Assembly (NCBI RefSeq): GCF_054482595.1
Contig: NZ_CM137008.1
Strand: one strand, 5' to 3'
Length of the DNA stretch: 64,000 bases
In this document: in pieces, positions 1 to 64,000 of the stretch
Layout of the letters: every line of letters starts with the position of its first letter
How positions within the stretch are numbered: position 1 is the stretch's first letter
Translations under genes and position numbers: made by a program
Notes under the pieces: model-generated
Seen by the model: only the letters and a program-made list of their open reading frames with translations
Told to the model about the DNA's origin: nothing
Databases searched by the model: none

Positions 1-79
1 TTAATCGCTATATAAATATGTTTATAACCATTTGAAATGTGAGCGAAAGCCCGTTTTTGCCACGCTTCCCGCCACTCTT

Positions 80-93
80 TTGATCCTGCTACA
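80..93 (+). promoter_or_regulatory. Putative FNR half-site region (TTGAT-N4-CTACA) in napF promoter
   Basis: TTGAT at 80..84, centred about 20 bp upstream of the NarP palindrome; spacing matches the known napF promoter layout (FNR then NarP). Right half-site is degenerate. Confidence 0.45.
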
Positions 94-98
94 GGTTT

Positions 99-114
99 TA
101 CCCCGATCGGGGTA
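99..114 (+). promoter_or_regulatory. NarP/NarL 7-2-7 heptamer inverted repeat (TACCCCGATCGGGGTA) of napF promoter
   Basis: Perfect 16-bp palindrome TACCCC-GA-TCGGGGTA about 120 bp upstream of the napF start; matches the NarL/NarP heptamer pair consensus. Confidence 0.7.
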
Positions 115-227
115 TGCATCTTTGACACATCCTTTAATATCTTAGCGGCTATAAAAATGGCTTATTAATTATGCGGTTTATTTGGTCGCTCTCAATTTTC
201 AGAGCGCGTTAATGATGGAAGGTCAAT

Positions 228-722
228 GTGAAGATTGATGCATCCCGTCGGGGCATACTCACTGGTCGCTGGCGCAAAGCCAGTAACGGTATCCGTCCGC
301 CCTGGTCCGGTGATGAATCTCATTTTCTGACCCATTGCACCCGCTGCGATGCCTGTATTAATGCTTGTGAAAACAACATTCTGCAACGCGGCGCGGGCGG
401 CTATCCGAGCGTTAATTTCAAAAACAACGAGTGCAGCTTCTGTTACGCCTGCGCGCAGGCTTGCCCCGAATCGCTATTTTCTCCGCGCCACACCAGGGCC
501 TGGGATTTGCAGTTCACCATTGGGGACGCGTGCCTGGCGTATCAGTCAGTTGAATGCCGCCGCTGTCAGGATAGCTGTGAGCCAATGGCAATTATCTTTC
601 GCCCGACGCTCTCCGGGATCTACCAGCCGCAACTTAATAGCCAACTTTGCAACGGATGTGGAGCATGTGCAGCCAGCTGTCCGGTATCAGCCATAACTGC
701 GGAGTATCTCCATGCACACTAA
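228..722 (+). CDS. napF: Ferredoxin-type protein NapF (4Fe-4S)
   Basis: 164-aa ORF with GTG start, several CxxCxxCxxxCP ferredoxin motifs; sequence recognised as E. coli NapF; first gene of the nap operon. Confidence 0.93.
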   Translation: MKIDASRRGILTGRWRKASNGIRPPWSGDESHFLTHCTRCDACINACENNILQRGAGGYPSVNFKNNECSFCYACAQACPESLFSPRHTRAWDLQFTIGDACLAYQSVECRRCQDSCEPMAIIFRPTLSGIYQPQLNSQLCNGCGACAASCPVSAITAEYLHAH

Positions 723-975
723 CTGGCAAGTTTGCAGCCTGGTCGTGCAGGCCAAAAGCGAACGAATTTCAGACATCAGCACCCAACTGAACGCCTTTCC
801 CGGCTGTGAAGTTGCTGTCAGCGACGCGCCGAGCGGTCAGTTGATTGTGGTGGTGGAAGCAGAAGACAGCGAAACGCTGATCCAAACCATTGAGTCAGTA
901 CGCAACGTAGAGGGCGTGCTGGCGGTGTCGCTGGTTTATCACCAGCAGGAAGAGCAAGGTGAGGAAACACCATGA
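712..975 (+). CDS. napD: NapA chaperone NapD
   Basis: 87-aa ORF overlapping napF end and napA start; recognised as NapD. Confidence 0.9.
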
Positions 976-3458
976 AACTCAGTCGTCGTAGCTTTATGAA
1001 AGCTAACGCCGTTGCGGCCGCTGCGGCGGCTGCCGGTCTCAGCGTGCCGGGCGTTGCCCGCGCCGTTGTTGGTCAGCAGGAAGCCATTAAATGGGATAAA
1101 GCGCCGTGCCGTTTCTGCGGTACTGGTTGCGGCGTTCTGGTCGGAACGCAGCAGGGGCGTGTGGTGGCCTGTCAGGGCGACCCGGACGCACCGGTTAACC
1201 GTGGCCTGAACTGCATTAAGGGCTATTTCCTGCCCAAGATCATGTACGGTAAAGACCGTTTGACGCAGCCGCTGCTGCGTATGAAAAACGGTAAATATGA
1301 CAAAGAAGGCGAATTTACCCCAATCACCTGGGATCAGGCCTTCGATGTGATGGAAGAGAAATTCAAAACCGCCCTGAAAGAAAAAGGGCCGGAATCGATC
1401 GGTATGTTCGGTTCTGGTCAGTGGACTATCTGGGAAGGTTATGCCGCGTCCAAACTGTTTAAAGCGGGCTTCCGTTCGAACAACATCGACCCGAACGCGC
1501 GTCACTGTATGGCGTCGGCAGTAGTTGGCTTTATGCGTACCTTTGGTATGGATGAGCCGATGGGCTGCTATGACGACATCGAGCAGGCTGACGCGTTTGT
1601 GCTGTGGGGCGCAAACATGGCGGAAATGCACCCGATCCTCTGGTCGCGCATCACTAACCGTCGTCTCTCTAACCAGAACGTCACCGTGGCGGTGCTTTCT
1701 ACCTACCAGCATCGTAGCTTCGAGCTGGCGGATAACGGCATCATCTTTACGCCGCAATCTGACCTGGTGATCCTGAACTACATCGCCAACTATATCATTC
1801 AAAACAATGCGATAAATCAGGACTTCTTTAGCAAACACGTTAACCTGCGCAAAGGTGCGACGGACATCGGCTACGGTTTACGTCCGACCCATCCGCTGGA
1901 AAAAGCAGCGAAGAATCCGGGTTCTGATGCTTCCGAACCGATGAGCTTTGAAGATTACAAAGCCTTCGTTGCTGAGTATACGCTGGAAAAAACCGCTGAA
2001 ATGACCGGCGTGCCGAAAGACCAGTTAGAACAACTGGCGCAGCTGTATGCCGATCCGAACAAGAAAGTCATCTCCTACTGGACGATGGGCTTCAACCAGC
2101 ATACCCGTGGTGTATGGGCCAACAACCTGGTCTACAACCTGCACCTGCTGACCGGCAAAATTTCCCAGCCGGGTTGCGGTCCGTTCTCCCTGACCGGGCA
2201 GCCTTCTGCGTGTGGTACTGCGCGTGAAGTGGGCACCTTTGCTCACCGTCTGCCTGCGGACATGGTGGTGACTAACGAGAAACATCGTGATATCTGCGAG
2301 AAGAAGTGGAATATCCCGAGTGGCACCATTCCGGCAAAAATCGGTCTGCACGCGGTGGCACAAGACCGTGCGCTGAAAGACGGCAAGCTGAATGTTTACT
2401 GGACCATGTGTACCAACAACATGCAGGCCGGGCCGAACATCAATGAAGAGCGTATGCCGGGCTGGCGCGATCCGCGCAACTTCATCATCGTCTCCGATCC
2501 GTATCCGACAGTCAGTGCGCTGGCCGCCGACTTGATCCTGCCGACCGCAATGTGGGTAGAAAAAGAGGGCGCTTACGGTAACGCCGAACGCCGTACTCAG
2601 TTCTGGCGTCAGCAAGTACAGGCACCTGGTGAAGCGAAATCGGATCTCTGGCAGTTAGTTCAGTTCTCCCGTCGCTTCAAAACCGAAGAAGTATGGCCGG
2701 AAGAGCTGCTGGCGAAGAAACCGGAACTGCGTGGCAAAACGTTGTACGAGGTTCTGTATGCCACCCCGGAAGTGAGCAAATTCCCGGTATCCGAACTGGC
2801 GGAAGATCAGCTGAACGATGAATCCCGCGAGCTGGGCTTCTATCTGCAAAAAGGGCTGTTCGAAGAGTACGCATGGTTTGGTCGTGGTCACGGTCACGAT
2901 CTGGCACCGTTCGATGACTACCATAAAGCGCGCGGTCTGCGCTGGCCGGTGGTGAACGGTAAAGAAACTCAGTGGCGTTACAGCGAAGGTAACGACCCGT
3001 ACGTGAAAGCGGGCGAAGGCTACAAGTTCTACGGTAAACCGGATGGCAAAGCGGTGATCTTCGCACTGCCGTTCGAACCAGCGGCGGAAGCACCGGATGA
3101 AGAGTACGACCTGTGGCTCTCTACCGGACGCGTCCTGGAGCACTGGCACACCGGCAGTATGACTCGCCGTGTACCGGAACTGCACCGCGCCTTCCCGGAA
3201 GCGGTCCTGTTTATTCACCCGCTGGATGCGAAAGCGCGCGATCTGCGTCGTGGCGACAAAGTGAAAGTGGTTTCTCGCCGTGGCGAAGTGATCTCGATTG
3301 TCGAAACGCGCGGTCGTAACCGTCCGCCGCAGGGCCTGGTGTACATGCCGTTCTTCGACGCCGCACAGCTGGTTAACAAACTAACGCTGGACGCGACCGA
3401 TCCGCTCTCGAAAGAGACGGACTTCAAGAAGTGCGCGGTCAAACTGGAGAAGGTGTAA
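972..3458 (+). CDS. napA: Periplasmic nitrate reductase catalytic subunit NapA (molybdopterin)
   Basis: 828-aa ORF with Tat signal (SRRSFMKA...) and N-terminal Cys cluster CRFCGTGCG; recognised as NapA. Confidence 0.96.
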
Positions 3459-3464
3459 GCCATT

Positions 3465-4160
3465 ATGTCCCGGTCAGCGAAACCTCAAAATGGTCGCCGC
3501 CGCTTTCTGCGCGATGTTGTTCGCACAGCAGGCGGGCTGGCTGCCGTGGGTGTGGCGCTGGGGTTACAACAGCAAACCGCACGCGCATCTGGCGTGCGGT
3601 TGCGCCCGCCCGGAGCCATAAACGAGAACGCCTTTGCCAGTGCCTGTGTGCGTTGTGGTCAGTGTGTTCAGGCTTGCCCTTACGACACCTTAAAACTGGC
3701 GACGCTGGCCTCTGGTCTGTCGGCGGGCACGCCATATTTTGTCGCACGGGATATTCCTTGCGAAATGTGTGAGGACATTCCGTGCGCCAAAGTGTGCCCG
3801 AGCGGTGCGCTGGATCGTGAGATCGAATCGATCGACGACGCGCGGATGGGGCTGGCGGTGCTGGTAGACCAGGAAAACTGTCTCAACTTTCAGGGGCTGC
3901 GCTGCGATGTTTGTTATCGCGAATGCCCGAAAATTGATGAGGCCATCACCCTGGAGCTGGAGCGCAACACGCGTACCGGTAAGCACGCCCGCTTTCTGCC
4001 GACGGTTCACAGCGACGCCTGTACCGGCTGCGGTAAGTGCGAAAAAGTGTGCGTGCTGGAACAACCGGCAATCAAGGTGTTACCGCTGTCACTGGCGAAA
4101 GGGGAGTTAGGTCACCATTACCGCTTCGGCTGGCTGGAGGGGAACAATGGCAAATCGTAA
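3465..4160 (+). CDS. napG: Ferredoxin-type protein NapG
   Basis: 231 aa, Tat motif RRRFLR, four Cys clusters; recognised as NapG. Confidence 0.93.
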
Positions 4161-5010
4161 ACGTGACGCCGGGCGCGAGGCGCTGGAGAAAAAAGGCTGG
4201 TGGCGCAGTCACCGTTGGCTGGTGTTACGTCGCCTTTGTCAGTTCTTCGTGCTGGGGATGTTTTTGAGCGGTCCGTGGTTTGGTGTGTGGATCTTGCACG
4301 GCAACTACAGCAGTAGCCTGTTATTCGACACCGTTCCGCTGACCGATCCGCTGATGACGCTGCAAAGTCTTGCCAGTGGTCATCTGCCTGCCACGGTGGC
4401 GTTGACCGGTGCGGTGATTATCACCGTGCTCTACGCCCTGGCGGGAAAGCGATTATTTTGCAGCTGGGTCTGCCCGCTGAACCCGATTACCGACTTAGCG
4501 AACTGGTTACGCAGGCGCTTTGACCTCAATCAGTCTGCGACGATCCCTCGCCACATTCGCTACGTGCTGTTGGTGGTCATTCTGGTGGGATCAGCCTTAA
4601 CCGGCACGCTCATCTGGGAATGGATCAACCCCGTTTCCCTGATGGGGCGTAGCCTGGTAATGGGCTTCGGCAGCGGCGCGCTGCTTATTCTCGCGCTGTT
4701 TTTATTTGATCTACTGGTCGTTGAACACGGCTGGTGCGGGCACATTTGTCCGGTTGGCGCGCTTTATGGCGTGCTGGGTAGCAAAGGTGTGATTACCGTT
4801 GCGGCCAGCGATCGGCAGAAATGTAACCGCTGTATGGATTGTTTTCATGTTTGCCCGGAACCGCATGTGCTACGTGCCCCGGTGCTGGATGAACAAAGCC
4901 CGGTGCAGGTCACCAGCCGCGATTGCATGACGTGCGGTCGCTGCGTGGATGTCTGTTCTGAGGATGTATTTACAATAACTACACGATGGAGTTCGGGAGC
5001 GAAATCATGA
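4147..5010 (+). CDS. napH: Membrane-bound ferredoxin-type protein NapH
   Basis: 287 aa, hydrophobic N-terminal half and C-terminal Cys clusters; recognised as NapH. Confidence 0.93.
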
Positions 5011-5456
5011 AAAGCCATGACCTGAAGAAAGCGCTGTGTCAATGGACGGCGATGCTGGCCCTGGTGGTAAGCGGCGCGGTTTGGGCGGCTAATGGCGTCG
5101 ATTTTAGCCAGTCGCCGGAAGTATCCGGGACGCAGGAAGGGGCCATTCGGATGCCAAAAGAGCAGGATCGGATGCCGCTGAACTATGTGAATCAGCCGCC
5201 AATGATCCCGCATAGCGTTGAAGGTTATCAGGTAACGACCAATACCAACCGCTGCTTGCAGTGCCACGGTGTCGAAAGCTATCGCACCACTGGCGCGCCG
5301 CGTATCAGTCCTACTCACTTTATGGACAGCGACGGCAAAGTGGGCGCGGAAGTGGCTCCGCGTCGTTATTTCTGTCTGCAATGTCACGTACCGCAGGCCG
5401 ATACCGCGCCAATCGTGGGGAATACCTTTACCCCATCAAAAGGTTACGGGAAATAA
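5007..5456 (+). CDS. napB: Dihaem cytochrome c NapB
   Basis: Start set at MKSHDLKK (internal Met of the 156-aa ORF); two CxxCH haem motifs (CLQCH, CLQCH); recognised as NapB. Confidence 0.9.
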   Translation: MKSHDLKKALCQWTAMLALVVSGAVWAANGVDFSQSPEVSGTQEGAIRMPKEQDRMPLNYVNQPPMIPHSVEGYQVTTNTNRCLQCHGVESYRTTGAPRISPTHFMDSDGKVGAEVAPRRYFCLQCHVPQADTAPIVGNTFTPSKGYGK

Positions 5457-5465
5457 GAGGTTATT

Positions 5466-6068
5466 ATGGGAAATTCTGACCGTAAGCCTGGTCTGATTAA
5501 GCGCCTGTGGAAATGGTGGCGTACCCCCAGCCGTCTGGCGCTGGGGACGCTGCTGTTGATCGGTTTTGTCGGCGGCATCGTCTTCTGGGGCGGCTTTAAC
5601 ACCGGGATGGAAAAAGCCAATACCGAAGAGTTCTGCATTAGCTGCCACGAAATGCGTAACACGGTGTATCAGGAATACATGGATTCCGTGCACTACAACA
5701 ACCGTAGCGGCGTCCGTGCGACCTGTCCGGATTGTCACGTTCCGCACGAGTTTGTGCCGAAGATGATACGCAAGCTCAAAGCAAGTAAAGAGCTGTATGG
5801 TAAAATTTTTGGCGTTATTGACACGCCGCAGAAATTTGAAGCTCATCGTCTGACGATGGCACAGAATGAGTGGCGGCGCATGAAGGACAATAACTCGCAG
5901 GAGTGCCGTAACTGTCACAACTTCGAGTATATGGATACAACCGCCCAGAAATCGGTTGCCGCGAAGATGCATGACCAGGCGGTGAAAGATGGGCAAACCT
6001 GTATTGATTGCCATAAAGGGATAGCGCACAAGCTGCCCGATATGCGTGAAGTCGAGCCAGGTTTTTAA
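5466..6068 (+). CDS. napC: Tetrahaem cytochrome c NapC (NapC/NirT family)
   Basis: 200 aa, N-terminal TM anchor and four CxxCH motifs; recognised as NapC. Confidence 0.94.
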   Translation: MGNSDRKPGLIKRLWKWWRTPSRLALGTLLLIGFVGGIVFWGGFNTGMEKANTEEFCISCHEMRNTVYQEYMDSVHYNNRSGVRATCPDCHVPHEFVPKMIRKLKASKELYGKIFGVIDTPQKFEAHRLTMAQNEWRRMKDNNSQECRNCHNFEYMDTTAQKSVAAKMHDQAVKDGQTCIDCHKGIAHKLPDMREVEPGF

Positions 6069-6080
6069 CAAGGTTATTGC

Positions 6081-6704
6081 GTGGGTATGCTTGAAGCCAG
6101 AGAGTTACTTTGTGAGCGGGATGAACGAACCTTATTTAGTGGCTTGTCATTTACGCTGAACGCAGGAGAGTGGGTACAAATCACCGGTAGCAACGGCGCG
6201 GGGAAGACAACGCTTCTCCGTTTGCTGACGGGGTTGTCTCGCCCTGACGCAGGCGAGGTTCTCTGGCAAGGGCAGCCCTTGCATCAGGTACGTGACAGCT
6301 ACCATCAAAACCTGTTATGGATAGGCCATCAGCCGGGGATCAAAACCCGGCTGACGGCGTTAGAAAATCTGCACTTTTATCATCGCGATGGCGATACCGC
6401 ACAATGTCTGGAAGCCCTGGCGCAGGCCGGGCTTGCCGGATTCGAAGATATTCCGGTAAATCAACTTTCTGCCGGGCAACAACGCCGCGTCGCTTTAGCG
6501 CGTCTGTGGCTGACCCGTGCCACGTTATGGATCCTCGACGAGCCTTTTACCGCGATTGACGTCAACGGCGTCGATCGTCTGACCCAGCGTATGGCGCAGC
6601 ATACGGAGCAGGGGGGGATTGTGATTCTGACTACCCACCAGCCGCTCAACGTTGCTGAAAGTAAAATTCGCCGCATTTCACTGACGCAAACGAGGGCTGC
6701 ATGA
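6081..6704 (+). CDS. ccmA: Haem exporter ATP-binding protein CcmA
   Basis: 207 aa, Walker [13 protein letters not shown] signature [11 protein letters not shown] start. Confidence 0.93.
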
Positions 6705-7363
6705 TGTTCTGGCGCATTTTCCGTCTTGAGCTGCGCGTAGCGTTTCGCCATAGCGCCGAAATCGCCAACCCGCTGTGGTTCTTCCTGATTGTAATTACCC
6801 TTTTTCCGCTCAGTATCGGTCCGGAGCCGCAACTGCTGGCGCGTATTGCACCGGGCATTATCTGGGTTGCTGCGCTGCTTTCATCCTTGCTGGCGCTGGA
6901 ACGACTGTTCCGTGACGATTTGCAGGACGGCAGTCTTGAACAATTGATGTTGTTGCCGTTACCCTTGCCCGCCGTTGTGCTGGCGAAGGTGATGGCGCAC
7001 TGGATGGTAACCGGTCTGCCGTTACTCATCCTTTCGCCACTGGTAGCAATGCTACTGGGAATGGATGTTTATGGCTGGCAAGTGATGGCGCTGACGCTGC
7101 TGCTGGGAACGCCTACGCTTGGCTTTCTCGGTGCACCGGGCGTGGCGCTGACAGTGGGACTTAAGCGCGGTGGTGTGCTGCTCAGCATACTGGTGTTACC
7201 GCTGACTATCCCATTACTCATCTTTGCCACCGCCGCGATGGACGCGGCTTCTATGCATTTGCCCGTTGACGGGTATCTGGCAATTTTAGGCGCGTTGCTG
7301 GCAGGCACCGCGACATTAAGTCCTTTTGCGACGGCGGCAGCGTTACGAATCAGCATTCAATAA
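6701..7363 (+). CDS. ccmB: Haem exporter membrane protein CcmB
   Basis: 220-aa polytopic membrane protein overlapping ccmA stop; recognised as CcmB. Confidence 0.92.
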
Positions 7364-7404
7364 CGCTGGATTACTGATTTTTGTTCGAGTCTGGTATCGA
7401 AACT

Positions 7405-8142
7405 ATGTGGAAAACACTGCATCAACTGGCGATCCCACCACGGCTGTATCAAATCTGTGGCTGGTTTATACCGTGGCTGGCAATTGCCAGTGTGGTCGTG
7501 CTTACCGTTGGCTGGATCTGGGGATTCGGCTTTGCTCCGGCTGATTATCAGCAGGGAAATAGCTACCGCATTATCTACTTGCATGTACCTGCGGCGATCT
7601 GGTCGATGGGCATTTATGCATCAATGGCGGTGGCAGCGTTTATTGGCCTTGTCTGGCAGATGAAAATGGCCAACCTGGCGGTGGCGGCGATGGCCCCCAT
7701 TGGTGCCGTGTTTACCTTTATTGCCCTGGTTACCGGCTCTGCATGGGGAAAACCGATGTGGGGCACCTGGTGGGTATGGGATGCACGTCTGACTTCTGAA
7801 CTGGTGCTGCTGTTTCTGTATGTTGGTGTCATTGCCCTGTGGCACGCCTTCGATGACCGCCGTCTGGCGGGCCGTGCGGCAGGTATCCTGGTGCTGATTG
7901 GCGTGGTGAATCTGCCGATTATTCATTACTCCGTGGAGTGGTGGAACACCCTGCATCAGGGATCAACGCGGATGCAGCAAAGTATCGATCCGGCGATGCG
8001 TTCGCCGCTGCGCTGGTCGATTTTTGGCTTCCTGCTCCTGTCTGCCACGCTGACGCTGATGCGGATGCGGAATTTGATTTTGCTGATGGAAAAACGCCGT
8101 CCGTGGGTGAGTGAACTGATACTGAAAAGAGGCCGTAAATGA
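7405..8142 (+). CDS. ccmC: Haem exporter protein CcmC
   Basis: Start set at MWKTLHQLAIPPRLYQ; WGxxWxWD tryptophan-rich motif present (WGTWWVWDARL). Confidence 0.92.
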   Translation: MWKTLHQLAIPPRLYQICGWFIPWLAIASVVVLTVGWIWGFGFAPADYQQGNSYRIIYLHVPAAIWSMGIYASMAVAAFIGLVWQMKMANLAVAAMAPIGAVFTFIALVTGSAWGKPMWGTWWVWDARLTSELVLLFLYVGVIALWHAFDDRRLAGRAAGILVLIGVVNLPIIHYSVEWWNTLHQGSTRMQQSIDPAMRSPLRWSIFGFLLLSATLTLMRMRNLILLMEKRRPWVSELILKRGRK

Positions 8143-8348
8143 CCCCTGCATTTGCTTCCTGGAATGAATTTTTCGCAATGGGCGGTTACGCCTTTTTTGT
8201 CTGGCTGGCGGTGGTGATGACCGTTATTCCGCTGGTGGTTTTGGTCGTGCACTCGGTGATGCAACATCGCGCAATTCTGCGTGGCGTGGCGCAACAGCGG
8301 GCGCGTGAGGCGCGTTTACGTGCTGCGCAACAGCAGGAGGCTGCATGA
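8139..8348 (+). CDS. ccmD: Haem exporter protein CcmD
   Basis: 69-aa single-TM protein between ccmC and ccmE, overlapping both. Confidence 0.88.
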
Positions 8349-8824
8349 ATATTCGCCGTAAAAACCGCTTGTGGATTGTCTGTGCCGTGTTGGCAGGGCT
8401 GGCGCTGACTATCGGTCTGGTGCTATATGCGCTGCGCTCGAATATCGATCTCTTTTATACGCCGGGGGAAATTCTCTACGGCAAGCGTGAAACTCAGCAA
8501 ATGCCGGAAGTCGGTCAGCGTCTGCGCGTTGGCGGGATGGTGATGCCGGGTAGTGTGCAGCGCGATCCCAATTCGCTGAAAGTGACCTTCACCATTTACG
8601 ACGCTGAAGGCTCAGTGGATGTCTCTTACGAAGGCATTTTGCCGGATCTGTTCCGTGAAGGGCAGGGCGTTGTGGTGCAGGGCGAGCTGGAAAAAGGCAA
8701 TCATATCCTCGCGAAAGAAGTGCTGGCGAAACACGACGAAAACTACACGCCGCCAGAAGTTGAGAAAGCGATGGAAGCTAACCACCGTCGCCCGGCGAGT
8801 GTTTATAAGGACCCAGCATCATGA
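8345..8824 (+). CDS. ccmE: Cytochrome c-type biogenesis haem chaperone CcmE
   Basis: 159 aa, N-terminal TM anchor; recognised as CcmE. Confidence 0.93.
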
Positions 8825-10764
8825 TGCCGGAAATTGGTAACGGGCTGCTGTGCCTGGCGTTAGGGATTGCGCTGCTGCTGTCCGTGTATCCGCTATGGGG
8901 CGTGGCGCGCGGAGATGCGCGCATGATGGCGTCTTCCCGCTTGTTTGCCTGGCTGCTGTTTATGTCTGTGGCTGGCGCATTTCTGGTGCTGGTCAATGCT
9001 TTCGTGGTCAACGACTTTACCGTCACCTATGTTGCCAGCAACTCCAATACCCAGCTTCCGGTGTGGTATCGCGTGGCGGCTACCTGGGGCGCACATGAAG
9101 GCTCACTGCTGCTGTGGGTGCTGCTGATGAGCGGCTGGACCTTTGCGGTGGCGATTTTTAGTCAGCGTATTCCGCTGGATATTGTGGCCCGCGTACTGGC
9201 GATAATGGGGATGGTCAGTGTCGGCTTTTTGCTGTTCATTCTCTTTACTTCTAACCCGTTCTCACGCACGTTGCCGAATTTCCCGATTGAAGGTCGCGAT
9301 CTTAACCCGCTATTGCAGGATCCGGGGCTGATCTTCCATCCGCCTCTGCTTTATATGGGGTACGTGGGTTTCTCGGTGGCGTTTGCTTTTGCCATTGCTT
9401 CTTTGCTGAGCGGGCGTCTGGACAGCACTTATGCGCGTTTTACTCGTCCGTGGACGCTGGCAGCGTGGATCTTCCTGACGCTCGGCATCGTGCTCGGTTC
9501 CGCATGGGCCTATTACGAACTCGGCTGGGGTGGCTGGTGGTTCTGGGATCCGGTAGAAAACGCCTCGTTTATGCCGTGGCTGGTGGGGACTGCGCTGATG
9601 CACTCGCTGGCGGTGACTGAACAGCGTGCCAGCTTCAAAGCGTGGACATTACTGCTGGCAATCAGTGCCTTCTCGTTGTGTCTGTTGGGGACTTTCCTCG
9701 TGCGTTCCGGCGTGCTGGTATCGGTACACGCGTTTGCGTCTGATCCGGCGCGCGGTATGTTTATCCTCGCCTTTATGGTGCTGGTGATTGGCGGTTCGCT
9801 GCTGCTGTTTGCCGCGCGTGGACACAAAGTTCGCTCACGCGTAAACAATGCGCTGTGGTCGCGGGAATCTCTGCTGTTAGCGAACAACGTTTTGCTGGTC
9901 GCCGCGATGCTGGTGGTGTTGCTGGGGACGCTGCTGCCGCTGGTGCACAAGCAACTGGGACTGGGCAGTATTTCGATTGGCGAACCGTTCTTCAACACCA
10001 TGTTTACCTGGCTGATGGTGCCGTTTGCGCTACTGCTGGGTGTCGGTCCTCTGGTGCGCTGGGGGCGCGATCGCCCACGTAAAATCCGCAATTTATTGAT
10101 TATCGCCTTCATCTCTACGCTGGTGCTGTCTCTGCTGTTGCCGTGGCTGTTCGAAAGCAAAGTGGTGGCGATGACGGTGCTCGGCCTGGCAATGGCCTGC
10201 TGGATTGCGGTGCTGGCAATTGCGGAAGCTGCGCTACGTATTTCACGCGGCACGAAAACCACCTTCAGTTATTGGGGGATGGTGGCGGCTCACCTGGGGC
10301 TGGCAGTGACAATTGTTGGCATTGCCTTTAGCCAGAACTATAGCGTTGAGCGTGATGTGCGCATGAAGTCCGGCGATAGCGTCGATATTCATGAATATCG
10401 CTTCACCTTCCGTGATGTCAAAGAGGTGACTGGCCCGAACTGGCGTGGCGGTGTGGCGACTATCGGCGTAACGCGAGAGGGTAAACCGGAAACGGTGCTG
10501 TATGCGGAAAAACGTTATTACAACACTGCCGGGTCGATGATGACCGAAGCGGCAATTGACGGCGGCATCACGCGTGACCTGTACGCGGCCCTCGGTGAAG
10601 AGCTGGAAAACGGCGCGTGGGCCGTGCGTCTTTACTACAAACCATTTGTTCGCTGGATTTGGGCGGGCGGGCTGATGATGGCGTTGGGCGGACTGCTGTG
10701 TCTGTTTGATCCTCGCTATCGTAAGCGCGTGAGCCCGCAAAAAACTGCGCCGGAGGCTGTATGA
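8821..10764 (+). CDS. ccmF: Cytochrome c-type biogenesis protein CcmF (haem lyase)
   Basis: 647-aa polytopic membrane protein with [12 protein letters not shown] motif. Confidence 0.95.
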
Positions 10765-11318
10765 AGCGCAAAGTATTGTTAATTCCGTTGATTATCTTCC
10801 TGGCGATTGCCGCGGCGCTGCTGTGGCAGCTGGCGCGTAATGCCGAAGGGGATGATCCGACCAATCTGGAATCGGCGCTCATTGGCAAGCCAGTGCCGAA
10901 GTTTCGTCTCGAATCACTGGACAATCCGGGGCAGTTTTATCAGGCGGATGTGCTGACTCAGGGCAAACCAGTGCTGCTTAACGTCTGGGCGACCTGGTGT
11001 CCGACCTGCCGTGCGGAACATCAATATCTGAATCAGCTTTCTGCGCAGGGCATCCGCGTGGTCGGCATGAACTATAAAGACGATCGCCAGAAGGCAATCA
11101 GCTGGCTGAAAGAACTGGGCAATCCTTACGCGCTAAGCCTGTTTGATGGCGACGGCATGTTAGGGCTGGATCTCGGTGTCTATGGCGCGCCAGAAACGTT
11201 TCTTATTGACGGCAACGGCATCATTCGCTATCGCCATGCGGGCGATCTCAATCCTCGCGTCTGGGAAGAAGAGATCAAGCCGCTGTGGGAGAAATACAGT
11301 AAGGAGGCCGCACAATGA
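10761..11318 (+). CDS. ccmG: Thiol:disulfide interchange protein CcmG/DsbE
   Basis: 185 aa, thioredoxin fold with WCPTC active site. Confidence 0.94.
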   Translation: MKRKVLLIPLIIFLAIAAALLWQLARNAEGDDPTNLESALIGKPVPKFRLESLDNPGQFYQADVLTQGKPVLLNVWATWCPTCRAEHQYLNQLSAQGIRVVGMNYKDDRQKAISWLKELGNPYALSLFDGDGMLGLDLGVYGAPETFLIDGNGIIRYRHAGDLNPRVWEEEIKPLWEKYSKEAAQ

Positions 11319-12367
11319 GGTTTTTATTGGGCGTGCTGATGCTGATGATCTCCGGCTCAGCGCTGGCGACCATCGATGTGTTGCAGTTTAAAGATGAAGC
11401 ACAGGAACAACAGTTCCGTCAGCTCACTGAAGAACTGCGTTGCCCGAAATGCCAGAACAACAGCATTGCCGATTCCAACTCGATGATTGCCACCGACCTG
11501 CGCCAGAAAGTGTATGAACTGATGCAGGAAGGTAAAAGTAAGAAAGAGATTGTCGATTATATGGTGGCGCGTTACGGCAACTTCGTCACTTACGATCCGC
11601 CGTTAACGCCGCTGACCGTGCTGCTGTGGGTGCTGCCAGTAGTGGCTATTGGCATTGGCGGTTGGGTCATTTACGCCCGCTCGCGGCGTCGGGTACGCGT
11701 GGTGCTGGAAGCGTTTCCTGAACAAAGCGTGCCGGAAGGTAAGCGTGCCGGATATGTTGTTTATCTGCCGGGTATTGTGGTGGCGTTAATTGTGGCTGGC
11801 GTCAGCTACTACCAGACTGGCAATTATCAGCAGGTGAAAATCTGGCAGCAGGCCACGGCACAGGCTCCGGCGTTGCTGGACAGGGCGCTGGATCCGAAAG
11901 CCGATCCGCTCAACGAAGAAGAGATGTCGCGCCTTGCGCTGGGGATGCGTACTCAACTGCAAAAAAATCCGGGAGATATAGAAGGTTGGATTATGTTGGG
12001 TCGCGTTGGCATGGCGCTGGGTAACGCCAGTATCGCCACCGATGCATACGCTACTGCGTATCGCCTCGATCCGAAAAACAGCGATGCCGCACTGGGTTAT
12101 GCTGAAGCGTTGACACGTTCATCTGATCCCAACGACAACCGCCTCGGCGGCGAACTGCTGCGCCAGTTGGTGAGAACGGACCATAGCAATATTCGTGTGT
12201 TAAGCATGTATGCGTTTAATGCCTTTGAGCAGCAGCGATTTGGCGAAGCCGTTGCCGCGTGGGAGATGATGTTGAAACTCTTACCTGCCAACGATACTCG
12301 CCGTGCGGTGATTGAACGTAGTATCGCGCAGGCGATGCAACATTTGTCGCCGCAGGAGAGTAAATAA
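11315..12367 (+). CDS. ccmH: Cytochrome c-type biogenesis protein CcmH
   Basis: 350 aa, N-terminal CPKC motif (LRCPKCQNNSI) and C-terminal TPR-like region. Confidence 0.93.
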   Translation: MRFLLGVLMLMISGSALATIDVLQFKDEAQEQQFRQLTEELRCPKCQNNSIADSNSMIATDLRQKVYELMQEGKSKKEIVDYMVARYGNFVTYDPPLTPLTVLLWVLPVVAIGIGGWVIYARSRRRVRVVLEAFPEQSVPEGKRAGYVVYLPGIVVALIVAGVSYYQTGNYQQVKIWQQATAQAPALLDRALDPKADPLNEEEMSRLALGMRTQLQKNPGDIEGWIMLGRVGMALGNASIATDAYATAYRLDPKNSDAALGYAEALTRSSDPNDNRLGGELLRQLVRTDHSNIRVLSMYAFNAFEQQRFGEAVAAWEMMLKLLPANDTRRAVIERSIAQAMQHLSPQESK

Positions 12368-12397
12368 AAAGAGGCCCGATGGTGATTCCATCAGGCC
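12362..12397 (-). terminator. Rho-independent terminator (hairpin followed by U-run on minus strand)
   Basis: Imperfect 10-bp stem GGCCCGATGG/CCATCAGGCC preceded on the plus strand by AAATAAAAAGA (U-run on minus-strand RNA). Confidence 0.5.
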
Positions 12398-12426
12398 AGA
12401 CTGATGACAAAGTGCGCTTAGTTTAT

Positions 12427-12525
12427 GCCGGATGCGGCGTGAACGCCTTATCCGGCCTACACAATCGTGTGAATTCAATAAATTGATCGATCCGCGTAGG
12501 CCTGATAAGCGTAGCGCATCAGGCA
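12427..12525. repeat. REP/BIME elements (two REP-like palindromic units)
   Basis: GCCGGATGCGGCGTGAACGCCTTATCCGGCCTACA and CGTAGGCCTGATAAGCGTAGCGCATCAGGCA, the typical E. coli REP consensus, in the convergent ccmH/narP intergenic region. Confidence 0.8.
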
Positions 12526-12548
12526 GTTTTGCGTTTGTCATAAATCTC

Positions 12549-12580
12549 AGCCCGATGATAAATCCATCGGGCTATTTTTA
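12549..12580 (+). terminator. Rho-independent terminator
   Basis: Perfect 9-bp stem AGCCCGATG/CATCGGGCT, 7-nt loop, followed by ATTTTTATT; abuts the narP stop. Confidence 0.6.
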
Positions 12581-13225
12581 TTGTGCCCCGCGTTGTTGCA
12601 GGAACAGAATGGTGGCTGCCACGCGTGAGCGGACATTGAGTTTGCGCAGCAGATTGCGAATATGTACTTTTACTGTCTGCTCGGAAATATTCAACACCGA
12701 GGCAATCTGTTTATTTGACAGCCCCTGTGCCAGCTCGTGCAGAACATCCAGCTCGCGCTCCGTCAGCACGCTGAAGGGATCTTCTTCCGCGCCAAACATT
12801 TCACGTTCATGTAAGTACTGATTGACGCGTTCGCTAAAGACTTTGCTGCCTTTCGCTCCGGCACGAATCGCTTCCAGCAAAACTTCCGGGTCGCTGTCTT
12901 TCAACAGATAACCGTCTGCGCCTGCGTCTATCAGCGCAAAGACATCGCTGGAGGCATCTGATACGGTCAGGATAATAATTTGCGCGGTAACGCCATCCCT
13001 GCGCAAGGCATTGAGGGTATCCAGGCCACTCATACCTTTCATATTGAGATCCAGCAAGATCACGTCGATATCCAGTCTATTAGCCAGATCGATCGCGCTC
13101 GCGCCGTCGCCTGCTTCGGCGACCACTTCAAAGCCAGGATCAAGCTCCAGTAACTGACGAACACCGCGTCGCATAAGTGGATGATCATCCACAATCATCA
13201 CCTGAAAAGGCGTTGCTTCAGGCAT
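12578..13225 (-). CDS. narP: Nitrate/nitrite response regulator NarP
   Basis: Start set at MPEATPFQVMIVDDHP (215 aa); receiver domain plus LuxR-type HTH; recognised as NarP. Confidence 0.94.
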   Translation of the reverse strand: MPEATPFQVMIVDDHPLMRRGVRQLLELDPGFEVVAEAGDGASAIDLANRLDIDVILLDLNMKGMSGLDTLNALRRDGVTAQIIILTVSDASSDVFALIDAGADGYLLKDSDPEVLLEAIRAGAKGSKVFSERVNQYLHEREMFGAEEDPFSVLTERELDVLHELAQGLSNKQIASVLNISEQTVKVHIRNLLRKLNVRSRVAATILFLQQRGAQ

Positions 13226-13544
13226 AGTAGTCTCCTGAGGTTTTATTAGAATCATTATGTTTGAGCGTAGCGTTGGTATCGCTACCAGGCGCGTGAATGT
13301 TACCCCATTTTATGTATGGACATGTAGTGAAAACTACAACCTTGTCGTTCGTTTTGGCATCATTTTCATTATAAAGACGGAATTTTGCATCAGCTTCTCA
13401 TCAAGAAAAACAACTAAAAAATCAATCACAATACTTGTGCATTTCTTTAAACAGTTTTTAAAAACTGATTCCGGGTATGGAGCTATGGGTATTTTCTGTA
13501 CCCAATGCTTTTAACAGCAATTAATTTCATAGGATGAAAGCTCA

Positions 13545-16136
13545 ATGCATCAATCTGGTTCTGTTTCTCTTTGTCGTTCCGCAATATCTGTTCTGGTGGC
13601 TACAGCGTTATATTCACCCATAGCATTGGCATCAACAGTTGAGTATGGTGAGACAGTTGATGGTGTTGTCCTGGAAAAAGATATCCAGCTGGTTTATGGG
13701 ACCGCCAATAATACGAAAATCAATCCTGGCGGAGAACAGCATATTAAAGAATTTGGTATAAGTAGTAATACTGAAATTAACGGCGGGTATCAGTACATTG
13801 AAATGAATGGCACCGCAGAATACTCCGTATTAAATGATGGTTATCAAATTGTTCAAATGGGTGGCGCGGCAAACCAGACTACCCTCAATAATGGTGTGCT
13901 ACAGGTTTATGGCGCAGCGAATGATCCCACGATTAAAGGCGGGCGCTTAATCGTTGAAAAAGATGGGATTACCGTCCTTGCCGCTATCGAAAAGGGAGGA
14001 TTACTGGAGGTTAAAGAGGGGGGATTAGCGATTGCGGTAGATCAGAAAGCAGGCGGTGCTATTAAAGCAACCACGCGGGTCATGGAGGTATTCGGAACAA
14101 ACCGTCTCGGTCAGTTCGATATCAAGAATGGAATTGCAAACAATATGCTGTTGGAAAACGGCGGAAGTTTGCGAGTTGAAGAAAATGACTTCGCTTATAA
14201 TACTACTGTAGATAGTGGCGGCTTACTGGAGGTTATGGATGGCGGGACTGCAACTGGCGTTGATAAAAAAGCAGGCGGAAAATTAATTGTCTCAACGAAT
14301 GCGCTGGAAGTGAGTGGTACAAACAGTAAAGGCCAATTTAGTATAAAAGATGGTGTGTCAAAAAATTATGAACTGGATGATGGTTCCGGGCTTATTGTTA
14401 TGGAGGACACGCAGGCCATTGACACTATCCTTGATGAGCATGCCACTATGCAATCGCTGGGAAAGGATACTGGTACGAGAGTGCAGGCAAATGCGGTATA
14501 TGATCTCGGTCGATCAGATCAGAATGGAAGTATAACGTATTCCTCTAAAGCCATCTCTGAAAATATGGTTATCAACAATGGCCGCGCTAACGTCTGGGCT
14601 GGCACAATGGTTAACGTTTCAGTCAGAGGGAATGATGGCATTCTTGAGGTCATGAAGCCGCAAATAAATTATGCACCCGCAATGTTGGTGGGTAAGGTAG
14701 TGGTTTCTGAGGGCGCTTCTTTTAGAACGCATGGTGCCGTGGATACCAGCAAAGCGGACGTTTCGCTCGAAAATAGCGTATGGACCATCATTGCCGATAT
14801 CACTACGACGAACCAAAACACCCTCCTCAACTTAGCCAACCTTGCGATGTCTGACGCAAATGTGATTATGATGGATGAGCCAGTGACTCGTTCATCAGTG
14901 ACGGCAAGTGCGGAAAATTTCATTACGTTGACCACCAATACCCTGTCGGGAAACGGCAATTTTTATATGCGTACCGATATGGCTAATCATCAGAGCGATC
15001 AGCTCAACGTCACCGGTCAGGCAACAGGTGATTTCAAAATATTCGTGACGGACACCGGTGCCAGCCCGGCAGCAGGAGATAGCCTTACACTGGTAACAAC
15101 GGGCGGCGGTGATGCTGCATTTACGTTGGGCAATGCCGGAGGCGTTGTTGATATCGGTACGTATGAATATACCTTGCTGGATAATGGTAACCATAGCTGG
15201 AGTCTGGCAGAGAATCGCGCGCAAATTACCCCTTCAACCACTGATGTGCTGAATATGGCGGCCGCACAACCGCTGGTATTTGATGCAGAACTGGACACCG
15301 TGCGTGAGCGTCTTGGTAGCGTAAAAGGCGTTAGTTACGATACGGCGATGTGGAGTTCGGCAATTAACACCCGCAACAACGTGACCACTGATGCGGGAGC
15401 TGGTTTTGAGCAAACATTGACGGGCCTGACGCTCGGTATCGATAGCCGTTTCTCCCGTGAAGAAAGCAGCACAATTCGCGGCTTGTTCTTTGGTTACTCT
15501 CATTCTGATATTGGTTTTGATCGCGGCGGAAAAGGTAATATCGATAGCTATACCCTGGGGGCTTATGCCGGTTGGGAGCATCAGAACGGTGCCTATGTTG
15601 ATGGGGTGGTGAAAGTTGACCGTTTTGCCAACACCATCCATGGCAAGATGAGTAATGGGACAACAGCGTTTGGCGATTACAATAGTAACGGCGCGGGTGC
15701 TCATGTTGAGAGCGGGTTCCGTTGGGTTGACGGATTGTGGAGTGTTAGACCCTATCTGGCCTTTACCGGCTTTACCACAGATGGTCAGGACTACACGTTA
15801 TCAAACGGCATGCGCGCGGACGTGGGAAATACCCGGATATTACGCGCTGAAGCGGGAACGGCGGTAAGCTATCACATGGACCTGCAAAACGGTACGACGC
15901 TGGAACCCTGGCTGAAAGCCGCCGTACGTCAGGAATACGCCGATTCTAACCAGGTGAAAGTTAATGACGATGGCAAATTTAATAATGATGTGGCTGGAAC
16001 CCGTGGCGTTTATCAGGCTGGGATAAGGTCATCGTTTACCCCGACGTTAAGCGGTCATTTGTCAGTCAGCTATGGCAATGGCGCAGGGGTAGAATCGCCG
16101 TGGAATACTCAGGCGGGTGTGGTCTGGACGTTCTGA
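13545..16136 (+). CDS. yejO: Autotransporter adhesin YejO (intact)
   Basis: 863-aa ORF with signal peptide, repetitive passenger domain and C-terminal beta-barrel ending in W-T-F; recognised as yejO. Confidence 0.85.
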   Translation: MHQSGSVSLCRSAISVLVATALYSPIALASTVEYGETVDGVVLEKDIQLVYGTANNTKINPGGEQHIKEFGISSNTEINGGYQYIEMNGTAEYSVLNDGYQIVQMGGAANQTTLNNGVLQVYGAANDPTIKGGRLIVEKDGITVLAAIEKGGLLEVKEGGLAIAVDQKAGGAIKATTRVMEVFGTNRLGQFDIKNGIANNMLLENGGSLRVEENDFAYNTTVDSGGLLEVMDGGTATGVDKKAGGKLIVSTNALEVSGTNSKGQFSIKDGVSKNYELDDGSGLIVMEDTQAIDTILDEHATMQSLGKDTGTRVQANAVYDLGRSDQNGSITYSSKAISENMVINNGRANVWAGTMVNVSVRGNDGILEVMKPQINYAPAMLVGKVVVSEGASFRTHGAVDTSKADVSLENSVWTIIADITTTNQNTLLNLANLAMSDANVIMMDEPVTRSSVTASAENFITLTTNTLSGNGNFYMRTDMANHQSDQLNVTGQATGDFKIFVTDTGASPAAGDSLTLVTTGGGDAAFTLGNAGGVVDIGTYEYTLLDNGNHSWSLAENRAQITPSTTDVLNMAAAQPLVFDAELDTVRERLGSVKGVSYDTAMWSSAINTRNNVTTDAGAGFEQTLTGLTLGIDSRFSREESSTIRGLFFGYSHSDIGFDRGGKGNIDSYTLGAYAGWEHQNGAYVDGVVKVDRFANTIHGKMSNGTTAFGDYNSNGAGAHVESGFRWVDGLWSVRPYLAFTGFTTDGQDYTLSNGMRADVGNTRILRAEAGTAVSYHMDLQNGTTLEPWLKAAVRQEYADSNQVKVNDDGKFNNDVAGTRGVYQAGIRSSFTPTLSGHLSVSYGNGAGVESPWNTQAGVVWTF

Positions 16137-16197
16137 TAACAGAAAATAAACAGGCTGTGATGTGTCACGGTCTGTTTATCGAATTAATTGCAGATAT

Positions 16198-16228
16198 AAA
16201 AAAACCAACCGTAAGGGTTGGTTTTTTT
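16198..16228. terminator. Bidirectional rho-independent terminator (original proL/yejO terminator)
   Basis: Stem CCAACC/GGTTGG with loop GTAAG, flanked by an A-run upstream and T-run downstream. Confidence 0.65.
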
Positions 16229-16285
16229 GGGATTTTTGGTCGGCACGAGAGGATTTGAACCTCCGACCCCCGACACCCCATGACG
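16229..16285. repeat. attL: 57-bp direct repeat containing the displaced 3' 48 nt of tRNA-Pro
   Basis: Identical base-for-base to 55706..55762; positions 16237..16284 are the reverse complement of the tRNA-Pro 3' end including CCA. Confidence 0.85.
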
Positions 16286-16537
16286 CCGCTTGAAAAATGC
16301 TGAGAACCGCGCAATCGCTGGTGGTAGGTACTATTCGCATGTATAAACAAACAGTGCTTTTTTAGCAAAATCCGTTCTATATACATCAATGACTTAGGTG
16401 GTGGTTTCTCCCCATGCCACAAGTAGTGTTGAGCTTTACTGAAGCCACTCCATTGGCCTCTACATGGAAACTAACAAGAAAATGTCAGTTGAAGGAGTTT
16501 TATAAATTCATGTTTTCTTCTTCAGGACAACCCATCA

Positions 16538-16566
16538 CCCGCAGGCACCGCCTGCGGGAATTTTGC
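16538..16566 (+). terminator. Rho-independent terminator
   Basis: Stem CCCGCAGG/CCTGCGGG with loop CACCG, followed by AATTTTG. Confidence 0.5.
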
Positions 16567-16654
16567 GACTGTGTTCGTTTTAAATTATAGATGCATCACC
16601 TGATATTCGTGACATACAAACTATGCATTAGCCAGATCTATACTGGATAAGTAT

Positions 16655-18406
16655 TCATTCTAATGCCTTCTCAATGTTTGTATTTATTTCTGATAAACTA
16701 TTAATTACACCGTCAAATACAAAATCAAGAGCGTTACTATAACCAATTGCTAAAGTAGCTGAATCAAATCCTAGTTTTGCTAAATGCTCAATTGATTTGT
16801 TTACTGCTTCATGAGCTTCAGCATTTCTTAAATCATTATTTATAAAAAACGATGCCACTTTTTTATTTTGAGTTTTAAAATCTGCAAATTCTGTGGCGTG
16901 CTTAAGTACAGATGAGTCTTCATTCTGTTCAATAATTGGCTCGATAAGGTTAAGTAATGATTGAAGTAGTTTCAGAGTTTGGAATTTTTCGATGTCTGAT
17001 TTATTAACACCCATTGCAATTAATAATTTTTTTAAAGAGCCTGATTTAATCTTATTTAAAATCTCATTAATAGTCTTACATCTATTCAAAAAATCCGGTT
17101 CTTGCATGTCATTTGGCGCAACAAATGCTAGCTTCTGCAATACTGGATAGTTAGAGATTCCTTCTGATTCTAACTCTGTGCGATTAATTTCTAAAATGTC
17201 TGCATTGGATAAAGTAACACCAATACTTCTACCAAGTGCTACAAGATTATCGCTAAGTCTTGCTAGTTCTCTAGCGAATTTAAATGTTTTAGATACAATA
17301 TGTTCTCCGCTTAAATCATTTTCAGTGATTTGGTTTGGATCCTTAGCATAATCAAAAACATGATAAACCTCCTCTTCAGGAATTCCTCGATACAGCTCAT
17401 AAAACGGAATTCTGACTAAGTTTCTTCCAACCCTGATGCAATCCCTAAAGGACCATTGTCCACCGTAGCTTGGAGCAACCCTATAAGAATAGCCGTCATA
17501 AAATGGAATAGCATCATATGAAGAATCTTTTTCATATTTAGTAAGGAAAGAGTCATTAACCAAGACATATTCATTGTTTCTGATGTCTTTGGCTCTTGAA
17601 CTCGTCATAGGAGTATCATATCCCGGCCATATTAATTCATCTATATTTAATTTTTTACAAAGTTCAGGCTGAACAGATTGTACACTTCCCCATGCTTGCA
17701 ATAATATATTGTCCCCATTATCTACTATCTCAAAATCTATCCAAGGCAAATCAAACTTGAAATGTTTTGACCCAGACAATAAGTTAATTACTTCCGTCGT
17801 TCTTTGAATACGTGCTTCATAGTAAAAAACACGTACACCAACATAATTTCTCATCCAGAGGTATTTTCTTAGATAATCATTACGCATTGTCCATTTTACA
17901 TCTTTATTACTTCTAAAGTAATACTCGCTTGACACATCCCCTTGTGCGACTCCATAATCGGGCAAGCTTACCTCATCGAAAATGACTTTTTGCTCAGTGT
18001 CACCTATAAGTCTGGGTTTTAGACCAAGCATCATCCATACATCTTCAGCTAAAAAAAATGAAAAGTGAGAACTATCACCCCAAGAAGCTACAATATACTT
18101 ATAACCTGAAATTGATAAACTATAATCTCTTGCTCCGCCTTTAGACCTACAGTCAGGAGTCGAAAATGAAACTAAACCATTAGTAGACTCCTGGAGAACT
18201 TTGATATTATTGATATCTTCTTGTGGTACGGTAGCCATTGTCATATGAGCACACTCATGATTATCTTTAAAAAGATTTTTTTCGTATCTATGTGTGACAA
18301 TGACCTCTTTCTGTGGATTAGTAATATCCTCTATAGATAATAAATCTTTAAGACCTTGAGGGATCTGATCTACTGGTAAAGGTAATTGTGATATATAGTC
18401 AATCAT
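16655..18406 (-). CDS. Hypothetical 583-aa protein (prophage cargo between attL and int)
   Basis: Long uninterrupted ORF in an AT-rich segment with its own AT-rich upstream region; no motif I can assign (no Walker A, HNH or similar). Confidence 0.6.
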   Translation of the reverse strand: MIDYISQLPLPVDQIPQGLKDLLSIEDITNPQKEVIVTHRYEKNLFKDNHECAHMTMATVPQEDINNIKVLQESTNGLVSFSTPDCRSKGGARDYSLSISGYKYIVASWGDSSHFSFFLAEDVWMMLGLKPRLIGDTEQKVIFDEVSLPDYGVAQGDVSSEYYFRSNKDVKWTMRNDYLRKYLWMRNYVGVRVFYYEARIQRTTEVINLLSGSKHFKFDLPWIDFEIVDNGDNILLQAWGSVQSVQPELCKKLNIDELIWPGYDTPMTSSRAKDIRNNEYVLVNDSFLTKYEKDSSYDAIPFYDGYSYRVAPSYGGQWSFRDCIRVGRNLVRIPFYELYRGIPEEEVYHVFDYAKDPNQITENDLSGEHIVSKTFKFARELARLSDNLVALGRSIGVTLSNADILEINRTELESEGISNYPVLQKLAFVAPNDMQEPDFLNRCKTINEILNKIKSGSLKKLLIAMGVNKSDIEKFQTLKLLQSLLNLIEPIIEQNEDSSVLKHATEFADFKTQNKKVASFFINNDLRNAEAHEAVNKSIEHLAKLGFDSATLAIGYSNALDFVFDGVINSLSEINTNIEKALE

Positions 18407-18728
18407 TATAATTTATGCCTTCTATGCTCAGTATTAAATTAAATATTAAATCGAAGTCATCCCCTTGGCAACCTAAATCGTTTGCTGCTAGTACTTCAGT
18501 GTAAGATTAATTATGCAATAGTTTGCAATTGAAATATCTTAAGCTGTAGAAAAATCAATCATACTGATACCTTTTACTTAAGTTTCACTCCTAGGCATGA
18601 TGAACGCTTCCTCAAGATACAGTATTACGCTATGCCTGCAACTTTCACTTGTGGCATAGTAAACCTTTCAATTTAGGTTTAGCCCTGTATAGTAGTAATG
18701 CACGCTTCAAATCTGAGCTAATAAAATT

Positions 18729-19913
18729 TTAACTGGCTTTAATTTCTCCATGTGGTACGACAACCCAATCAATATGGTTTTGCGTATAAATCTTGGTTGA
18801 CTTGGAGTCGCTGTGCGCCATTCGTGCTTGCGGATCGATACCTTGCTGATCGAAAAGATACGCTGCTAATGCTCTAATTTCGTGAAAGGTTGGTCTTTCA
18901 TCTATCGGTAGATTGTCGCATAAACCTAGCTTGTCACGTGTGGCTGAAAACGACCGGCTCAAATAGTCCGGTGCAACTTGAGTAGGGTGTGAAACCTCTT
19001 TGCTGCGTTTAACCTGCCGTTCAGGGATCCTGTGAACGACAAACGGACTGGCCACATTATCTCGGCTATCATCAATTATTCGTTTCAACTCTTCACCAAT
19101 CGGTATTGCAACGTGTGATGCCTCTTTTTTTTGCACTTTTTGCCTGTGGATGTAAAGCGTCCCATATATGCCATTTTGTGGTTGTTCGAACCAGACACAT
19201 CCACATATACCGTCTTTAGGTTCGCGAATTGAGTAACGGATTCGCGATACTTCGAGTCGTGCATGTGTAGTCTGCAATGCTAGGTCCATTGCTGTTCTTA
19301 ACCATGGTGCAGCGGCCTGCCTGATAGCTATAAAATGCTCGAGTGACAGGCGCCGTCTTTTCTTCTCATCAGTCCTACGCATTTTTTTTCTGATGGCCGG
19401 GTTATCCAGCATTAGTGATTCATCGACCGCATAAGAGAACAACTTTTTAAGGAAGCTGACCTTTCTGTTCTGCACATTTGCGGATGCGCAGGCATGATAT
19501 TTATTGATGTAGGTATTAACGTGTTCAAGTGCAATATCGCATGCTGGAACATTTACGAAAAACGCTTTTACGCGTAGAGCGTCATTTTTCCAGTCATCTA
19601 AGGTGCTCTGGGAAGGACGTTCGTCTTCGATAATCCGGGTCATTATGTGATCAACATGTTCAGCAAATGGTTTTGCTTCTCCGATAACACCGCCAGATTC
19701 TCTAATAAGATTATCTACTGATGGAGATAATTCTGGTCGCATCCTCAGGTTGTACTCTCTGGCGATTGCAATGGCTATTGCCCTATCCTTACCTATATTT
19801 TTCTTCTTTCCGGTAATAAGTGTGAATTTATAAACACCTCGATCTTTATCAAAAATCAGATAATCAGGAAGATGTCTGTATTCTTTTTTACGTGGCCTTG
19901 CCGCCATGGTCAC
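18729..19913 (-). CDS. int: Tyrosine-type site-specific integrase (lambda Int family)
   Basis: 394 aa; C-terminal catalytic motifs HEIRAL (HxxR) and KIYTQNH (Tyr nucleophile); lies near attL. Confidence 0.88.
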   Translation of the reverse strand: MTMAARPRKKEYRHLPDYLIFDKDRGVYKFTLITGKKKNIGKDRAIAIAIAREYNLRMRPELSPSVDNLIRESGGVIGEAKPFAEHVDHIMTRIIEDERPSQSTLDDWKNDALRVKAFFVNVPACDIALEHVNTYINKYHACASANVQNRKVSFLKKLFSYAVDESLMLDNPAIRKKMRRTDEKKRRRLSLEHFIAIRQAAAPWLRTAMDLALQTTHARLEVSRIRYSIREPKDGICGCVWFEQPQNGIYGTLYIHRQKVQKKEASHVAIPIGEELKRIIDDSRDNVASPFVVHRIPERQVKRSKEVSHPTQVAPDYLSRSFSATRDKLGLCDNLPIDERPTFHEIRALAAYLFDQQGIDPQARMAHSDSKSTKIYTQNHIDWVVVPHGEIKAS

Positions 19914-20119
19914 CCCTCATTTATTAACTTGCGAACAGCTTGACTAACCATTGAGTCGACTCCCCATTTTTCTGTTTCGCAGACAAAAACAGAACCGTCC
20001 ACGATGCGTCCCATGAGTAGACCGTTCTCGACCCAACGTTTTATCGTTCGGTTGTCAGGAATTGAGCCATTAGAGAATTCACGGCGTCCCCATTGGCTCG
20101 CTTTCATTAGTTTTGCCAT
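19910..20119 (-). CDS. xis: Excisionase (Xis-like DNA-binding protein)
   Basis: Small ORF overlapping int start by 4 nt; RWVENGLL...G motif resembles lambda/HK022 Xis winged helix; start set at MAKLMKAS (ORF could extend to 20164). Confidence 0.65.
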   Translation of the reverse strand: MAKLMKASQWGRREFSNGSIPDNRTIKRWVENGLLMGRIVDGSVFVCETEKWGVDSMVSQAVRKLINEG

Positions 20120-20180
20120 GGCTGTTTCTCCACTTAGCCCGCTGCACACGGGTAGTAATATCAAATTCCAGTCCTGATAA

Positions 20181-20396
20181 TTAATTTTGTTCTCTGGTTG
20201 CTACTTGTTTTATTGGCCTGATGCTGTCCAGGAGCAGACGGCGGCGCATGTTTGGCGCGCCCCAACGGTAACCAGTCTTTTTGTCGTAGGATTCACAACG
20301 TCCGACAACCCAGGAGGTTTCAGTGGAATGTAATTTCATCCGCTTTTCACCGTCTCGGGTGATAACAATTCCTGTATGAGTTTTTATCACGCTCAT
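20181..20396 (-). CDS. Hypothetical small phage protein
   Basis: 71-aa ORF with GGAGA RBS 8 nt upstream; co-oriented with xis and int. Confidence 0.45.
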   Translation of the reverse strand: MSVIKTHTGIVITRDGEKRMKLHSTETSWVVGRCESYDKKTGYRWGAPNMRRRLLLDSIRPIKQVATREQN

Positions 20397-20598
20397 TTTT
20401 TATTCTCCGGTGCTTTCGGCATTACTGCCCAGTGGGTAATATTGACGTTTTCAAGGTCCCCGACCTGAAATGTCCACTGCCATTCTCCGGTTTCTTTTTG
20501 CCCCCAATGTGTACCAGAGAGAACGCCAGCCAATCAGCCAGCCTTCTCCATTAGCATCAAATAACAGAACACTTTCATGTCTGTTTTGTAAAAAGGAC

Positions 20599-20633
20599 GG
20601 TACCAGCCGGAAGCAAGGGTACAAGCTGGTACC
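20599..20633. other. Strong hairpin (9-bp perfect stem) in a structured noncoding region
   Basis: GGTACCAGC ... GCTGGTACC inverted repeat with 17-nt loop, within the GC-rich, stop-codon-dense region 20400..20920. Confidence 0.4.
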
Positions 20634-20920
20634 TCCAAGACTACACACAGCATAAAGTTGTGGTGCCGGGTGCCTCCCGGTGCCTGGCGAAGGTTGCACA
20701 CCAGGCGGGTGGGTATCCACAGAAGGTCGACTGTCAGCCTCAACCTTTACCCGCGTGCGCTGAGCCGCATTCACCACAACGCTAAGGATTCTCTCTGGTT
20801 GAAAATACTTAGCTGTTATGTGCCTGCTTTTAGCCACATCAGGCGAGGTGGACCTAGTTATTCCCCAACAACAAGGATTTGGTTATTATGTAACCCTCCC
20901 CAACAACGATAAGGATTTAT

Positions 20921-21010
20921 ATGGAACGATGTGTAGATAAGTATGAGGAGAGGCATGTGCCGTTAAGGCAAAAGCCTCCAGTTCCTCCAAAACCACCCAA
21001 GGAAAACTGA
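20921..21010 (+). CDS. Micro-ORF (29 aa) encoding proline/lysine-rich peptide ending ...KPPVPPKPPKEN
   Basis: ATG preceded by AAGGA RBS at 6-nt spacing; stop 8 nt before the 21018 gene; shares the PP(K/R)P(K/R)PP motif with two micro-ORFs downstream. Confidence 0.4.
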   Translation: MERCVDKYEERHVPLRQKPPVPPKPPKEN

Positions 21011-21017
21011 GACTAAT

Positions 21018-21512
21018 ATGACCAGAGACGATTATAAATTTTATATTCACTACTCTTATGTATTGGAGAAGATGAATTACACGTTGTTAACTCGTATTGA
21101 TAAATTAATAACGTTGATGTTAATCGTTCTCGGTTTTTCAGTTTTCGCCCCGTACAGTAATTTATTTATTTTCGGTTTGTTTGTTGCCGTACTTTCGGTT
21201 CTTCAGTTGGTCTATCAGTTCGGCCAGGAGGCTGGGATGTCTAAAGAACAAGCGAGGCATTACAAAAGACTGCTGATTGAGTCTGATACTCTTTCTGAAG
21301 ATCAGTTGCAAGCTAGGTATTTAAAAATCCAAGATACCGATAGTAATCCATGGAAATCACTTGAACGAGCGGCTTTCATTCGGGCCTGCATTTTTGCTGG
21401 TGTTCCAACTAAGTACGATCTAACAACCAAAGAAAAATTTATTGCTTGGTGTGCGGGAGATCTACCTCTAGAGAATGAACTAACGGATATTAATGATGAC
21501 CAACAAGCATAA
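21018..21512 (+). CDS. Small membrane protein with two predicted TM helices (moron; possible abortive-infection/superinfection-exclusion effector)
   Basis: 164-aa ORF; two hydrophobic segments (LITLMLIVLGFSVFAP and LFIFGLFVAVLSVLQLVY) then a charged soluble C-terminus; AT-rich; opposite strand to int/xis/cI. Confidence 0.6.
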   Translation: MTRDDYKFYIHYSYVLEKMNYTLLTRIDKLITLMLIVLGFSVFAPYSNLFIFGLFVAVLSVLQLVYQFGQEAGMSKEQARHYKRLLIESDTLSEDQLQARYLKIQDTDSNPWKSLERAAFIRACIFAGVPTKYDLTTKEKFIAWCAGDLPLENELTDINDDQQA

Positions 21513-21567
21513 TCCAGTTCACGGACATGTACCTCCGAAGCCGAAACCACCGAAACCGAAGAAATGA
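21493..21567 (+). CDS. Micro-ORF (24 aa) encoding MMTNKHNPVHGHVPPKPKPPKPKK
   Basis: Overlaps the 3' end of the 21018 gene in another frame; proline/lysine-rich C-terminus. Confidence 0.35.
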   Translation: MMTNKHNPVHGHVPPKPKPPKPKK

Positions 21568-21586
21568 GACATAATAGGATTGGATA

Positions 21587-21655
21587 ATGAGTCGACCAAT
21601 AGAGCCTTTTCATATTCCACCTCGTCCCAGGCCACCAGATCCAGGCCCAAAGTGA
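21587..21655 (+). CDS. Micro-ORF (22 aa) encoding MSRPIEPFHIPPRPRPPDPGPK
   Basis: ATG preceded by AGGA RBS; proline/arginine-rich; followed by a terminator. Confidence 0.35.
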   Translation: MSRPIEPFHIPPRPRPPDPGPK

Positions 21656-21680
21656 GGGTTACTGATTTTTAAAGAGCGAA

Positions 21681-21702
21681 GCGTCCGGTAGGGCGCTTTT
21701 TT
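21681..21702 (+). terminator. Rho-independent terminator ending the small + strand moron operon
   Basis: GCGUCCGGUAGGGCGC 6-bp stem (one G-U pair) with GGUA tetraloop, followed by UUUUUUG. Confidence 0.5.
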
Positions 21703-21818
21703 GTTGCTAACGAATCATCTTGGACTTCATATGCCCCAGGCGGCTACTTCGTGAGCGTCCTGCCTGTTTGTTGTTTCTCTTGGGTACATTATGTATCTCA
21801 AAGGTACATTGTCAAGCA

Positions 21819-21842
21819 TAAAAAAACCTGCCGAAGCAGGTT
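21819..21842 (-). terminator. Rho-independent terminator downstream of cI
   Basis: Minus-strand RNA: ACCUGCUUCGGCAGGU hairpin followed by UUUUUUU, immediately after the cI stop. Confidence 0.65.
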
Positions 21843-21854
21843 CATAAACATTGA

Positions 21855-22529
21855 TTAGGCTTTGATTTTGTATCTTCTTGGTTTTCCTGAGAAAATCACA
21901 GTACCAATTATAGAGCAATTACCGTTGATCTTAATGTAAGGCTCAGGCCAGTTTGGGTTTAACGCTTTGAGATAACGCTGTGTCCCATCTTCTATCAACC
22001 TTTTGAAGGTGGTTTCACCTGTATCGTGCATCAATGCAATAACGTCGTCACCGTGGCAGGCAGGTACTTCAGGATCGACAAAAATCATGTCTCCCGGGCG
22101 GTACTCATCAATCATTGAATCACCTATCACCCGCAAGATATAAGTCATTTCCCCACAGGGTACAGGGCAGGGATACGTTTCTGCTGTGCTCAAATCAACC
22201 TCAGAATATCCAACTTCTTTCCATGCTCCGGCCTGTACCCATGATATGACAGGGACTAATGTGATTTGTTTATTAGTGATTGAAACATCAGGTTTTTTTG
22301 TGATGTTCGTTGTCTGGTGTTCTTGATCGAGCCATCCGACAGGCAGGTCGAAACATTTTTCGATGTGTCGTGCCATGCTGTCACCGATATTTTTAGTAGC
22401 ACCATCTCCCATAAACCTGCTGGTTTGGGTTGGCTCGCGATCAATCATAGTGGCAAAGGAAGAATTCCCGCCAACACCATCTCTCAGTTTTCTGGCGTTA
22501 GACCGCCGGATGTCATGGATTGTTTTCAT
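21855..22529 (-). CDS. Phage cI-like repressor (HTH plus S24 LexA-type peptidase domain)
   Basis: 224 aa; C-terminal part carries the S24 pattern (VIGDSM ... KR, Ser/Lys dyad context); divergent from the cro-like gene. Confidence 0.8.
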   Translation of the reverse strand: MKTIHDIRRSNARKLRDGVGGNSSFATMIDREPTQTSRFMGDGATKNIGDSMARHIEKCFDLPVGWLDQEHQTTNITKKPDVSITNKQITLVPVISWVQAGAWKEVGYSEVDLSTAETYPCPVPCGEMTYILRVIGDSMIDEYRPGDMIFVDPEVPACHGDDVIALMHDTGETTFKRLIEDGTQRYLKALNPNWPEPYIKINGNCSIIGTVIFSGKPRRYKIKA

Positions 22530-22544
22530 AACGAAATTAAAACC

Positions 22545-22565
22545 CTTGTACCGTTAAGGTACAAG
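22545..22565. promoter_or_regulatory. Putative operator palindrome (CTTGTACC-GTTAA-GGTACAAG) between cI and cro
   Basis: Perfect 8-bp inverted repeat in the 90-bp divergent intergenic region; further GGTACA half-sites at about 22606 and 21781..21810. Confidence 0.5.
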
Positions 22566-22619
22566 TATCTTGAAGGTTCATTTTAATCATGTAATATGTA
22601 TACCGGAGGTACATATTGT

Positions 22620-22820
22620 ATGAAAGCGTATTGGGACTCTTTAACCAAAGAACAGCAGGGCGAGTTGGCCGGAAAAGTTGGCTCAACACCTGGCTACTTA
22701 CGGCTGGTTTTCAATGGCTATAAAAAAGCCAGTTTTGTGCTGGCTAAAAAACTTGAGCAATGCACGTCAGGTGCAATTACGAAATCTGACTTAAGACCGG
22801 ATATCTATCCGAAAGATTAG
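22620..22820 (+). CDS. Cro-like HTH transcriptional regulator
   Basis: 66-aa product from ATG with GGAGG RBS; divergent from cI; HTH-like segment ELAGKVGSTPGYLRLVFNG. Confidence 0.7.
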   Translation: MKAYWDSLTKEQQGELAGKVGSTPGYLRLVFNGYKKASFVLAKKLEQCTSGAITKSDLRPDIYPKD

Positions 22821-22851
22821 CAGAACACTTTCAATTTTTAACCACAGAACG

Positions 22852-23415
22852 ATGAGGCTAATCGTGGGTAAGCATCACTGGAAAATAGAAAAACAGCCTG
22901 AGTGGTACATGAAAGCTGTCAGAAAAACTATCGCGGCGTTGCCGGGTGGTTACGCTGAAGCCGCTGACTGGCTGGATGTAACAGAGAACGCATTATTTAA
23001 CCGCCTTCGTGCCGATGGCGATCAGATTTTCCCGCTGGGATGGGCAATGATTTTGCAACGTGCTGGTGGAACTCACTTCATTGCTGATGCTGTGGCGCAG
23101 TCTGCAAATGGCGTCTTTGTGTCTCTTCCTGACGTCGAGGATGTGGACAACGCCGATATTAACCAGCGTCTGCTGGAAGTCATTGAACAGATTGGCAGTT
23201 ATTCAAAACAGATTCGTTCAGCAATCGAAGACGGTGTAGTGGAACCGCATGAGAAGACAGCAATTAATGACGAGCTGTACCTCTCAATTTCGAAGCTGCA
23301 GGAGCATGCAGCACTGGTCTACAAAATTTTTTGCATTTCAGAAAGTAATGACGCCCGCGAGTGTGCAGCTCCGGGCGCCGTGGCGTGTCGTGACTGTGGA
23401 GAAACTAACGCATGA
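22852..23415 (+). CDS. Phage early regulatory protein (CII-like position; family uncertain)
   Basis: 187-aa ORF immediately after cro, coupled (ATGA) to the next ORF; possible GTG start at 22864 with GAGG RBS. Confidence 0.45.
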
Positions 23416-23750
23416 ACAGTTTAACAACACATTACCGTCGCTCGCAACTGATTGCACTTCCTGTACCGGGTGGAAAAGCGAAGGTGGAGTATTGCTATGC
23501 AGTGAATGTACCAGGTGACAGGGAAATTGTAACCCACAGCTTTGCAGAGTGGGCTGTGGGCGATTTCAACCGGCAAAAGGAGACAGTCCTTTGCGACAAG
23601 TTAACCGCTGGTTCAAAGATCACTACGGAGTGCCCGTCAGAGTCATTCGTTGGGAGCCGGAAACACAACGGGTTATCTACCTCCGCGAAGGCTATGAGCA
23701 TGAGTGCTTCAGCCCGCTCGAACAGTTTCGTCGTAAATTCAGGGAAATAG
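23412..23750 (+). CDS. Hypothetical phage protein (possibly frameshifted with 23549..23770)
   Basis: ORF start coupled to the upstream gene (ATGA overlap); C-terminal half is low-complexity and overlaps a more protein-like ORF in another frame. Confidence 0.3.
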
Positions 23751-23770
23751 AGGTCGGTCATGAGCACTAA
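23549..23770 (+). CDS. Hypothetical phage protein
   Basis: 73-aa ORF whose stop overlaps the start of the replication gene; globular-looking sequence ([33 protein letters not shown]). Confidence 0.35.
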
Positions 23771-24701
23771 ATTAACCGGCTATGTATGGGATGGTTGCGC
23801 TGCGTCAGGCATGAAGTTATCCAGCGTGGCAATTATGGCCCGCCTGGCTGATTTCAGTAATGACGAAGGTGTGTGCTGGCCATCAATTGAAACCATTGCC
23901 CGCCAGATTGGCGCGGGGATGAGCACCGTCAGAACGGCTATCGCACGGCTGGAAGCAGAAGGCTGGTTAACTCGTAAGGCGCGTCGCCAGGGTAACCGCA
24001 ATGCGTCGAATGTTTATCAGCTTAACGTTGCGAAGCTTCAGGCAGCGGCATTTTCTCAACTGTCAGATTCTGACCCGTCAAAATCTGACGCATCAAAATC
24101 TGACCCGTCAAAATTTGATGCGTCGAAATCTGGCAAAAAAGCGGGTTTTCACCCGTCAGAATCTGGCGGGGATCCGTCAGTAAAATCAAAACATGATCCG
24201 TCAGATAAAAAAAACTCTCGTCCGGACGCTTCGCAACCGGACACGCAGATGGATGAACAGGATTTTTTAACTCGCCATCCTGATGCGGTTGTATTCAGCC
24301 CTAAAAAGCGCCAGTGGGGGACGCAGGATGATTTGACCTGCGCACAGTGGCTCTGGAAAAAAATCATCGCCCTGTACGAGCAGGCTGCCGAATGTGACGG
24401 CGAGGTGGTTCGTCCCAAAGAACCGAACTGGACAGCCTGGGCAAACGAAATTCGCCTGATGTGTGTGCAGGATGGTCGTACTCACAAACAAATCTGCGAG
24501 ATGTACAGCCGCGTCAGCCGCGATCCGTTCTGGTGCCGTAACGTGCTCAGCCCGTCGAAGCTGCGGGAAAAATGGGATGAGCTTTCCCTGCGCTTATCGC
24601 CGTCCGTAAGCACGTACACCGAAAAACGCGAAGACCCGTACTTCAAATCCAGTTACGACAACGTGGACTACAGCCAGATCCCGGCAGGATTCAGGGGGTG
24701 A
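23760..24701 (+). CDS. Phage replication initiation protein (N-terminal HTH, central SKSD repeat linker, DnaT-like C-terminus)
   Basis: 313 aa; N-terminal winged-helix-like region (IARQIGAGMSTVRTAIARLEAEGWL); repeat peptide DPSKSDASKSDPSKFDASKSG encoded by DNA iterons; position equivalent to lambda O. Confidence 0.7.
   Translation: MSTKLTGYVWDGCAASGMKLSSVAIMARLADFSNDEGVCWPSIETIARQIGAGMSTVRTAIARLEAEGWLTRKARRQGNRNASNVYQLNVAKLQAAAFSQLSDSDPSKSDASKSDPSKFDASKSGKKAGFHPSESGGDPSVKSKHDPSDKKNSRPDASQPDTQMDEQDFLTRHPDAVVFSPKKRQWGTQDDLTCAQWLWKKIIALYEQAAECDGEVVRPKEPNWTAWANEIRLMCVQDGRTHKQICEMYSRVSRDPFWCRNVLSPSKLREKWDELSLRLSPSVSTYTEKREDPYFKSSYDNVDYSQIPAGFRG
24069..24128. repeat. Four tandem 15-bp iterons (TCTGACNCNTCAAAA) inside the replication gene, putative ori
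   Basis: Direct repeats, each with internal dyad GTCA-AAAT-CTGAC, followed by further CCGTCAG motifs and an A-rich tract; same layout as lambda ori inside O. Confidence 0.55.
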
Positions 24702-25192
24702 TCATGAGTCTTTTGAATGACGTTCAGAAATTCATTGAAGCCCATCCGGGGTGTACTTCCGGAGACATTGCGGATGCTTTTGCTGGTTACTCACGGCAGC
24801 GCGTTCTGCAGTCAGCAAGCAAGTTACGTCAGAGTGGGCGTGTGGCTCACCGTTGTGAAGGGGATACACGCAGACATTTCCCGCGCCTGACTGAGAGAGC
24901 GCAGGAACTGGAACCACAACCAGTTCGAGAAACCAGATCTGTGCGCAATTTCTATGTCGGCACTAACGATCCCCGGGTGATTTTGTGCCTGACCCGCCAG
25001 GCTGAAAAACTGGAGTCCAGGGGCTTATACCGTCGTGCTGCAACGGTGTGGATGGCGGCATTCCGTGAAAGCCACTCCCAGCCAGAACGAAACAATTTTC
25101 TGGCGCGTCGTGAGCAGTGTTTACGGAAAAGCAGCAAGCGCGCTGTATCGAGTGATGAGTGGTATCTGTCAGGGAATTACGTGGGGGCGTAA
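24698..25192 (+). CDS. Hypothetical phage protein, possibly PerC/Pch-like regulator
   Basis: 164 aa; motif AEKLESRGLYRRAATVWMAA resembles the PerC-family signature as I recall it; low certainty. Confidence 0.4.
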   Translation: MIMSLLNDVQKFIEAHPGCTSGDIADAFAGYSRQRVLQSASKLRQSGRVAHRCEGDTRRHFPRLTERAQELEPQPVRETRSVRNFYVGTNDPRVILCLTRQAEKLESRGLYRRAATVWMAAFRESHSQPERNNFLARREQCLRKSSKRAVSSDEWYLSGNYVGA

Positions 25193-25518
25193 TGACGACG
25201 TTAACTCAATGCCAGCAGCAGGTGCTGGATATGCTGATTTCTTATCAGAAAGAGCGTGGCTTTCCGCCAACCAATCAGGAGGTGGCAACCATGCTGGGAT
25301 ACCGTTCAGTGAATGCAGCGGTAGAGCATCTTCGCGCACTGGAGAAAAAAGGCGTCATCACGATAAAGCGTGGCGTGGCCCGGGGGATAACGCTTCATAC
25401 CGCGGTGAAGGACGACGACAGCGAGGCGGTCGGGATTATCCGCGCACTGCTTGCCGGTGAGGAAAACGCAAGGCTGCGTGCAACCCACTGGTTACATGAG
25501 AGGGGCCTGAAAGTATGA
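25192..25518 (+). CDS. LexA N-terminal DNA-binding-domain-like protein (no S24 peptidase domain)
   Basis: MTTLTQCQQQVLDMLISYQKERGFPPTNQEVATMLGYRSVNAAVEHLRALEKKGVI parallels the LexA N-terminal winged helix (MKALTARQQEV...[26 protein letters not shown]); only about 108 aa. Confidence 0.65.
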   Translation: MTTLTQCQQQVLDMLISYQKERGFPPTNQEVATMLGYRSVNAAVEHLRALEKKGVITIKRGVARGITLHTAVKDDDSEAVGIIRALLAGEENARLRATHWLHERGLKV

Positions 25519-25904
25519 AGCTGATCCTGCCTTTTCCGCCCAGCGTGAACACGTACTGGCGACACCCCAACAAAGGGGCGTTTGCTGGTAAGAGCCTGAT
25601 AAGCGCGGCGGGGCGAAAATTCCAGAGCGCGGCGTGTGCAGCAATAGTTGAGCAGTTACGTCGTCTGCCGAAACCAACGTCGGCACCTGCTTCAGTGGAG
25701 ATCGTGTTGTTTCCTCCGGATAACCGGATCCGCGATCTGGACAACTATAACAAGGCGCTGTTTGACGCCCTGACCCACGCGGGTGTGTGGGAAGACGACA
25801 GCCAGGTGAAAAGAATGTTGGTGGAGTGGGGACCGGTTATCCCGGAAGGGAAGGTCGAGATCACTATCAGTAAGTACGAGAAAACGGCGGGTGCAGCCGC
25901 CTGA
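25515..25904 (+). CDS. rusA: Holliday junction resolvase RusA
   Basis: 129 aa; N-terminal LPFPPSVNTYWR and conserved acidic residues (DLDNYNKALFDAL) typical of RusA. Confidence 0.8.
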   Translation: MKLILPFPPSVNTYWRHPNKGAFAGKSLISAAGRKFQSAACAAIVEQLRRLPKPTSAPASVEIVLFPPDNRIRDLDNYNKALFDALTHAGVWEDDSQVKRMLVEWGPVIPEGKVEITISKYEKTAGAAA

Positions 25905-25923
25905 TCAAGAGGAGAAACGAAGT

Positions 25924-26721
25924 ATGAATAATCTGATGGTCATTGATGGTATTGAAGTTCGTCGTGATGCTTATGGGCGTTACAGCCTGAACGATCTGCA
26001 CAGGGCTGCCGGTTCTCTGGATAAGCATAAGCCTGCATTCTGGCTCCGCAATGAGCAAACTGAACGTTTAATAAGCGAGTTGCAGATTTGCAACTCGGTC
26101 AATATAGAGCCAGTTAACGTTATTCGCGGCGGAAATAATCAGGGGACGTATGTCTGTAAGGAACTGGTGTATGCCTATGCAATGTGGATCAGCCCGTCAT
26201 TCCATCTGAAGGTGATCCGTACTTTCGACATGGTAACCAGCGCACCGGAAAAATTATCCGGACAGGCTGCTGACAAGATGCAGGCTGGAGTGATTCTGCT
26301 GGACTTTATGCGTCGGGAGTTAAACCTGTCTAACTCATCTGTGCTTGGGGCCTGTCAAAAACTCCAGGAGGCTGTTGGCTTACCGAATCTGGCACCGCGC
26401 TATGCCATTGATGCTCCTGCTGATGCACACGATGGCTCAAGTCGCCCCACGCTGTCGCTGAGTGCACTGCTGAAGCAGTATGGTATCCGCCTGACGGCTA
26501 ATCAGGCATATCACCAGATGGTGAAGCTGGGGATCGTTGAACAACGCGAACGATACAGCCGTACCGCGATTAACAACATCAAAAAATTCTGGTCGCTGAC
26601 AGCGAAAGGCTGCATGTTCGGCAAGAACATCACCAGTCCCGCAAATCCGCGCGAGACGCAGCCGCATTTCTTCGAATCCCGATTCCCTGAGCTGTTAAAG
26701 CTGCTCGATACCGTTCATTGA
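25924..26721 (+). CDS. KilA-N domain-containing protein (putative antirepressor-like)
   Basis: Start set at MNNLMVIDG; N-terminal region has KilA-N character (YSLNDLHRAAG ... TYVCKELVYAYAMWISPSFHLKVI). Confidence 0.6.
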   Translation: MNNLMVIDGIEVRRDAYGRYSLNDLHRAAGSLDKHKPAFWLRNEQTERLISELQICNSVNIEPVNVIRGGNNQGTYVCKELVYAYAMWISPSFHLKVIRTFDMVTSAPEKLSGQAADKMQAGVILLDFMRRELNLSNSSVLGACQKLQEAVGLPNLAPRYAIDAPADAHDGSSRPTLSLSALLKQYGIRLTANQAYHQMVKLGIVEQRERYSRTAINNIKKFWSLTAKGCMFGKNITSPANPRETQPHFFESRFPELLKLLDTVH

Positions 26722-26722
26722 G

Positions 26723-27718
26723 GTGACCGTGAGAGCACTACTGACCCCTGAAATTGCCCCGCGTATGGGGATCGTATTGTTCAGACCAGGTTCAGAACTG
26801 ATGCCCCTGTTTATGCAGGGGCGTGTCCTGCTGGAGCCTGAGCCGGAACGTTATTCATCTTTCGCCAGTGGTGCCGTTCCGGCAGCATCACAACCGCTGG
26901 CGGATGATCCTGCCGTTCGGGCCGTGTTCCGCAATGAGGCAGTGATCCGTCGTGCTGGTGGCGTGGAATGTCTTGAAAGCTGGTTACTTCGTGAAAAAGG
27001 CTGTCAGTGGCCTCACTCCGACTGGCACAGCGAAAACATGACCACAACGCGCCATGCGCCGGGCGCAATCCGTCTGTGCTGGCACTGCGATAACCAGTTG
27101 CGTGACCAGTTCACGGAACGGCTGGAATCAATGGCAACGGATAACTGTGCCCGCTGGGTGTTATCTGTTGTGCGCCGTGATCTCGGTTTTGATGATAGTC
27201 ACGTTGTGACAATGCCGGAACTGTGCTGGTGGCTGGTTCGTAATGACCTGGCGGATGCCTTACCGGAAAGTGCAGCCCGTAAGGCACTGAGATTACCGAA
27301 GCCTGTTGTGCCGTCTGTCACCCGGGAAAGTGACCTTGTTCCTTCGGTTCCTGCCACCAGCATCATCCAGGATAAGGCGAAAAAGGTGCTGGCGCTGAAA
27401 GTGGATCCGGAGTCACCGGAGTCTTTTATGTTACGCCCAAAACGTCGCCGCTGGGTTAATGAAAAGTACACGCGCTGGGTTAAGACACAGCCGTGTGCAT
27501 GTTGTGGAAAGCCCGCTGATGATCCCCACCACCTGATAGGCCATGGTCAGGGTGGAATGGGGACAAAAGCGCATGACCTCTTTGTGTTGCCTTTGTGCAG
27601 AAAGCATCACGACGAGCTGCATGCGGATACCGTGGCATTTGAAGAGATGTATGGCTCCCAGCTGGAGCTGATATTTCGTTTTATCGATCGTGCGCTGGCA
27701 ATTGGTGTGCTGGCCTGA
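26723..27718 (+). CDS. Phage protein, DUF968-like with C-terminal His/Cys-rich putative HNH-like motif
   Basis: 331 aa; C-terminal CACCGKPADDPHHLIGHGQGGMGTKAHDLFVLPLCRKHHDELH; position between rusA/KilA-N and Q is typical of this lambdoid family. Confidence 0.5.
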   Translation: MTVRALLTPEIAPRMGIVLFRPGSELMPLFMQGRVLLEPEPERYSSFASGAVPAASQPLADDPAVRAVFRNEAVIRRAGGVECLESWLLREKGCQWPHSDWHSENMTTTRHAPGAIRLCWHCDNQLRDQFTERLESMATDNCARWVLSVVRRDLGFDDSHVVTMPELCWWLVRNDLADALPESAARKALRLPKPVVPSVTRESDLVPSVPATSIIQDKAKKVLALKVDPESPESFMLRPKRRRWVNEKYTRWVKTQPCACCGKPADDPHHLIGHGQGGMGTKAHDLFVLPLCRKHHDELHADTVAFEEMYGSQLELIFRFIDRALAIGVLA

Positions 27719-27735
27719 TTTTGTGGAGAAAGTTG

Positions 27736-28083
27736 ATGCGTGATATGTATGAAGTAATGGATCGTTGGGGAGCTTGGGCTGCTTCAGACAATAGCGGAGT
27801 GGACTGGCAACCGGTAGCCGCTGGCTTCAAGGGACTTTTACCTCATGGCAAAAAGTCCCGGATTCAGTGTGATGATGACGAAGGCATTATGATAGACAGT
27901 TGTGTGGCTCGGTTGCGTAAATATAGGCCTGAAGAATATGAGCTAATCATTGCTCACTTTGTTATCGGTATCTCATTACGCACTATTGCGAAGAAGAGAA
28001 AATGCTCTGATGGGACTATAAGAAAAAAGTTGCAAGCTGCATTGGGATTTATTGATGCAGTTATATATATAATACATGGGTAA
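27736..28083 (+). CDS. Late-gene regulator, Q-like antitermination protein
   Basis: About 115 aa; MRDMYEVMDRWGAWAA ... AAGFKGLL ... CSDGTIRKKLQAALGFIDAV resembles small Q-type antiterminators with a sigma region-4-like HTH; last early gene before the lysis cassette. Confidence 0.6.
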   Translation: MRDMYEVMDRWGAWAASDNSGVDWQPVAAGFKGLLPHGKKSRIQCDDDEGIMIDSCVARLRKYRPEEYELIIAHFVIGISLRTIAKKRKCSDGTIRKKLQAALGFIDAVIYIIHG

Positions 28084-28107
28084 TTTATTAGACGGCCATA
28101 TTGGCCG

Positions 28108-46895: not shown

Positions 46896-47971
46896 ACGAC
46901 AATGTCACGCTACGGGTAAATGGCCGGGAGTGGAATGGCTGGACATCGGTGCGCATCGGTGCCGGTATTGAACGGCTGGCACGGGATTTCAGTGTGGAGA
47001 TCACCCGCCAGTGGCCGGGAGATGAGGGTATCACCACGCTTCAGCCGCGTATTAAAAACGGTTCAAAAGTGGAAGTTCTGATTAGTGATGAACTGGTGAT
47101 CACCGGCTGGGTGGAGGCGACGCCCGTTCGTTACGATGCCCGTTCGGTCAGCACCGGTATTGCCGGACGCAGTCTGACCGCTGACCTGATTGACTGTGCA
47201 GCCGAACCGACACAGTTTAACGGACGATCGCTGGTACAGATTGCGCAGGCGCTTGCTGCGCCTTTCGGCATTGAGGTGGTGAACAACGGTGCGCCGTCGG
47301 GCGTTATTCCTGATGTCCAGCCTGATCACGGCGAAACGGTGATTGAGGTGATCAACAAAATACTCGGTCAGCAGCAGGCACTGGCTTACGACGACCCGCA
47401 CGGCAGGCTGGTGATTGGCGGTATTGGCTCAACGCGGGCACATACCGCGCTTGTACTCGGGGAAAACATCCTTTCCTGCGATACGGAGAAGAGTATCCGG
47501 GAGCGGTTTTCTGTTTACCAGGTGGCGGGGCAGCGTGCCGGAAACGACGATGATTTCGGTGAGGCCACCACCACCGCGCTGCGGGCCCGCACAGAGGACG
47601 CATTTATTTCCCGTTACCGTCCGATGTATATCAGGCAGACAGGGCAGGCCACGGGGGCAGGCTGTATTGCCCGTGCTGACTTTGAAGCCCGACAACGGGC
47701 GGCGCGGACGGATGAAACCACCTATGTGGTGCAGGGCTGGCGACAGGGTAACGGTACGCTGTGGCAGCCCAACCAGCGGGTGATTGTCTTCGATCCGGTC
47801 TGTGGTTTCGACAATACCGAACTGCTTGTCTCGGAAGTCACGTTTACTCTGGACCAGAACGGCACCCTGACGGAAATCCGTGTCGGCCCACCTGATGCTT
47901 ATCTGCCTGAACCCGAAGCCCCCGGCGCGCGGAAAAAGAAAAAAGCCAGAGTACAGGAGGACCCGTTCTGA
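46892..47971 (+). CDS. Baseplate hub protein (Mu gpP-like)
   Basis: 359 aa; conserved Mu-like tail gene order. Confidence 0.65.
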   Translation: MNDNVTLRVNGREWNGWTSVRIGAGIERLARDFSVEITRQWPGDEGITTLQPRIKNGSKVEVLISDELVITGWVEATPVRYDARSVSTGIAGRSLTADLIDCAAEPTQFNGRSLVQIAQALAAPFGIEVVNNGAPSGVIPDVQPDHGETVIEVINKILGQQQALAYDDPHGRLVIGGIGSTRAHTALVLGENILSCDTEKSIRERFSVYQVAGQRAGNDDDFGEATTTALRARTEDAFISRYRPMYIRQTGQATGAGCIARADFEARQRAARTDETTYVVQGWRQGNGTLWQPNQRVIVFDPVCGFDNTELLVSEVTFTLDQNGTLTEIRVGPPDAYLPEPEAPGARKKKKARVQEDPF

Positions 47972-48519
47972 TGAGTACGATTGAAGCCATGCAGCGACAA
48001 CTCCTCGGCCTGATTGGGCGGGCCGTGGTGAAAAGCATCAGTGCCGCCACGAAATGTCAGACCGTGGATGTGTCCCTGATTGCCGGTGAACCCAAAGCCG
48101 GGGTTGAACATCTTGAACCCTACGGTTTTACCGCAAGGGCAAACAGCGGTGCGGAAGCGGTGGTGTTGTTTCCGGATGGCGACCGTTCTCATGCGGTGGT
48201 TGTTACGGTGTCGGACCGGCGCTACCGCCTGAAAGGGCTGCAGACGGGTGAGGTGGCTGTCTATGACGATCAGGGGCAGTCCGTGACACTGACCCGGGAG
48301 GGGATCGTGGTGGACGGTGCAGGTAAAACGATCACGTTTTGCAATTCACCTAAAGCACGTTTTGAAATGGACCTTGAAGTGACCGGACAGGTGAAAGACC
48401 TGTGCGACTCCGGCGGCACCACCATGTCAGCGATGCGGCTTGCCTATAACGGGCATCGTCACAGAGAGAACGGTCAGGGCAGTAACACCGACAAACCTGA
48501 TAAAGCGATGGAGGCATGA
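47971..48519 (+). CDS. Baseplate assembly protein V / spike (Mu gp45-like)
   Basis: 182 aa; conserved position. Confidence 0.65.
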   Translation: MSTIEAMQRQLLGLIGRAVVKSISAATKCQTVDVSLIAGEPKAGVEHLEPYGFTARANSGAEAVVLFPDGDRSHAVVVTVSDRRYRLKGLQTGEVAVYDDQGQSVTLTREGIVVDGAGKTITFCNSPKARFEMDLEVTGQVKDLCDSGGTTMSAMRLAYNGHRHRENGQGSNTDKPDKAMEA

Positions 48520-48944
48520 TGGAACTGTGGCTGACGGTGAACGGTAAACGCACCTGCGCCAGCGCACCGCTGGATCCGCTGACCCGCGCCGTGGTGATTT
48601 CCATGTTTACCTGGCGGCGGGCGGAGCCTGATGACAATGCCGACGTCCCGATGGGATGGTGGGGGGATACCTGGCCTGCGGTACAGAATGACCGTTACGG
48701 CTCCCGACTGTGGCTGCTTCAGCGCAGCAAACTGACCAATCAACTGGTGCAGACGGTAAGGGGGTATATCCGCGAATGCCTGCAATGGATGATTGATGAC
48801 GGCGTGGTGTCCCGTATTGATCTGGATATCCGCCGCACCGGGATTAATGAACTGGGTAACAGTATCACTCTCTGGCGTCGTGACGGACCGGTAATGATTT
48901 CTTTTGATGATCTGTGGAGTGCGATAACGCATGGCGGACAGTGA
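48516..48944 (+). CDS. Baseplate protein (GP46 family)
   Basis: 142 aa; conserved position. Confidence 0.6.
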   Translation: MMELWLTVNGKRTCASAPLDPLTRAVVISMFTWRRAEPDDNADVPMGWWGDTWPAVQNDRYGSRLWLLQRSKLTNQLVQTVRGYIRECLQWMIDDGVVSRIDLDIRRTGINELGNSITLWRRDGPVMISFDDLWSAITHGGQ

Positions 48945-49989
48945 ATTTCAGCGCCCGACGCTGGCAGAAAATATCAGTATGCTCCGTAACGATTTATTCG
49001 CCAGGCTGGACGTCAGCGACACGCTCCGGCGCATGGATGAAGACGTGCGGGCAAAGGTGTATGCGGCGGCGCTGCATACGGTTTACGGGTACATCGATTA
49101 TCTGGCAATGAACATGCTGCCTGATCTGTGCGATGAGTCCTGGCTGGCGCGACATGCTGCGATGAAACGGTGTCCGCGCAAGGGGGCCACGGCTGCCAGC
49201 GGGTATATGCGCTGGGAAGGTGTCAGCGATGGCCTGAAGGTGACCGCCGGAAGTGTTATTCAGCGCGATGACCTGGTTCAGTACACGGCAACTGCCGATG
49301 CAACCAGCACCGGTGGTGTCCTGCGCGTGCCGATCGCCTGCTCAAGTGCAGGCGCGGTCGGTAACGCTGACGACGGTACGTCATTAATTTTGGTCACGCC
49401 GGTTAATGGTCTGCCGTCTTCCGGCGAGGCAGATACCCTGACAGGTGGATTTGATACTGAAGAGCTGGAAACGTGGCGCGCCCGCGTCATTGAGCGGTAT
49501 TACTGGACGCCTCAGGGCGGGGCTGACGGGGACTATGTCGTCTGGGCTAAAGAAGTGCCCGGCATTACCCGCGCATGGACATACCGACACTGGATGGGAA
49601 CGGGGACTGTCGGTGTGATGATTGCCAGCAGTGACCTGATTAACCCCATTCCGGAAGAATCAACGGAAACGGCGGCAAGACAACATATCGAGCCACTGGC
49701 CCCGGTGGCAGGCTCTGATTTGTATGTATTCAGGCCGGTGGCGCACAAAGTGGATTTTCATATCCGCGTGACGCCGGACACACCGGAAATACGGGCTGCC
49801 ATCACCGCGGAGTTGCGTTCATTCCTGCTACGTGATGGTTATCCGCAGGGAGAGCTGAAGGTATCGCGTATCAGTGAAGCGATTTCCGGTGCGAACGGGG
49901 AATACAGCCATCAGTTGCTTGCTCCGGCGGACAATATCTCCATTGCAAAAAATGAACTGGCGGTTCTGGGGACGATTTCATGGACGTGA
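48931..49989 (+). CDS. Baseplate J-like protein (Mu gp47-like)
   Basis: 352 aa; conserved position. Confidence 0.7.
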
Positions 49990-50564
49990 CAAACGATGAT
50001 TACATCCGTCTGTTGTCGGCACTGTTGCCCCCTGGTCCGGCGTGGTCAGCCAGCGATCCGGCGATTGCCGGTGCGGCACCGTCATTAACCCGTGCTCATC
50101 AGCGTGCGGATGCCCTGATGCGGGAGCTGGATCCGCGCACCACCACCGAACTGATAAACCGCTGGGAGCGTCTGTGCGGCCTGCCGGATGAATGTATTCC
50201 GGCAGGGACGCAGACCCTTCGCCAGCGTCAGCAACGGCTGGATGCGAAGGTTAACCTGGCGGGCGGCATCAATGAGGATTTTTACCTTGCGCAGCTTGCT
50301 GCCCTGGGCAGACCAGATGCCACCATCACGCGATACGACAAAAGCACGTTCACCTGCTCATCGGCCTGTACTGACGCGGTGAATGCGCCGGAATGGCGGT
50401 ATTACTGGCAGGTCAATATGTCAGCTGCCACCAACACCACCTGGATGACATGTGGCGATCCCTGCGATTCCGCACTGCGTATCTGGGGGGACACCGTTAT
50501 CGAGTGCGTGCTTAACAAACTCTGCCCATCGCATACCTACGTAATTTTTAAATATCCGGAGTAA
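49980..50564 (+). CDS. Tail protein (Mu gp48 / YmfQ-like, DUF2313)
   Basis: 194 aa directly preceding the tail fibre gene, as e14 ymfQ precedes stfP. Confidence 0.6.
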
Positions 50565-50567
50565 TCC

Positions 50568-51494
50568 ATGCATCGTATAGACACGAAAACCGCGCAAAAG
50601 GATAAGTTCGGCGCGGGTAAGAACGGTTTTACCCGTGGTAACCCCCAGACAGGCACGCCTGCCACCGATCTGGATGATGACTACTTTGACATGTTGCAGG
50701 AAGAGCTCTGCAGCGTGGTGGAGGCATCCGGTGCCAGCCTGGAGAAGGGGCGGCATGACCAGCTGCTTACCGCGCTTCGTGCGCTGCTGTTAAGTCGCAA
50801 AAATCCGTTTGGCGATATCAAATCGGACGGCACGGTGAAAACGGCTCTTCAAAACCTTGGTTTGGGAGATACAAGCGGATACGTGGGACGCCGGCTGAGT
50901 ACCCGGGTTTTCACGTCATCAGGTACGTACACCCCGACGCCAGGAACAAAACGGATCAGGGTCACAATAACGGGCGGCGGTGGCGGAGGGGGCGGCTGCA
51001 AGGCTATATCCAATAATGAAACGTTTTTCGGTGCTGGCGGTGGGGCCGGTGGAACAATAATTTCAATAATGACCCCGACACAGAATAGTTATCCAGTCAC
51101 TATCGGCGCAGGTGGGGCCGGTGGTGTTAGTGCGACGAACGGCACCAGGGGCGGGAATAGCGTATTCGCATCGTTAATTGCTCCTGGTGGCGCAGGCGGC
51201 GGAAAGTCAGGAGTCACAAACACAAACGGTGGTAACGGCGGCGTGCCAAGTACTGGCGGTATCAACATCATTGGTGGAAATGGAGGCGACGGTCAGTCCG
51301 GAAATATCGGCGTCAGCGGTGAAGGCGGAACATCGTACTGGGGGGGCGGTGGACGCGCAGGCGCTGGCGGTGGTGTTAGTGGTAAGGCATATGGTTCAGG
51401 TGGCGGTGGCGCATACGATGCCGGTTATAGCGGAACCAGTATGACAGGCGGGAAAGGTGCTGCTGGGATTTGTATTATCGAGGAGTTTGCATAA
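50568..51494 (+). CDS. Tail fibre protein (constant N-terminus plus glycine-rich variable C-terminus in active orientation)
   Basis: 308 aa; conserved N-terminal about 95 aa, then Gly-rich repeats ([26 protein letters not shown]); inversion crossover site lies inside at 50852..50869. Confidence 0.8.
50852..50869. repeat. Invertase crossover site (left), AAACC-TT-GGTTTGGGAGA
   Basis: hix/gix-like core AAACC-NN-GGTTT; 17 of 18 nt match the reverse complement of 52678..52695. Confidence 0.65.
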
Positions 51495-51904
51495 TGAATG
51501 CGTCATATGCAGTTATTGAAAATGGGATGGTTGTGAATGTCATTGTCTGGGATGGCGAGGCTGAATTCACAGTGCCGGATAATCAGCAGCTCATTGATAT
51601 TTCTGATATCAGTGAGCATCCCGGAATCGGCTGGGGGTATTCAGACGGGGTATTTACTGCGCCGCTCCCTCCGGAACGTTCTCATGATGAACTGGTAGCT
51701 GACGCTGAACAGAAAAAACAGTCGCTGATAGACGCAGCAATGGCCAATATCAGCGTGATTCAGTTAAAGCTGCAGGCCGGGCGCAAACTGACGCAAGAAG
51801 AAACTACCCGACTTAACGTTGTGCTGGATTACATTGACGCGGTGACAGCAACTGATACCAGCACCGCGCCAGATGTCATCTGGCCTGAACTGCCGGAGGC
51901 GTAG
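51494..51904 (+). CDS. Tail fibre assembly protein (Tfa), active orientation
   Basis: ATG overlaps fibre stop (TAATG) with AGGAG RBS; C-terminal conserved Tfa tail (W/PELPE); mirrored by a convergent Tfa paralogue. Confidence 0.75.
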   Translation: MNASYAVIENGMVVNVIVWDGEAEFTVPDNQQLIDISDISEHPGIGWGYSDGVFTAPLPPERSHDELVADAEQKKQSLIDAAMANISVIQLKLQAGRKLTQEETTRLNVVLDYIDAVTATDTSTAPDVIWPELPEA

Positions 51905-52316
51905 GCCATTCAATATCTGGCCCACTGGAAGTATCGACCAGCTCCAGTGCGTCCAGATAATCCAGCCACAAATTATATTGCGCCAGTTCCTCACCTTTCA
52001 GACGACCAATAGCCGCTTTACCAGCCCATTGTTTACTGTTCATATAATCGTTAGCCTGATTAATCAATTGCTGCTTTTCCAGTTCGGCTGCAGCAATCTG
52101 TTCCTCATGTGTTGGTGGTGGAATTTCAGACCATGCAGGAAAACCATTTTCTCCAGCGATACGGATTTTTCCTTTCGGCGGTAATCCGGAAAACTCAATA
52201 TACGCTTGCTCATCAACTTCAACAGCATCATCTGGCCATGAGTCAGCTTGAGTGTAATCCTCTTTCATTTCCAGTGGATAGAAAGAGTTTGTAGTCGCGG
52301 AATATATGTAATTCAT
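51876..52316 (-). CDS. Tail fibre assembly protein (Tfa'), alternative, in inverted orientation
   Basis: 146 aa; convergent with tfa; C-terminus DIEWPTPPAVQAR similar to the active Tfa. Confidence 0.7.
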   Translation of the reverse strand: MNYIYSATTNSFYPLEMKEDYTQADSWPDDAVEVDEQAYIEFSGLPPKGKIRIAGENGFPAWSEIPPPTHEEQIAAAELEKQQLINQANDYMNSKQWAGKAAIGRLKGEELAQYNLWLDYLDALELVDTSSGPDIEWPTPPAVQAR

Positions 52317-52337
52317 TTTTCACTCCATATAGCTAAA

Positions 52338-52700
52338 TTAACAGCCTAACGCTAAAAATGAAGCGCCGAGACCTGGAGTACTGGCTCTGGATATAAATTT
52401 AACCGGGTCGGAACTAAAACCTGCGCAGGCAATATAACCAACAGACCCGCTATCTGGTGTGTAGTCTTGTGAGACCAAAACACGCAGACATCGGTTTGGA
52501 AATGCAATCGGAAAATGGGTTACCACATCCTGTGCAATGCCTGGTGCGCCGATTGAGCCCCACTGAAGAATAAAACCAGATGGTAATTTTTGATATCCAG
52601 TACCTGAAACAGAAAGCGTGAAGCTACCCATATCAGGTATCTGATTCGTCCCTGTCCCCACATTCCTTTTTGCCGCTTCTCCCAAACCAACGTTTATGAA
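52338..52700 (-). other. Alternative tail-fibre variable C-terminal coding segment (promoterless, inverted orientation)
   Basis: Open frame on minus strand from the right crossover site to 52338, Gly/Ser-rich like fibre tips; would be fused to the constant fibre N-terminus after inversion. Confidence 0.6.
52678..52695. repeat. Invertase crossover site (right), inverted relative to 50852..50869
   Basis: Reverse complement AAACGTTGGTTTGGGAGA matches the left site with one mismatch. Confidence 0.65.
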
Positions 52701-52756
52701 AATGCAGAAATAACAAGCAAATGGCATCATTCCTGCTTTTGTCAGGGAGATCTATC

Positions 52757-52885
52757 ATGCTTATTGGTTATGTACGCGTATCAACAAATGACCAGAATAC
52801 CGATCTACAACGCAATGCGCTGAACTGTGCAGGGTGTGAGCTGATTTTTGAAGACAAGATAAGCGGTACAAAGTCCGAGACCTAG
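52757..52885 (+). pseudogene. Truncated serine DNA invertase (Pin/Gin/Hin family), N-terminal 42 codons only
   Basis: MLIGYVRVSTNDQNTDLQRNALNCAGCELIFEDKISGTKSET then stop; matches the invertase N-terminus including the catalytic Ser region; remainder replaced by unrelated AT-rich DNA. Confidence 0.8.
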
Positions 52886-52980
52886 GGCTGACACTGCTGT
52901 TCTTGATGCAAATTAAAGGATTTAATAGTGAGTAGCGGCCTTACTAATGTAAGGCCGCTATAATCATTTTATTAATTGCA

Positions 52981-54930
52981 TTAATCGTGTTTTGGCCATA
53001 CTTTCAATGCAATTTCCCCCAACTTTTTACCCCGCTCCAGGATTTCATCCTCATCCCATTTATCCTTAACTATAAGTGGAATGTTCAGTCGTAGATTGGT
53101 GTGGACGATGAGAGCATCACGTTTTTTCAGAAATACAGCATTCTGAACAGAACGGTTTACGCTAAGGTTAAGCAAAGTTAGATTTCCCAACGTAGCTATC
53201 GCTTGTTGCCGTTTCCTTACCAGTAGCTGTTCAGGGGTAAGATCGGTTCCAGACAGAACAATTTGGTTCAATACCGTAGCATCTGAATTTGTCACCATAT
53301 GACCATTTTCGAGAGGCCAACAGGAAAACCAACTTTGAGGCATAAGATGATCGATATCGAGATTGGAAAGATTTGGACCATCAGGCTTCTCTGTCTTCAC
53401 TTGGCGACAAAGTTCTCTTTCAAGTTCCGTTAACATTGAGCGCATTTTCGGTGCGTCGAGCCTGCCAGGATAAAGTGGAGCATTGATGCAAGCATTGAGA
53501 AATTCTGAGTCACCAGGCCAACGTGAGGCTTCGCCATTTAAGCTATTGAGGATATTACGTAACTCAACACTGGAAATTTCCGTTTTAGACAAGTGCCGCA
53601 ATACATTCATAAATACATTGTTGTAATTCTTTGGCGTCAGGCCACATACGGCTCTTCGTACTACGTAGGAGACAAGATCATTATACATGGCTGCTTTCTC
53701 ATCATCAGCGATGTTAGCTATCGAAATGAACAAAGCAAGCGGATAAAGTGTCGTCACATCATAGTCTGCGATGCGATATCCAAAGTGTGAGATGGGGGTT
53801 GTGCCAAAACCATCAACCAATTCTTTATATTGTGATGCATATTGTTTGAGGCGCTTTACTTGCAGATCTGCTCGTTGTGAAGACAAGTCCTTACTTACAT
53901 AATCACGATACTCATTGTAAAGGCGAGACAGATCAATTTCACGCTGCCTTTCTGATTGCAATGTCGCATGTACTAGCCACTCCATGCGTGGTTTATTAAT
54001 ACGTCCACGGCGTTGCTTTTCCGACCAGTATTTATCTTCAAAGCTCTTCCACTCATTTTCATATAATTCAATAGCATTAATATTTTCATGCTCAGCGCAC
54101 ATAAAGATATAGTTGCGAATAAGATCCGTGGCATGAAGTTCCGCCCCTCGCCCATTTAATGTTTCAAAAATTATTTGGGCATCATCTTCAGCTTCGAGAA
54201 ATATGCTTACCAGTTTCAGATCTGTTAAGACAGCCTCAATTAGAGCTACAGCATTTTCTTGTGGTGAGTGGTTTTCTATTTTAATCCATTTTATAAAGGC
54301 TTCAGTAAAAAAACATAATGCTTCTAGTGATGGCGGGTGATTAAAATGCTTACGCAACGTACCATGCTGCGTGAAACTATCAGAGAATACGTCCCGGAGA
54401 TCGTCAATATTTTCAACATTAAAACTTTGAATAAAATGAGTTTGATCCCGAAAAGTTGGCCATAGTTTGAAGCGTTCTACTTCTTTATTTCGCATTGTGT
54501 CTTCGTTTGAGTTTTTCAGGCAAGGCGAAATGAGAGCCTCTAAGCTGAAAAGATCCGTAGCACGTAATGCTAATCGGATGGATGCCAGAACATATTGAAG
54601 AGTGGTCAATCGTTGCTGACCATCAATAATATGTATGGAATCTACACCTAATAATCCTTTTTTTGATTGAGGTTCCAGTACAACCGCACCAAGGAAATGG
54701 GGAGTTGGTTTTGTACCCGAGAGCCGGGATTGTGCTTTCTCTAGGATATCCTCCAGTAGAGCTGACCATTGGTCTTGCTGAGTCCATACATAGGCACGTT
54801 GATAGAATGGAACACAGTATTGTCGGCGGTCTTGAAAAAGTTGTTGGACAGTTAGCGTCTCGGATTTCATGGTATACCTGTAAGCGACATTGTACAAAAG
54901 TGAGGAGTTAATCTGATTTAGAACAATCAT
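52981..54930 (-). CDS. GmrSD-like type IV restriction endonuclease family protein (N-terminal DUF262, C-terminal DUF1524/HNH-like)
   Basis: 649 aa; DUF262 motifs (YCVPFYQRAYVW, IIDGQQRLTTL) and C-terminal His-Me finger region (LDIDHLMPQSW ... NLTLLNLSVNRS); AT-rich. Confidence 0.75.
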   Translation of the reverse strand: MIVLNQINSSLLYNVAYRYTMKSETLTVQQLFQDRRQYCVPFYQRAYVWTQQDQWSALLEDILEKAQSRLSGTKPTPHFLGAVVLEPQSKKGLLGVDSIHIIDGQQRLTTLQYVLASIRLALRATDLFSLEALISPCLKNSNEDTMRNKEVERFKLWPTFRDQTHFIQSFNVENIDDLRDVFSDSFTQHGTLRKHFNHPPSLEALCFFTEAFIKWIKIENHSPQENAVALIEAVLTDLKLVSIFLEAEDDAQIIFETLNGRGAELHATDLIRNYIFMCAEHENINAIELYENEWKSFEDKYWSEKQRRGRINKPRMEWLVHATLQSERQREIDLSRLYNEYRDYVSKDLSSQRADLQVKRLKQYASQYKELVDGFGTTPISHFGYRIADYDVTTLYPLALFISIANIADDEKAAMYNDLVSYVVRRAVCGLTPKNYNNVFMNVLRHLSKTEISSVELRNILNSLNGEASRWPGDSEFLNACINAPLYPGRLDAPKMRSMLTELERELCRQVKTEKPDGPNLSNLDIDHLMPQSWFSCWPLENGHMVTNSDATVLNQIVLSGTDLTPEQLLVRKRQQAIATLGNLTLLNLSVNRSVQNAVFLKKRDALIVHTNLRLNIPLIVKDKWDEDEILERGKKLGEIALKVWPKHD

Positions 54931-55673
54931 TTTATTTTGCTATGATACAACGTATTTGTTACCGGTTAAGCAAAAAACGCGTCTGAACGCTGACGTTTTA
55001 GGGCTTTACTGGTTATTCTTTCTTATCTCTTCATCATCCCATCGGCATCCTGTCGAGGTTGTTGACTTGTTGTTATTTATTTTGTCTAGGCGCTGTTTAA
55101 TTATTATTGATAGAACTGATGGTGAGAGGTGATTGAAACCGTAGGCACGTCGTTTGCAAGGACGTGCTACGACTGGCTGGTGAATTTCCGATAGTGCGAG
55201 TATTGAATGATTTCCTACGTGCTAACTAGTGAACAAACAACTCTTCAGTAGACTCTCAGGTATCATTCAGAGTTTCCTGAACGAAAGTTTTAGCTCAATC
55301 TTTATCTGCAGTATGTCTAACTGAAAAACTATCGTTGCTGGTGGCTTTTACGATCATCTCCACATCGTCATAACGCTTGCCAATGTGTTGGGTTAATTCT
55401 TCCTTTAACGCGTCCACAGCGCCGTTTGGCATTTGGTCATTTGTCTTTGGCTATGGAGATCTCAATACGCATAACACTTCTTTTGTACTGCGTTTGTAGA
55501 CAGTATTATTCTTATCTGTGTAAATAAACAGTATCAAGACTTCGTTTTAGCTGCATAAGAAAAAAGAGATGGATACATTCGGAAAGCTTTTGATGGTGGT
55601 AGGCTAAGTGAATAGCCTAAAGGTGTTTTACCCCAATTATTCCCCGGTATTTCTCCGCATAAAAAACAATCAT

Positions 55674-55703
55674 AAAAAAACCAGCCATAATAGGCTGGTT
55701 TTT
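55674..55703. terminator. Bidirectional rho-independent terminator (phage-borne homologue of the proL terminator)
   Basis: Stem CCAGCC/GGCTGG with loop ATAATA flanked by A-run and T-run; lies just 3' of the restored tRNA-Pro. Confidence 0.65.
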
Positions 55704-55705
55704 AA

Positions 55706-55762
55706 GGGATTTTTGGTCGGCACGAGAGGATTTGAACCTCCGACCCCCGACACCCCATGACG
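55706..55762. repeat. attR: 57-bp direct repeat (overlaps 3' part of intact proL)
   Basis: Identical to 16229..16285. Confidence 0.85.
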
Positions 55763-55790
55763 GTGCGCTACCAGGCTGCGCTACGTGCCG
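55714..55790 (-). tRNA. proL: tRNA-Pro (anticodon GGG)
   Basis: 77 nt; reverse complement reads CGGCACGTAGCGCAGCCTGGTAGCGCACCGTCATGGGGTGTCGGGGGTCGGAGGTTCAAATCCTCTCGTGCCGACCA with T-loop GGTTCAAATCC and CCA end. Confidence 0.92.
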
Positions 55791-55864
55791 ACTCGTGGCT
55801 GTTAATACTACCGTTTTCCACACCGATTGCAAGTAAGATATTTCGCTAACTGATTTATAATTAA

Positions 55865-64000: not shown

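Follow-up and report, generated by a model that had tools for sequence, protein, structure and literature searches.

The closest described relatives of the autotransporter YejO are the self-associating E. coli adhesins Ag43 (Flu), AIDA-I and TibA, in which a signal peptide precedes a β-helical passenger built from AIDA-type repeats, with a barrel at the C-terminus. At the cell surface, the passengers of AIDA-I/Ag43-like proteins mediate adhesion, autoaggregation or biofilm formation. Pertactin, BrkA and Vag8 from Bordetella resemble YejO in having homologous pertactin and barrel domains. However, they belong to another genus and carry other passengers, and their functions in adhesion and serum resistance are not transferable to YejO. 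In E. coli K-12, an IS5K element close to the start codon has turned yejO into a pseudogene (PMC11005336, PMC11677980). The literature that we found on YejO is confined to the use of the gene as a neutral Keio control, studies of IS5, presence/absence surveys and a prophage site at proL in Shigella; in the searchable literature, we found neither experiments on the function of YejO nor a report of an adhesion phenotype.

We examined a stretch of 64,000 nucleotides from contig NZ_CM137008.1 (RefSeq assembly GCF_054482595.1), which we call the window, and found that it contains an intact, coding-competent yejO at 13545-16136 on the plus strand. The coding sequence starts with ATG and comprises 863 codons plus a stop in one open reading frame, and its translation of 863 aa has no internal stop. 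The ATG is the first start codon past the preceding in-frame stop in the ORF listing, and a 5' extension of the frame is impossible. By simple arithmetic, the chance that 863 codons stay open in random sequence is about (61/64)^863, or ~1e-18. An earlier note, made from the letters of this DNA, had called the frame uninterrupted and the gene yejO. The ORF listing and the stop-free translation confirm the first claim, and the second is upheld by the narP-yejO-proL synteny, by 97.7% amino acid identity with the reconstituted K-12 YejO and by an identical RefSeq protein, WP_021556989.1, named 'autotransporter YejO'. Genes in the window follow the order nap-ccm(ccmH)-narP(-)-yejO(+)-proL remnant-[prophage]-proL-yejM. 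With the prophage discounted, this is the order (ccm-narP-yejO-proL-yejM) of K-12, XH990, O157:H7 and others. Its position between narP and proL/yejM, together with collinear similarity over the full length, places the protein in the YejO orthologous group, and we found nothing that contradicts this identification. The feature is thus almost certainly the ordinary chromosomal yejO of E. coli in its undisrupted ancestral state, encoding an AIDA-I/Ag43-like type Va autotransporter.

In the K-12 MG1655 sequence NC_000913.3, yejO (b2190) carries a pseudogene annotation, and IS5K/insH8 divides it into two fragments of 67 nt and 2525 nt, which when joined give 2592 nt, or 863 codons plus a stop. The alignment with the MG1655 yejO region that the earlier note had proposed is gapless over 863 codons once IS5K is removed, with 2,546 of 2,592 nucleotides (98.2%) and 843 of 863 amino acids (97.7%) identical to the reconstituted gene. 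This leaves 46 nucleotide differences and 20 amino acid substitutions; the latter are mostly conservative, and 17 of the 20 lie within passenger residues 72-325. The K-12 copy differs from that of the window because IS5K landed in codon 23, after nucleotide 67 of the gene and within the signal peptide, where the element is flanked by a 4-bp duplication (ATAA/TTAT, TTAT on the gene strand). The gene of K-12 lies at the same locus (narP-yejO-proL) and has the same length minus IS5K and one copy of the duplication, and the upstream region is nearly identical, with four differences in the 289 nt immediately 5' of the ATG. In the window, by contrast, the target site TTAT (13608-13611, +) is unoccupied and present in one copy, and both the signal peptide and the reading frame are continuous. 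The statement in the earlier note that K-12 yejO is disrupted by an insertion sequence is borne out by the NC_000913.3 annotation and by the published descriptions (PMC11005336, PMC11677980). The claim that the strain is not K-12 likewise holds, given the empty IS5K site, the 46 nucleotide differences in yejO and a 39.5-kb prophage in proL that K-12 lacks; the adjoining proL site is empty in K-12 and occupied in the window.

The possibility that the frame is truncated was also considered and is ruled out. Its 863 aa equal the length of the reconstituted K-12 gene product, of YejO from O157:H7 and of every other intact allele checked, and the barrel profile is matched to its end. TIGR01414 aligns to residues 456-863 (14910-16133, +; E=5e-111) from model position 2 through the last, 432 of 432.

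The domain complement of YejO is full. A Sec signal peptide is predicted for residues 1-29 (13545-13631, +) from the translation read by eye rather than from a scored prediction. By this inspection it would consist of an n-region (MHQSGSVSLCR) with a positive charge at Arg11, a hydrophobic core (SAISVLVATALY) and a c-region (SPIALA) that is followed by S and places A-L-A at positions -3 to -1. The passenger, comprising residues ~30-555 (13632-15209, +), is made up of AIDA repeats and a pertactin-like domain. Pfam PF16168 (AIDA) matches it in two stretches (E=3e-51), the best-scoring of which, a stretch of AIDA-type β-helix repeats, covers residues 184-245 (14094-14279, +), and the NCBIfam strand-loop-strand repeat TIGR04415, a heptosylation-target repeat, matches in three stretches (62.5 bits). 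The pertactin-like domain forms the C-terminal end of the passenger at residues 431-555 (14835-15209, +; PF03212, E=7e-46, profile positions 2-120 of 121). Its place in the protein is the one for which the term autochaperone region is commonly used, and by analogy with the family literature it may have an autochaperone role. The β-barrel translocator domain spans residues 602-841 (15348-16067, +; PF03797, E=3.7e-46, positions 1-254 of 255), and the protein ends in VVWTF with the terminal Phe kept. An aromatic C-terminal residue is typical of outer-membrane barrels. With a barrel complete to its terminal aromatic residue, a signal peptide identified by inspection and a passenger with β-helical repeats on the same polypeptide, YejO has all the parts of a classical type Va autotransporter and is a relative of Ag43, AIDA-I and TibA that is separate from all three.

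This relationship is reflected in matches to PDB sequences, where the passenger matched Ag43, an AIDA-I family adhesin and TibA (E=1e-25 to 1e-36), the pertactin-like domain matched P.69 pertactin and the barrel matched Vag8 and BrkA. YejO is nevertheless not an orthologue of either Ag43 or AIDA-I, scoring 129 bits with NF033177 and 68 bits with NF033176 against an equivalog cut-off of 1200 in each case. AIDA-I and TibA also have an adjacent heptosyltransferase gene of the aah/tibC type, whereas yejO is flanked by narP and the proL remnant, and we found no glycosyltransferase gene among the neighbouring genes examined. Ag43 likewise lacks an adjacent heptosyltransferase, so this trait is not definitive for the whole group.

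Established knowledge of the autotransporter family supplies the steps by which YejO would reach the surface. The 29-residue signal peptide would direct Sec export, after which the Bam machinery would insert the C-terminal domain (residues ~602-863) into the outer membrane as a β-barrel. The passenger (residues ~30-555), predicted to be an AIDA-repeat β-helix capped by the pertactin-like region, would then be threaded to the cell surface.

Downstream of yejO lies a prophage of lambdoid type, about 39.5 kb long, integrated in proL (16286-55762, with 39,477 bp between the att repeats). The attL core is a proL remnant on the minus strand (16237-16285), identified from the direct repeat and the K-12 alignment, that consists of the 3'-terminal 49 nt of tRNA-Pro(GGG). 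It starts 101 bp after the yejO stop codon, in agreement with the earlier claim that yejO adjoins the prophage insertion site. A direct repeat of 70 nt (16216-16285 and 55693-55762, 96% identical) contains these 49 nt of the tRNA. At attR, proL is intact (55714-55790, -) according to ARAGORN, the Rfam tRNA model and the K-12 alignment, and it is the only tRNA that ARAGORN finds in the window. The K-12 alignment shows that the 3' 49 nt of this proL come from the phage copy of the repeat and that the phage also brings its own terminator. The prophage integrase is encoded at 18729-19913 (-), as identified by PHROG matches, and a homologous prophage is annotated in strain LP50-1. A 583-aa ORF in the prophage cargo had no match in Pfam, NCBIfam, PADLOC, PHROGs, the PDB sequences or a phage collection. 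In Shigella flexneri, phages are known to integrate at the yejO/proL locus (PMC4924310).

Disruption of the 3' end of yejO by the prophage is ruled out. Collinearity with K-12 runs from the yejO stop codon for a further 149 nt, through the terminator and to the end of the 49-nt proL remnant, and breaks at 16285/16286. The terminator-like element is a hairpin with a 14-pair stem and flanking A and T runs found by a terminator scan (16197-16229), and it appears to be bidirectional. It lies between yejO and the proL remnant, is chromosomal in that it continues the yejO-proL spacer of K-12, and has been kept after prophage integration. The prophage has left both the gene and its terminator untouched.

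To place this allele within the species, yejO was compared by megablast with 5,426 complete E. coli genomes. Nearly all match, and the gene is annotated as 'yejO: autotransporter YejO' beside narP. Some yejO sequence is present in 5,421 of these genomes, and at least 80% of the gene is found in one place in 4,281. The exact protein of the window is found on at least 780 public contigs, and the cluster to which it belongs at 90% identity comprises 16,859 sequences. Strain XH990 has yejO DNA that is 100% identical and encodes the same WP_021556989.1, but lacks a prophage at proL. Between the window allele and that of O157:H7 (WP_000554210.1), 30 nt and 10 aa differ. Across the 13.2-kb nap-ccm-narP segment, the window is 100% identical to several E. 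coli chromosomes, such as those of O157:H16 Santai and THO-010. LP50-1, the closest prophage-bearing relative and the best full-coverage match of the complete-genome collection (98.6%), carries a yejO allele with the nonsense change W789*. In none of the 5,426 genomes does this yejO allele occur together with this prophage junction. The gene and this allele of it had been recorded before, as had the K-12 lesion and the integration site.

We classified yejO in 40 complete genomes, an evenly spaced sample of the match ranking, using the RefSeq annotation and our own translations. An intact gene of 863 codons was found in 16, including O157:H7 and LF4-1; the LF4-1 gene is intact, but RefSeq places the start of its CDS further downstream. 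This share of ~40% (16/40; Clopper-Pearson 95% interval ~25-57%) makes intact yejO the commonest single state in the species. Seven genomes share the nonsense mutation W789* (TGG to TGA), and in five of these seven the start codon is gone as well (ATG to ATT). Frameshifts account for three genomes, one of them verified and two inferred from a net deficit of 1 nt, and insertion sequences interrupt the gene in another three (IS5 in two K-12-lineage strains, IS1203 in one). Deletions, 11 of 40 when taken together, comprise an in-frame loss of 222 nt that leaves 789 aa (two genomes) and remnants of large deletions (nine genomes). IS2 and IS3-family insertions were seen in genomes beyond this sample. 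Because ~60% of the genomes in the sample have lost yejO or carry a broken copy, and because ST131 is reported to lack the gene (PMC5654935), we consider it dispensable. Intactness excludes K-12, but it is otherwise a weak strain marker because ~40% of the sampled complete genomes are also intact.

The surviving alleles carry a signature of constraint. Nei-Gojobori dN/dS between the window yejO and nine other alleles ranged from 0.12 to 0.28, and the ratio of mean dN to mean dS over all pairs of the ten alleles was ~0.13 for the barrel and ~0.24 for the passenger. These values indicate that YejO has been under long-term purifying selection. The sample of 40 genomes contains at least eight kinds of lesion, namely IS5, IS1203, W789*, at least one verified frameshift, the 222-nt deletion and at least three sizes of large deletion. 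That the gene has been inactivated by many independent routes despite long-term purifying selection is a mildly interesting by-product of the survey.

These observations bear on whether the open frame of the window is a gene on its way out, that is, a frame open only by chance whose protein is already disabled by missense changes, in a family that is decaying across E. coli, and which is not yet obvious as a pseudogene. The repeated inactivation in the 40 genomes by W789* (7), frameshifts (3), IS insertions (3) and deletions (11) is what such decay would produce. However, we regard it as highly improbable for this allele. The identical protein recurs on at least 780 contigs, the matches to every HMM domain run from end to end with the terminal Phe retained, the 20 residues that differ from K-12 are for the most part conservative changes in the passenger, and dN/dS for the window allele, at 0.12-0.28, is far from 1. 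A different explanation of the lesions would be that the loss of yejO is repeatedly of advantage to E. coli lineages, even though dN/dS of the surviving alleles is ~0.2. We consider this doubtful. If the losses were adaptive, with YejO acting for example as a receptor for phages, as a target of immunity or as a costly protein of the cell surface, intact alleles such as this one would mark lineages that live in niches in which the adhesin still pays.

The reading that we prefer, an intact ancestral gene encoding an AIDA-I/Ag43-like autotransporter, leaves two questions about its product. The earlier note had suggested that the strain might be expressing a functional adhesin. We infer that yejO may be transcribed in the strain of the window and that its product may be an adhesin, and homology makes a functional adhesin a possibility for YejO. 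A passenger with some other activity, such as that of a protease, an esterase or a toxin, is unlikely. Autotransporter passengers are functionally diverse and no experiment in the searchable literature defines the activity of YejO, which leaves room for such an activity, but Pfam and NCBIfam scans of the passenger detected no protease, lipase or toxin family, the sole matches being the AIDA repeats and the pertactin domain. Its nearest solved relatives, Ag43, the AIDA-I family protein and TibA, are moreover adhesins. A stronger challenge, to which we give slightly less than an even chance, is that yejO is intact but cryptic, being transcriptionally silent under most conditions and in effect contributing nothing to the phenotype. 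The identification of the gene would stand in that case, and only the expression of a functional adhesin is disputed. The 319 nt between the divergent narP and yejO genes (13226-13544, +), presumed to be the yejO regulatory region, are AT-rich, with 36% GC overall and 32.5% in the last 200 nt, in keeping with a silent gene. Silence under most conditions is reported for several other autotransporter adhesin genes of E. coli whose promoters are AT-rich, and the idea that H-NS silences yejO is drawn from background knowledge of such related genes. The region has AGGA at 13531-13534, 10 nt before the ATG. A simple scan found no sigma-70 consensus promoter on the plus strand of these 319 nt, which also points towards silence. 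However, the scan is a crude match to the sigma-70 consensus and is blind to other sigma factors and activator-dependent promoters, which are outside its scope. In K-12, the downstream yejO fragment is among the least often detected transcripts, being found in few RNA-seq data sets (106 of 3,376); this too favours a cryptic gene, and polarity of IS5K may explain part of it. The yejO promoter has been termed putative and uncharacterised (PMC11677980), again in line with a cryptic gene. Against silence, dN/dS of ~0.2 across the divergence of the species implies that the protein has been made and selected. The complete set of domains, the upstream 289 nt with their four differences from K-12 and the retained terminator hairpin likewise count in favour of a functional gene.

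Identification of this locus as an intact yejO is correct but ordinary, and its practical value lies in annotation, since the gene should be recorded as an intact yejO and not as a pseudogene. The IS5K lesion of K-12 is specific to that strain. The function of YejO is a minor question, and the natural, intact allele described here would be a suitable template for studies of expression. The strain that carries it is a wild-type E. coli other than K-12 that can encode, in full, one further AIDA-type autotransporter.

A premature stop in the β-barrel of the yejO autotransporter gene, W789* (TGG to TGA), is common to seven of the 40 genomes in which we classified the state of yejO and is also present in LP50-1, the closest prophage-bearing relative. 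We located this allele at 15546-18137 of comparison locus L001 and in loci L005, L006, L007, L010, and L017-L019. In five of the seven sampled carriers and in LP50-1 the yejO start codon is also lost (ATG to ATT). W789* marks a widespread pseudogene allele, and this pattern points to one old inactivation followed by further decay. In strain LF4-1 (L016, NZ_CM141450.1), RefSeq places the yejO start 17 codons downstream, and a protein begun there would lack most of its signal peptide. This strain nevertheless has the standard ATG and the whole 863-codon frame, and the discrepancy is an annotation inconsistency with no biological difference.

The intergenic region between narP and yejO in the window is filled by an 85-codon ORF on the plus strand (13257-13514) that has no match in Pfam. 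Its DNA is AT-rich, presumably regulatory, and near-identical to that of K-12, and the ORF most likely arose by chance. On the far side of the prophage, Rfam places an L25-Gammaproteobacteria ribosomal protein leader upstream of rplY (59506-59531, minus strand; 46.9 bits, with the gathering score at 34.1), a feature to be expected in this part of the chromosome.

Within the prophage, six overlapping copies of a unit of approximately 15 nt, TCAAAATCTGACSCR, spaced at 15 nt (24048-24170), resemble iterons such as those in the replication origin of a lambdoid phage. A mid-prophage islet of two genes on the minus strand (28108-30310) has a GC content of 35%. One gene encodes a 344-aa protein of the NA37 family (PF04245, E=8e-69 in Pfam). 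The family takes its name from a nucleoid-associated protein of 37 kD in bacteria, and we take the 344-aa protein to be YejK-like; the host's own chromosomal yejK lies close by. The other is a 395-aa ORF that adjoins and overlaps the NA37 gene and has no match in Pfam or PADLOC.

Just inside attR is a minus-strand gene (52981-54930) for a modification-dependent (type IV) restriction enzyme of the GmrSD type. Its product matches PADLOC mREase_IV over the full length (1418 bits) and contains the GmrSD_N and GmrSD_C domains of Pfam. This is a phage-borne defence gene of known kind. The stretch between attL and the integrase is the usual slot for prophage cargo ('moron') genes, and related prophages carry different genes there. 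Here it contains a 583-aa ORF (16655-18406, minus strand) in DNA of 37% GC. No match to this ORF was found in Pfam, NCBIfam, PADLOC, PHROGs, PDB sequences, or 50,697 phage records. When 5,426 complete E. coli genomes are compared, its DNA occurs in only two, 50EVA and LP50-1; the LP50-1 copy is annotated as a 'hypothetical protein' (WP_105289942.1). We consider this ORF a candidate accessory or defence gene.

Follow-up and report, generated by a model that had tools for sequence, protein, structure and literature searches.

An SfV-like prophage in Escherichia coli proL whose attachment site carries a homologue of the tRNA gene's 3′ end, trailer and predicted terminator

Introduction

In the window, by which we mean the whole 64,000-nt stretch of contig NZ_CM137008.1 (RefSeq assembly GCF_054482595.1) analyzed here, two copies of one direct repeat enclose a prophage, and one of these copies lies within an intact tRNA-Pro gene, proL. 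This raises the question of how the target gene remains complete after integration, and whether the phage provides only the 3′ end of the tRNA or also the terminator that follows it. The gene is a documented integration hot spot: a P4-type integrase island with gtrIC occupies proL in S. flexneri 1c (PMC4924310), and a prophage occupies it in O121:H19 STEC (PMC8767318). Although proL itself is known as an integration site, our literature search found no explicit prior description of a terminator-carrying attP at this gene. A preliminary description of the locus, made from its sequence, proposed that the phage brings its own diverged copy of the trailer region and terminator, and that this terminator, together with a tRNA 3′ end, was captured from a different host. 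We examined both proposals by comparison with empty sites, free phages and other chromosomes.

Results

The prophage is inserted in proL

The repeat copies were identical over exactly 57 bp, as in the preliminary description, and the match ended on both sides (T at 16228 versus A at 55705, and C at 16286 versus G at 55763; Table 1). Chance recurrence of an exact 57-mer is ruled out in 64 kb, and the remaining direct repeats of at least 25 nt between positions 14000 and 58000 were only origin iterons and weak pairs of 25–27 nt. The repeat contains 8 nt of trailer and nucleotides 29–77 of tRNA-Pro(GGG), that is, 49 nt of the tRNA rather than the 48 nt given earlier; the share of these 49 nt derived from phage DNA is not countable, because the crossover point is hidden by identical sequence. 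ARAGORN predicted a single tRNA, tRNA-Pro(GGG), in agreement with Rfam, and the Rfam scan gave no matches besides this tRNA and an rplY leader.

When the outer flanks were joined, the resulting synthetic attB had the order yejO, proL, yejM and was 100% identical over 1257 nt to the empty site of E. coli XH990; attB was uninterrupted in 3784 of 5426 E. coli genomes. The displaced original 3′ end had been placed at attL, and indeed the 3′ fragment found there is of the host type and, like the native terminator, directly continues into yejO, exactly as at empty sites. Repeats are present at both bounds and one of them makes up the 3′ portion of a complete tRNA gene, the arrangement by which a tRNA-gene prophage is recognized. 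We conclude that this 39.5-kb prophage of an apparently intact temperate phage is site-specifically integrated in E. coli proL.

Table 1. Positions of the prophage features in the window
Feature	Position	Strand	Evidence or remark
Native E. coli proL terminator hairpin, A7-CCAACC-GTAAG-GGTTGG-T7	16198..16228	-	Contiguous with yejO in empty sites; flagged terminator-like; fold; CCAACC 16205-16210, loop GTAAG, GGTTGG 16216-16221
attL core, direct-repeat copy 1	16229..16285	.	Trailer 16229-16236; displaced tRNA-Pro 3′ fragment (nt 29-77) 16237-16285
P′ arm of attP	16286..16450	.	Block conserved with Eeyore and Flotzy; alignment, motif scan
IHF-like ATCAATGACTTA in P′ arm	16385-16396		Predicted; motif scan
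Candidate arm-type site GGTTTCTCCCCATG in P′ arm	near 16403-16416		Predicted; motif scan
ORF583, low-GC cargo gene between P′ arm and int; candidate defence gene	16655..18406	-	
Lambda-type tyrosine integrase, arm-binding N-terminal domain	18729..19913	-	Pfam Arm-DNA-bind_1; full-length lambda Int alignment
Putative excisionase, 69 aa, overlapping int start	19910..20119	-	84% identity with the Eeyore gene upstream of int
CI-like repressor, LexA/S24 peptidase family	21855..22529	-	Divergent cro-like and early genes to the right
O-like replication initiator gene	23760..24701	+	Origin iterons inside, 24048-24170, 15-bp period
Two-gene insert between Q and holin gene, 35% GC	28108..30310	-	PHROG 5023 protein; NA37 nucleoid-associated protein
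Lysis cassette: lambda-family holin, GH24 lysozyme, Rz	30601..31865	+	
Terminase small and large subunits, portal, HK97-family prohead protease, major capsid protein	33182..38698	+	
Contractile-tail module: sheath, tube, tape measure, DNA-circulation protein, baseplate V/gp46/J, tail fibre	40882..51494	+	
Invertible tail-fibre segment	50852..52695	.	18-nt inverted repeats 50852-50869 and 52678-52695
Pin/Gin-type DNA invertase stub, 54-aa ORF	52721..52885	+	About 40 invertase residues
GmrSD-family type IV restriction enzyme, defence cargo adjoining attP	52981..54930	-	Pfam GmrSD_N and GmrSD_C; PADLOC mREase_IV, 1418 bits
P arm of attP, TTxCCCC repeats	55620..55673	.	Repeats at 55629, 55640 and about 55652; candidate arm-type Int sites
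Phage-borne terminator hairpin, A7-CCAGCC-ATAATA-GGCTGG-T5	55674..55703	-	Flagged terminator-like; fold; conserved in attP relatives; CCAGCC 55681-55686, loop ATAATA, GGCTGG 55693-55698
attR core, direct-repeat copy 2	55706..55762	.	Includes trailer 55706-55713
Intact tRNA-Pro(GGG), proL	55714..55790	-	ARAGORN, Rfam

Terminator-like hairpins next to both repeats

A predicted hairpin was found next to each repeat, at the sites and with the sequences described earlier, and in both of them a GC-containing stem-loop is followed by a U-run, as in an intrinsic terminator. We computed the folding energies with the A- and T-tracts included and obtained –15.1 kcal/mol at attL and –19.3 kcal/mol at attR; the z-scores were about –5.9 (–5.8 at attL), and none of 200 shuffled sequences folded as well. 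From these features, both hairpins would be expected to act as terminators in vivo. The native hairpin is bidirectional and lies between yejO and proL; in the lysogen, it is situated downstream of the displaced tRNA fragment and the int/ORF583 unit.

The two hairpins had been characterized as having the same architecture but different sequences. Placement and architecture were as described, but the sequences proved to be related: aligned to the left of the repeat, the hairpin regions were identical at 27 of 34 positions, including the A7 tract, and one stem pair differed in a compensatory manner (A:T in the native hairpin, G:C in the phage hairpin). By BLAST, 91 nt of the phage side showed 90–92% identity to empty E. 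coli sites. The diverged trailer region and terminator ascribed to the phage are indeed present at attR. Judged from these alignments, the two hairpins are homologous and not merely analogous.

The integration module is shared with isolated phages

The integrase aligned with lambda Int over its full length, including the R...HxxR...H...Y residues; the Pfam score of its catalytic domain was under the curated cut-off, and the catalytic R, HxxR, H and Y were shown by the lambda Int alignment. It was 77% identical to Int of the isolated phage Eeyore (PP925821). The gene overlapping the int start is a putative excisionase gene on the basis of its position and size, and a profile search with its product gave only a weak, sub-threshold HTH match. 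Both genes had been regarded as intact, which agrees with the catalytic residues of Int and with the 84% conservation of the putative Xis.

This lambda-type Int/Xis module is common to Eeyore and the isolated phage Flotzy (PP925827), and the corresponding attP is present in the free phage genomes of Eeyore, Flotzy and Phi06_2987, that of Eeyore aligning on both arms. As in the phage studied here, attP of Eeyore and Flotzy consists of a P arm with TTCCCC repeats, a terminator cassette, a tRNA-Pro 3′ segment and a P′ arm. The repeated motif TTxCCCC, a candidate arm-type Int site, had three copies in the P arm and a single copy in the P′ arm; it was also conserved in the two free phages Eeyore and Flotzy and at occupied sites of other genera. 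However, Eeyore and Flotzy differ from the present phage in their trailers (GATAATAATTT and CAATGTGTTTT), in the length of their identity with E. coli proL, which is shorter at about 50 nt, in an int gene that abuts attP without the ORF583 insertion, and in their intact invertase and dinI genes.

Cassette alleles in phages and chromosomes

The same cassette followed most tRNA-Pro 3′ fragments in 120 viral contigs, which indicates that it is an old, family-wide part of attP. It was present in 143 of the 190 unique flanks adjoining tRNA-Pro 3′ ends, and the variable stem pair of these 143 cassettes was G:C in 102, A:T in 38, A:C in three and G:T in none.

We defined a chromosomal proL site as unoccupied when narP, eco/mqo or another host coding sequence abutted the cassette and TTCCCC arm repeats were absent; narP alone sufficed as a marker for Escherichia and Citrobacter only. 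Both alleles occurred at such sites: CCAACC in Escherichia and Citrobacter, and CCAGCC/GGCTGG in Enterobacter, Pluralibacter, Kluyvera and K. pneumoniae, the latter allele being absent from unoccupied sites of Escherichia and Citrobacter. Four loci (L159, L157, L178 and L216) that looked native by their trailers at first were rejected, phage P arms being present. Such arms were found beside both alleles, and phages with the CCAACC allele exist too.

The phage cassette thus aligns as a homologue of the chromosomal proL 3′ flank, in the CCAGCC/GGCTGG allele of Enterobacter/Klebsiella/Pluralibacter-type hosts, and the comparison supports the view that the phage carries a flank of non-Escherichia type. 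The cassette of Eeyore matched the chromosome of Enterobacter asburiae at 42 of 44 positions and that of Flotzy matched Lelliottia nimipressuralis at 41 of 44; among 118 species representatives, no chromosome matched the cassette of the present phage at more than 39 of 44. Its 8-nt trailer equals that of E. coli, whereas the sister phages match at only 4–5 nt, which suggests an exchange of flank segments. We found no empty site with a phage-type cassette in the 5426 E. coli genomes, the best full-length identity (98.7%) belonging to a site with a host-type cassette; these genomes accordingly give no evidence in E. coli for overwriting of the host copy by the phage copy.

An SfV-type phage with additional cargo genes

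In a search for the nearest relatives, as recommended in the preliminary description, the packaging, head and tail genes showed 96–97% nucleotide identity to SfV, SfI, SfII, SfIV and vB_EcoM-689R6, and the contractile-tail module was 97% identical to those of SfV, SfI and SfII. Gene order (PMC3851460), the HK97-type head, the contractile Mu-like tail and much of the lambdoid early region are alike in this group; the mosaic composition, singled out as notable in the preliminary description, is the standard SfV-group architecture (PMC3851460) and hence not notable. By sequence similarity, the element is an SfV/SfI/SfII/SfIV-like temperate myovirus, but its lambda-type Int/Xis module is a different one. 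Phages of the SfV group integrate at thrW, and genes for serotype conversion (gtr) lie beside their attP (PMC3851460). In contrast, the present phage is inserted at proL, has an unrelated Int, Xis and attP, and carries GmrSD and ORF583 as cargo; in the SfV-group records, the int–attP region had no match, and matches began at query position 4064 at the earliest, past int. The same prophage was present in E. coli 50EVA (100% identity over the 23.8 kb compared), and an attR arm of the type seen in the window occurred in 248 of the 5426 E. coli genomes.

An e14-like fibre switch had also been reported. The inverted crossover sites flanking alternative fibre ends, as in Pin/Gin/Cin-type (e14) switches, are present, and in the segment between them alternative C-termini of the fibre, together with genes for tail-fibre assembly, are oppositely oriented; however, the intact serine invertase of such switches is absent. 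The invertase gene is truncated by the GmrSD defence gene, and because only a 54-aa stub is left, the switch is a relic although its inversion sites persist. The two-gene insert between Q and the holin gene is a candidate defence or moron module.

Discussion

The best explanation of these results, which we consider likely to be correct as a whole, is that an SfV-like phage was integrated by a lambda-type Int through an attP that serves as a replacement cassette for the 3′ end of the proL transcription unit. The 39.5-kb temperate myovirus would enter proL by site-specific recombination through its tyrosine integrase, with a cassette of about 95 bp that runs from the anticodon stem to CCA, then through a short trailer to a bidirectional intrinsic terminator, and that is flanked on either side by arms with TTxCCCC repeats. 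Strands would be exchanged within the part of the tRNA common to both sites, the anticodon loop being the most likely place. The product at attR would be an intact proL whose 3′ part, trailer and terminator are phage DNA, while the host 3′ fragment and terminator would be moved to attL, downstream of int and ORF583 and co-directional with them. In the circular phage, the hairpin would be located just past attP, downstream of int/ORF583. Because of this displacement, two jobs are plausible for the phage hairpin: in the lysogen, it may end proL transcription ahead of the GmrSD cargo gene, and in the free phage, it may end int-side transcripts and any convergent transcription. Repair of the gene by a phage tRNA 3′ end, trailer and terminator is a conserved feature of this phage integration family.

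It is possible, though less likely than not, that the hairpin is kept chiefly for the phage itself, as its own bidirectional terminator or as a sib/tI-like element, and that it serves proL only incidentally. Convergent umuD-like and int genes flank the hairpin in Eeyore and Flotzy, where it lies about 135 nt beyond the int stop; A- and T-tracts occur at both sides of the hairpin, and int and ORF583 run in the same direction as the tRNA fragment. However, in its sequence, its spacing and its flanking tracts the hairpin is a homologue of the proL terminator of the chromosome, unlike a generic hairpin, and unrelated families of proL elements also supply a terminator-like hairpin after the tRNA, an indication that the tRNA side requires one; moreover, both roles are compatible with each other. 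The lambda tI/sib hairpin has a similar position: in the circular genome it follows int immediately beyond attP, and it is parted from int by integration. The resemblance concerns position alone: here a homologous host terminator faces int at attL after integration, and differential retroregulation of int is therefore not expected.

As for the origin of the replacement cassette, its capture from a different host is plausible, as had been proposed, in that the allele is native to the four non-Escherichia hosts named above. A recent capture, in which aberrant excision, or else homologous recombination in the approximately 90 bp of homology, brought in the trailer and terminator of a proL locus from another genus, nevertheless seems unlikely to us. 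The shared allele, the close matches of Eeyore and Flotzy to Enterobacter and Lelliottia, and the E. coli-like trailer of the present phage favour it, but the best chromosomal match to this phage leaves it without a donor, the spread of the cassette type over the viral contigs indicates an old part of attP, P arms occur beside both alleles, and similarity gives no direction. We consider it improbable that the cassette moves both ways between phage and chromosome, with prophage decay or flank recombination overwriting the host copy. If such movement were real, some of the variety among 'native' proL terminators of Enterobacteriaceae would stem from phages, and the near-identical cassettes in E. 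coli phages and Enterobacter/Lelliottia chromosomes would be explained.

The element could instead be a fixed defective prophage that has lost excision and particle formation. The invertase and dinI genes are truncated and an early gene is marked as frameshifted in the 50EVA annotation, so that lytic competence is not certain; but there is no difference between the att cores, intact Int and Xis are encoded, isolated phages share the conserved arms, and the lysis, head and tail gene set is complete, the damaged genes being accessory. From these sequence features, the prophage is probably competent for excision, and a defective state appears hardly probable. That the hairpins are alike merely through the general similarity of intrinsic terminators, both having short GC stems with T-runs, is effectively refuted by the alignments, since the A7 tract is identical, five of six stem positions are equal and the one other pair is compensatory, the distance to CCA is equal, and intermediate variants connect both types across the 143 sequences.

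In the classification of tRNA-gene integration reportedly given by K. P. Williams in 2002, the lambda-family identity block runs from the anticodon stem-loop to the 3′ end, for example for P22 at thrW. The integration described here agrees with that type in a repeat spanning the anticodon stem to CCA, in phage sequence that regenerates the gene and in an arm-binding Int, but differs in that the homology extends through trailer and terminator and that int and the regenerated tRNA are on opposite sides of attP.

The phage itself is ordinary, its mosaic architecture being already known as the SfV type, and it is of modest practical value to have the exact boundaries, attP anatomy and closest relatives of a type of prophage that about 5% of complete E. 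coli genomes contain, although the proL-specific Int/attP module could serve as an integration tool. On the conceptual side, a tRNA-targeting phage family carries a homologue of the whole 3′ end of its target unit, the predicted terminator and its compensatory stem variation included; the cassette alleles that match chromosomes of other genera form a clean data set on the origin of attP and its co-evolution with targets. The att-proximal GmrSD gene, the ORF583 family and the Q–holin insert may interest surveys of anti-phage defence.

Other elements, namely the P4-type gtrIC island, the O121:H19 prophage and an IME in 50EVA, share the target gene with this phage. In contrast to it, the proL islands have a P4-like int directly beside the regenerated tRNA, with unrelated flanks and unrelated hairpins of terminator-like form. 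In the P4-type islands, a canonical terminator lies about 45 nt from CCA. A strict terminator scan gave none in the flank of the 50EVA IME, but RNAfold predicted a terminator-like hairpin about 60–95 nt from CCA, which speaks against a flank without a terminator. Tandem occupancy of proL also occurs.

The proL attachment site

The two direct repeats bounding the element were recounted, and their identity was exact over 57 bp, as the preliminary description had claimed, and stopped at once beyond the repeat ends (T versus A on the left and C versus G on the right). Each copy comprises 8 nt of 3΄ trailer and 49 nt of tRNA-Pro (nucleotides 29–77), one nucleotide more of the tRNA than the 48 nt reported before. 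This tRNA-Pro(GGG) was the sole tRNA found in the window by ARAGORN, and Rfam was concordant. Further direct repeats of at least 25 nt between 14 and 58 kb were limited to the 15-bp-period iterons of the replication gene and three weak families of 25–27 nt.

A synthetic attB of 1257 nt was assembled by closing the two outer flanks over a single copy of the repeat. This uninterrupted site, annotated as yejO, tRNA-Pro and yejM, was 100% identical to the empty locus of E. coli XH990; among the 5426 complete E. coli genomes, 3784 contained it contiguously (a single match covering at least 80%). The whole span 16286–55705 is foreign DNA in an E. coli host. Because attB is intact in these genomes, the CCAACC hairpin is the native proL terminator, which is common to the convergent gene yejO.

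Features of the prophage and its attachment sites in the window
Feature	Position (strand)	Remarks
attL hairpin	16205–16221	CCAACC-GTAAG-GGTTGG; –15.1 kcal/mol with A-/T-tracts
attL core	16229–16285	direct repeat
P΄ arm (attL side) motif	~16406	TTxCCCC, from attP alignment
ORF583	16655–18406	cargo gene
int	18729–19913	394 aa
Iterons	24048–24170	six, 15-bp period (TCAAAATCTGACSCR), inside O-like replication gene
Two-gene insert	28108–30310 (–)	35% GC
Bor/Iss lipoprotein gene	31897–32238 (–)	
Sie-like gene	45010–45456 (–)	OB-fold
Fibre inversion sites	50852–50869, 52678–52695	18-nt inverted repeats
Pin-type invertase stub	52721–52885	54 aa
Stub and GmrSD-family gene	52721–54930	
Truncated dinI-like gene	55295–55432 (–)	45 aa, beside P arm
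P arm (attR side) motifs	55629, 55640, ~55652	TTxCCCC, from attP alignment
attR hairpin	55681–55698	CCAGCC-ATAATA-GGCTGG; –19.3 kcal/mol with A-/T-tracts
attR core	55706–55762	direct repeat
tRNA-Pro(GGG)	55714–55790 (–)	

Homology of the two terminator hairpins

The hairpins next to the repeats were located and read as previously described; both satisfy a simple intrinsic-terminator pattern. Their folding energies correspond to z ~ –5.9, and none of 200 shuffled sequences folded equally well. They had been considered alike in architecture and different in sequence. The first part was upheld and the second proved too simple: left of the repeat, the attL and attR flanks were identical at 27 of 34 aligned positions. 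The matches cover the CAT/TAT-A7 tract, the T-run and all but one of the six stem positions, and the exception is a compensatory change (host A:T, phage G:C). In addition, 91 nt of the phage-side flank were aligned by BLAST to empty E. coli sites at 90–92% identity. These similarities indicate that the two hairpins are homologous.

The integration module

The integrase (Int) contains the lambda Arm-DNA-binding domain and aligns end to end with lambda Int structures, with the box I arginine, HxxR, second histidine and tyrosine all present. It shares 77% identity with the integrase of Escherichia phage Eeyore, which, like its sister Flotzy, was isolated as a free phage. A 69-aa gene overlapping the int start was 84% identical to its Eeyore counterpart and gave only a sub-threshold HTH match; from its position and size, we regard it as a putative excisionase gene (xis).

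A synthetic attP built from the two inner flanks of the window aligned, to either side of the tRNA segment, with the int-proximal regions of Eeyore and Flotzy. The TTxCCCC motifs of the arms may be arm-type sites, and an IHF-like ATCAA-N4-TTA in a conserved block of ~60 nt in the P΄ arm may be a bending site. In Eeyore and Flotzy, identity to the tRNA begins at nucleotide 32, the edge of the anticodon loop, which fits a crossover in that loop, as is known for this integrase class. In the window phage, by comparison, identity extends 3 nt deeper into the anticodon stem and 3–4 nt deeper into the trailer; moreover, an inserted gene, ORF583, separates the P΄ arm from int, whereas int abuts attP in Eeyore and Flotzy.

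Distribution and origin of the terminator cassette

We scanned viral contigs with a 46-nt tRNA segment and obtained at least 120 stretches, in most of which the segment was followed by an A-tract, CCAGCC, a loop, GGCTGG and a T-tract. A scan of one genome per species, in which the segment extended into an intact tRNA, yielded 118 loci in Enterobacterales. When both scans were pooled, this cassette (trailer and hairpin) was present in 143 of 190 unique flanks among the matches listed, and its variable stem pair was G:C in 102, A:T in 38, A:C in 3 and G:T in none, counts that do not represent independent events since the sequences are related by descent. The outer stem pair likewise exhibited compensatory variants (GCAGCC/GGCTGC and TCAGCC/GGCTGA). 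The pattern is nevertheless the one expected of a maintained hairpin.

Chromosomal loci were regarded as unoccupied when a host gene abutted the cassette and no TTCCCC arm repeats preceded it. At such sites, the CCAACC (A-type) allele was found in Escherichia, several Citrobacter species, Superficieibacter, Lelliottia sp. WAP21 and Huaxiibacter, and the CCAGCC (G-type) allele in Enterobacter cloacae, E. quasihormaechei, E. asburiae, E. mori, E. soli, Pluralibacter, Kluyvera and K. pneumoniae ATCC 13883. One small membrane-protein gene adjoins the cassette both in E. cloacae, where it is G-type, and in Lelliottia and Huaxiibacter, where it is A-type; therefore, both alleles evolve on chromosomes. 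Both also occur at compared loci with phage P arms (G-type: L176, L197 and L159; A-type: L157 of C. youngae, L178 and L216).

The Eeyore cassette was identical to a chromosomal cassette of Enterobacter asburiae at 42 of 44 positions, and that of Flotzy to one of Lelliottia nimipressuralis at 41 of 44, similarities that carry no direction of transfer. The window-phage cassette matched best (39/44) a Pluralibacter MAG and E. chuandaensis, and its own host at ~36/45; no donor was identifiable among chromosomal matches. The proposal that it had been captured from a different host is thus retained in part: the phage carries a proL 3΄ flank that is not of the Escherichia type, and the cassette was probably not acquired recently but has long belonged to attP throughout the family. 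Two-way exchange of the cassette between phages and chromosomes is judged unlikely, because no empty proL site with the phage-type cassette was found in the 5426 complete E. coli genomes, so that the test for phage-to-host overwriting was negative.

A possible role of the cassette

Judging from gene order, the minus strand of the circular phage would read xis, int, ORF583, P΄ arm, tRNA segment, trailer, hairpin, P arm and gmrSD, and transcripts from the int side would end at the hairpin. Convergent transcription would also be terminated there, because A- and T-tracts lie on both sides; in Eeyore, a umuD-like gene and int converge on the hairpin. Once the phage is integrated, its hairpin would end proL ~10 nt past CCA, before the GmrSD cargo gene, and the displaced host hairpin would take over behind int and ORF583, so that both transcription units would keep a terminator in both states. 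In lambda, integration removes the sib element from int, whereas int of the window phage would retain a terminator. As specialists would expect, the terminator-carrying cassette exemplifies the exchange, by tRNA-targeting phages, of the entire 3΄ end of the transcription unit that they enter.

Relatives, gene content and activity

The head, packaging and tail genes exhibited 96–97% identity with SfV, SfI, SfII, SfIV and the induced coliphage vB_EcoM-689R6, the nearest relatives, and much of the early region matched SfIV and related phages. The element contains early and regulatory genes (integrase, a small upstream gene, LexA-type repressor, cro-like gene, O-like initiator, RusA and Q), lysis genes (lambda-family holin, GH24 lysozyme and Rz), packaging and head genes (HNH, P27-type small terminase, large terminase, portal, HK97 protease and capsid) and tail genes (sheath, tube, tape measure, DNA-circulation protein, baseplate V/gp46/J, fibre and tail-fibre assembly genes). 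The mosaic composition had been described as notable, but is standard for the SfV group (PMC3851460). Phages of that group use thrW and carry gtr genes beside attP (PMC3851460), whereas this element uses proL and differs in its integration module and cargo; its int-attP region had no match in SfV-group genomes. The element is a phage of the SfV type whose integration module is lambda-type and specific for proL. The iterons are the presumed phage origin.

In favor of activity are the identical att cores, an Int and a putative Xis that are both intact, arms whose conservation extends to isolated phages, the completeness of the lysis and morphogenesis modules, a window-type attR arm in 248 of 5426 E. 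coli genomes, and a copy in E. coli 50EVA whose local surroundings differ (100% identity over the 23.8 kb compared, with the full gene set in the RefSeq annotation). Against it is damage of an accessory kind: an early gene annotated as frameshifted in 50EVA, the dinI-like stub, in place of which Eeyore and Flotzy have intact dinI and umuD-like genes, and the reduced Pin-type invertase, whose C-terminal three quarters are replaced by a gene for a type IV restriction enzyme of the GmrSD family (PADLOC mREase_IV, 1418 bits). An e14-like fibre switch had been proposed; its crossover sites, alternative fibre and tail-fibre assembly genes are still present, but since the invertase is cut to a stub, the switch is a relic in cis. 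A resident invertase might flip the segment in trans.

The two-gene insert lies between the Q antiterminator and holin genes, the position of stx in Stx phages, and may be a defence or moron module; one gene belongs to PHROG 5023, with a weak, sub-cut-off match to the NCBIfam 'DS1_2 anti-phage protein', and the other encodes an NA37 (YejK-like) nucleoid-associated protein. Two reverse-strand morons were also observed within late operons: the Sie-like superinfection-exclusion gene between the tape-measure and DNA-circulation genes, and the Bor/Iss gene after the lysis genes.

Other elements at proL

Integration at proL is already documented: a conserved prophage occupies it in O121:H19 STEC (PMC8767318), as does a gtrIC element with a P4-type integrase in S. 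flexneri 1c (PMC4924310). P4-type islands of Pectobacterium and relatives carry CCCGCA...TGCGG and U7 ~45 nt after CCA, and the 50EVA IME at proL has a weaker hairpin after the tRNA. These hairpins from unrelated element families suggest a general need to replace the tRNA 3΄ flank.

In 50EVA (NZ_CP138412; L004 1–13060), the prophage stands in tandem with a second proL integrative element (P4-type integrase, relaxase and ABC-three-component system), a middle tRNA fragment being common to both. In Gifsy-2 (NC_010393 44256–44334; L002 2001–2079), a cassette fossil (AAAAAAAACAGCC-CTGACA-GGCTGG-T5 with ~33 nt of tRNA-Pro 3΄ end) lies downstream of the effector gene sseI, which suggests that this end derives from a proL-type attP region. 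A highly conserved alternative 3΄ flank, GGGGTTTCCGGTAGTAAACGATACTAACCG followed by a CCCGCA...TGCGG terminator, recurs in Pectobacterium, Brenneria, Dickeya, Raoultella and Klebsiella (loci including L140, L141, L160, L173, L191, L224, L225 and L234–L237, and also L174, L207 and L223). A P4-type integrase often lies ~190 nt from this flank; in Klebsiella and Raoultella, some loci instead have what looks like a host gene ~180–240 nt away, which could be the scar of an island.

Follow-up and report, generated by a model that had tools for sequence, protein, structure and literature searches.

A gene of 583 codons at one end of an Escherichia coli prophage encodes a protein that, by alignment and predicted fold, carries an invariant and correctly placed HEPN RNase motif. 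The gene is horizontally acquired cargo and belongs to a family that is widespread, mobile and sporadic. Because the family joins this invariant motif to a predicted beta-rich N-terminal domain, the gene is most likely a single-gene anti-phage system. That it works in the lysogen as a stand-alone sensor-HEPN RNase of the ApeA-like kind, providing anti-phage defence or abortive infection, appears on balance probable from the sequence, the structural model and the analogy to known systems.

The window, a stretch of 64,000 nucleotides from contig NZ_CM137008.1 (assembly GCF_054482595.1), is E. coli chromosome, with narP at 12578-13255 and an autotransporter gene of the yejO type at 13545-16136. 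A 70-nt direct repeat was found at 16216-16285 and 55693-55762, with 96% identity between the copies and the last 57 nt identical. The int-proximal copy duplicates the 3' part of tRNA-Pro (proL) and the bases downstream of it, and the second copy overlaps the tRNA-Pro(ggg) gene, which is intact at the far prophage end (proL, 55714-55790, minus strand). Since this att repeat duplicates the 3' part of tRNA-Pro, it sets the limits of a 39.5-kb lambdoid prophage that is integrated at proL beside narP and yejO. Inward from the left att copy follow the 583-aa open reading frame, a 322-bp spacer, int, small xis-side genes and the gene of a cI/LexA-like repressor (21855-22529). The int gene (18729-19913, minus strand) encodes a tyrosine integrase with an Arm DNA-binding domain, as annotated by RefSeq in the 99.9%-identical locus of strain 50EVA. 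The GC content is 49.4% for the prophage, 43.7% for int and 51-54% for the host flanks.

Further features were observed in and around the prophage. At 24048-24170, a 30-nt unit (TCAAAATCTGAC-type) is present in six overlapping copies with a spacing of 15 bp; these iteron-like repeats are probably the replication origin of the prophage, within its replication-gene region. The segment 20451-20912 is a GC-rich patch (~52%) with open reading frames overlapping on both strands, and its counterpart in the 50EVA locus is annotated as two frameshifted partial pseudogenes. A second AT-rich open reading frame (~38% GC; 21018-21512, plus strand) lies between the xis-side genes and the repressor gene and encodes 164 residues with hydrophobic helices. 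It is kept in related prophages (L015, 2895-3389), had no match in Pfam or PADLOC and is possibly a further moron or exclusion gene. In E. coli 50EVA (NZ_CP138412; L001, 1-7631), a second integrase-bearing island is inserted in tandem at proL just outside the left end of the prophage and contains ABC-three-component-system genes and several large hypothetical genes.

The complete coding sequence of the 583-aa protein extends from 16655 to 18406 on the minus strand, with the stop codon at 16655-16657, and the product is 100% identical to cluster P0001. It is full-length relative to its homologues, and the start codon is backed by the alignment with their N-termini. At the base composition of the gene (34% GC), an open frame of 583 codons would occur by chance with a probability of ~1e-19. 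The coordinates, the alignment and the GC content (33.8%) confirmed the preliminary description of an AT-rich gene placed between int and att and co-directional with int. The gene is located downstream of int, and no terminator-like site was found between the two. The same description gave the gene its own AT-rich upstream region of roughly 320 bp. This holds for the spacer as such, which is 322 bp long (18407-18728, minus strand) with 33.5% GC, but not for a promoter: a weak sigma-70-like site is present at 18471-18443, and such matches are not above the frequency in shuffled sequences. The spacer contained no Rfam family and no open reading frame of 30 or more residues.

The region between int and att was compared with related proL prophages that have the same int at 86-96% nucleotide identity. 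In blastn alignments to four of them, whose int is 86-95% identical, a phage-side att arm of ~129 bp (16286-16414) is conserved, the homology is lost at 16414/16415 and it returns at 18677-18742, at the int stop codon. The segment in between (16415-18676) is a variable cargo cassette of 2.26 kb and 34.5% GC, in place of which the related prophages have other genes. The slot spans 974, 1185, ~1214, ~1335, 3026 or 3803 bp elsewhere, and these size classes recur across dozens of genomes in an E. coli-wide search. At least six other cargoes were seen in it (L009-L012, L023 and L024): a 239-aa gene in GE3, genes of 66 and 283 aa in XB2, a 289-aa gene in E203449, genes of 118 and 256 aa in strain 100181, a DUF2971 gene with remnants in O25b:H4, and a DUF4760 gene with a split AbiLi-like ATPase in strain 8178. 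PADLOC recognised one of the six, the DUF2971 cargo, as its candidate PDC-S31, and had no match to the remaining ones; another neighbourhood has AbiLi-like genes. The comparison that had been proposed to see whether the slot is variable thus gave a clear answer: the int-att slot is a real recombination hotspot with sharp borders. Since six other, uncharacterised cargoes were seen in it, the slot of the proL prophages would be a usable hunting ground for further cargo if the function of the 583-aa protein is confirmed.

The 583-aa cargo was present in 2 of 5426 complete E. coli genomes, 107 of which have most of the int region. In draft genomes with the prophage, the identical protein is always encoded at this position, adjoining the same int, even when the early region of the prophage is different. 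A decayed locus (L021, GCA_002965705.1, 2526-7752) has lost the prophage and int and kept the identical 583-aa gene, whose neighbours there, between yejM and narP, are an IS3-type transposase gene and the type IV restriction gene of GmrSD.

Homologues are numerous, and the term orphan, under which the protein was introduced, no longer applies. A word-indexed search gave 333 homologous clusters at 90% identity, the best 120 of which are nearly all 582-610 aa long, and an exhaustive search gave 306 homologous representatives at 50% identity, most of them of equal length. A second subfamily of the same length is 21-28% identical to the query. The hosts include Enterobacter, Pectobacterium, Yersinia, Serratia, Vibrio, Shewanella, Ferrimonas, Pseudomonas, Paracoccus, Paraburkholderia and Bacteroides fragilis; the >90% cluster of the query itself was found in Escherichia, Enterobacter and Citrobacter. 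NCBI names all family members "hypothetical", and a literature search for WP_192954900 gave no match. The names in UniProt are inconsistent, among them "BpiB05", "EF-hand domain-containing protein" (B. fragilis), "Histidyl-tRNA synthetase (Fragment)", "Terminase" and "ApeA N-terminal domain-containing protein".

The genomic contexts differ from one homologue to the next. One is in a P4-like satellite of Enterobacter with a D5 primase, AlpA and an integrase, one among the transfer genes of an ICE, and one in the structural module of a Paracoccus prophage in the opposite orientation; a Pseudomonas homologue adjoins a gene for a Ppl-like ATPase, and further homologues are in Vibrio islands, on plasmids and at prophage edges in IMG/VR. 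In that collection, 13 viral contigs have relatives, 9 of which lie <4 kb from the contig end, and these adjoin tail-fibre or polymerase cargo. Between contexts, the common part is the coding sequence alone, with ~69-70% nucleotide identity. None of the 50,697 deposited phage genomes has the gene, and a core function in phages was rejected for this reason.

No conserved partner or antitoxin gene was found, and the neighbours vary in every context examined. This bears on the possibility that the protein is an HEPN RNase toxin in the service of the mobile element, whether by addiction, by stabilising it or by attacking elements or cells that compete with it, with a regulation that does not depend on infection. 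Toxin-antitoxin systems commonly use an HEPN domain as their toxin (PMC3710099), the sequence evidence for an HEPN effector would fit a toxin equally well, and the gene is found on ICE, satellite, plasmids and prophages alike. Against this reading, no conserved antitoxin gene adjoins the gene, and the flanks contained no small open reading frame, repeat array or Rfam RNA that could be an RNA antitoxin or a small partner. The large conserved N-terminal domain is also typical of single-protein sensor-effector defences (ApeA, Tha, DARNA). We therefore consider a toxin serving its element an unlikely explanation. In the Enterobacter satellite (L002, 7277-7783), a 168-aa gene with a weak Pfam match to MtlR, of the HEPN superfamily, precedes the homologue by 218 bp in the same orientation; it is absent beside other homologues.

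The protein was modelled with AlphaFold2 from 41 homologues (pLDDT 85.8), and conservation was counted in 231 full-length relatives with 21-100% identity. The model predicts two parts. Residues 1-355 (17342-18406, minus strand) form a beta-rich, ApeA-NTD1-like domain, a putative sensor, and residues 356-583 (16658-17341, minus strand) form an all-helical HEPN-like domain, assigned from the AlphaFold2 secondary structure, the Foldseek matches and the conserved residues R442, R527 and H532. Although the preliminary description could assign no motif, there is a single R-x4-6-H in the whole protein, RNAEAH at residues 527-532 (16811-16828, minus strand), which is putatively catalytic. HEPN RNases work without metal from a composite active site in a dimer. 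[quoted passage not shown] In the model, the domain is all-alpha, and the motif is placed where the helix 515-531 ends at its C-terminal side and a loop begins. Four helices are candidates for the HEPN core (370-394, 436-450, 515-531 and 557-582), and helical inserts separate them.

Both R527 and H532 are kept in 231 of 231 relatives, down to 21% identity, and the residue after the arginine is N or Q in 150 of them. W260, D285, W318 and R325 are likewise invariant, and L129, D144 and R442 are kept in 230 of the 231. The invariant or nearly invariant aromatic residues are W109, W260, W318 and Y339, and the corresponding acidic residues are D144, D285 and E292. For the conserved upstream acidic residue of HEPN helix 2 (E-x3-[KR]), the query has the candidate E448-ILN-K452; E448 is kept in only 150 of the 231 relatives, and in the second subfamily the glutamate is found three positions later.

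Searches with profiles were less informative. The query gave nothing significant against PADLOC, NCBIfam, PHROGs and Pfam, and 104 relatives (63 and 41) scanned singly against Pfam matched no ApeA or HEPN family. Two weak hints of an HEPN type were obtained, the Cas13d HEPN region at E 0.014 as the sole match of 10 distant relatives in PADLOC, and MtlR at E 0.045 in Pfam. Profile searches of the PDB with full-length, C-domain and N-domain alignments returned solely chance matches (designed repeat proteins, ACP and TnpX), and the query was recognised by no HEPN profile or solved HEPN structure. The structural comparison proposed earlier was more productive. Foldseek against AFDB50 found the family itself and then full-length matches with 10-17% identity, E values of 1e-16 to 1e-22 and a probability of 1.0. 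The name "ApeA N-terminal domain-containing protein" is frequent among the latter, and one match, with E 3e-17, is called "Apea-like HEPN domain-containing protein".

That no HEPN-family profile detects the protein would also suit a quite different role, in which the R-x4-H is non-catalytic and the protein either counteracts defences or is an accessory protein of the phage with a structural or regulatory task; all functional conclusions are drawn from a predicted structure and a six-residue motif. Such a role has to be set against the invariance of the arginine and histidine in all 231 sequences, the correct placement of the motif in the predicted fold, the Foldseek tie to Apea-like HEPN proteins and the absence of the gene from the deposited phage genomes. 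We give this reading little credence.

A hydrolase was considered as well. The UniProt name "BpiB05" is attached to a 70%-identical relative in Pectobacterium parmentieri, and it would make the protein a quorum-quenching enzyme, an N-acyl-homoserine-lactone hydrolase that modulates the quorum sensing of the host or the community, with the acidic residues of the N-terminal domain as a metal-dependent site. The conservation of D144, D285 and E292 would be consistent with such a site. The original abstract on BpiB05 reportedly mentions a likeness to hypothetical proteins from two taxa in which the 583-aa family has members, Bacteroides fragilis and Burkholderia. The query has, on the other hand, no HxHxDH motif and no match to the alpha/beta-hydrolases, dienelactone hydrolases or metallo-beta-lactamases, and no hydrolase fold was among its structural neighbours. 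BpiB05 itself is a 587-aa, 70-kDa protein from a soil metagenome with a reported metal-dependent degradation of 3-oxo-C8-HSL (Bijtenhoorn et al. 2011; reviews PMC3355433, PMC3794736). Its length fits the family, and a homology to it is supported by this length and a transferred name only. A lactonase would leave unexplained the invariant R-x4-H in a helical domain and the residence in cargo slots of mobile elements, and the phenotypes of BpiB05 over-expression (less motility, pyocyanin and biofilm) could equally stem from a leaky RNase toxin. A quorum-quenching function of the 583-aa protein is hence very doubtful, and if the immune role is confirmed, the published quorum-quenching assignment of BpiB05 needs re-examination.

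For the favoured sensor-HEPN RNase, we propose a mechanism in which the RNase activity, the oligomerisation, the trigger and the anti-phage role are all inferred. The protein would be made constitutively in the lysogen and be inactive. When another phage infects the cell, the beta-rich N-terminal domain of the ApeA-NTD1 type would bind an infection cue. Two kinds of cue are conceivable, a protein of the phage, on the model of the SeAvs3-like fold, and a ligand derived from nucleic acid that occupies a conserved pocket, on the model of ApeA. Binding of the cue would switch on the C-terminal HEPN domain. In a dimer or a higher oligomer, two R527/H532 motifs would be juxtaposed and RNA would be cleaved, by analogy in the anticodon loops of tRNAs, and this cleavage would stop translation and the growth of the phage.

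The earlier suggestion of an anti-phage or abortive-infection cargo is in line with the variable slot, the invariant HEPN motif, the ApeA-like architecture, the lack of a partner and the sporadic occurrence on mobile elements, whereas the check with PADLOC went against it, as the gene is not recognised. If the function is confirmed, a family of >300 sequence clusters in Proteobacteria and Bacteroides would count as a single-gene immune system; at present it is labelled "hypothetical" everywhere, and PADLOC, Pfam and NCBIfam all miss it.

Among the known systems, Tha-1 and HepS provide precedents as prophage-encoded HEPN abortive-infection proteins that are expressed in the lysogen and activated by proteins of the incoming phage (PMC11087260, PMC13043305). 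Like the 583-aa gene, they are accessory genes of prophages that encode single proteins with an R-x4-H HEPN effector, and in Tha-1 too, the HEPN domain (RNSIMH) is C-terminal and comes after a part that could not be assigned. They differ in their much smaller size (301 aa for Tha-1, <250 aa for HepS) and in that their triggers are tail proteins; a relation of the query to either in sequence or fold was not detected.

The predicted N-terminal domain has an apparent and unique resemblance to the terminase-sensing STAND defence protein SeAvs3 (PDB 8DGC), with 7% sequence identity and no match found at the sequence level. A STAND NTPase, Walker A, TPR domain and Cap4 nuclease are all missing from the query, in contrast to SeAvs3. 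According to a recent preprint, SeAvs3 and EcAvs2 have in common a "C-terminal sensor" that is rich in beta strands and binds the terminase ATPase. Because this sensor is beta-rich and Cap4 nuclease, P-loop NTPase and TPR structures are absent from the list of structural neighbours of the query, the matched region of SeAvs3 is presumably the C-terminal sensor. There is a precedent for non-STAND effectors, including an HEPN-like protein, that reuse Avs sensors. It is thus conceivable, though rather unlikely, that the ApeA-NTD1-type domain and the beta-rich terminase sensor at the C-terminus of Avs2/Avs3 are homologous and that the family is a STAND-free pattern-recognition receptor which couples the direct sensing of a conserved phage protein, possibly the large terminase, to an HEPN RNase. 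In that case, BpiB05 would belong to a family of immune RNases, and its assignment as an "AHL lactonase" would be mistaken. The likeness to SeAvs3 suggests that Avs-type sensor modules may be reused outside STAND proteins, and the conserved charged residues of the N-terminal domain together with R442 would fit a ligand pocket of the ApeA style equally well.

The closest described architecture is that of ApeA-NTD1, a domain of ~300 aa that is mostly beta, has conserved aromatic residues and is fused to an Apea-type HEPN domain (Anantharaman et al. 2013, PMC3710099). The query shares the mostly beta N-terminal domain, the conserved aromatic residues and the C-terminal HEPN domain that keeps the R-x4-6-H, but neither it nor any of the 104 relatives matched Pfam ApeA_NTD1 or HEPN_Apea. 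Five family members in AFDB50, 19-39% identical to the query, nevertheless bear the ApeA N-terminal name in UniProt. The architecture has been described computationally only, and no functional test of it was found in the searched literature.

ApeA itself is a single-gene defence of ~600 aa with the catalytic residues R521 in Ec1ApeA and R502 in Ec2ApeA and the HEPN domain of Ec2ApeA at 335-583. It forms decamers or dodecamers, cleaves tRNA anticodon loops or phage RNA and is activated by ligands in a conserved pocket; in cryo-EM, its monomers are mainly alpha-helical, with a catenin-like N domain and a PafA-like Mid domain (bioRxiv 10.64898/2026.01.26.701840, 10.64898/2026.03.20.713152). The differences lie in residues 1-355 of the query, which are predicted to be mostly beta in place of the helical N and Mid domains, and in the profile searches, where no PADLOC or Pfam ApeA model recognised the query; the PADLOC ApeA HMM had zero matches to it and ten diverse relatives at E <= 1 to 10. 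Since the N-terminal parts of ApeA are alpha-helical and the ApeA HMMs miss the family, we file the protein, known here from its sequence and predicted fold, as ApeA-like and not as a demonstrated member of ApeA. The two have in common a single gene of ~580-600 aa on mobile elements with no partner gene, an N-terminal region with no assignable function and a C-terminal HEPN domain with inserts around the core helices and the catalytic arginine near 500-527 (R527 of 583 in the query). In conclusion, the 583-aa protein most likely works like ApeA, with the architecture of ApeA-NTD1 and HEPN.

Follow-up and report, generated by a model that had tools for sequence, protein, structure and literature searches.

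The window analysed here is a 64,000-nucleotide stretch of contig NZ_CM137008.1 (RefSeq assembly GCF_054482595.1), and the segment under study, positions 20400-20920, lies at the immunity/integration end of a lambdoid prophage. It is flanked on the left by int, xis and a 71-aa gene (orf71), and on the right by a transmembrane "moron" gene, a repressor gene and cro, the last followed by cII-like and O-like genes (Table 1). A model that read the letters without database searches (the sequence-only reading) had described the segment as a GC-rich, structured and probably noncoding 0.5-kb region with a 9-bp-stem hairpin, shorter inverted repeats such as CCTGG...CCAGG, and direct repeats, and all of these features were recovered at the positions first reported. 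Specifically, the GC content has its maximum, 0.585, at 20600-20799 (0.33-0.47 in the flanks), and the perfect 9-bp inverted repeat GGTACCAGC/GCTGGTACC occupies 20599-20607 and 20625-20633 with a loop of 17 nt; when 20400-20920 was dinucleotide-shuffled 200 times, 4 of the shuffles contained a perfect stem of at least 9 bp. The CCTGG...CCAGG pair at 20683-20705 corresponds to helix H4 of the RNA described below.

Table 1. Genes and sequence elements at the immunity/integration end of the prophage (positions in the window)
Feature	Position	Strand	Basis or remark
int	18729-19913	-	prophage gene
xis	19910-20164	-	prophage gene
71-aa gene (orf71), phrog_1226	20181-20396	-	between xis and the structured region
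phrog_583 remnant ("Eae"/SfVp29-like, ~120 aa, early-left)	20393-~20591	-	PHROG profile matches, BLAST
Intrinsic terminator, DicF-like 3' module	20588-20633	-	inverted repeat, fold, alignment to the STnc100 model
Conserved linker UUUAUGCUGUGUGUAGUCUUGGA	20634-20656	-	near-invariance among relatives
STnc100-type junction core	20657-20780	-	Rfam model, own model R1, covariation
Helix P1	20772-20780 with 20657-20665	-	closes the four arms of the junction
H5, loop AGGCA	20666-20680	-	junction arm
H4	20683-20705	-	junction arm (CCTGG/CCAGG)
H2/H3 arm	20705-20754	-	H2 encloses an inner hairpin and H3
H1, 5 bp with bulged A	20753-20768	-	junction arm
5' extension	20782-20844	-	conserved in e14, SfIV and phiES15 (Cronobacter)
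Hairpin P0	20782-20812	-	part of the 5' extension
Conserved single-stranded ACAUAACAG	20813-20821	-	between P-1 and P0
Hairpin P-1 (GCCUG...CAGGC)	20822-20844	-	part of the 5' extension
Two tandem copies of CCCCAACAAC(GAT)AAGGATTT	20851-20920	+	Shine-Dalgarno-bearing 5'-UTR units of the divergent moron cassette
Transmembrane "moron" gene	21018-21512	+	prophage gene
pL-like leftward early promoter, TTGACA-16-CATAAT	21815-21788	-	11/12 consensus positions; identical sequence in e14
S24 repressor, cI-type	21855-22529	-	prophage gene
cro	22596-22820	+	cII-like and O-like genes follow

The region is made up of three parts: a pseudogene remnant, a structured RNA and the ribosome-binding-site units of the moron genes. 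BLAST against phage genomes divides it near 20580, and 20580-20915 matches SfIV, Kati, SfV, SfII and others at 95-99%. Of the 0.5-kb structured noncoding region that had been proposed, 20588-20844 on the minus strand (~257 nt) stands and the rest does not, and the suggestion that 20400-20920 is noncoding throughout fails on its left ~190 nt (20393-~20591), which are a decayed protein gene. An ORF at 20393-20533 matches positions 83-119 of the phrog_583 profile (E 1.4e-19) and, in another frame, residues 83-115 of the ORF 20451-20837 match positions 56-88 (E 2.3e-14). Since two frames match consecutive parts of the 120-position profile, the remnant is a 5'-truncated and frameshifted pseudogene. 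"Eae protein" genes of phages 2H10, 1720a-02 and mEp460 share 94-97% identity with 20400-20579 in their 3' part. The remnant is outside the RNA. In relatives the sequence past ...CCUUUUUACAAAACAGA runs on into sb37-like early-left genes, which have been lost from this prophage by a deletion ending beside the terminator.

On the minus strand 20588-20844 is a structured RNA that begins with a pair of hairpins at its 5' end, continues through an STnc100/PasD-type five-helix junction and a single-stranded linker, and finishes with a DicF-like terminator. Folding of 20585-20812 as the minus strand yields -90.3 kcal/mol (z = -3.35; none of 200 shuffles as good), while the fold of the plus strand is weaker (z = -1.89). 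Common to the junction cores are helix P1 (GGUG...CACC), the joiner AAU, H1 (5 bp, bulged A, loop UNWGC), H4 and H5 (CCGGG-AGGCA-CCCGG); the inner helices vary. The near-invariant nucleotides are in the junction, bulge and loops (GGUGAAU, the bulged A, loop UNWGC and loop AGGCA) and not in the stems. The layout of the 5' extension, i.e. a hairpin followed by ACAYAACAG and P0, reappears with other stem sequences in the copies of phage P1, Pantoea and Buttiauxella.

STnc100, PasD and DicF are known small RNAs. A covariance-model search, which the sequence-only reading had suggested as a check, gave a sub-threshold match to one of them: in a permissive scan of Rfam, STnc100 (RF02076) aligned over its full model (positions 1-206) to 20810-20587 on the minus strand with 39.9 bits (E 5.9e-7), which is below the gathering score of 47 bits, and relatives of this subtype score 33-43 bits. 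With the motifs ACCGGGARGCACCCGGCACC (viral contigs) and GGTGAATGCGGCTNAGCG (species-representative genomes) we gathered more than 60 distinct junction cores. Our own covariance model, R1, finds a single copy in the window (20653-20783, 91 bits, E 3.5e-22). A weak second R1 match (12.5 bits, E 0.29), located within a coding gene at 50370-50485, was regarded as a chance match.

The comparative data bear out the proposal of a structured regulatory RNA, in that the structure is supported by compensatory changes in the relatives. RNAalifold applied to 25 diverse members gave compensatory changes at 7 of 19 pairs, and in a covariance-model alignment of 66 distinct sequences, which is fitted to the model and in which H5 is partly fixed by the fishing pattern, 98.7% of the cells are paired and 11 of the 19 pairs show double-sided changes. 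The H5 variants CCUGG/CCAGG and UCGGG/CCCGA were nonetheless recovered through the second fishing pattern. None of 500 shuffles matched the observed pairing and covariation, and slid registers were 36-49% paired. Specific examples are three pairs in H1 that read C-G in canonical STnc100 and G-C in the present subtype, with the bulged A retained, and H5, where CCGGG/CCCGG becomes CCUGG/CCAGG in the copies linked to dicB.

The RNA is a divergent homologue of STnc100 (RF02076; EcOnc27/sRNA103 in O157) and PasD1/PasD2, which it resembles in its multi-helix junction with P1 GGUG...CACC, AAU, bulged-A H1 and H5, in the linker and intrinsic terminator that follow the junction, and in being prophage-borne in Enterobacterales. 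It differs from STnc100 in several respects: it scores 39.9 bits against the cut-off of 47, with the three flipped H1 pairs and different inner helices; it has the additional 5' hairpins P-1 and P0; it lacks the TTGACT/TTGACA-type promoter that abuts P1 in canonical copies; it lies in the early-left (pL) leader by xis-int, whereas STnc100 is found in the late region near Q, stx and lysis genes; and its terminator is of the DicF type. PasD1 carries a reduced junction (R1 27 bits). PasD1, PasD2 and STnc100 copies are Hfq-dependent and have been seen on Northern blots (PMC8550237; PMC5331693).

The 9-bp hairpin noted at the outset is real, but it is not a separate element; it is the RNA's own intrinsic terminator and aligns with the terminator of the STnc100 model. 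Its stem, GGUACCAGC/GCUGGUACC, can lengthen to GGAGGUACCAGC/GCUGGUACCGUCC and is followed by CCUUUUUAC, with UUUUU directly after the stem 20599-20633; 20586-20660 folds at -24.1 kcal/mol (z = -2.79). Relatives keep the hairpin and the U-run with wholly different stems (e14 GGCGGUACCAG, ST64B GUCGGCGUC, phiES15 GCCCGC), the stem having been replaced compensatorily in all three. The linker, in contrast to the adjoining terminator stems, which differ, is nearly invariant in the window, e14, SfIV, ST64B, phiES15, phiNP and L160 (E. coli E69). We regard it as a candidate seed, because the seed of PasD1, experimentally mapped between junction and terminator, occupies the corresponding place (supplement of PMC8550237), and as a candidate RNase E entry site. 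Predicted folds for e14, phiES15 and Buttiauxella indicate that the linker can alternatively pair with upstream ACAUAACAGC (5' motif ACAYAACAG), and pairing with ACAYAACAG would hide the putative seed. A search of the window for linker targets gave no complementary site better than chance. In a duplex test on the ftsZ leader (-80..+40) neither genuine DicF nor the linker beat shuffles, and the test was without power.

The relation of this 3' module to DicF is seen through its relatives. The DicF model (RF00039; gathering score 48) aligns in full length to 20649-20595 with 11.5 bits (E 2.5, not significant), aligns over its whole length to the e14 module with 28.5 bits (E 6e-5) and gives 39-43 bits for L160 (39.1) and L132 (E. 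albertii). In pairwise alignments e14 scores 37 against DicF (shuffles 13.5 ± 2.3), the window 22 against DicF (1 of 300 shuffles as high) and the window 93 against e14. The module of the window, more derived than that of e14 and plainly homologous to it as judged by these alignments, would by transitivity through e14 be homologous to the DicF terminator type (GGCGGUAUCAG...CCGCCCUUUUU). Moreover, the DicF-like RNA of L160 carries the linker UGCUGUGUGUAGUCC as found at the window locus on a DicF-type terminator, Rfam DicF lies directly upstream of a junction variant in L132 and L160, and in K-12 the junction is found within the dicF-dicB spacer (R1 63 bits, E 3e-16), where its helix P1 is lengthened to ~20 bp. 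The locus is like the Qin dicBF operon in having a short seed and terminator module in a repressor-controlled, pL-like leftward operon of a lambdoid prophage, in that DicF adjoins the same junction core in Qin, and in that L160 joins the window linker to a DicF terminator. It is unlike it in its seed (UGCUGUGUGUAGUCUU here, UUUCUGGUGACGUUU in DicF) and in the order of the modules, with the core preceding the DicF-like module here and DicF preceding the core in Qin. DicF itself is excised from the dicBp (pL-like) transcript by RNase III to a 190-nt form and by RNase E to a 53-nt form and has a terminator-like 3' end.

The RNA lies downstream of a leftward promoter and upstream of orf71-xis-int. 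This pL-like promoter is situated just past the terminator of the repressor gene and is overlapped by GTAC operator-like sites that are shared with the cI/cro intergenic region, so that the RNA, like DicF, is placed in a repressor-controlled pL-like operon. The leader opens with the block AACAGGCAGGACGCYCACGAAGUAGCCGCC...GAUGAUUCG, which has a covarying CCNGG hairpin and is common to SfIV, Kati, phiNP, ST64B and 118970_sal3 across immunity types, and a plus-strand moron cassette (~20920-21700) is inserted between the leader and the RNA. In every annotated relative (SfIV, Kati, ST64B, phiES15, 118970_sal3, mEp460 and e14) the element is found downstream of the repressor, in the orientation of the early-left genes and at the 5' end of these. 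A scan of the minus strand from pL to the RNA detected no further sigma-70-like promoter. A promoter of the RNA's own was rejected: an acceptable -10/-35 pair is missing from the conserved block 20813-20851, neither e14 nor P1 retains a sigma-54-like spacing (TGGC-N9-GGCA), and a weak TTATCG-16-CATAAT at ~20912-20885 is present only in the SfIV/Kati/window cassette. With no promoter directly upstream of P1, the RNA would be silent in a stable lysogen. In K-12, ymfH, xisE and intE of e14 are co-induced after DNA damage in dependence on LexA cleavage (PMC11228462) and belong to one iModulon (PMC12133099), which implies that transcription crosses the element on induction and that part of it reads through.

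Taken with the conserved structure, these data lead us to a reading that we consider reasonably probable: 20588-20844 on the minus strand is a noncoding leader RNA of ~225-257 nt that attenuates xis/int and releases an Hfq-type small RNA in the manner of DicF. We infer that the promoter at 21815-21788 would fire once the cI-type repressor is inactivated, and that polymerase would pass antisense through the moron cassette into the element, where the RNA would fold into P-1, P0 and the junction. Most transcripts would end at the terminator (20599-20633 and the U-run), with orf71-xis-int attenuated and a stable RNA released. By analogy with DicF, trimming by RNase E in the AU-rich linker (CUUUAUG) might yield a DicF-like species of ~65 nt, and the released RNA would act in trans with Hfq via UGCUGUGUGUAGUCUU of the linker.

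The put RNAs of HK022 and the nut sites of lambda are likewise structured RNAs in the leader of a leftward early operon, and the present phage has no recognisable N gene. Unlike put, the window element is followed by its own terminator and in relatives the RNA stops there, giving discrete small RNAs. Put is a two-stem RNA of ~70 nt that occurs behind both pL and pR; a put-like antiterminator was rejected since neither BLAST nor R1 revealed similarity to HK022 and the window lacks a second copy behind pR. Other candidates fared no better: a boxA-like UGCUCUUU is present in the 3' arm of P0 in the copies of phage P1, Pantoea and Buttiauxella and is degenerate in the window (AAUCCUUAG); for a tRNA-like element (H5 stacked on P1, 3' strand GGCACCA), ARAGORN and the Rfam tRNA model came out empty there; and no known riboswitch or ribozyme was matched in Rfam.

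The junction might instead be mainly a cis-acting, modular 5'-UTR domain controlling read-through, processing, stability or translation of the genes that follow, a reading that we consider rather unlikely. It may then bind a host or phage factor or a ligand, with the terminator or ribosome-binding site behind it as expression platform. What speaks for this is that the core occurs in three architectures: promoter-core-terminator (canonical STnc100), leader-core-terminator-genes (window), and core followed by a ribosome-binding site and ORF. The third type is without terminator, has its RBS and ORF 25-60 nt downstream of the core, and includes K-12 dicF-dicB, P1 tciA and the sb37-like genes of Buttiauxella; a terminator-free junction is also found upstream of TerB-like and small membrane-protein genes. 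The near-invariance of joiners, bulges and loops is typical of cis-acting leader domains, and e14 xisE/intE are induced despite an 11-bp terminator stem, indicating that read-through occurs. Against this, no known riboswitch or leader family is matched in Rfam, the downstream genes have no common function, the core is present once in the window with none downstream of pR, and canonical members of the family occur as discrete and abundant small RNAs that are bound by Hfq and have many partners in trans. Searches for a conserved alternative (antiterminator) pairing, and for a conserved switch, ligand class or partner of the junction, found none. The wider form of the reading, which we likewise doubt, is that the STnc100-type junction could be a modular cis leader domain of temperate-phage operons, positioned ahead of terminators or ribosome-binding sites, that senses or recruits a host factor or ligand and thereby sets read-through, processing or translation, with e14 ymfH to xis-int, the Qin dicF-dicB spacer, P1 tciA, ST64B, SfV and the Buttiauxella early-left genes as examples; if true, K-12 would have two unrecognised copies of the junction, one of them annotated as ymfH.

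Another reading is that the direct repeats and the hairpin are DNA sites for a repressor, Int/Xis or another protein that balance int/xis against moron expression. The three repeats (20774-20790, 20863-20879 and 20901-20917; 76-88% identity over 17 nt) are real, and a three-copy family of equal quality was seen in none of 60 shuffles; they are not a single class of element, however. Copy 1 is the complement of the P0 3' arm and the P1 5' strand. Copies 2 and 3 each have AAGGA and then a start codon on the plus strand, copy 3 serving the micro-ORF 20921-21010, for which the sequence-only reading had already taken it as RBS. The segment 20851-20920 is common only to SfIV- and Kati-type phages, and the homology to SfV-type phages ends at 20851; in e14 the RBS of ymfI is provided by an equivalent unit, as is that of a divergent, unannotated ORF in phiES15. 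That the hairpin and the repeats are protein-binding sites is, in our view, very unlikely. The number of copies and the resemblance of the GGTAC(C/A) motifs in the hairpin to cI/cro operator half-sites would favour it, but helices of the RNA account for copy 1 and ribosome-binding sites of the divergent genes for copies 2 and 3, SfV-type relatives are without the latter two copies, and the GTAC half-sites are arranged tail to tail, which is the wrong arrangement. Repressor operators in the hairpin (GGTAC) were rejected in view of Kati, with the same hairpin despite a different immunity region, and of e14, with the same immunity region yet a different loop. No evidence of a set of binding sites was found in the region; the GTAC operator-like sites and the strong promoter lie ~1 kb away (21775-21820).

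That the region encodes a protein, with the 128-aa minus-strand ORF as the counterpart of K-12 YmfH, is extremely improbable: RefSeq annotates the e14 copy as ymfH (b1142) and most copies in other genomes as "hypothetical protein", and over-expression of a ymfH clone triggers the retron-Sen2 toxin (bioRxiv 10.1101/2020.06.22.160242), but the frame is broken among e14, ST64B and phiES15 by indels of 1, 1 and 5 nt, the only PHROG match of the ORF is in its last third and belongs to the phrog_583 pseudogene, the substitutions track base pairing, and the retron phenotype could equally come from the RNA. The earlier view that neither the 128-aa ORF nor a 61-aa plus-strand ORF looks protein-like is supported in that the 128-aa ORF and the 84-aa plus-strand ORF are not genes, as judged by these indels and, for the 84-aa ORF, by a PHROG search that gave no family match. 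No reading frame of the kind expected for a YmfH-type protein gene is conserved among the homologues. The frame of e14 ymfH is that of the 128-aa ORF up to H5, where a 1-nt deletion in e14 shifts it. In K-12 it is the e14 copy of this RNA (1201185-1201455) that bears the protein-gene name ymfH.

Of 5426 complete E. coli genomes, 1914 (~35%) carry the element, and it is found also in Shigella serotype-converting phages and in Salmonella ST64B; the same layout is found in e14 (K-12 "ymfH"), SfV, SfII, SfIV, ST64B and phiES15. Several phage records lack any annotation of it. PasD has already been related to STnc100 in a 2026 preprint, and the literature on ymfH and xisE that we searched describes no small RNA at the locus. 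Four points are undescribed in the searched literature: that a sub-threshold subtype sits in the early-left leader, that it is joined to a DicF-type module whose seed differs, that K-12 ymfH is the same element, and that dicF and dicB are separated by a copy of the junction. The element links two small-RNA families that are treated separately, STnc100/PasD and DicF, and recognising ymfH as an RNA would correct the K-12 annotation. It also places a regulatory RNA with its own terminator immediately before xis-int, and from there the RNA could determine how fast the prophage excises once induced. Moreover, K-12 carries two copies of the junction, in e14 and in the dicF-dicB spacer, so that function is directly testable there. 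Finally, the RNA may explain why the ymfH clone triggers the retron toxin.

The junction of the putative minus-strand leader RNA and its 3' module (linker and DicF-like terminator) are exchanged independently of each other, since the phage mEp460 (L008 2853-3059) retains the terminator together with a degenerate junction that scores 22 bits with R1, our covariance model of the junction, while phiNP (L009 2501-2577) has kept linker and terminator without the junction, at a site within a 1-kb unannotated gap. In ST64B (L003 2720-2865) and the K-12 prophage e14 (L131 3760-3890), a second P0-like hairpin, ACAGARAAGAG...GUGCUCUUYUCUGU, is present past the terminator and is followed by GUGGAGAAAC; this looks like a second unit minus the junction. 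The corresponding place in Buttiauxella is taken by a small upstream ORF of 13-14 aa, which terminates at the ribosome-binding site of the sb37-like gene. Three kinds of early-left gene that its relatives carry, sb37, DUF2303 and phosphatase, are missing from the window prophage, and at the deletion junction (window 20580) the terminator of the RNA is fused to a point midway along a phrog_583 gene. The stop codon of this remnant overlaps the start of the phrog_1226 gene (20181-20396) as ATGA.

Two copies of the junction are found in K-12. The e14 copy, in which H5 is slightly decayed (L131 3501-3771, corresponding to NC_000913.3 1201185-1201455), is covered by ymfH (b1142, annotated as "putative protein"). 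A ymfH clone reportedly triggers RcaT, the toxin of retron-Sen2 (bioRxiv 10.1101/2020.06.22.160242), which could be an effect of the RNA. The spacer between dicF and dicB in the Qin prophage contains the same junction (L206 1952-2086, corresponding to NC_000913.3 1649451-1649585) directly 3' of the DicF terminator, with the P1 helix lengthened to about 20 bp and the dicB start codon about 25 nt further on. In phage P1 the junction is located within the ban operon, 27 nt 5' of tciA (TerB-like; L005 2420-2660, P1 about 69996-70236), and a dicF-like region is annotated 1.2 kb upstream; its P0 hairpin has the boxA-like sequence UGCUCUUU in the 3' arm, a sequence found there in the Pantoea and Buttiauxella copies too.

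The leader of pL, the repressor-controlled leftward early promoter, carries CGCUCUUUAA (window 21669-21677, minus strand) directly after a hairpin (21678-21699), and this matches the consensus for boxA in nut and rrn antiterminators. At this position the sequence is AGCUCUUUAACAA in SfIV and Kati, and GCTCTTTAA occurs three times in the window vs 0.48 expected. Because e14 and ST64B lack the boxA-like site it may be part of the terminator of the moron, the divergent transmembrane gene. The 5' block of the leader, AACAGGCAGGACGCYCACGAAGUAGCCGCC...GAUGAUUCG, is kept among phages that differ in the immunity region, and its hairpin covaries (CCUGG/CCAGG, CCCGG/CCGGG and CCGGU/ACCGG).

Three proline-rich micro-ORFs are positioned on either side of the moron and may represent arrest peptides, leader peptides or small effectors. 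Micro-ORF 3 is similar to the PRPRPP core of apidaecin and oncocin, insect proline-rich antimicrobial peptides whose site of action is the exit tunnel of the ribosome. Finally, the right part of the window, with a tRNA gene and an L25 leader, is presumably host flank.

Coordinates of leader, micro-ORF and other RNA features
Feature	Location	Strand	Remark
pL leader 5' block	window 21700-21775; ST64B, L003 2170-2227; phiNP, L009 1848-1912	- (window)	
Micro-ORF 1	window 20921-21010	+	proline-rich, ...QKPPVPPKPPKEN
Micro-ORF 2	window 21493-21567	+	proline-rich, ...HVPPKPKPPKPKK
Micro-ORF 3	window 21587-21655	+	proline-rich, MSRPIEPFHIPPRPRPPDPGPK
tRNA-Pro(GGG) gene	window 55714-55790	-	right part of window
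L25 ribosomal-protein leader	window 59506-59531	-	right part of window
isrK RNA	ST64B, L003 21-97	-	close to replication genes

Follow-up and report, generated by a model that had tools for sequence, protein, structure and literature searches.

A conserved phage accessory operon in which proline-rich micro-ORFs flank a predicted two-transmembrane protein

An e14-like prophage carries a small operon in which the gene of a 164-aa protein with two predicted transmembrane (TM) helices is preceded by one micro-ORF (U) and followed by two (D), and we show here that this module is an accessory ("moron") operon conserved among temperate phages, which recurs from E. coli to Salmonella Fels-2. The predicted micro-proteins, 21-51 aa in length, define a family that gene callers have overlooked. 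The packing of U, TM gene and D indicates that they are translated in a coupled manner, and an arrangement kept under protein-level selection across this range points to a candidate phage accessory system that is undescribed; in the literature on SLATT, proline-rich peptides, prophages, EF-P and microproteins we found no description of the module.

Results

Operon structure

The window, by which we mean the whole 64-kb stretch of DNA analysed, contains the e14-like prophage, and within it the operon lies on the + strand between xis and ymfK, running from a leader through micro-ORF U, the TM gene and two further micro-ORFs to a terminator (Table 1). An ORF check of the window recovered every reading frame that the earlier sequence-only reading had listed, at the same coordinates. 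That reading had placed the unit between xis and cI; the cI-like gene is present in the form of ymfK, which encodes a LexA-family repressor of an e14-type prophage, but xis is not the direct neighbour, being separated from the operon by an STnc100-like sRNA region and by a 71-aa ORF of the - strand that is conserved.

Table 1. Positions of the operon elements in the window.
Element	Position	Strand	Evidence or remark
Module-specific leader	20852..20920	+	Alignments, pattern search
mORF1 (U peptide, 29 aa), MERCVDKYEERHVPLRQKPPVPPKPPKEN	20921-21010	+	AAGGA SD at 20911-20915
Two-TM protein, 164 aa	21018-21512	+	ORF, hydropathy, AlphaFold2, Foldseek
mORF2 (first downstream peptide, 24 aa), MMTNKHNPVHGHVPPKPKPPKPKK	21493-21567	+	Overlaps 3' end of TM gene
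mORF3 (second downstream peptide, 22 aa), MSRPIEPFHIPPRPRPPDPGPK	21587-21655	+	AGGA SD
Intrinsic terminator, GAAGCGTCCGGTAGGGCGCTTT then TTTGTTGCT	21678..21708	+	Closes operon

The prophage e14 of K-12 shares its sequence with the window as far as the GGTGG at 20847-20851 and diverges thereafter, a breakpoint that defines the left edge of the cargo. Immediately inside this boundary the leader DNA is almost invariant in alignments between loci and contains two direct repeats, CCCCAACAACAAGGA (20863-20877) and CCCCAACAACGATAAGGA (20898-20915), the second of which includes the Shine-Dalgarno sequence (SD) of mORF1. No sigma-70 promoter was recognised upstream of the operon, and in the leader RNA RNAalifold returned weak, invariant pairs only. 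At the other end, the hairpin terminator proposed at 21681..21702 does exist, though its 9-bp stem occupies 21678-21699 and is followed by the T-run.

Around the operon lie genes of the integrase, excisionase, repressor, cro/cII-like and replication types. The operon sits just downstream of the repressor gene, which is convergent with it at a distance of 300-500 bp and whose product ranges in identity from 31% to 100%. In Fels-2 the operon has the same orientation as cI and int and is antisense to the lytic operon.

Conservation of the micro-proteins

Homologues of the TM protein were found on 57 viral contigs and, separately, in 72 protein clusters; the loci compared here were drawn from viral contigs, and a scan of genome contigs with the TM-protein alignment gave no confirmed locus. 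The U peptide is present in 49 of the 57 related loci and at least one D peptide in 53, with one to three D peptides in nearly all loci and a total of two to five paralogous micro-proteins. Among remote relatives U was kept in all eight that were sampled, which include Fels-2, a Yersinia phage and non-enteric contigs, while none of about 1,480 unrelated control ORFs had a U-type peptide upstream. The micro-ORFs start with ATG, are mostly preceded by an AGGA SD and always lie on the strand of the TM gene, the opposite strand being free of such ORFs, and in a degenerate DNA scan all family-type ATG micro-ORFs were located no more than 140 nt from a TM homologue. The combination of TM protein and peptides, which the sequence-only reading had proposed to look for in other prophages, thus recurs, and an absence of the motif from related loci is refuted.

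All of the peptides share the core H-Φ-P-x3-[RK]-P-P-x-P, and the conserved stretch covers about 14 aa, with His at -8 and Arg/Lys at -2 relative to the second Pro of the Pro-Pro pair. The fifth position of this core, occupied by K in HVPPKPRPP, may be K, R, H, F or L, and the C-termini are variable too, while N-terminal motifs specific to each class (MSxPIEPFH, PIIPNH, GPRPDSH and DYEERH) are conserved beyond the proline tract. Peptides of the D class have a median length of 24 aa (21-26), contain about 32% Pro and carry a mean net charge of +3.4, and those of the U class contain 25% Pro and have a mean charge of 0 (range -4 to +7). In the window mORF3, which includes PRPRPP, belongs to the "PIEPFH" D1 class.

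The best-conserved class is D1, with a pS of 0.73, a pN of 0.29 and a dN/dS of about 0.14. Nucleotide diversity at codon positions 1, 2 and 3 is 0.30, 0.30 and 0.60 for D1 and 0.44, 0.35 and 0.59 for U, and synonymous sites are saturated in sequences whose peptides are conserved. The proposal that selection acts on the peptide rather than on a DNA repeat is therefore borne out by the excess of pS over pN and by the twofold higher third-position diversity of D1. Within the window itself, a regular expression built post hoc from the family, H[VIMLAS]P[PLVIT].{1,3}[RK]P.{0,1}P, matched only mORF1, mORF2 and mORF3 when all six frames of the 64 kb were searched, compared with 0.085 matches per window in shuffled sequence, a figure that shares the post hoc origin of the expression. 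Among the sequence evidence that the micro-ORFs are real, the comparative part is decisive.

The family has left little trace in existing resources. None of the micro-ORFs is annotated in RefSeq, Pfam, PADLOC and NCBIfam hold nothing for the peptides, and a PDB sequence search with mORF3 as query matched no chain. When ten of the peptides were looked up among 15 billion predicted proteins, two were present, neither with a functional name.

Junctions between peptides and TM gene

In 17 of 22 distinct junctions the ATG of the TM gene follows the U stop codon at a distance of 4-10 nt (usually 7-8), and 13 of the 22 have the form GAC UGA GGU N5 AUG, in which the UGA stop is contained within GAGGU. 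At the other end of the TM gene the start of the first D peptide of the relatives falls, measured from the end of the TM stop codon, anywhere from 28 nt upstream to 16 nt downstream, one form being an ATGA overlap, and the frame of each peptide relative to the TM gene differs by locus (0, 1 or 2); later D peptides follow 50-170 nt downstream with an ATG and AGGA of their own. In the window mORF2, which is in the +1 frame, shares 20 nt with the 164-aa ORF, and no SD could be recognised ahead of it. A U stop that usually lies inside the SD of the TM gene, together with a first D peptide that overlaps or abuts the TM stop, indicates translational coupling at both junctions. The anatomy of mORF1 fits the leader role once suggested for it, with a U stop close to the TM ATG and usually within the TM SD.

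Several observations connect the peptides with the TM protein itself. In Pectobacterium the TM protein continues in frame at its C-terminus into a D peptide (P0014, in at least three genomes), and fused or read-through forms also include P0002 and L013. Some single peptides carry tandem copies of the motif, and in L033 two D peptides are fused to each other; among N-terminally extended family members no fused U peptide was found. The cores of U and D are more similar within loci than between them (0.596 vs 0.560, permutation p = 0.005), a small difference that is confounded by kinship. When AlphaFold2 was given an artificial chain of the form U-linker-TM-linker-D and a paired alignment of 17 rows, the peptides stayed undocked with pLDDT below 50, which is uninformative rather than negative.

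The two-TM protein

The two TM helices reported from the window sequence are seen both in the hydropathy profile, which has hydrophobic segments at about 30-46 and 49-66 separated by a short uncharged loop, and in an AlphaFold2 model, which has a long helical hairpin (helices 3-42 and 48-88, mean pLDDT 77). The predicted topology is N-in/C-in, with a helical cytoplasmic domain at the C-terminus, near which an AGDLP motif is conserved. The protein is entered in RefSeq as WP_000196298.1, "hypothetical protein", and its PHROG matches (phrog_6315 and phrog_23697) are both annotated as being of unknown function; in Fels-2, a Yersinia phage and some RefSeq genomes the gene is absent from the annotation or truncated.

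By its modelled fold and the names of its relatives the protein looks SLATT-like, and it falls below the threshold of every SLATT profile. Foldseek searches against afdb50 gave TM-scores of 0.75-0.83 with E values from 1e-11 to 1e-5 to targets that often belong to the same family and are automatically named, and the best of these are called SLATT or "SMODS and SLOG-associating 2TM effector". No fold match below E = 2 was obtained with the model in the PDB. At the profile level the window protein had no Pfam match even at E <= 10, matched no PADLOC model, and had as its sole NCBIfam match TIGR04402 (E = 0.096), a model outside the SLATT set; SLATT_5 was matched by one of 27 relatives (E = 0.042).

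Discussion

The reading that we favour, at a probability of roughly 45%, is that the conserved operon encodes a membrane effector gated and partnered by polyproline micropeptides. The operon would probably be expressed from the prophage, with the TM protein as the effector, and by analogy with predictions for SLATT proteins this effector may perturb the membrane or block DNA entry in the manner of superinfection exclusion or abortive infection. The U peptide would act first, and in cis: ribosomes would traverse its polyproline tract and terminate on the TM ribosome-binding site, so that synthesis of the TM protein would be set by how quickly ribosomes clear U and would depend on EF-P and the state of translation. 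Once released, the U and D peptides may act in trans as cytoplasmic polyproline-II ligands or subunits of the C-terminal domain of the TM protein, and, being made in a fixed ratio with it, they might hold or tune its activity.

SLATT proteins have been predicted to be pore-forming suicide effectors of retron and DRT systems. The protein described here shares with them a two-TM hairpin joined to a helical cytoplasmic region, a size of roughly 150-180 aa and an occurrence in prophages or defence settings. Some of its relatives bear the SLATT name in UniProt, and its modelled fold may match that of those proteins. It differs from them in its profile scores and in its partners, which in SLATT systems are a cyclase, SLOG, SAVED or reverse transcriptase and here are proline-rich micro-ORFs; no nucleotide cyclase, SLOG, SAVED or reverse-transcriptase partner was found nearby in the gene neighbourhoods examined. 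The SLATT two-TM effectors were reportedly set out by Burroughs et al. in 2015, correspond to Pfam PF18160 and its relatives, and occur in CBASS-type, retron and DRT systems.

Other small membrane proteins of phages offer further comparators. Lambda RexAB, P22 SieA, HK97 gp15 and T4 Imm resemble the TM protein as small inner-membrane proteins encoded at a "moron" position in the immunity region in lysogen orientation, although no sequence or fold relation to them was detected, and none of them is known to be associated with polyproline micro-proteins. The Rz/Rz1 spanin pair likewise combines a membrane-protein gene with a small proline-rich gene read in a different, overlapping frame, but the peptides of the present operon have no lipobox or signal peptide, and the operon lies outside any lysis cassette. 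A PHROG spanin match at E = 0.43 was set aside as noise.

Another, and in our view rather unlikely, account is that the peptides act purely in cis as sequences that pause or arrest the ribosome, through sensing of EF-P, proline or tRNA-Pro or through intrinsic arrest of the R-P-P type, in which case the released peptides would be functionless and their sole job would be to set TM translation rate, mRNA stability or membrane targeting. Leader and arrest peptides such as SecM-secA, TnaC, SpeFL, RAPP-type ApdA/ApdP and MgtP, a leader with proline codons, are similarly encoded by a short upstream ORF and conserved at the peptide level, and U, the universal element of the family, likewise ends by or on the TM ribosome-binding site and is proline-rich and pause-prone. 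Its polyproline tracts (PPP, PPxP, RPP) lie 2-7 codons before a stop that is embedded in the SD of the next gene, and the conserved stretch is as long as a nascent chain within the upper part of the exit tunnel. The present system differs from those leaders in that paralogous copies also follow the regulated gene and one copy is, in one lineage, fused to its product, in that stalling is putative here, and in the lack of an RNA switch, since RNAalifold on 13 diverged loci detected no pairs across the U/TM junction; the strings RPP, RPPP and KPP do not occur in the paper on RAPP-type arrest. The D peptides, moreover, precede the terminator, so nothing lies downstream for them to regulate, and the earlier idea that they are regulatory trailer peptides is not supported for this reason. 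The class-specific N-terminal motifs also argue against a purely cis-acting role, and the in-frame TM fusion and tandem motif copies fit a ligand better.

Going beyond the favoured reading, and in our estimate doubtful, is the proposal that the polyproline micro-proteins are new intracellular effectors or sensors of phages that engage the ribosome, either as arresting nascent chains or as exit-tunnel peptides, and thereby couple translation to the SLATT-like effector. If true, this would constitute a translation-sensing abortive-infection or exclusion system without a described counterpart and the first analogue of proline-rich antimicrobial peptides (PrAMPs) from a bacterial virus.

It is quite improbable, by comparison, that the basic D peptides are themselves phage-made intracellular PrAMP analogues that bind the ribosomal exit tunnel and inhibit translation, through a block on initiation or by trapped release factors, as the toxic arm of an exclusion or abortive-infection system under the control of U or the TM protein. 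PrAMPs, which are short, net cationic and at least 25% Pro with PRP/PRPP repeats, are made by animals, secreted, and imported through SbmA, and their pharmacophore is Tyr-Leu-Pro-Arg-Pro in oncocin or a C-terminal Pro-Arg-Leu in apidaecin. The D class is similar to oncocin, apidaecin, Bac7 and pyrrhocoricin in length, Pro content, charge and PxPRPP-type cores; the PRPRPP of mORF3 equals the oncocin core, and the PRPPxPxx-stop with which many D peptides end is loosely like PRPPHPRL of apidaecin. This likeness, which the sequence-only reading had emphasised, turned out to be compositional: the residues on which activity depends, which in oncocin are the Tyr-Leu that precedes PRP and in apidaecin the Arg-Leu at the C-terminus, are not conserved in peptides of the form H-Φ-P-P-x-P-R-P-P, in which the fifth core position varies and the C-termini vary freely. 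In addition, U peptides are neutral or acidic rather than cationic, the peptides would be produced intracellularly and lack a signal peptide, sequence comparison connects the peptide queried with no PDB chain, and constitutive production of such a toxin in a lysogen would be self-toxic.

Very unlikely is an arrangement like that of type I toxin-antitoxin pairs, in which the divergent STnc100-like sRNA (39.9 bits, E = 1e-6) would pair with the mORF1 ribosome-binding site and repress the operon. In the window the 5' part of the sRNA, GAAUCCUUAGCGUUGUGG, has its complement in CCAACAACGAUAAGGAUUU, a stretch that includes the mORF1 SD, and this made regulation by the sRNA attractive there, but it is not conserved elsewhere, in that the complementarity is absent at most other loci (z about 0), the sRNA adjoins only one of eight other loci searched and is absent from the remaining seven, and type I toxins are far smaller than the protein that would be the toxin here. 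Least credible of all is that the micro-ORFs are not independent genes but frameshifted remnants of a longer protein, chance ORFs in repetitive CCN-rich DNA or peptides reached from the TM gene by programmed frameshifting, as the +1 overlap of an SD-less mORF2 and the fused forms might suggest, because the peptides' frame varies with respect to the TM gene over gaps of -28 to +16 nt, the more distal peptides have start signals of their own, peptide conservation persists at synonymous saturation, and such ORFs are missing from the opposite strand and from upstream of unrelated genes.

The operon gives orphan stand-alone SLATT-like proteins of prophages a conserved partner, and their regulation becomes directly testable in tractable hosts such as Salmonella LT2 (Fels-2) and E. 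coli lysogens. The module also corrects the annotation of the TM gene. A polyproline tract placed on a downstream ribosome-binding site would be a simple design, accessible to experiment, for reading EF-P or translation status, and if the peptides bind ribosomes or the TM protein, they would represent a new kind of regulatory or defence component of phages.

Operon and prophage setting

Inspection of the sequence of 20500-22100 and of the ORF list located the 164-aa ORF and all three micro-ORFs as the sequence-only reading had described them, and its hairpin plus U-run terminator was found as a hairpin with a T-run. One proline-rich micro-ORF (U) precedes the gene for the two-TM protein (TM gene) and two (D) follow it, within an e14-type lambdoid prophage of E. 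coli.

Features of the operon and its surroundings
Feature	Position	Strand	Detail
Integrase	18729-19913	-	prophage surroundings
Excisionase	19910-20164	-	prophage surroundings
STnc100/PasD-like prophage sRNA	20587-20810	-	39.9 bits, E = 1e-6; below the Rfam gathering score of 47
GGTGG, end of backbone match	20847-20851		
Leader	20852-20920		two direct repeats
ATG-TAA start-stop pair	20887-20892		10 nt past the AAGGA of leader repeat 1
mORF1 (U)	20921-21010	+	MERCVDKYEERHVPLRQKPPVPPKPPKEN; ORF list and sequence
TM gene, 164-aa ORF	21018-21512	+	ORF list and sequence
mORF2 (D)	21493-21567	+	MMTNKHNPVHGHVPPKPKPPKPKK; overlaps the 164-aa ORF in the +1 frame
mORF3 (D)	21587-21655	+	MSRPIEPFHIPPRPRPPDPGPK; ORF list and sequence
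Terminator hairpin, then T-run	21678-21699	+	sequence
ymfK, LexA-family repressor	21855-22529	-	followed by ymfT and ymfL

In K-12 e14 (L190, NC_000913 1201380-1201500) the slot of the operon is occupied by ymfI and ymfJ; the two prophages have GTGCCTGTCTTTTCACCACTTCAGGCTCGGTGG in common and diverge directly after GGTGG, which sets the left boundary of the cargo. The repressor gene is convergent with the operon, at a distance of 300-500 bp, in phages whose repressors are 31-100% identical, and in Salmonella phage Fels-2 the TM gene shares the direction of cI and int and is thereby antisense to the early lytic operon. In all this the operon behaves as mobile "moron" cargo whose expression would come from the prophage.

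The leader DNA is almost invariant (alignment A3) even between loci with proteins of just 55-70% identity. Its two direct repeats, CCCCAACAACAA..AGGA, change in concert, both bearing the identical variant CAACAGTCA in loci L018 and L028, and CsrA- or Hfq-type binding to them is a guess. No sigma-70 promoter was recognised in the operon leader of the window. The ATG-TAA pair is present in the window and absent from the consensus of the other loci.

Distribution of and selection on the micro-ORFs

The family motif occurs in the six frames of the window only in mORF1-3, where shuffles expect 0.085, though the motif was defined post hoc and this count is hence weak as evidence. What decides that the micro-ORFs go beyond chance is the comparative evidence. 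Homologues of the TM protein form 72 clusters in Enterobacterales (90% identity) and 216 in a 1.8-billion-protein library (50% identity), and 57 viral contigs carry a homologue, at 100% to 31% identity. A six-frame scan found proline-rich frames on both sides of the TM gene in almost all loci with an identity of about 45% or more, and in the neighbourhoods of the viral loci it found none on the opposite strand. By explicit ORF calling, the micro-ORFs have ATG starts and mostly an AGGA Shine-Dalgarno sequence, and the order is U (24-39 aa), TM gene, one to three D (21-43 aa, rarely 71 aa by fusion) and terminator. U is present in 49 of the 57 viral loci and at least one D in 53, the exceptions being mostly contig ends or the most remote loci. 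About 134 of 5,426 complete E. coli genomes match, 46 of them covering at least 80% of the query and a minority matching merely 39 nt around the terminator; among the sequenced phages of INPHARED, five have distant homologues and none has the close subfamily.

The argument from codon usage that selection acts on the peptides was borne out by codon alignments of distinct sequences. The main D class has pS = 0.73, pN = 0.29 and dN/dS of about 0.14, with mean diversity of 0.30/0.30/0.60 at codon positions 1/2/3; the values for the U class are 0.44/0.35/0.59, with synonymous sites saturated. These comparisons show purifying selection on the predicted micro-proteins. A single register, H-Φ-P-x3-[R/K]-P-P-x-P, is common to all U and D classes, which makes them paralogues, and class-specific N-terminal parts are also kept (DYEE[RK]H in U; MSxPI[EI]P[FN]H and GPRPDSH in D). 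Because the frame of the peptides relative to the TM gene and the gap lengths differ from locus to locus, programmed frameshifting or decay of a longer gene is ruled out as a general explanation. In two relatives, P0002 (Enterobacter cloacae, 186 aa) and L013, the TM stop is lost and the annotated protein continues in frame 0 (...ESGSRTCSSEAETTETKE...) across DNA that codes for mORF2 in a different frame, with mORF2 intact.

The micro-proteins are essentially absent, and without names, from protein databases, have no RefSeq annotation, and full-text literature searches aimed at them turned up no description. The TM homologue and upstream micro-ORF are unannotated both in Fels-2 (L179, NC_010463 ~30250-30810), where opposite-strand hypothetical ORFs STM2733.1 and STM2735 lie over the TM-homologue DNA, and in Yersinia phage vB_YenM_42.18 (L180), which likewise has opposite-strand hypothetical ORFs instead. 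In L001 (E. coli 50EVA, 4438-4713) PGAP starts the TM protein at an internal Met, giving 91 aa, while the full 164-aa ORF is intact with D106N as its sole substitution; phrog_23697 seems to derive from such truncated calls.

Linkage to the TM gene and translational coupling

All eight remote relatives sampled have an upstream, Shine-Dalgarno-preceded, His-anchored proline-rich micro-ORF whose stop lies a few nt 5' of the TM start: Fels-2 (MSDSDNFHVLPRPAPAPKPEPGQDKK), vB_YenM_42.18 and six further contigs (39-54% GC where measured). Among 1,495 ORFs of at least 120 aa from the window and 122 other loci, 14 have an upstream micro-ORF of this type, and all 14 belong to the TM family. These two results identify U plus the TM gene as the universal core, and by this measure the link is specific and ancient; the D peptides are, on the loci compared, an expansion in the enterobacterial branch, although L183 has one too. 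When the viral DNA collection was scanned with a degenerate pattern for H-x-P-P-x-P-R-P-P, at least 120 loci matched; among the matches listed, no family-type ATG ORF (21-27 aa) is more than 140 nt away from a TM homologue, and the others are out of frame in GC-rich DNA or inside long ORFs. The same H-Φ-P-P-x-P-R-P-P core forms the C-terminus (...DNGDQGGHLPPNPRPPGR) of an unrelated phage protein of 449-456 aa, kept in four homologues (viral contigs L074, L086, L087 and L111). Most other poly-Pro matches in the window come from antisense frames of a glycine-rich GGxGG-type reading frame (~50950-51450, + strand), probably a tail-fibre segment.

In 17 of the 22 distinct junctions, 4-10 nt (usually 7-8) separate the stop of U from the TM ATG, and 13 of the 22 read ...GAC UGA GGU N5 AUG, which places the stop within the Shine-Dalgarno sequence of the TM gene. 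The polyproline tract ends 2-7 codons 5' of this stop, and a ribosome pausing on the tract or terminating at the stop would sit over the TM initiation site. The first D starts from -28 to +16 nt relative to the end of the TM stop, an ATGA overlap included, and no conserved RNA structure was found across the U/TM junction. This anatomy indicates that translation of the operon is physically coupled; the sequences show a conserved, translationally coupled unit in which a single SLATT-like two-TM protein is encoded together with several paralogous proline-rich micro-proteins.

In at least three Pectobacterium genomes the TM protein and D form one in-frame fusion (...AGDLPTEKESKMAKPPVDGHIPPRPRPPAPPKAQN), other loci have D-D fusions or a motif doubled inside one peptide, and U and D cores are slightly more alike within a locus than between loci. 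These are hints of the Rosetta-stone type that the peptides may work together with the cytoplasmic C-terminal domain of the TM protein.

The membrane protein

In the TM protein, a short loop free of charged residues connects two hydrophobic helices, each flanked on its outer side by basic residues; this predicts an N-in/C-in topology in which a C-terminal domain of some 95 aa lies in the cytoplasm. It matched no Pfam, NCBIfam or PADLOC model, and two PHROGs whose function is unassigned there. Its structural model consists of helices throughout, a hairpin followed by the C-terminal domain; no solved structures resembling it were found, and its AlphaFold-database matches include proteins, a Fels-2 prophage protein among them, that are named in UniProt as "SLATT domain-containing" or "SMODS and SLOG-associating 2TM effector". 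One of 27 relatives touched Pfam SLATT_5, at E = 0.04. With SLATT-named fold matches yet no profile match, we call the modelled protein SLATT-like, not a demonstrated SLATT member. SLATT proteins are predicted pore-forming suicide effectors, as in a prophage retron that renders sbcB essential. No cyclase, SLOG or RT partner was found near the TM gene; known SLATT systems have other partners, whereas here these are proline-rich micro-proteins, which differ from known leader peptides and PrAMPs alike.

Proposed mechanism

Our preferred reading, with a probability of roughly 0.45, is that a membrane effector for exclusion or abortive infection would be made in the lysogen, that U, acting in cis by way of its pause-prone tract and the stop-in-Shine-Dalgarno arrangement, would gate production of the TM protein, and that the peptides, once released, may bind the TM protein in the cytoplasm as polyproline ligands or form subunits of it. 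A role of the peptides solely as cis-acting stallers is unlikely, as the D peptides sit at the operon end and non-proline residues are conserved too. The resemblance to PrAMPs raised in the sequence-only reading holds for composition, including PRPRPP, which oncocin has too; U is not cationic, however, and the residues responsible for PrAMP activity are not conserved, so that ribosome inhibition by the peptides is quite improbable. A type I toxin-antitoxin-like arrangement would draw on the neighbouring STnc100-like sRNA, the 5' portion of which pairs well, in the window, with the region around the mORF1 Shine-Dalgarno sequence; this complementarity is not conserved across loci, which makes the arrangement very unlikely. 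The sRNA adjoins one of eight other loci searched, and a RefSeq "frameshifted hypothetical protein" pseudogene overlies its region. An origin of the micro-ORFs by frameshift, pseudogene formation or chance is scarcely credible.

Returning to the lysogen-expressed effector with its peptide partners, we doubt that it represents a categorically new translation-sensing or ribosome-targeting phage system, and would place it among SLATT-type membrane effector modules, its partner being of a new kind.

Follow-up and report, generated by a model that had tools for sequence, protein, structure and literature searches.

Organisation of the immunity region

The window analysed here is a stretch of 64,000 nt of NZ_CM137008.1 (assembly GCF_054482595.1), given as one strand, 5′ to 3′. 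On the minus strand, at 21855-22529, it carries a gene for a cI-type repressor of 224 amino acids, known in e14 as YmfK/CohE and in SfV and SfIV as cI (99.6-100% identical). The repressor combines an XRE-type HTH, at its N-terminus, with a C-terminal Peptidase_S24 domain (Pfam, 1.5e-26), and a VQAG cleavage motif is present in its sequence. The best PDB match of the C-terminal domain is the corresponding domain of lambda cI (E = 2e-9). The N-terminal domain was modelled with a pLDDT of 90.7; its fold matches those of XRE, 434 and P22 HTH domains, and its recognition helix is predicted to comprise residues 33-40.

Judging from the model, the solved structure closest to this N-terminal domain is that of Rep from the Salmonella phage SPC32H (PDB 5d50; 36% identity, TM-score 0.83). 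Operator data for Rep were set aside, as the recognition helix of this protein differs (RSQNLVNRW vs EPTQTSRF). The two proteins also differ in their mode of inactivation: the title of the Rep-Ant complex entry (5d50) and the discussion in PMC9638917 indicate that Rep is inactivated by an antirepressor, whereas the repressor of the window has an S24 self-cleavage domain instead.

Divergently from cI, on the plus strand at 22620-22820, sequence and domain searches identified a cro-like gene (YmfT/CroE), which encodes a YdaS-type HTH protein of 66 amino acids. At the other end of cI, the scan detected an intrinsic terminator of the cI transcript (21824-21843, minus strand), and a terminator is annotated in SfV and Ayreon. 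This terminator separates cI from the leftward early promoter PL and from the operator cluster OL, both described below.

SfV, SfIV and e14 have the same module as their immunity region, with 98-99% identity over the DNA of 21650-22900. Because of mosaicism, the flanks are not those of SfV and e14: to the left of 21706-21772, ymfJ or orf33 is replaced in the window by a plus-strand module. In the GenBank record of SfV, a “putative operator region” is annotated at 26377..26445, which corresponds to 22546-22614 of the window. The same record is without an OL annotation, and individual sites are unannotated in all the records examined.

A 17-bp dyad is present five times around cI

The original prediction was that repeated copies of GGTACA(T) on either side of cI are candidate operators. 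The repeated motifs flanking cI are real. The palindrome CTTGTACC-GTTAA-GGTACAAG is found at 22545-22565, as a perfect 8+5+8 arrangement, and the GGTACATATTGTA element described in the cI/cro divergent region is found at 22608-22620. The two GGTACATT copies announced just past the cI terminator are at 21783-21790 and 21803-21810. What had to be corrected is the repeat unit itself. A repeat search of the window showed that GGTACA is the right half of a 17-bp site with two-fold symmetry, TGTAYC-N5-GGTACA, which is present five times around the repressor gene of this e14/SfV-type prophage. The left half-sites had gone unnoticed, as had one weak site (OR-B, 22564-22580). Nor had it been noticed that, in the OL copies, the ATT after GGTACA is part of the PL hexamers (-10 and -35).

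Two of the five candidate operators, which are symmetric sites and have no strand, form the OL cluster. OL2 (21772-21788, TGTTTC-TCTTG-GGTACA) has 2 mismatches to the perfect palindrome and OL1 (21792-21808, TGTATC-TCAAA-GGTACA) has 1; they are 20 bp apart, start to start. OR-A, OR-B and OR-C are all inside the 90-bp gap between cI and cro, at start-to-start spacings of 17 and 33 bp. OR-A (22547-22563, TGTACC-GTTAA-GGTACA) is a perfect dyad, placed at -18 to -34 from the cI ATG and start site, and 755 bp away from OL1. OR-B (AGTATC-TTGAA-GGTTCA), which abuts OR-A, is the weak site of the set, with 2 mismatches to the degenerate consensus over the five sites, TGTAYC-N5-GRTACA, and 3 mismatches to the perfect palindrome. 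The last site, OR-C (22597-22613), reads TGTATA-CCGGA-GGTACA.

The dyads are more clustered than in simulated sequences

Short words, or hexamer enrichment alone, are weak evidence for operators. GGTACA was observed 37 times in the window for 20.7 expected, and GGTACAT 10 times for 5.3 expected, a number that was reached in 5 of 100 shuffles. The enrichment in GGTACAT is therefore not significant, and were it the only evidence, the repeats could be read as chance copies of a common hexamer. The 17-bp dyad leads to another conclusion. A scan was carried out with an a priori motif, the perfect palindrome TGTACC-N5-GGTACA, allowing at most 2 mismatches. Exactly 5 matches were obtained in the 64-kb window, all of them within 21772-22613: four are OL2, OL1, OR-A and OR-C, and the fifth is a coding-constrained match within the cI gene (22148-22164). 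First-order Markov simulations produced on average 1.55 matches per 64 kb, and at most 2 of them in any 850 bp, whereas the dyad of the window is confined to an 842-bp region. When the scan was made with TGTAYC-N5-GGTACA and at most 1 mismatch, four loci only were found in the window, namely OL2, OL1, OR-A and OR-C. This clustering, together with the contrast between half-site and spacer variation and the recurrence of the dyad in distant relatives (see below), refutes the chance reading, to which we give practically no weight.

Some matches were not counted as operators. The one at 22148-22164 (2 mismatches) is coding sequence inside cI; save for this near-match, the dyad sites are restricted to the two non-coding stretches flanking cI. 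Lone half-sites at 21527 and 22904 are in coding sequence or without a partner half-site. The 15-mer ATGGATTGTTTTCAT has one further exact copy, at 4834, inside a ferredoxin-type gene, presumably napH from its sequence; this copy was considered a coincidence.

The dyads lie on the early promoters

The 17-bp dyads are on top of three early promoters, PL, PRM and a putative PR. PL (21788-21815, minus strand) has a -35 box TTGACA (21815..21810) and a -10 box CATAAT (21793..21788), separated by a 16-nt spacer. It matched the consensus at 11 of 12 positions in the promoter scan and is conserved in all relatives, and in the Ayreon record a promoter is annotated at the equivalent position. OL1 fills the spacer between the two boxes, and OL2 spans the last base of the -10 box and the predicted start site (~21781). 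Repressor bound at OL1 and OL2, whose centres are 20 bp apart, or about two helical turns, would shut the leftward arm towards xis and int. The mosaic breakpoints at 21758-21772 fall at the outer edge of OL2 (left edge at 21772), as expected if OL bounds the immunity module.

The DNA to the left of PL suggests another possibility, namely that the OL sites are real but vestigial in this prophage, and that PL drives no useful operon, a convergent plus-strand module and frameshifted genes being placed before xis-int. In e14 and SfV, a leftward ORF begins within ~100 nt after PL (ymfJ starts 101 nt downstream in e14, and orf33 99 nt downstream in SfV). Here PL faces a convergent plus-strand module (21018-21700) and pseudogenes; a RefSeq genome that is 100% identical contains, left of PL, two frameshifted pseudogenes as well as a plus-strand hypothetical gene, which has a terminator of its own (21678-21699). 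The left arm may thus be partly decayed. However, the hexamers of PL and both OL operators are intact, as are the int and xis ORFs, and in PhiR29_1, whose genome was deposited as that of a complete phage, a plus-strand gene at this same position likewise separates PL from the leftward genes. We consider it unlikely that OL is vestigial, and keep OL1 and OL2 as the probable operators of PL.

The maintenance promoter PRM (22536-22564, minus strand) has a -35 box TTGTAC (22564..22559), a 17-nt spacer and a -10 box TTTAAT (22541..22536). The ymfK mRNA of e14 is leaderless (PMC4681348, Fig. 2E). Because the e14 sequence is identical at the PRM region, we placed the PRM start site, from these e14 data, at the A of the cI ATG (22529), which would make the cI mRNA leaderless as well. 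OR-A covers the -35 box and the spacer of PRM, and therefore negative autoregulation is to be expected when the repressor occupies this site.

A palindrome at such a place could also be a hairpin, in RNA or DNA, rather than a protein site, for example an intrinsic terminator on the minus strand, upstream of cI. The palindrome at 22545-22565 does appear terminator-like on this strand in the scan, with an 8-bp stem, of which 4 pairs are GC, closed by a 5-nt loop and followed by the tail GGTTTTAATT. The variation pattern of OR-A (see below) is, moreover, also what a hairpin with a constant stem and a changing loop would produce. Against this, the palindrome is located between the -35 and -10 boxes of PRM, and so outside the leaderless cI transcript, and a terminator there would stop upstream leftward transcripts reaching cI. 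Its half-sites recur at four other places, as imperfect dyads without T-tail, and no compensatory stem changes were seen in the palindrome. Finally, across genera, the motif changes together with a protein helix, which does not suit a hairpin. We regard the hairpin as extremely unlikely and treat OR-A as a candidate operator.

A putative rightward early promoter PR is proposed at 22570-22597 (plus strand), with a -35 box TTGAAG (22570-22575), a 16-nt spacer and a -10 box TAATAT (22592-22597); its predicted start is at ~22604. It matches the consensus at 8 of 12 positions, below the threshold of the scan, and was therefore not called. Its geometry backs the proposal: the last T of the -10 box is the first base of an operator, exactly as at PL. 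The TTG within the OR-B spacer is conserved across relatives, and was counted as further support for PR; since the OR-B spacer plus one base make up the putative -35 box, the conservation of OR-B is inseparable from that of the box. The start site of PR and the Shine-Dalgarno sequence of cro (GGAGG, 22605-22609) are both under OR-C. As for PRM, the centre of OR-B is at -43 from its start site, and activation from OR-B may be envisaged.

Half-sites are conserved and change with the recognition helix

The variation of the sites was then compared across 88 related loci. Columns polymorphic in at least 2 haplotypes were 3 of 60 in the half-sites and 14 of 25 in the spacers (Fisher p = 5e-7, with haplotype counts that are not independent events). 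Two of the three common half-site changes are on the degenerate Y/R position. In OL1, half-sites are nearly invariant and four of the five spacer columns are polymorphic, each in 5-12 haplotypes. In OL2, the right half is either GGTACA or GATACA, and the spacer is variable (38 haplotypes). The half-sites of OR-A are invariant save for one singleton, around the spacer variants GTTAA, GATAA, GATAG and GTAAA. OR-C has a constant right half and a left half that changes at the Y position only, and bases 1-2 of its spacer vary. Compared to SfV and e14, the operator sequences are identical or differ in spacers only.

A homologue search with the N-terminal domain gave fragments for the most part. Among its hits, L089 is a frameshifted copy of the same module, and L090 comes from an error-prone assembly, so that its spacer lengths of 4, 6 and 7 bp are untrustworthy; its half-sites are nonetheless conserved at ~20% DNA divergence.

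The helix I(D/N)REPTQxSR is present in 24 unique locus types, including those of Pseudomonas phages, and in every one of them 2-3 of the dyad sites lie upstream of the repressor. In contrast, TGTAYC-type sites were found in none of the 7 locus types in which the helix is changed to (M)(E/S)NSQVSQ. Two of these changed-helix types were analysed by repeat search, and a different inverted repeat, TTTATC/GATAAA, was found (TTTATCTTTT in L148).

The position of the sites is conserved as well. All the relatives that keep the helix have a site over the Shine-Dalgarno sequence of the cro-like gene, equivalent to OR-C, and several of them, Pseudomonas phages included, have a site at -34 to -18 from the repressor ATG, as OR-A. 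A weak site with a TTGNN spacer (lytic strand) is found beside the strong, repressor-proximal site, and abuts it in the Pseudomonas phages. In the latter group (vB_Pae_BR201a, LPPA33 and IMG/VR contigs), the N-terminal domains of the repressors are 44-73% identical to that of the window cI and have the same recognition helix, and the modules have the same TGTACC-N5-GGTACA half-sites in the same layout, with a cro-SD site, a weak TTGNN site and a strong repressor-proximal site. They differ by their host genus, by a more divergent S24 domain, and by a 1-nt overlap in the site pair, which gives 16 bp start to start instead of 17 bp here. In one locus of this group (L091), no OL-type sites were found within 1.5 kb downstream of the repressor.

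Such a motif is not assignable to one protein from sequence alone, because Cro and the N-terminal domain of cI occur together in every relative examined, the Pseudomonas phages included, where a Cro homologue (33% identical) occupies the equivalent divergent position. It might be that Cro (YmfT/CroE) alone recognises the sites and that the cI-type repressor binds a different sequence, a situation which the co-variation cannot separate from the preferred one. However, to our knowledge, cI and Cro use the same operators in all characterised lambdoid switches (lambda, 434, P22), and the repeat search revealed no other repeated dyad in the two control regions. Furthermore, the motif changes in step with a segment of the repressor itself, its predicted recognition helix. 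We hold recognition by Cro alone to be very unlikely; probably, the five sites are bound by Cro in addition to the repressor.

A probable lambdoid switch and its departures from lambda

We conclude that the five 17-bp dyads are the operators of the cI-type repressor (YmfK/CohE) in a lambdoid immunity region of the e14/SfV type, with a probability of about 0.88. The candidate-operator reading of the original prediction is supported by the presence of dyad-symmetric 17-mers on promoters, by the conservation of half-sites, and by the co-variation of the motif with the recognition helix. Which protein binds which site is inferred, as are the relative affinities and any cooperativity; looping between OL and OR through repressor octamers may also occur. 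In the SOS response, RecA-stimulated self-cleavage at VQAG would release all three promoters. The literature searched, which did not extend to the SfV 2002 and e14 2004 genome papers, yielded neither footprints, EMSA or ChIP results nor operator mutants for YmfK/CohE, SfV cI or the literal motif. In K-12, the “YmfT iModulon” comprises the left-arm genes ymfJ, ymfH, xisE and intE, right-arm genes, and the SOS genes sulA and recN (PMC12133099, Table 1), and this content fits a single repressor controlling both arms.

A lambda-like layout of OR and OL had also been proposed. The clusters do flank cI as in lambda, but the number of sites and their spacing differ. The likeness is found in the 17-bp dyad operators, in the cluster placed between divergent cI and cro, over PR and PRM, and in the second cluster on PL, at the far side of cI. 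It extends to the HTH + S24 repressor, with a C-terminal domain most similar to that of lambda, and to the leaderless cI mRNA, known here from the e14 data. OR-B, centred ~43 bp upstream of the PRM start, has a position comparable to that of OR2 in lambda. On the other hand, lambda has three sites per operator, ~23-24 bp apart, the strongest being on PR or PL, whereas OL has here two sites, not three, and the OR spacings are 17 (abutting) and 33 bp. OL is ~50 bp past the cI stop codon, without rexAB or an N gene, Cro belongs to the YdaS type of HTH proteins and not to the lambda Cro fold, and the N-terminal domain of cI is not detectably lambda-like in sequence. The best consensus match is on PRM and not on PR. 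This site, OR-A, is thus on the repressor's own promoter, the reverse of the affinity order in lambda, so that the regulatory logic may not be that of lambda.

It is possible, though in our view rather doubtful, that in this repressor family, from E. coli to Pseudomonas, the switch is wired differently from that of lambda, with a strong PRM site abutting a weak site on the lytic -35 box. With 16-17 bp between centres, dimers on OR-A and OR-B would not share one face of the helix. A tetramer might recognise both sites, as has been proposed for SPC32H Rep, which is reported to bind adjacent palindromic sites in this form (PMC9638917, discussion). Under such a wiring, negative autoregulation would be dominant, and the variable, non-contacted spacers would tune affinity.

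The immunity region is carried by ~1,322 of 5,426 complete E. coli genomes, about a quarter of them. Among its carriers are K-12 (prophage e14), Shigella serotype-converting phages, and phages with Stx2c and Cdt toxins. The sites are an ordinary example of a well-known type of switch, and they leave the general picture of lambdoid switches unchanged. Given an explicit operator consensus and a promoter map, the e14 regulon inducible by SOS (ymfJ-intE, plus ymfT-ymfM with SfiC, a division inhibitor) would become directly testable. The consensus and the map would also aid the prediction of superinfection immunity groups and account for the co-regulation observed in K-12 transcriptome modules.

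Five copies of a 17-bp dyad around cI

The repeat search aligned five 17-mer copies in register (family D1). Two, OL2 (TGTTTC-TCTTG-GGTACA, 21772-21788) and OL1 (TGTATC-TCAAA-GGTACA, 21792-21808), lie beyond the 3′ end of cI, a 224-aa minus-strand ORF (21855-22529). The other three, OR-A (TGTACC-GTTAA-GGTACA, 22547-22563), OR-B (AGTATC-TTGAA-GGTTCA, 22564-22580) and OR-C (TGTATA-CCGGA-GGTACA, 22597-22613), lie between cI and the divergent cro. This alignment makes GGTACA the right half of a dyad, TGTAYC-N5-GRTACA. The elements that the original prediction had read as candidate operators, arranged like those of lambda, were all recovered: the perfect palindrome CTTGTACC-GTTAA-GGTACAAG at 22545-22565, the further GGTACATATTGTA element of the cI/cro divergent region at 22608-22620, and the two GGTACATT copies (21783-21790 and 21803-21810), just beyond the minus-strand terminator found 3′ of cI (21843..21824).

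The short words alone make weak statistics: GGTACAT was found 10 times in the window versus 5.3 expected, a count reached in 5 of 100 shuffles, and GGTACA 37 times versus 20.7. With at most one mismatch, TGTAYC-N5-GGTACA matched only OL2, OL1, OR-A and OR-C in the 64-kb window. For a clustering test, the perfect palindrome was taken as an a priori motif, with up to two mismatches, against first-order Markov simulations. Five matches were found in the window, all within 21772-22613, including one inside cI (22148-22164). The simulations averaged 1.55 matches per 64 kb, and no 850-bp stretch in them held more than 2. As the observed clustering is beyond anything simulated, chance occurrence is excluded.

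The match inside cI, TTTCCC-CACAG-GGTACA, has two mismatches, and the same coding sequence holds a 9-bp inverted repeat that includes GGTACA (22158-22166 / 22232-22240). Both coincide with codons for ...PVPCGE... and WVQAG, and were rejected as operators, coding constraint being the probable cause. Also discarded, as an apparent coincidence, was a second exact copy of the 15-mer ATGGATTGTTTTCAT of the cI start region (22515-22529), at 4834-4848 in a ferredoxin-type gene, apparently napH judging from its CMDCFH codons.

The scan listed the OR-A palindrome as terminator-like, but a hairpin or terminator role is very unlikely, given its unsuitable position and the four other copies, which do not form hairpins. 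OR-C is nested in a longer imperfect palindrome (I5, 22587-22623, TCATGTAATATGTA / TACATATTGTATGA, 86% complementary), so that symmetry reaches about 37 bp; its flanks are polymorphic among relatives.

Position of the sites relative to promoters

The promoter scan called the leftward early promoter PL at 21815..21788 on the minus strand (TTGACA-16-CATAAT, 11 of 12 consensus matches). OL1 fills its spacer, the first base of OL2 is the last T of its -10, and OL2 spans the predicted start site (~21781). From this point, the ymfJ ATG is 101 nt downstream in the K-12 prophage e14, and orf33 99 nt downstream in phage SfV. The record of phage Ayreon has a minus-strand promoter annotated directly after the cI terminator.

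The e14 mRNA of ymfK, the cI counterpart, is leaderless (PMC4681348, Fig. 2E), and e14 and the window are identical at the maintenance promoter PRM, whose start site is therefore placed at the A of the cI ATG (22529). This gives a minus-strand -10 TTTAAT at 22541..22536 and a weak -35 TTGTAC at 22564..22559; OR-A consequently spans -18 to -34, and OR-B is centred at -43. The rightward early promoter PR was not called by the scan. We infer it on the plus strand, with -35 TTGAAG (22570-22575), 16 nt, and -10 TAATAT (22592-22597), 8 of 12 matches. Two features support this placement: OR-C starts at the final T of the -10, as OL2 does at PL, and in all relatives examined the lytic-strand sequence of the OR-B spacer is TTGNN. 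OR-C also overlaps the cro SD (GGAGG, 22605-22609).

Most likely, a repressor dimer binds all five dyads. At PL, OL1 and OL2, with centres 20 bp apart and on the same helix face, would block RNA polymerase; at PR, OR-C would block the start site and the SD, and OR-B the -35. OR-A, over the PRM core, would mediate autorepression. Lambda cI bound at OR2 activates PRM, and OR-B at -43 would sit at that activating position. Unlike in lambda, OR-A directly adjoins OR-B, their centres being 17 bp apart. That OR-A, the best match to the consensus, lies on PRM could mean either that negative autoregulation dominates or that non-contacted spacers set affinity. Spacers are AT-rich in OR-A, OR-B and OL1, and GC-rich in OR-C.

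The repressor has a Peptidase_S24 domain and a VQAG cleavage motif, and among PDB sequences the lambda cI C-terminal domain matches it best. Both arms would be derepressed by SOS-induced self-cleavage. The K-12 'YmfT iModulon', which groups ymfJ-ymfH-xisE-intE, ymfT-ymfL-ymfM, sulA and recN (PMC12133099, Table 1), is in line with this. So is the long-known SfiC phenotype of e14, which is SOS-inducible and attributed to control by a CI-like repressor, not LexA (bioRxiv 10.1101/2020.11.19.390815).

Half-sites are conserved and spacers variable

Loci from 80 IMG/VR contigs, from E. coli genomes and from one frameshifted NCBI assembly were compared together with those of the window, SfV, Ayreon, e14 and PhiR29_1; these 88 loci gave 33 OR and 38 OL haplotypes. 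Columns with a variant in at least two haplotypes, counted as polymorphic, were 3 of 60 in half-sites, 14 of 25 in spacers and 9 of 68 elsewhere in the intergenic regions. Half-sites are less variable than spacers (Fisher p = 5e-7), and spacers more variable than other intergenic columns (p = 7e-5), although shared ancestry of the haplotypes makes both p values overstate independence. The pattern is unambiguous on inspection. Three half-site polymorphisms are common, and two of them affect the degenerate position that is symmetric between the half-sites (TGTAYC / GRTACA). Polymorphic spacer stretches are 21778-21782, 21798-21802, 22553-22557 and 22603-22604. High spacer polymorphism could reflect a lack of constraint within a dense control region, or affinity tuning via non-contacted bases. 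Homology to different phage groups ends where OL2 has its outer edge (21758-21772), which fits OL bounding an exchangeable immunity module.

The motif co-varies with the predicted recognition helix

By tblastn, Pseudomonas phage repressors match the window cI over the first ~70 residues only (44-59% identity). Their repressor-cro gap carries TGTACC-TCCTG-GGTACA, TGTACC-GTCAA-GGTTCT and TGTACA-TTTCT-GGTACA, the last two overlapping by 1 nt. An IMG/VR scan with this N-terminal domain gave 63 loci, reduced to 31 unique types. In all 24 types with the helix I(D/N)REPTQxSR, the 170 nt upstream of the repressor contain 2-3 such sites; none were found in the 7 types with (M)(E/S)NSQVSQ. Two of the latter, L148 and L154, were run through the repeat search and have a different inverted repeat, TTTATC/GATAAA (TTTATCTTTT/AAAGATAAA in L148). 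Among individual loci, the same half-sites and three-site layout occur in L091 (1416-1483), L092 and L093-L147 (upstream of position 601), and are absent from the changed-helix relatives L148-L154.

An AlphaFold model of the cI N-terminal domain (pLDDT 90.7) has helices at 4-19, 22-28, 33-40 and 50-59. Its best fold match is the SPC32H Rep N-terminal domain (36% identity, TM 0.83), followed by 434, P22, lambda and C-protein XRE HTH domains. In this model, the predicted recognition helix (33-40) is the segment that changes with the motif. The layout is also kept across relatives: one site lies on the cro SD, a weak one holds the -35 in its spacer, and a strong one is repressor-proximal, at -34 to -18 from the repressor start in the Pseudomonas phages as well as in several other relatives.

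Cro is a YdaS-type HTH protein, and the divergent gene in Pseudomonas encodes a homologue of it with 33% identity. The motif thus follows the cI N-terminal domain and Cro jointly, and sequence alone assigns it to the cI/Cro pair, not to one protein. Binding by Cro only is unlikely.

A widespread immunity module

The 1.25 kb around the sites is 98-99% identical to Shigella phages SfV and SfIV, E. coli phages PhiR29 and PhiR49, and e14 (ymfK/cohE, ymfT/croE, ymfL), and ~95-96% identical to Stx2c-converting phages, the Cdt phage (cdtI), Ayreon and 2H10. Most of it is present in 1,322 of 5,426 complete E. coli genomes. The gene after cro (YmfL-like, 22852-23415) matches Pfam Phage_CP76 (E = 1.8e-13), the CII regulator family of phage 186, so a CII-activated leftward establishment promoter may exist in or near cro. 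Further along the rightward early operon, 25159-25518 encodes a 119-aa 'LexA family transcriptional regulator', by its length apparently just the LexA-like N-terminal DNA-binding part; it also occurs in PhiR29_1, as 'similar to LexA'.

Between PL and xis-int lie frameshifted genes and a convergent plus-strand module (21018-21700) with its own terminator (21678-21699), which looks like a moron-type insertion. It holds a small ORF and a 164-aa ORF (91 aa in RefSeq) for which no Pfam match was found. A different plus-strand gene occupies the corresponding place in PhiR29_1, which was deposited as a complete phage genome. Two frameshifted partial hypothetical genes are annotated by RefSeq at ~20393-20777 (minus strand) in a 100%-identical genome, L087; the left arm may therefore be partly decayed in this prophage.

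The SfV GenBank 'putative operator region' (26377..26445) corresponds exactly to window 22546-22614, OR-A through OR-C, and this tag dates from deposition of the SfV genome. In the literature covered by our search, no site-level or experimental description of these operators was found. The sites are best regarded as a putative lambdoid operator set of distinct specificity, in a very common, already sequenced immunity module. What may be new, all within a well-known kind, is the 17-bp consensus, the pair of OL sites on PL, the use of spacer variability as evidence and the cross-genus co-variation of helix and motif.

Follow-up and report, generated by a model that had tools for sequence, protein, structure and literature searches.

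An out-of-frame overlap between ymfM and a DUF4222 gene upstream of a lambdoid prophage replication gene, with a probably overprinted YmfM tail

Described relatives and layout of the locus

Out-of-frame overlapping or embedded gene pairs are known from phages, lambda Rz/Rz1 and phiX174 D/E being examples, and regions that arise by overprinting typically encode disordered protein. Termination–reinitiation at stop/start junctions couples the translation of neighboring genes in bacterial and phage operons. The YmfM protein of the K-12 element e14 has been proposed as the SOS-inducible division inhibitor SfiC, and in work limited to K-12 it reportedly made cells filamentous and deprived them of Z-rings independently of SulA, SlmA, and MinC (Ansari et al., bioRxiv 10.1101/2020.11.19.390815). 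The published experiments used a cloned "ORF of ymfM" in pBAD24 together with gene deletions (10.1101/2020.11.19.390815); the clone originally obtained from a library ran from ymfL' through ymfM into ymfN'. The single studied member of the DUF4222 family is RgdR (ECs1581, 99 aa) from the Sp7 / CP-933C element of O157:H7, which activates LEE1/T3SS, represses motility, and binds DNA without specificity (PMC3378721, PMC10877973).

We analyzed a 64,000-nucleotide stretch of DNA, referred to here as the window, in which members of these two families share sequence. The region was 100% identical to an Escherichia coli chromosome and 98 to 99% identical to the Shigella phages SfIV and SfII, and its neighborhood is that of a typical lambdoid early-right operon (e14 / SfII / SfIV-like prophage). 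A CI/LexA-like repressor gene (21855..22529, minus strand) and a Cro-like gene ending at 22820 precede ymfL (22852..23415, plus strand), a CII-like regulator (Phage_CP76 / NF041471) that matched Pfam PF06892 with an E value of 1.8e-13 and the NCBIfam YmfL model with 167 bits (cut-off 90), and that PGAP calls in the E. coli genome 100% identical to this region. After the CI-like, Cro-like, and CII-like genes comes ymfM (23412..23750, plus strand, 112 aa), and it is followed by a replication-initiator-like gene (23760..24701, plus strand; HTH_36 / DnaD_N-like by Pfam) that phage records name "replication protein O / primosomal protein" and that has PerC, LexA-family, RusA, and KilA-N genes on its 3' side. 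The window ymfM is the orthologue of e14 b1148, annotated as "cell division inhibitor YmfM": the two are 98% identical over 421 nt and share 110 of 112 amino acids, K-12 e14 has the same neighbors (ymfK-ymfT-ymfL-ymfM-replication gene), and we found no meaningful sequence difference between them. The initial annotation had described the ATG of this ORF as coupled to the upstream CII-like gene, and the codon does share bases with the ymfL TGA (gcATGAac). A Shine–Dalgarno sequence, GGAG (23398..23401, plus strand), stands 10 nt before the ATG, and all ymfM-type ORFs of the 31 diverged loci, whichever N-domain type they encode, have kept the arrangement gtGGAGa...cgcATG at their 5' end.

The second plus-strand ORF, 23549..23770 (73 aa), runs out of phase with the first by one base, with ymfM as its +1 frame; both ORFs and the offset agree with the initial annotation, which had also judged the product of the second to be globular. 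That product matched Pfam DUF4222 (PF13973) over model positions 1 to 52 of 53 with an E value of 3e-19 and 68.7 bits, the gathering cut-off being 27, and its AlphaFold2 model reached a pLDDT of 84. The TAA of the ORF (23768-23770) overlaps the replication gene beginning at ATG 23760, as had been described, the DUF4222 gene running 11 nt into it. The stop at 23770 held and the start at GTG 23549 probably did not: the gene most likely begins at TTG 23591 and encodes a 59-aa protein of the RgdR family, a small Tudor/SH3-like barrel (23591..23770, plus strand). PGAP places the start of its 59-aa DUF4222 CDS at the same TTG, and the codons aligned with it in 44 homologues are ATG (36), GTG (6), or TTG (2). 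The GTG start is excluded in K-12 and in most E. coli haplotypes, where a common polymorphism, C23561T, makes an in-frame TGA at 23561-23563, 5' of 23591. The Shine–Dalgarno sequence of the gene, AAGGAG (23577..23582, plus strand), was read from the sequence inside ymfM, and a purine-rich stretch lies 5' of the aligned start codon in all homologues. With the DUF4222 start at TTG 23591, the true overlap with ymfM is therefore a dual-coding stretch of 160 nt (23591..23750, plus strand) in which ymfM occupies the +1 frame of DUF4222. The earlier suggestion of a nested pair was accordingly right that two genes share sequence, and what they form is an overlap rather than a nesting.

The window DUF4222 protein and RgdR share the Pfam domain (41% identity over 49 aa, E value 3e-11), and rgdR likewise stands directly 5' of, and overlaps, the replication gene of its element, a primase gene in Sp7. 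Across lambdoid prophages and the Sp7 / CP-933C element with rgdR, the DUF4222 family has a fixed place directly before replication genes. RgdR differs in its 99-aa length, with extensions at both the N and the C terminus, and its gene has two to four stops in the +1 frame and no overlapping ymfM-type ORF. The RGD motif, important for RgdR activity (PMC3378721), is absent from the window protein, RgdR residues 20 to 22 aligning with V4-N5-R6 in the BLASTP register.

Two reading frames in homologous loci

Homologous loci were taken from phage records and, in 37 cases, from GTDB genomes sampled at one per species (Atlantibacter, Citrobacter, Enterobacter, Kosakonia, Raoultella, Kluyvera, Pseudescherichia, Silvania, Phytobacter, Pantoea, and Mixta). 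Nucleotide distances in the DUF4222 region had a median of 0.28 and a maximum of 0.43 across the loci. An initial scan of viral contigs with a YmfM alignment had given 80 near-identical E. coli loci, which we used for polymorphism counts but not for divergence. The +1 frame was stop-free over the first 159 nt of DUF4222 in 45/46 distinct loci, from Escherichia to Pantoea/Mixta, and in those loci an ATG ORF that begins upstream, 108 to 116 aa long, has its tail in this stop-free frame.

Two out-of-phase ORFs lying side by side could come from one ancestral gene that a frameshift mutation, or a sequencing error, has broken near 23550-23600, as the initial annotation had proposed for a mutation. 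A few database proteins do fuse the YmfM N terminus in frame to DUF4222 (P0030, P0053, P0060, and P0065), but the fusions are joined at four different points, and most of these proteins are singletons that come from read assemblies. Alignment of the homologous prophages gave no continuous ORF: among the 45 diverged adjacent loci we found no single fused ORF that would mark the window copy as a pseudogene, and all 45 kept the two frames with the same offset. The Shine–Dalgarno sequence and start codon that DUF4222 has of its own are conserved (n = 44), and the two ORFs are intact in 81 and 80, respectively, of 81 E. coli copies. The two parts also occur separately. Citrobacter phage phiNP has a Rha gene between them; its ymfM is 65 aa long and ends 20 nt into rha, and its DUF4222 gene, by itself ahead of the replication gene, contains five +1-frame stops. 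Locus L231 has a similar arrangement, the two genes being separated by another gene, and wherever an antirepressor gene stands between them (as in phiNP and loci L229-L232), ymfM is short and ends at the start of the next gene. Because two distinct genes, overlapping in the same way, are conserved in the homologues, the very observation that the initial annotation had named as decisive against it, the broken-gene reading is refuted, and we leave it hardly any probability. We consider it likely that the locus holds two separate functional genes in different frames, the YmfM tail being overprinted, selected to be stop-free, and fixed in the position of its stop.

The DUF4222 frame is the -1 frame relative to ymfM, and an A-rich CAAAAGG occurs at 23574-23580, which together could suggest programmed -1 ribosomal frameshifting that fuses the YmfM N-domain to DUF4222, as in dnaX or the phage tail genes G/GT. 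In the ymfM frame, however, the stretch reads CGG CAA AAG GAG, without an X XXY YYZ heptamer, and it is not conserved, homologues having ggcggagaaagt or gaaggggcgcgagga in its place. An independent DUF4222 start codon is conserved, and the TGA that K-12 and most E. coli haplotypes carry at 23561-23563 narrows the space available for a shift to about 27 nt. With no conserved slippery heptamer, and with conserved DUF4222 start and Shine–Dalgarno sequences, a programmed -1 frameshift gene was rejected as a candidate; we regard it as very improbable.

Stop avoidance and selection in the two frames

The open +1 frame was compared with synonymous recoding, each DUF4222 protein being recoded with local codon usage. 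For the window sequence alone, the +1 frame remained open in about 7.5% of the recoded sequences. Across the 45 diverged homologues it was open in 0.4 to 17% of the trials, with a mean of 5.4%, and the observed number was 44/45, a figure that overstates independence as the sequences are related by descent, for which parsimony and out-of-context controls are a partial remedy. The codons able to create a +1 stop with the following codon (TAA, TAG, or TGA) are always of the form NNY: column 4 of the alignment has CTT, CTC, or GTT, column 18 has GTC (25) or GTT (19), and column 28 has GTT (43). In safe contexts, where the next base is C or T (columns 14, 16, 19, 29, and 31), the same residues are freely encoded by GTG, GTA, ATA, and CTG. 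Codon changes were counted by Fitch parsimony on a neighbor-joining tree, and third-base changes between pyrimidine and purine numbered 0/17 at the sites always at risk and 23/40 at the mostly safe ones (Fisher P value = 1.9e-5). DUF4222 genes without a read-through ymfM upstream provide a comparison: those of the phiNP type had one to five stops in the +1 frame in 12 of 13 cases, the RgdR-type genes had two to four in all 35, and in total 47 of the 48 distinct DUF4222 sequences from other contexts contained such stops (1 to 5).

These observations bear on whether the stop-free frame might be an unselected by-product of DUF4222 composition and codon usage. The codon-aligned antisense frame, used as a control, is also open in 35/46 loci (47% expected, 76% observed); this openness is compositional and the sequences are kin, which lends the by-product reading some support. 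For the +1 frame, however, recoding leads one to expect 5.4% and 98% was observed, the restriction to NNY holds only where the next codon begins with A or G and is significant on the tree, and the stops are back in nearly all DUF4222 sequences checked from contexts without an upstream ymfM. We consider it highly unlikely that the open frame arose in this way.

The two frames differ in how selection acts on their residues. Within three diverged N-domain types, the N-terminal part of ymfM had dN/dS of 0.22 to 0.33, and among 33 E. coli haplotypes it contained 13 synonymous polymorphisms and 1 nonsynonymous polymorphism. In the overlap, dN/dS was 0.05 to 0.15 in the DUF4222 frame and 1.6 to 2.2 in the ymfM frame; as dS in the overlap was 0.7 to 1.26 and hence not reduced, the synonymous sites of DUF4222 have not been slowed. 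The ymfM N-part is under purifying selection and the DUF4222 frame is strongly constrained. The residues of the YmfM tail are not conserved for their own sake, yet stops have been selectively removed from it, and selection was in this sense detectable on both frames of the overlap. At the short evolutionary range of E. coli, the polymorphisms of the overlap are split 6:6 between the two frames, which counts against the reading of a constrained DUF4222 frame with an overprinted YmfM tail.

The structure and distribution of YmfM follow the same division. The AlphaFold2 model of YmfM has three strands and a helix in residues ~10 to 66 with pLDDT of 68 to 87, and we take residues 1 to 66 (23412..23609, plus strand) as a conserved, predicted folded N-terminal domain. 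The C-terminal half, which the initial annotation had called low-complexity, is rich in S, T, A, and G, and its residues 67 to 112 had pLDDT below 40; this tail (23610..23747, plus strand) is predicted to be disordered and is free in sequence and stop-free. The YmfM model gave no fold match, and no Pfam or NCBIfam family matched the protein, which aligned to phrog_1170 with an E value of 1.7e-70. PHROGs lists phrog_1170 (112 aa), phrog_20047 (63 aa), and phrog_1343 (DUF4222), all three as of unknown function. A YmfM profile search against 1.84 billion representatives recovered 117 clusters with bimodal lengths, 48 of them of 53 to 70 aa and 35 of 100 to 123 aa. At least four diverged types can be told apart among the N termini; they still align, with M1, Q12, P17, G20, Y29, and V49 conserved. 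Most long forms carry tails made up to 50 to 65% of S, T, A, G, and N. The short forms that we examined always follow a CII-like gene and end where the next gene starts, the latter encoding a Rha/ASH protein, a KilA-N/ANT protein, or an unknown one.

It could still be held that only DUF4222 is real and that the 112-aa ymfM is a chance open frame kept in the K-12 annotation for historical reasons: PGAP calls no ymfM in the 30 listed E. coli genomes, neither Pfam nor NCBIfam has a family for the protein, and its C-terminal half is low-complexity. Against this speak the purifying selection on the N-part, the conserved ymfM Shine–Dalgarno sequence, the 117 cluster representatives with their stand-alone forms of 53 to 70 aa after a CII-like gene, and the confidence of the fold predicted for the N-domain, and we give a chance ymfM very little credence. 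Translation of the N-part would entail translation of the tail, as no stop separates them.

In the reading that we prefer, of two separate genes with an overprinted tail, the locus resembles lambda Rz/Rz1 and phiX174 D/E in having two frames, one older and constrained and the other overprinted and tolerant or disordered. It differs from those pairs in that only the C-terminal half would be overprinted and the N-terminal domain lies outside the overlap, in that the absence of stops is the sole detectable constraint, and in that the products have no known functional link.

The ymfM stop, translational coupling, and the SfiC product

The end of ymfM is fixed relative to the replication gene. In 28/31 adjacent loci a script placed the ymfM TAA or TAG exactly 9 nt 5' of the replication-gene ATG, and locus L124 agrees on visual inspection. 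The stop shares the frame of the replication gene and lies inside its Shine–Dalgarno sequence (TAAAGGA or TAGAGG), even though the replication genes themselves differ; in the window the TAG forms part of TAGAGG (23748..23753, plus strand). The DUF4222 stop, in contrast, varies in position and falls 20 to 80 nt further downstream. A conserved upstream stop within a few nucleotides of a downstream start and its Shine–Dalgarno sequence is the geometry of coupled pairs. The locus departs from usual pairs of this kind in that ymfM reaches the junction only across an entire other gene in another frame.

This geometry suggests what the open frame may be for. The YmfM tail would be an overprinted extension whose amino acids are dictated by the DUF4222 frame. 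With the stops removed, ribosomes translating ymfM would always cross the whole DUF4222 gene and terminate in the Shine–Dalgarno sequence of the replication gene, to whose start they could be delivered by termination–reinitiation; they might also keep the mRNA covered where DUF4222 initiates weakly from its TTG. We put forward such translational coupling of ymfM to the replication gene as a tentative account of the benefit, to which we attach somewhat less than an even chance. For either protein, the literature gave transcript induction only, and we found no proteomics or ribosome profiling, which weighs against our explanation. The short stand-alone YmfM in 48/117 cluster representatives likewise indicates that the tail is dispensable for the N-domain in other contexts.

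The disordered tail might instead do work for YmfM itself, for example as a binding region or spacer, or as a tag that marks a toxic division inhibitor for proteases. The S/T/A/G/N content is steady at 50 to 65% across the long forms, the whole tail was present in the published inhibitor clone, and disorder is what overprinted regions typically have. On the other side, the tail is unconstrained in its own frame and the DUF4222 synonymous sites are not slowed, short forms without such a tail are common, and what is fixed is the ymfM stop relative to the replication-gene start, not the length of the tail. The common short forms therefore weaken the case for a functional tail, and they also leave the harm of a truncation at this locus less explained. 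A working tail strikes us as doubtful, if still a serious contender.

The overlap also affects how the genetics of SfiC is read. From the coordinates, the pBAD-ymfM clone would carry the DUF4222 ribosome-binding site and codons 1 to 53 of 59, and a ymfM deletion would also take out most of DUF4222; the "ymfM" overexpression clone and the deletions would in this case hit two genes at once. As clone and deletion would affect both genes without separating the frames, the filamentation (SfiC) phenotype may not be attributable to one product. The division block might even be caused by, or require, the embedded DUF4222 protein rather than the 112-aa YmfM alone, the stop-free tail being a coupling device; we think this unlikely, at perhaps a quarter of our belief.

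RNA structure gave no further indication of control at the junction. Folding around the replication-gene start had z = +1.14, with no unusual or sequestering structure, and an Rfam scan of 21000-26000 returned only chance-level matches far under the gathering scores. Around the DUF4222 start the fold was not unusual either (z = -0.35). In the window, a 6-bp hairpin pairs the DUF4222 Shine–Dalgarno sequence with its TTG, in a sequence that is not conserved elsewhere.

Both genes belong to known families, and the novelty seems to lie in the conserved and selected 160-nt out-of-frame overlap between them, in the fixed termination point of ymfM, and in the resulting ambiguity over the SfiC product. 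Our literature search found nothing linking ymfM with DUF4222 or mentioning the overlap, which provides a clean natural system in which to study how genes are overprinted and how translation is coupled over long range. If both genes are real, as we think likely, the K-12 annotation and PGAP each miss one: the former has ymfM (b1148) and no DUF4222 gene, and the latter has DUF4222 and no ymfM in all 30 E. coli genomes among the matches listed. About 1,900 genomes carry most of this region. Phage records are inconsistent, some containing YmfM, some both genes, and some an antisense ORF that is probably spurious.

DUF4222-family genes and the replication gene

Members of the DUF4222 family lie directly 5' of, and overlap, the replication gene in unrelated elements, which include lambdoid prophages and Sp7 / CP-933C; in the latter, the replication gene behind the family member rgdR (ECs1581; L131 4305..4604, E. 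coli O157:H7 Sakai) encodes a primase. A further member was found at L231 1913..2092. As the family is placed against a replication gene in elements that are not related, its genomic position suggests a role linked to replication.

In Entomohabitans teleogrylli (L227 2001..2237), YmfM is 78 amino acids long and the replication gene follows directly, with no DUF4222 gene between the two. The ymfM stop overlaps the start of the replication gene by 11 nt, the geometry usual for DUF4222, and the arrangement looks like a deletion that fused the N-domain of ymfM to the final codons of DUF4222. In Citrobacter braakii (L128 1349..2503) and in a MAG labelled Lachnospiraceae (L129), the ymfM frame has no stop ahead of the next gene: the 383-aa run-on ORF crosses around 100 codons of apparently noncoding sequence and continues, in frame, into a gene for a Rha-like antirepressor.

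Open frames overlapping DUF4222

Among the 13 phiNP-type DUF4222 genes, the +1 frame is free of stops in a single case, at approximately 1201..1377 of IMG/VR contig 3300031416_000346 (L140). There it is also open for 78 nt upstream, and the locus may be an independent instance of an overlapping ORF.

A 90-aa ORF on the opposite strand (window 23495..23767, minus) spans the DUF4222 gene in its codon-aligned antisense frame, and its counterpart is listed as a CDS in some Klebsiella and Escherichia phage records (MK416017 and ON470608). This frame lacks stops in 35 of the 46 loci, with 47% expected from composition, and the stops that it does have are sporadic; on these grounds, the antisense ORF is probably spurious.

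Hairpin, tandem repeat, and a short LexA-family gene

At the DUF4222 start, the minimum-energy fold predicts a 6-bp hairpin (window 23574..23593) pairing UCCUUU, which overlaps the TTG start, with the Shine–Dalgarno sequence AAAGGA of the gene. The fold around this start is overall not unusual (z = -0.35), and the hairpin sequence shows no conservation among the homologues.

The replication gene contains four and a third copies of a 15-nt tandem repeat (window 24069..24132; unit TCTGACCCGTCAAAA), encoding the peptide SDPSKSDASKSDPSKFDASKS. The repeats look like origin iterons inside an initiator gene, resembling those located likewise within lambda O. An Rfam miRNA match over the same stretch was below the threshold and meaningless.

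Further downstream, between a PerC-family gene and rusA, the PGAP annotation of an identical genome places a "LexA family transcriptional regulator" (window 25192..25518). With 108 amino acids, the product is far shorter than LexA and therefore presumably consists of the DNA-binding part alone.

Follow-up and report, generated by a model that had tools for sequence, protein, structure and literature searches.

A probable lambda-style replication origin within the O-like initiator gene of an SfII/SfIV/e14-like prophage

Where would a lambdoid prophage start its replication when its initiator gene is followed by none of the usual partner genes? The window analyzed here, a stretch of 64,000 nucleotides (64 kb) taken as a whole, contains a 39.5-kb lambdoid prophage of the SfII/SfIV/e14-like type, flanked on each side by a 57-bp direct repeat (16229-16285 and 55706-55762), of which the one on the right overlaps tRNA-Pro(GGG). 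The initiator gene is set in its early-right operon, the order of products being a cI-like repressor, Cro, a cII-like protein, a DUF4222 protein, the initiator, a PerC-like protein (yfdN), a LexA-DBD protein, RusA, KilA-N, DUF968, Q, the lysis proteins and terminase; no P-, DnaC- or DnaB-like gene was found among those that follow the initiator. The original prediction, made from the sequence of this region, placed a putative replication origin resembling lambda ori in a group of short repeats embedded in the initiator gene. The question is whether these repeats act as DNA, and if so as an origin, or whether they simply encode a flexible peptide.

In public records, the initiator gene is named 'helix-turn-helix domain-containing protein', 'replication protein O' or 'primosomal protein'. 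Its product is a member of the HTH_36/PHROG 391 'replication initiation O-like' family, as indicated by a full-length match to the PHROG 391 profile (E 2.8e-135, residues 1-313 against profile positions 1-298 of 298) and by the presence of Pfam HTH_36 at aa 23-70 (E 4e-11, 42.9 bits against a cut-off of 25). GntR and similar families were also recovered in the Pfam search, from which Phage_rep_O (PF04492) and Rep_3 were absent. The protein is 98% identical to the 'replication protein' of SfII, SfIV and several E. coli phages. An AlphaFold2 (AF2) model built on 30 relatives predicts a winged helix for residues 1-99 (H-H-H-H-E-E topology, pLDDT 73-92), a disordered linker for residues 103-163 (pLDDT <50) and a helical domain at residues 166-278, ending with a floppy tail. 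Foldseek matched the N-domain to MarR-type winged helices, and a search of the full model against the PDB gave only weak winged-helix matches and none for the C-domain. The repeat units, at 24060-24167, correspond to residues 101-136 and lie between the winged helix and the helical domain. Since the low-confidence part of the AF2 model corresponds to positions 24066-24248, the repeats and the A-rich tract that follows them both encode the predicted disordered linker. The expected location of the repeats, inside a replication initiator gene and between its DNA-binding and C-terminal domains, was thus borne out.

Features of the initiator gene and of the candidate origin, with positions in the 64-kb window
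Feature	Position	Strand	Evidence
Replication initiator gene, 313 aa	23760..24701	+	ORF, PHROG 391, SfII/SfIV identity
N-terminal winged-helix DNA-binding domain (aa 1-99), presumed iteron reader	23760..24056	+	HTH_36, AF2, Foldseek
Five tandem 15-bp units (iterons)	24060..24134	no strand	TRF, motif count, 8-lineage comparison
Sequences of the tandem units: CTGTCAGATTCTGAC / CCGTCAAAATCTGAC / GCATCAAAATCTGAC / CCGTCAAAATTTGAT / GCGTCGAAATCTGGC			GTCA-N5-TGAC dyad in each
Sixth, detached unit CCGTCAGAATCTGGC	24153..24167	no strand	motif match at 24155
Half-unit GATCCGTCAG with GATC site	24171..24180	no strand	sequence and lineage comparison
Second half-unit GATCCGTCAG with GATC site	24195..24204	no strand	sequence and lineage comparison
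A+T-rich, A-skewed stretch, candidate DNA-unwinding element	24179..24218	no strand	GC and duplex stability
Conserved junction encoding SRPDASQP, site of C-domain mosaic exchange	24216..24238	+	mEp460_4F5/phiNP homology limits
Helical C-terminal domain (aa 166-278), presumed replisome-recruiting	24255..24593	+	
C-terminal tail SQIPAGFRG, like host DnaT C-terminus SQIPPGFRG	24672..24698	+	BLASTP, hhalign

Four tandem 15-bp repeats with internal dyad symmetry had been described. All of the quoted 15-mers are present, at 24069-24128, but the array is slightly larger, with five in-frame tandem units of the register NNN TCA RAW TCT GAN, starting at 24060, 24075, 24090, 24105 and 24120, and the sixth unit further to the right. 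TRF reported a tandem repeat at 24069-24132 with a period of 15, 4.3 copies, 81% matches and the consensus TCTGACCCGTCAAAA, which was the sole tandem repeat with a score of at least 50 over the whole 64-kb window. The best-conserved element of the units is a 13-bp dyad, GTCA-N5-TGAC, found in every one of them. The corresponding motif, RTCARAWYYTGRY, has six forward-strand matches in 64 kb, all within array units, and no copy of the 15-mer consensus with up to 3 mismatches was found in the window outside 24060-24170. Successive dyads are spaced by 2 variable bases which lie inside the first, or spacer, codon of each unit. The 15-bp repeat array is real and far beyond chance. It is in frame with the initiator ORF and encodes the peptide ...SDSDPSKSDASKSDPSKFDASKSG..., in agreement with the SKSD linker proposed initially.

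The CCGTCAG motifs noted after the repeats were recovered as well, three in number (24153, 24174 and 24198), as was the A-rich tract GATAAAAAAAACT at 24204-24216. The second and third of these motifs belong to the two half-units; in the first half-unit, the codons GAT, CCG and TCA are the same in the 8, 7 and 6 lineages, respectively, that have the residue concerned. Both GATC sites within the half-units are invariant in the eight lineages; a Dam-type methylase gene is found just downstream in many relatives, and this prophage is without one. To the right of the repeats, the DNA becomes A+T-rich and A-skewed, as had been anticipated, with a 40-bp stretch of 30% GC (70% A+T) and an AT skew of +0.43, the excess of A being on the top strand. 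This stretch, which includes a run of eight A at 24207-24214, has the lowest GC and is the least stable 40-mer of the initiator gene; its instability ranks third in the 3-kb early region, behind two intergenic control regions, and it belongs to the top 3.6% of the window. It is modest and short, is broken by a GC-containing half-unit, and is less marked than the one of lambda. It was kept alongside the units in all homologues compared. Searches for DnaA boxes (over 23400-24800) and IHF sites gave no perfect match, only matches with one mismatch, and a sigma-70 promoter scan near the candidate origin gave nothing convincing. A terminator-like hairpin at 24155-24142 on the minus strand is not kept in homologues.

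To separate constraint on the DNA from constraint on the peptide, the comparison took in homologues whose N-domains are related to this one (59-100% amino-acid identity), taken from phages infecting E. coli, Citrobacter, Klebsiella and Yersinia as well as from phiP27, a Stx2a phage and a record labelled Elizabethkingia. In-frame 15-bp units built on the core TCA RAW TCT GA are present in every one of these homologues, and the sixth unit is identical in phiNP and nearly identical in the Klebsiella and Flotzy alleles. Eight lineages, drawn from the phages of these four hosts, phiP27 and EKP1, were then aligned by codons, and residues conserved in at least 6 of them were scored (65 N-domain columns and 26 linker columns). 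The fraction of identical codons in sequence pairs was 0.80 in the linker versus 0.41 in the N-domain (Mann-Whitney p=4.7e-9). When the window was compared with each of the seven partners, values ranged from 0.35 to 0.58 in the N-domain and from 0.68 to 0.96 in the linker, the effect being present in all seven. Linker serines are encoded by TCA (64) or TCT (42) in 106 of 119 instances, counts that are not independent given that the units of one array are copies of each other, whereas N-domain serines use all six codons. The spacer codon is free in nucleotide as well as in amino acid (CCG, GCA, GCG, ACA, ACG, GCC, GGG, CAA, TGT and others). A scan of IMG/VR returned near-identical alleles only, informative on copy-number polymorphism and not on divergence; in 60 such alleles of E. 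coli, 6 of the 11 segregating sites of the units lie in this codon.

These data bear on the simplest alternative, according to which the repeats are a mere low-complexity, flexible Ser/Asp/Lys linker grown by replication slippage, the DNA itself having no cis-acting role. The repetitive (xSKSD)n peptide, predicted to be disordered by AF2, fits this explanation, and so does the variation by whole units between closely related alleles, which slippage would be expected to produce: in E. coli the encoded proteins measure 308, 313, 318, 323 or 325 aa, and Klebsiella alleles that are nearly identical contain three to seven units. However, the conservation of synonymous positions in the linker is twice that of the structured N-domain, and the serine codons of the linker are fixed as TCA and TCT. 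Furthermore, the nucleotide dyad is maintained even though the encoded amino acid changes freely both at the spacer codon (P/A/T/G/Q/C) and at the fourth one (S/F/I/T/N/P), which is the opposite of what a constraint on the peptide alone predicts. A linker without any DNA function is therefore very unlikely. Better conservation of synonymous sites in a disordered peptide than in a folded domain points to a function at the DNA level, and the comparison supports the view that the repeats are under a constraint that goes beyond the peptide.

Conserved DNA might also serve another reader than the initiator, be it an overlapping gene, a structured RNA, a Dam/SeqA-controlled element or a recombination hotspot for module exchange. 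Open reading frames do span the repeats in other frames (24001-24183 on the plus strand and 24022-24189 on the minus strand), but an overlapping gene was rejected as the cause of the synonymous conservation, these alternative frames being broken by stops in phiNP, YeP1, phiP27 and Stx2_KH16. The array also folds strongly as single-stranded DNA (z -6.0 and -5.4), a stability that tandem dyads give automatically, and no Rfam family matched the site. The two invariant GATC sites would suit a Dam/SeqA-controlled element. As for recombination, mosaic breakpoints adjoin the array, but they fall in the SRPDASQP junction and outside the units. Altogether, we give such another reader hardly any chance.

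The mosaic structure of the gene also bears on the role of the repeats. The initiator of mEp460_4F5 has an unrelated N-domain and shares the C-domain from position 24216 of the window on (query position 457). Conversely, homology with phiNP extends over the N-domain, the units and the A-rich tract as far as 24238 (query position 479), beyond which phiNP has a different C-domain (Phg_2220_C). The linker is better conserved than the N-domain in this pair, which might partly be due to a later common ancestor of the linker segment, although the effect is seen with all seven partners. The breakpoints are thus situated just to the right of the A+T-rich stretch, in the junction, where the consensus of the C-domain family reads SCPxASQPD. 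Their position indicates that a single specificity module comprises the N-domain together with the repeats and the A+T-rich stretch, and that the C-domain is inherited as a separate module. SfV also encodes an initiator with an unrelated N-domain, having only the last 76 bp of the gene in common, and the SfV-like initiator of Min27 was grouped with those of SfV and mEp460_4F5. Each of the three has an array of its own in the equivalent place. In mEp460_4F5, about four 23-bp dyad repeats (CATCGGGTCAAAGTGACCTGATG) precede three 12-bp repeats that are A-rich, and SfV carries three copies of a repeat spaced by about 24 bp (reported as a 39-nt family beginning GTGCAGGAGATTCACTAGGGGGTAGTGC). Hence, related N-domains (59-100% identical) keep the TCARAWTCTGA core, whereas the unrelated ones of SfV and mEp460_4F5 are accompanied by different repeats. 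This co-inheritance of the repeats with the type of N-domain supports a cis-acting role of the DNA.

A cis-acting role could be other than that of an origin. The units may be initiator sites for autoregulation or for copy control by titration or handcuffing, with unwinding and helicase loading taking place elsewhere in the phage. Plasmid iterons are generally known to have such dual roles, and the A+T-rich stretch is modest here. On the other hand, with no other copy of the unit in 64 kb, no second site is available, and very A+T-rich DNA is otherwise confined, in this neighbourhood, to the cI-cro and cro-cII intergenic regions, both devoid of repeats; the A+T-rich stretch is, moreover, co-inherited with the units in all homologues. 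We thus regard a purely regulatory array as very unlikely.

Taken together, the O-like initiator, the position of the repeats in the linker, the adjacent A+T-rich stretch, the conservation of the DNA and the allele-specific repeats suggest that the repeat region is probably a lambda-style intragenic replication origin of the prophage, located in the linker-coding part of the initiator gene, as originally proposed. From the anatomy of the region and the sequence comparison, the following scheme may be put forward. Derepression and rightward early transcription would lead to synthesis of the initiator, the N-terminal winged-helix domain of which would bind the 13-bp dyads of all six units, five tandem and one detached, as well as the two half-units. 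The bound initiators would build a nucleoprotein complex like the lambda O-some, and the resulting strain, perhaps helped by transcription through the gene, would open the A+T-rich stretch. Since no phage helicase or loader gene lies nearby, the helicase-loading machinery of the host (DnaB/DnaC, possibly through PriA) would presumably be recruited by the C-domain and its DnaT-like tail. The searchable literature yielded no report of binding, unwinding or origin activity for this initiator family, and no description or test of the origin of the SfII/SfIV/e14-like group; the paper on SfIV lists a 'replication module' and no origin.

By its architecture, the region is a lambda-type intragenic origin, with the same location, dyad repeats, A+T stretch and co-variation of repeats and N-domain. 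As in lambda, the candidate origin sits in the initiator gene, in the part coding for the linker that joins the DNA-binding N-domain to the C-domain, and consists of several direct repeats with internal dyads, then of an A+T-rich, strand-asymmetric stretch. The number of iterons likewise varies between relatives in lambda and Stx phages (4 in lambda and 6 in Stx phages, PMC7466680), in which the N-domain and the iterons are swapped as a unit (PMC7466680; PMC8022706). The likeness to lambda ori claimed at the outset therefore holds for the architecture and not for the proteins. The initiator does not belong to the lambda O/P protein families, since it is without Phage_rep_O and without a P-type partner or loader gene after it; it instead combines an HTH_36 winged helix with an unrelated C-domain carrying a DnaT-like tail. 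In addition, the units are 15 bp long and directly abutting, which corresponds to a spacing of 1.4 helical turns, whereas lambda iterons are of about 19 bp (roughly 20 bp) at 20-24-bp spacing.

Other known systems are close in some respects. Intragenic origins are established for lambda and P22, and published work on the Salmonella phages P22 and L has used similar reasoning (PMC8022706); the initiators of these two phages (gene 18 in both) are distant O-type proteins with their own repeat family in the coding region. In phage L, the origin, with six imperfect 11-bp repeats, was inferred from sequence alone (PMC8022706). Unlike in the present phage, these initiators are paired with a DnaB-type helicase of their own, gp12. 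Bacillus phage SPP1, with G38P, oriL and the G39P loader, is also among the closest known systems. Iteron plasmids (pSC101, R6K, F, P1; Rep_3-type) share a winged-helix initiator, tandem iterons and an A+T-rich stretch, but their iterons lie outside the rep gene, usually with DnaA boxes. The element described here is not of this type, being without Rep_3 and without a DnaA box, and its repeats are intragenic.

Related HTH initiators are also present in Stx phages with non-lambda replication regions, known as Eru (Llarena 2021, PMC8044961; PMC8951638). The N-domains of Min27 and Stx2a_F403 (Eru5) are 43% identical to the one of this initiator, and Stx2a_WGPS2 (Eru6) has the last 76 bp of the gene in common, tail included. 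Eru types differ from the element described here in that they are defined by two genes next to cI and not by origins, and Eru1-3 carry helicase/primase genes. According to the Eru papers, the replication of non-lambda modules is unstudied, and no origin is described in them (PMC8044961; PMC8951638). The 'P27' of Kozlowska 2020, with its lambda-type O, is distinct from the phiP27 HTH protein.

The initiator gene was found, whole or partial, in 2723 of 5426 complete E. coli genomes. It is also present in the serotype-converting Shigella phages SfII and SfIV, and related genes occur in Klebsiella, Citrobacter and Yersinia. An O-like gene with iterons inside it is a textbook concept, found here in a very common family of E. 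coli prophages, and relatives of this initiator occur in several of the Eru regions whose replication is unstudied. A defined cis element would be useful for building or curing such prophages, for interpreting induction and marker-frequency data and for predicting replication incompatibility of co-resident prophages. Plasmid records were considered as a natural proof of autonomous replication and discarded: among 18 matches, the phage-sized ones resemble circular phage genomes, and the 41.5-kb 'plasmid' CP085522.1, which has no replicon type and many indels, was uninformative.

The C-terminus of the initiator raises a separate point, which we consider as a lead and not as a result, and which is the only part of this analysis that could bear on an open question. 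The protein ends with ...DYSQIPAGFRG and E. coli DnaT (primosomal protein I) with ...DSQIPPGFRG, the last nine residues being identical at eight positions and C-terminal in both proteins (BLASTP). Some members of the C-domain family end with ISEPDTEIPPGFRG, compared with VSEPDSQIPPGFRG in DnaT. The similarity is confined to the last 9 to 20 or so residues and does not extend to the globular domains: hhalign of the C-domain family profile against DnaT aligned the last 20 columns only (E 3.7e-5), PDB and Pfam searches with the initiator gave no DnaT match, and no DnaT was present among 140 sequence relatives.

The tail is attached to three unrelated C-domains, and it tends to occur where partner replication genes are absent. 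At 16 loci, tail-bearing initiators had no nearby helicase, loader or primase gene in 11 of 11 instances, whereas such a gene accompanied 4 of the 5 tail-less ones (Fisher p=0.003, for lineages that are not independent). Of the latter, phiP27 and Stx2_KH16-043 carry DnaC-like and DnaB-like genes, EKP1 and Min27 encode Toprim or DnaB-like proteins, and YeP1, with no helicase, loader or primase gene nearby, is the exception. One may therefore speculate, tentatively and with considerable doubt, that the tail (...D-x-x-IP-x-GFRG) is a portable docking motif by which 'solo' phage initiators hijack host helicase loading, through either DnaB/DnaC or the surface of PriA used by DnaT. Such a motif would account for phages that need no loader or helicase of their own, and would make the same tail a functional contact of DnaT in the restart primosome. 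In PMC11087952 and PMC13377028, the C-domain of DnaT is described as docking on PriA via a conserved hydrophobic surface, and the way in which the DnaT-containing preprimosome recruits DnaB/DnaC is stated to be unknown; the sections consulted contain no discussion of a function for the extreme C-terminal tail of DnaT. The similarity of the tails may also explain why the gene is named 'primosomal protein I' in some records.

The O-like initiator of the prophage ends in the nine-residue peptide SQIPAGFRG, which matches the C-terminus of the host DnaT protein, SQIPPGFRG (locus L091, 79-618, - strand). The globular domains of the two proteins do not align and the similarity is confined to this tail. 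A tail of the SQIPAGFRG type is borne by three unrelated initiator C-domains. Comparison of 16 loci, drawing on L001-L003, L084-L089 and L092-L097, indicated that all of the tail-bearing initiators (11/11) lack an accompanying phage helicase, loader or primase gene, whereas such a gene was found with 4 of the 5 tail-less ones; the sole exception was phage YeP1, tail-less and yet without such a gene.

The number of 15-bp units, the in-frame repeats in the linker-coding DNA of the candidate origin, differs between otherwise near-identical initiator alleles, as scored over L004-L083 (IMG/VR), L084, L092, L093 and L097. Depending on unit number, the E. coli alleles encode proteins of 308, 313, 318, 323 or 325 aa, and 3 to 7 units were counted in Klebsiella phage alleles. 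In a small number of alleles, a frameshift directly 3' of the repeats cuts the reading frame short. A terminator-like hairpin lies on the antisense strand in the gap that separates the fifth unit from the sixth, its stem being missing from the phiNP and Klebsiella alleles. Further downstream, a conserved short junction is located at the boundary where differing C-domains are joined to differing N-domain/origin modules, and looks like a recombination linker. The candidate origin also contains two GATC sites. In many relatives a gene for a Dam-type methylase is located directly after the initiator or one gene beyond; it is absent from the corresponding place of the window prophage.

Features of the prophage and its initiator gene (window coordinates)
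Feature	Position	Strand	Remark
SQIPAGFRG tail	24672-24698		initiator C-terminus
GATC sites	24171-24174, 24195-24198		inside candidate origin; invariant across 8/8 lineages
Terminator-like hairpin	24142-24155	- (antisense)	CGGGTGAAAACCCG then CTTTTTTGCC; between units five and six
Conserved short junction	24216-24238		encodes S(R/C)P(D/V)ASQP
57-bp direct repeats	16229-16285, 55706-55762		exact; flank prophage of ~39.5 kb
tRNA-Pro(GGG)	55714-55790	-	prophage inserted at its 3' end
Second integrase-like gene	~14795-16030		immediately left of left 57-bp repeat

The second integrase-like gene beside the left repeat points to a tandem island that shares this tRNA-Pro.

The record 'Elizabethkingia phage EKP1' (L096, OM284015.1) carries an enterobacterial-type module made of a DUF4222 gene and an initiator, the latter with 61% identity in the N-domain and units of the same kind as those of the window prophage; its stated Elizabethkingia host looks doubtful. 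The 41.5-kb 'plasmid' CP085522.1 (L099), which encodes a window-type initiator, is probably a circular phage genome, given its phage size, its circularity, this initiator and the lack of a replicon type. Its sequence is full of indels, the repeat array being nonetheless intact. Finally, the 'P' protein of phage Min27 (L089, 3324-5210), a Toprim-containing replication protein adjoining the initiator, also has matches to the Hint and LAGLIDADG families that point to an intein.
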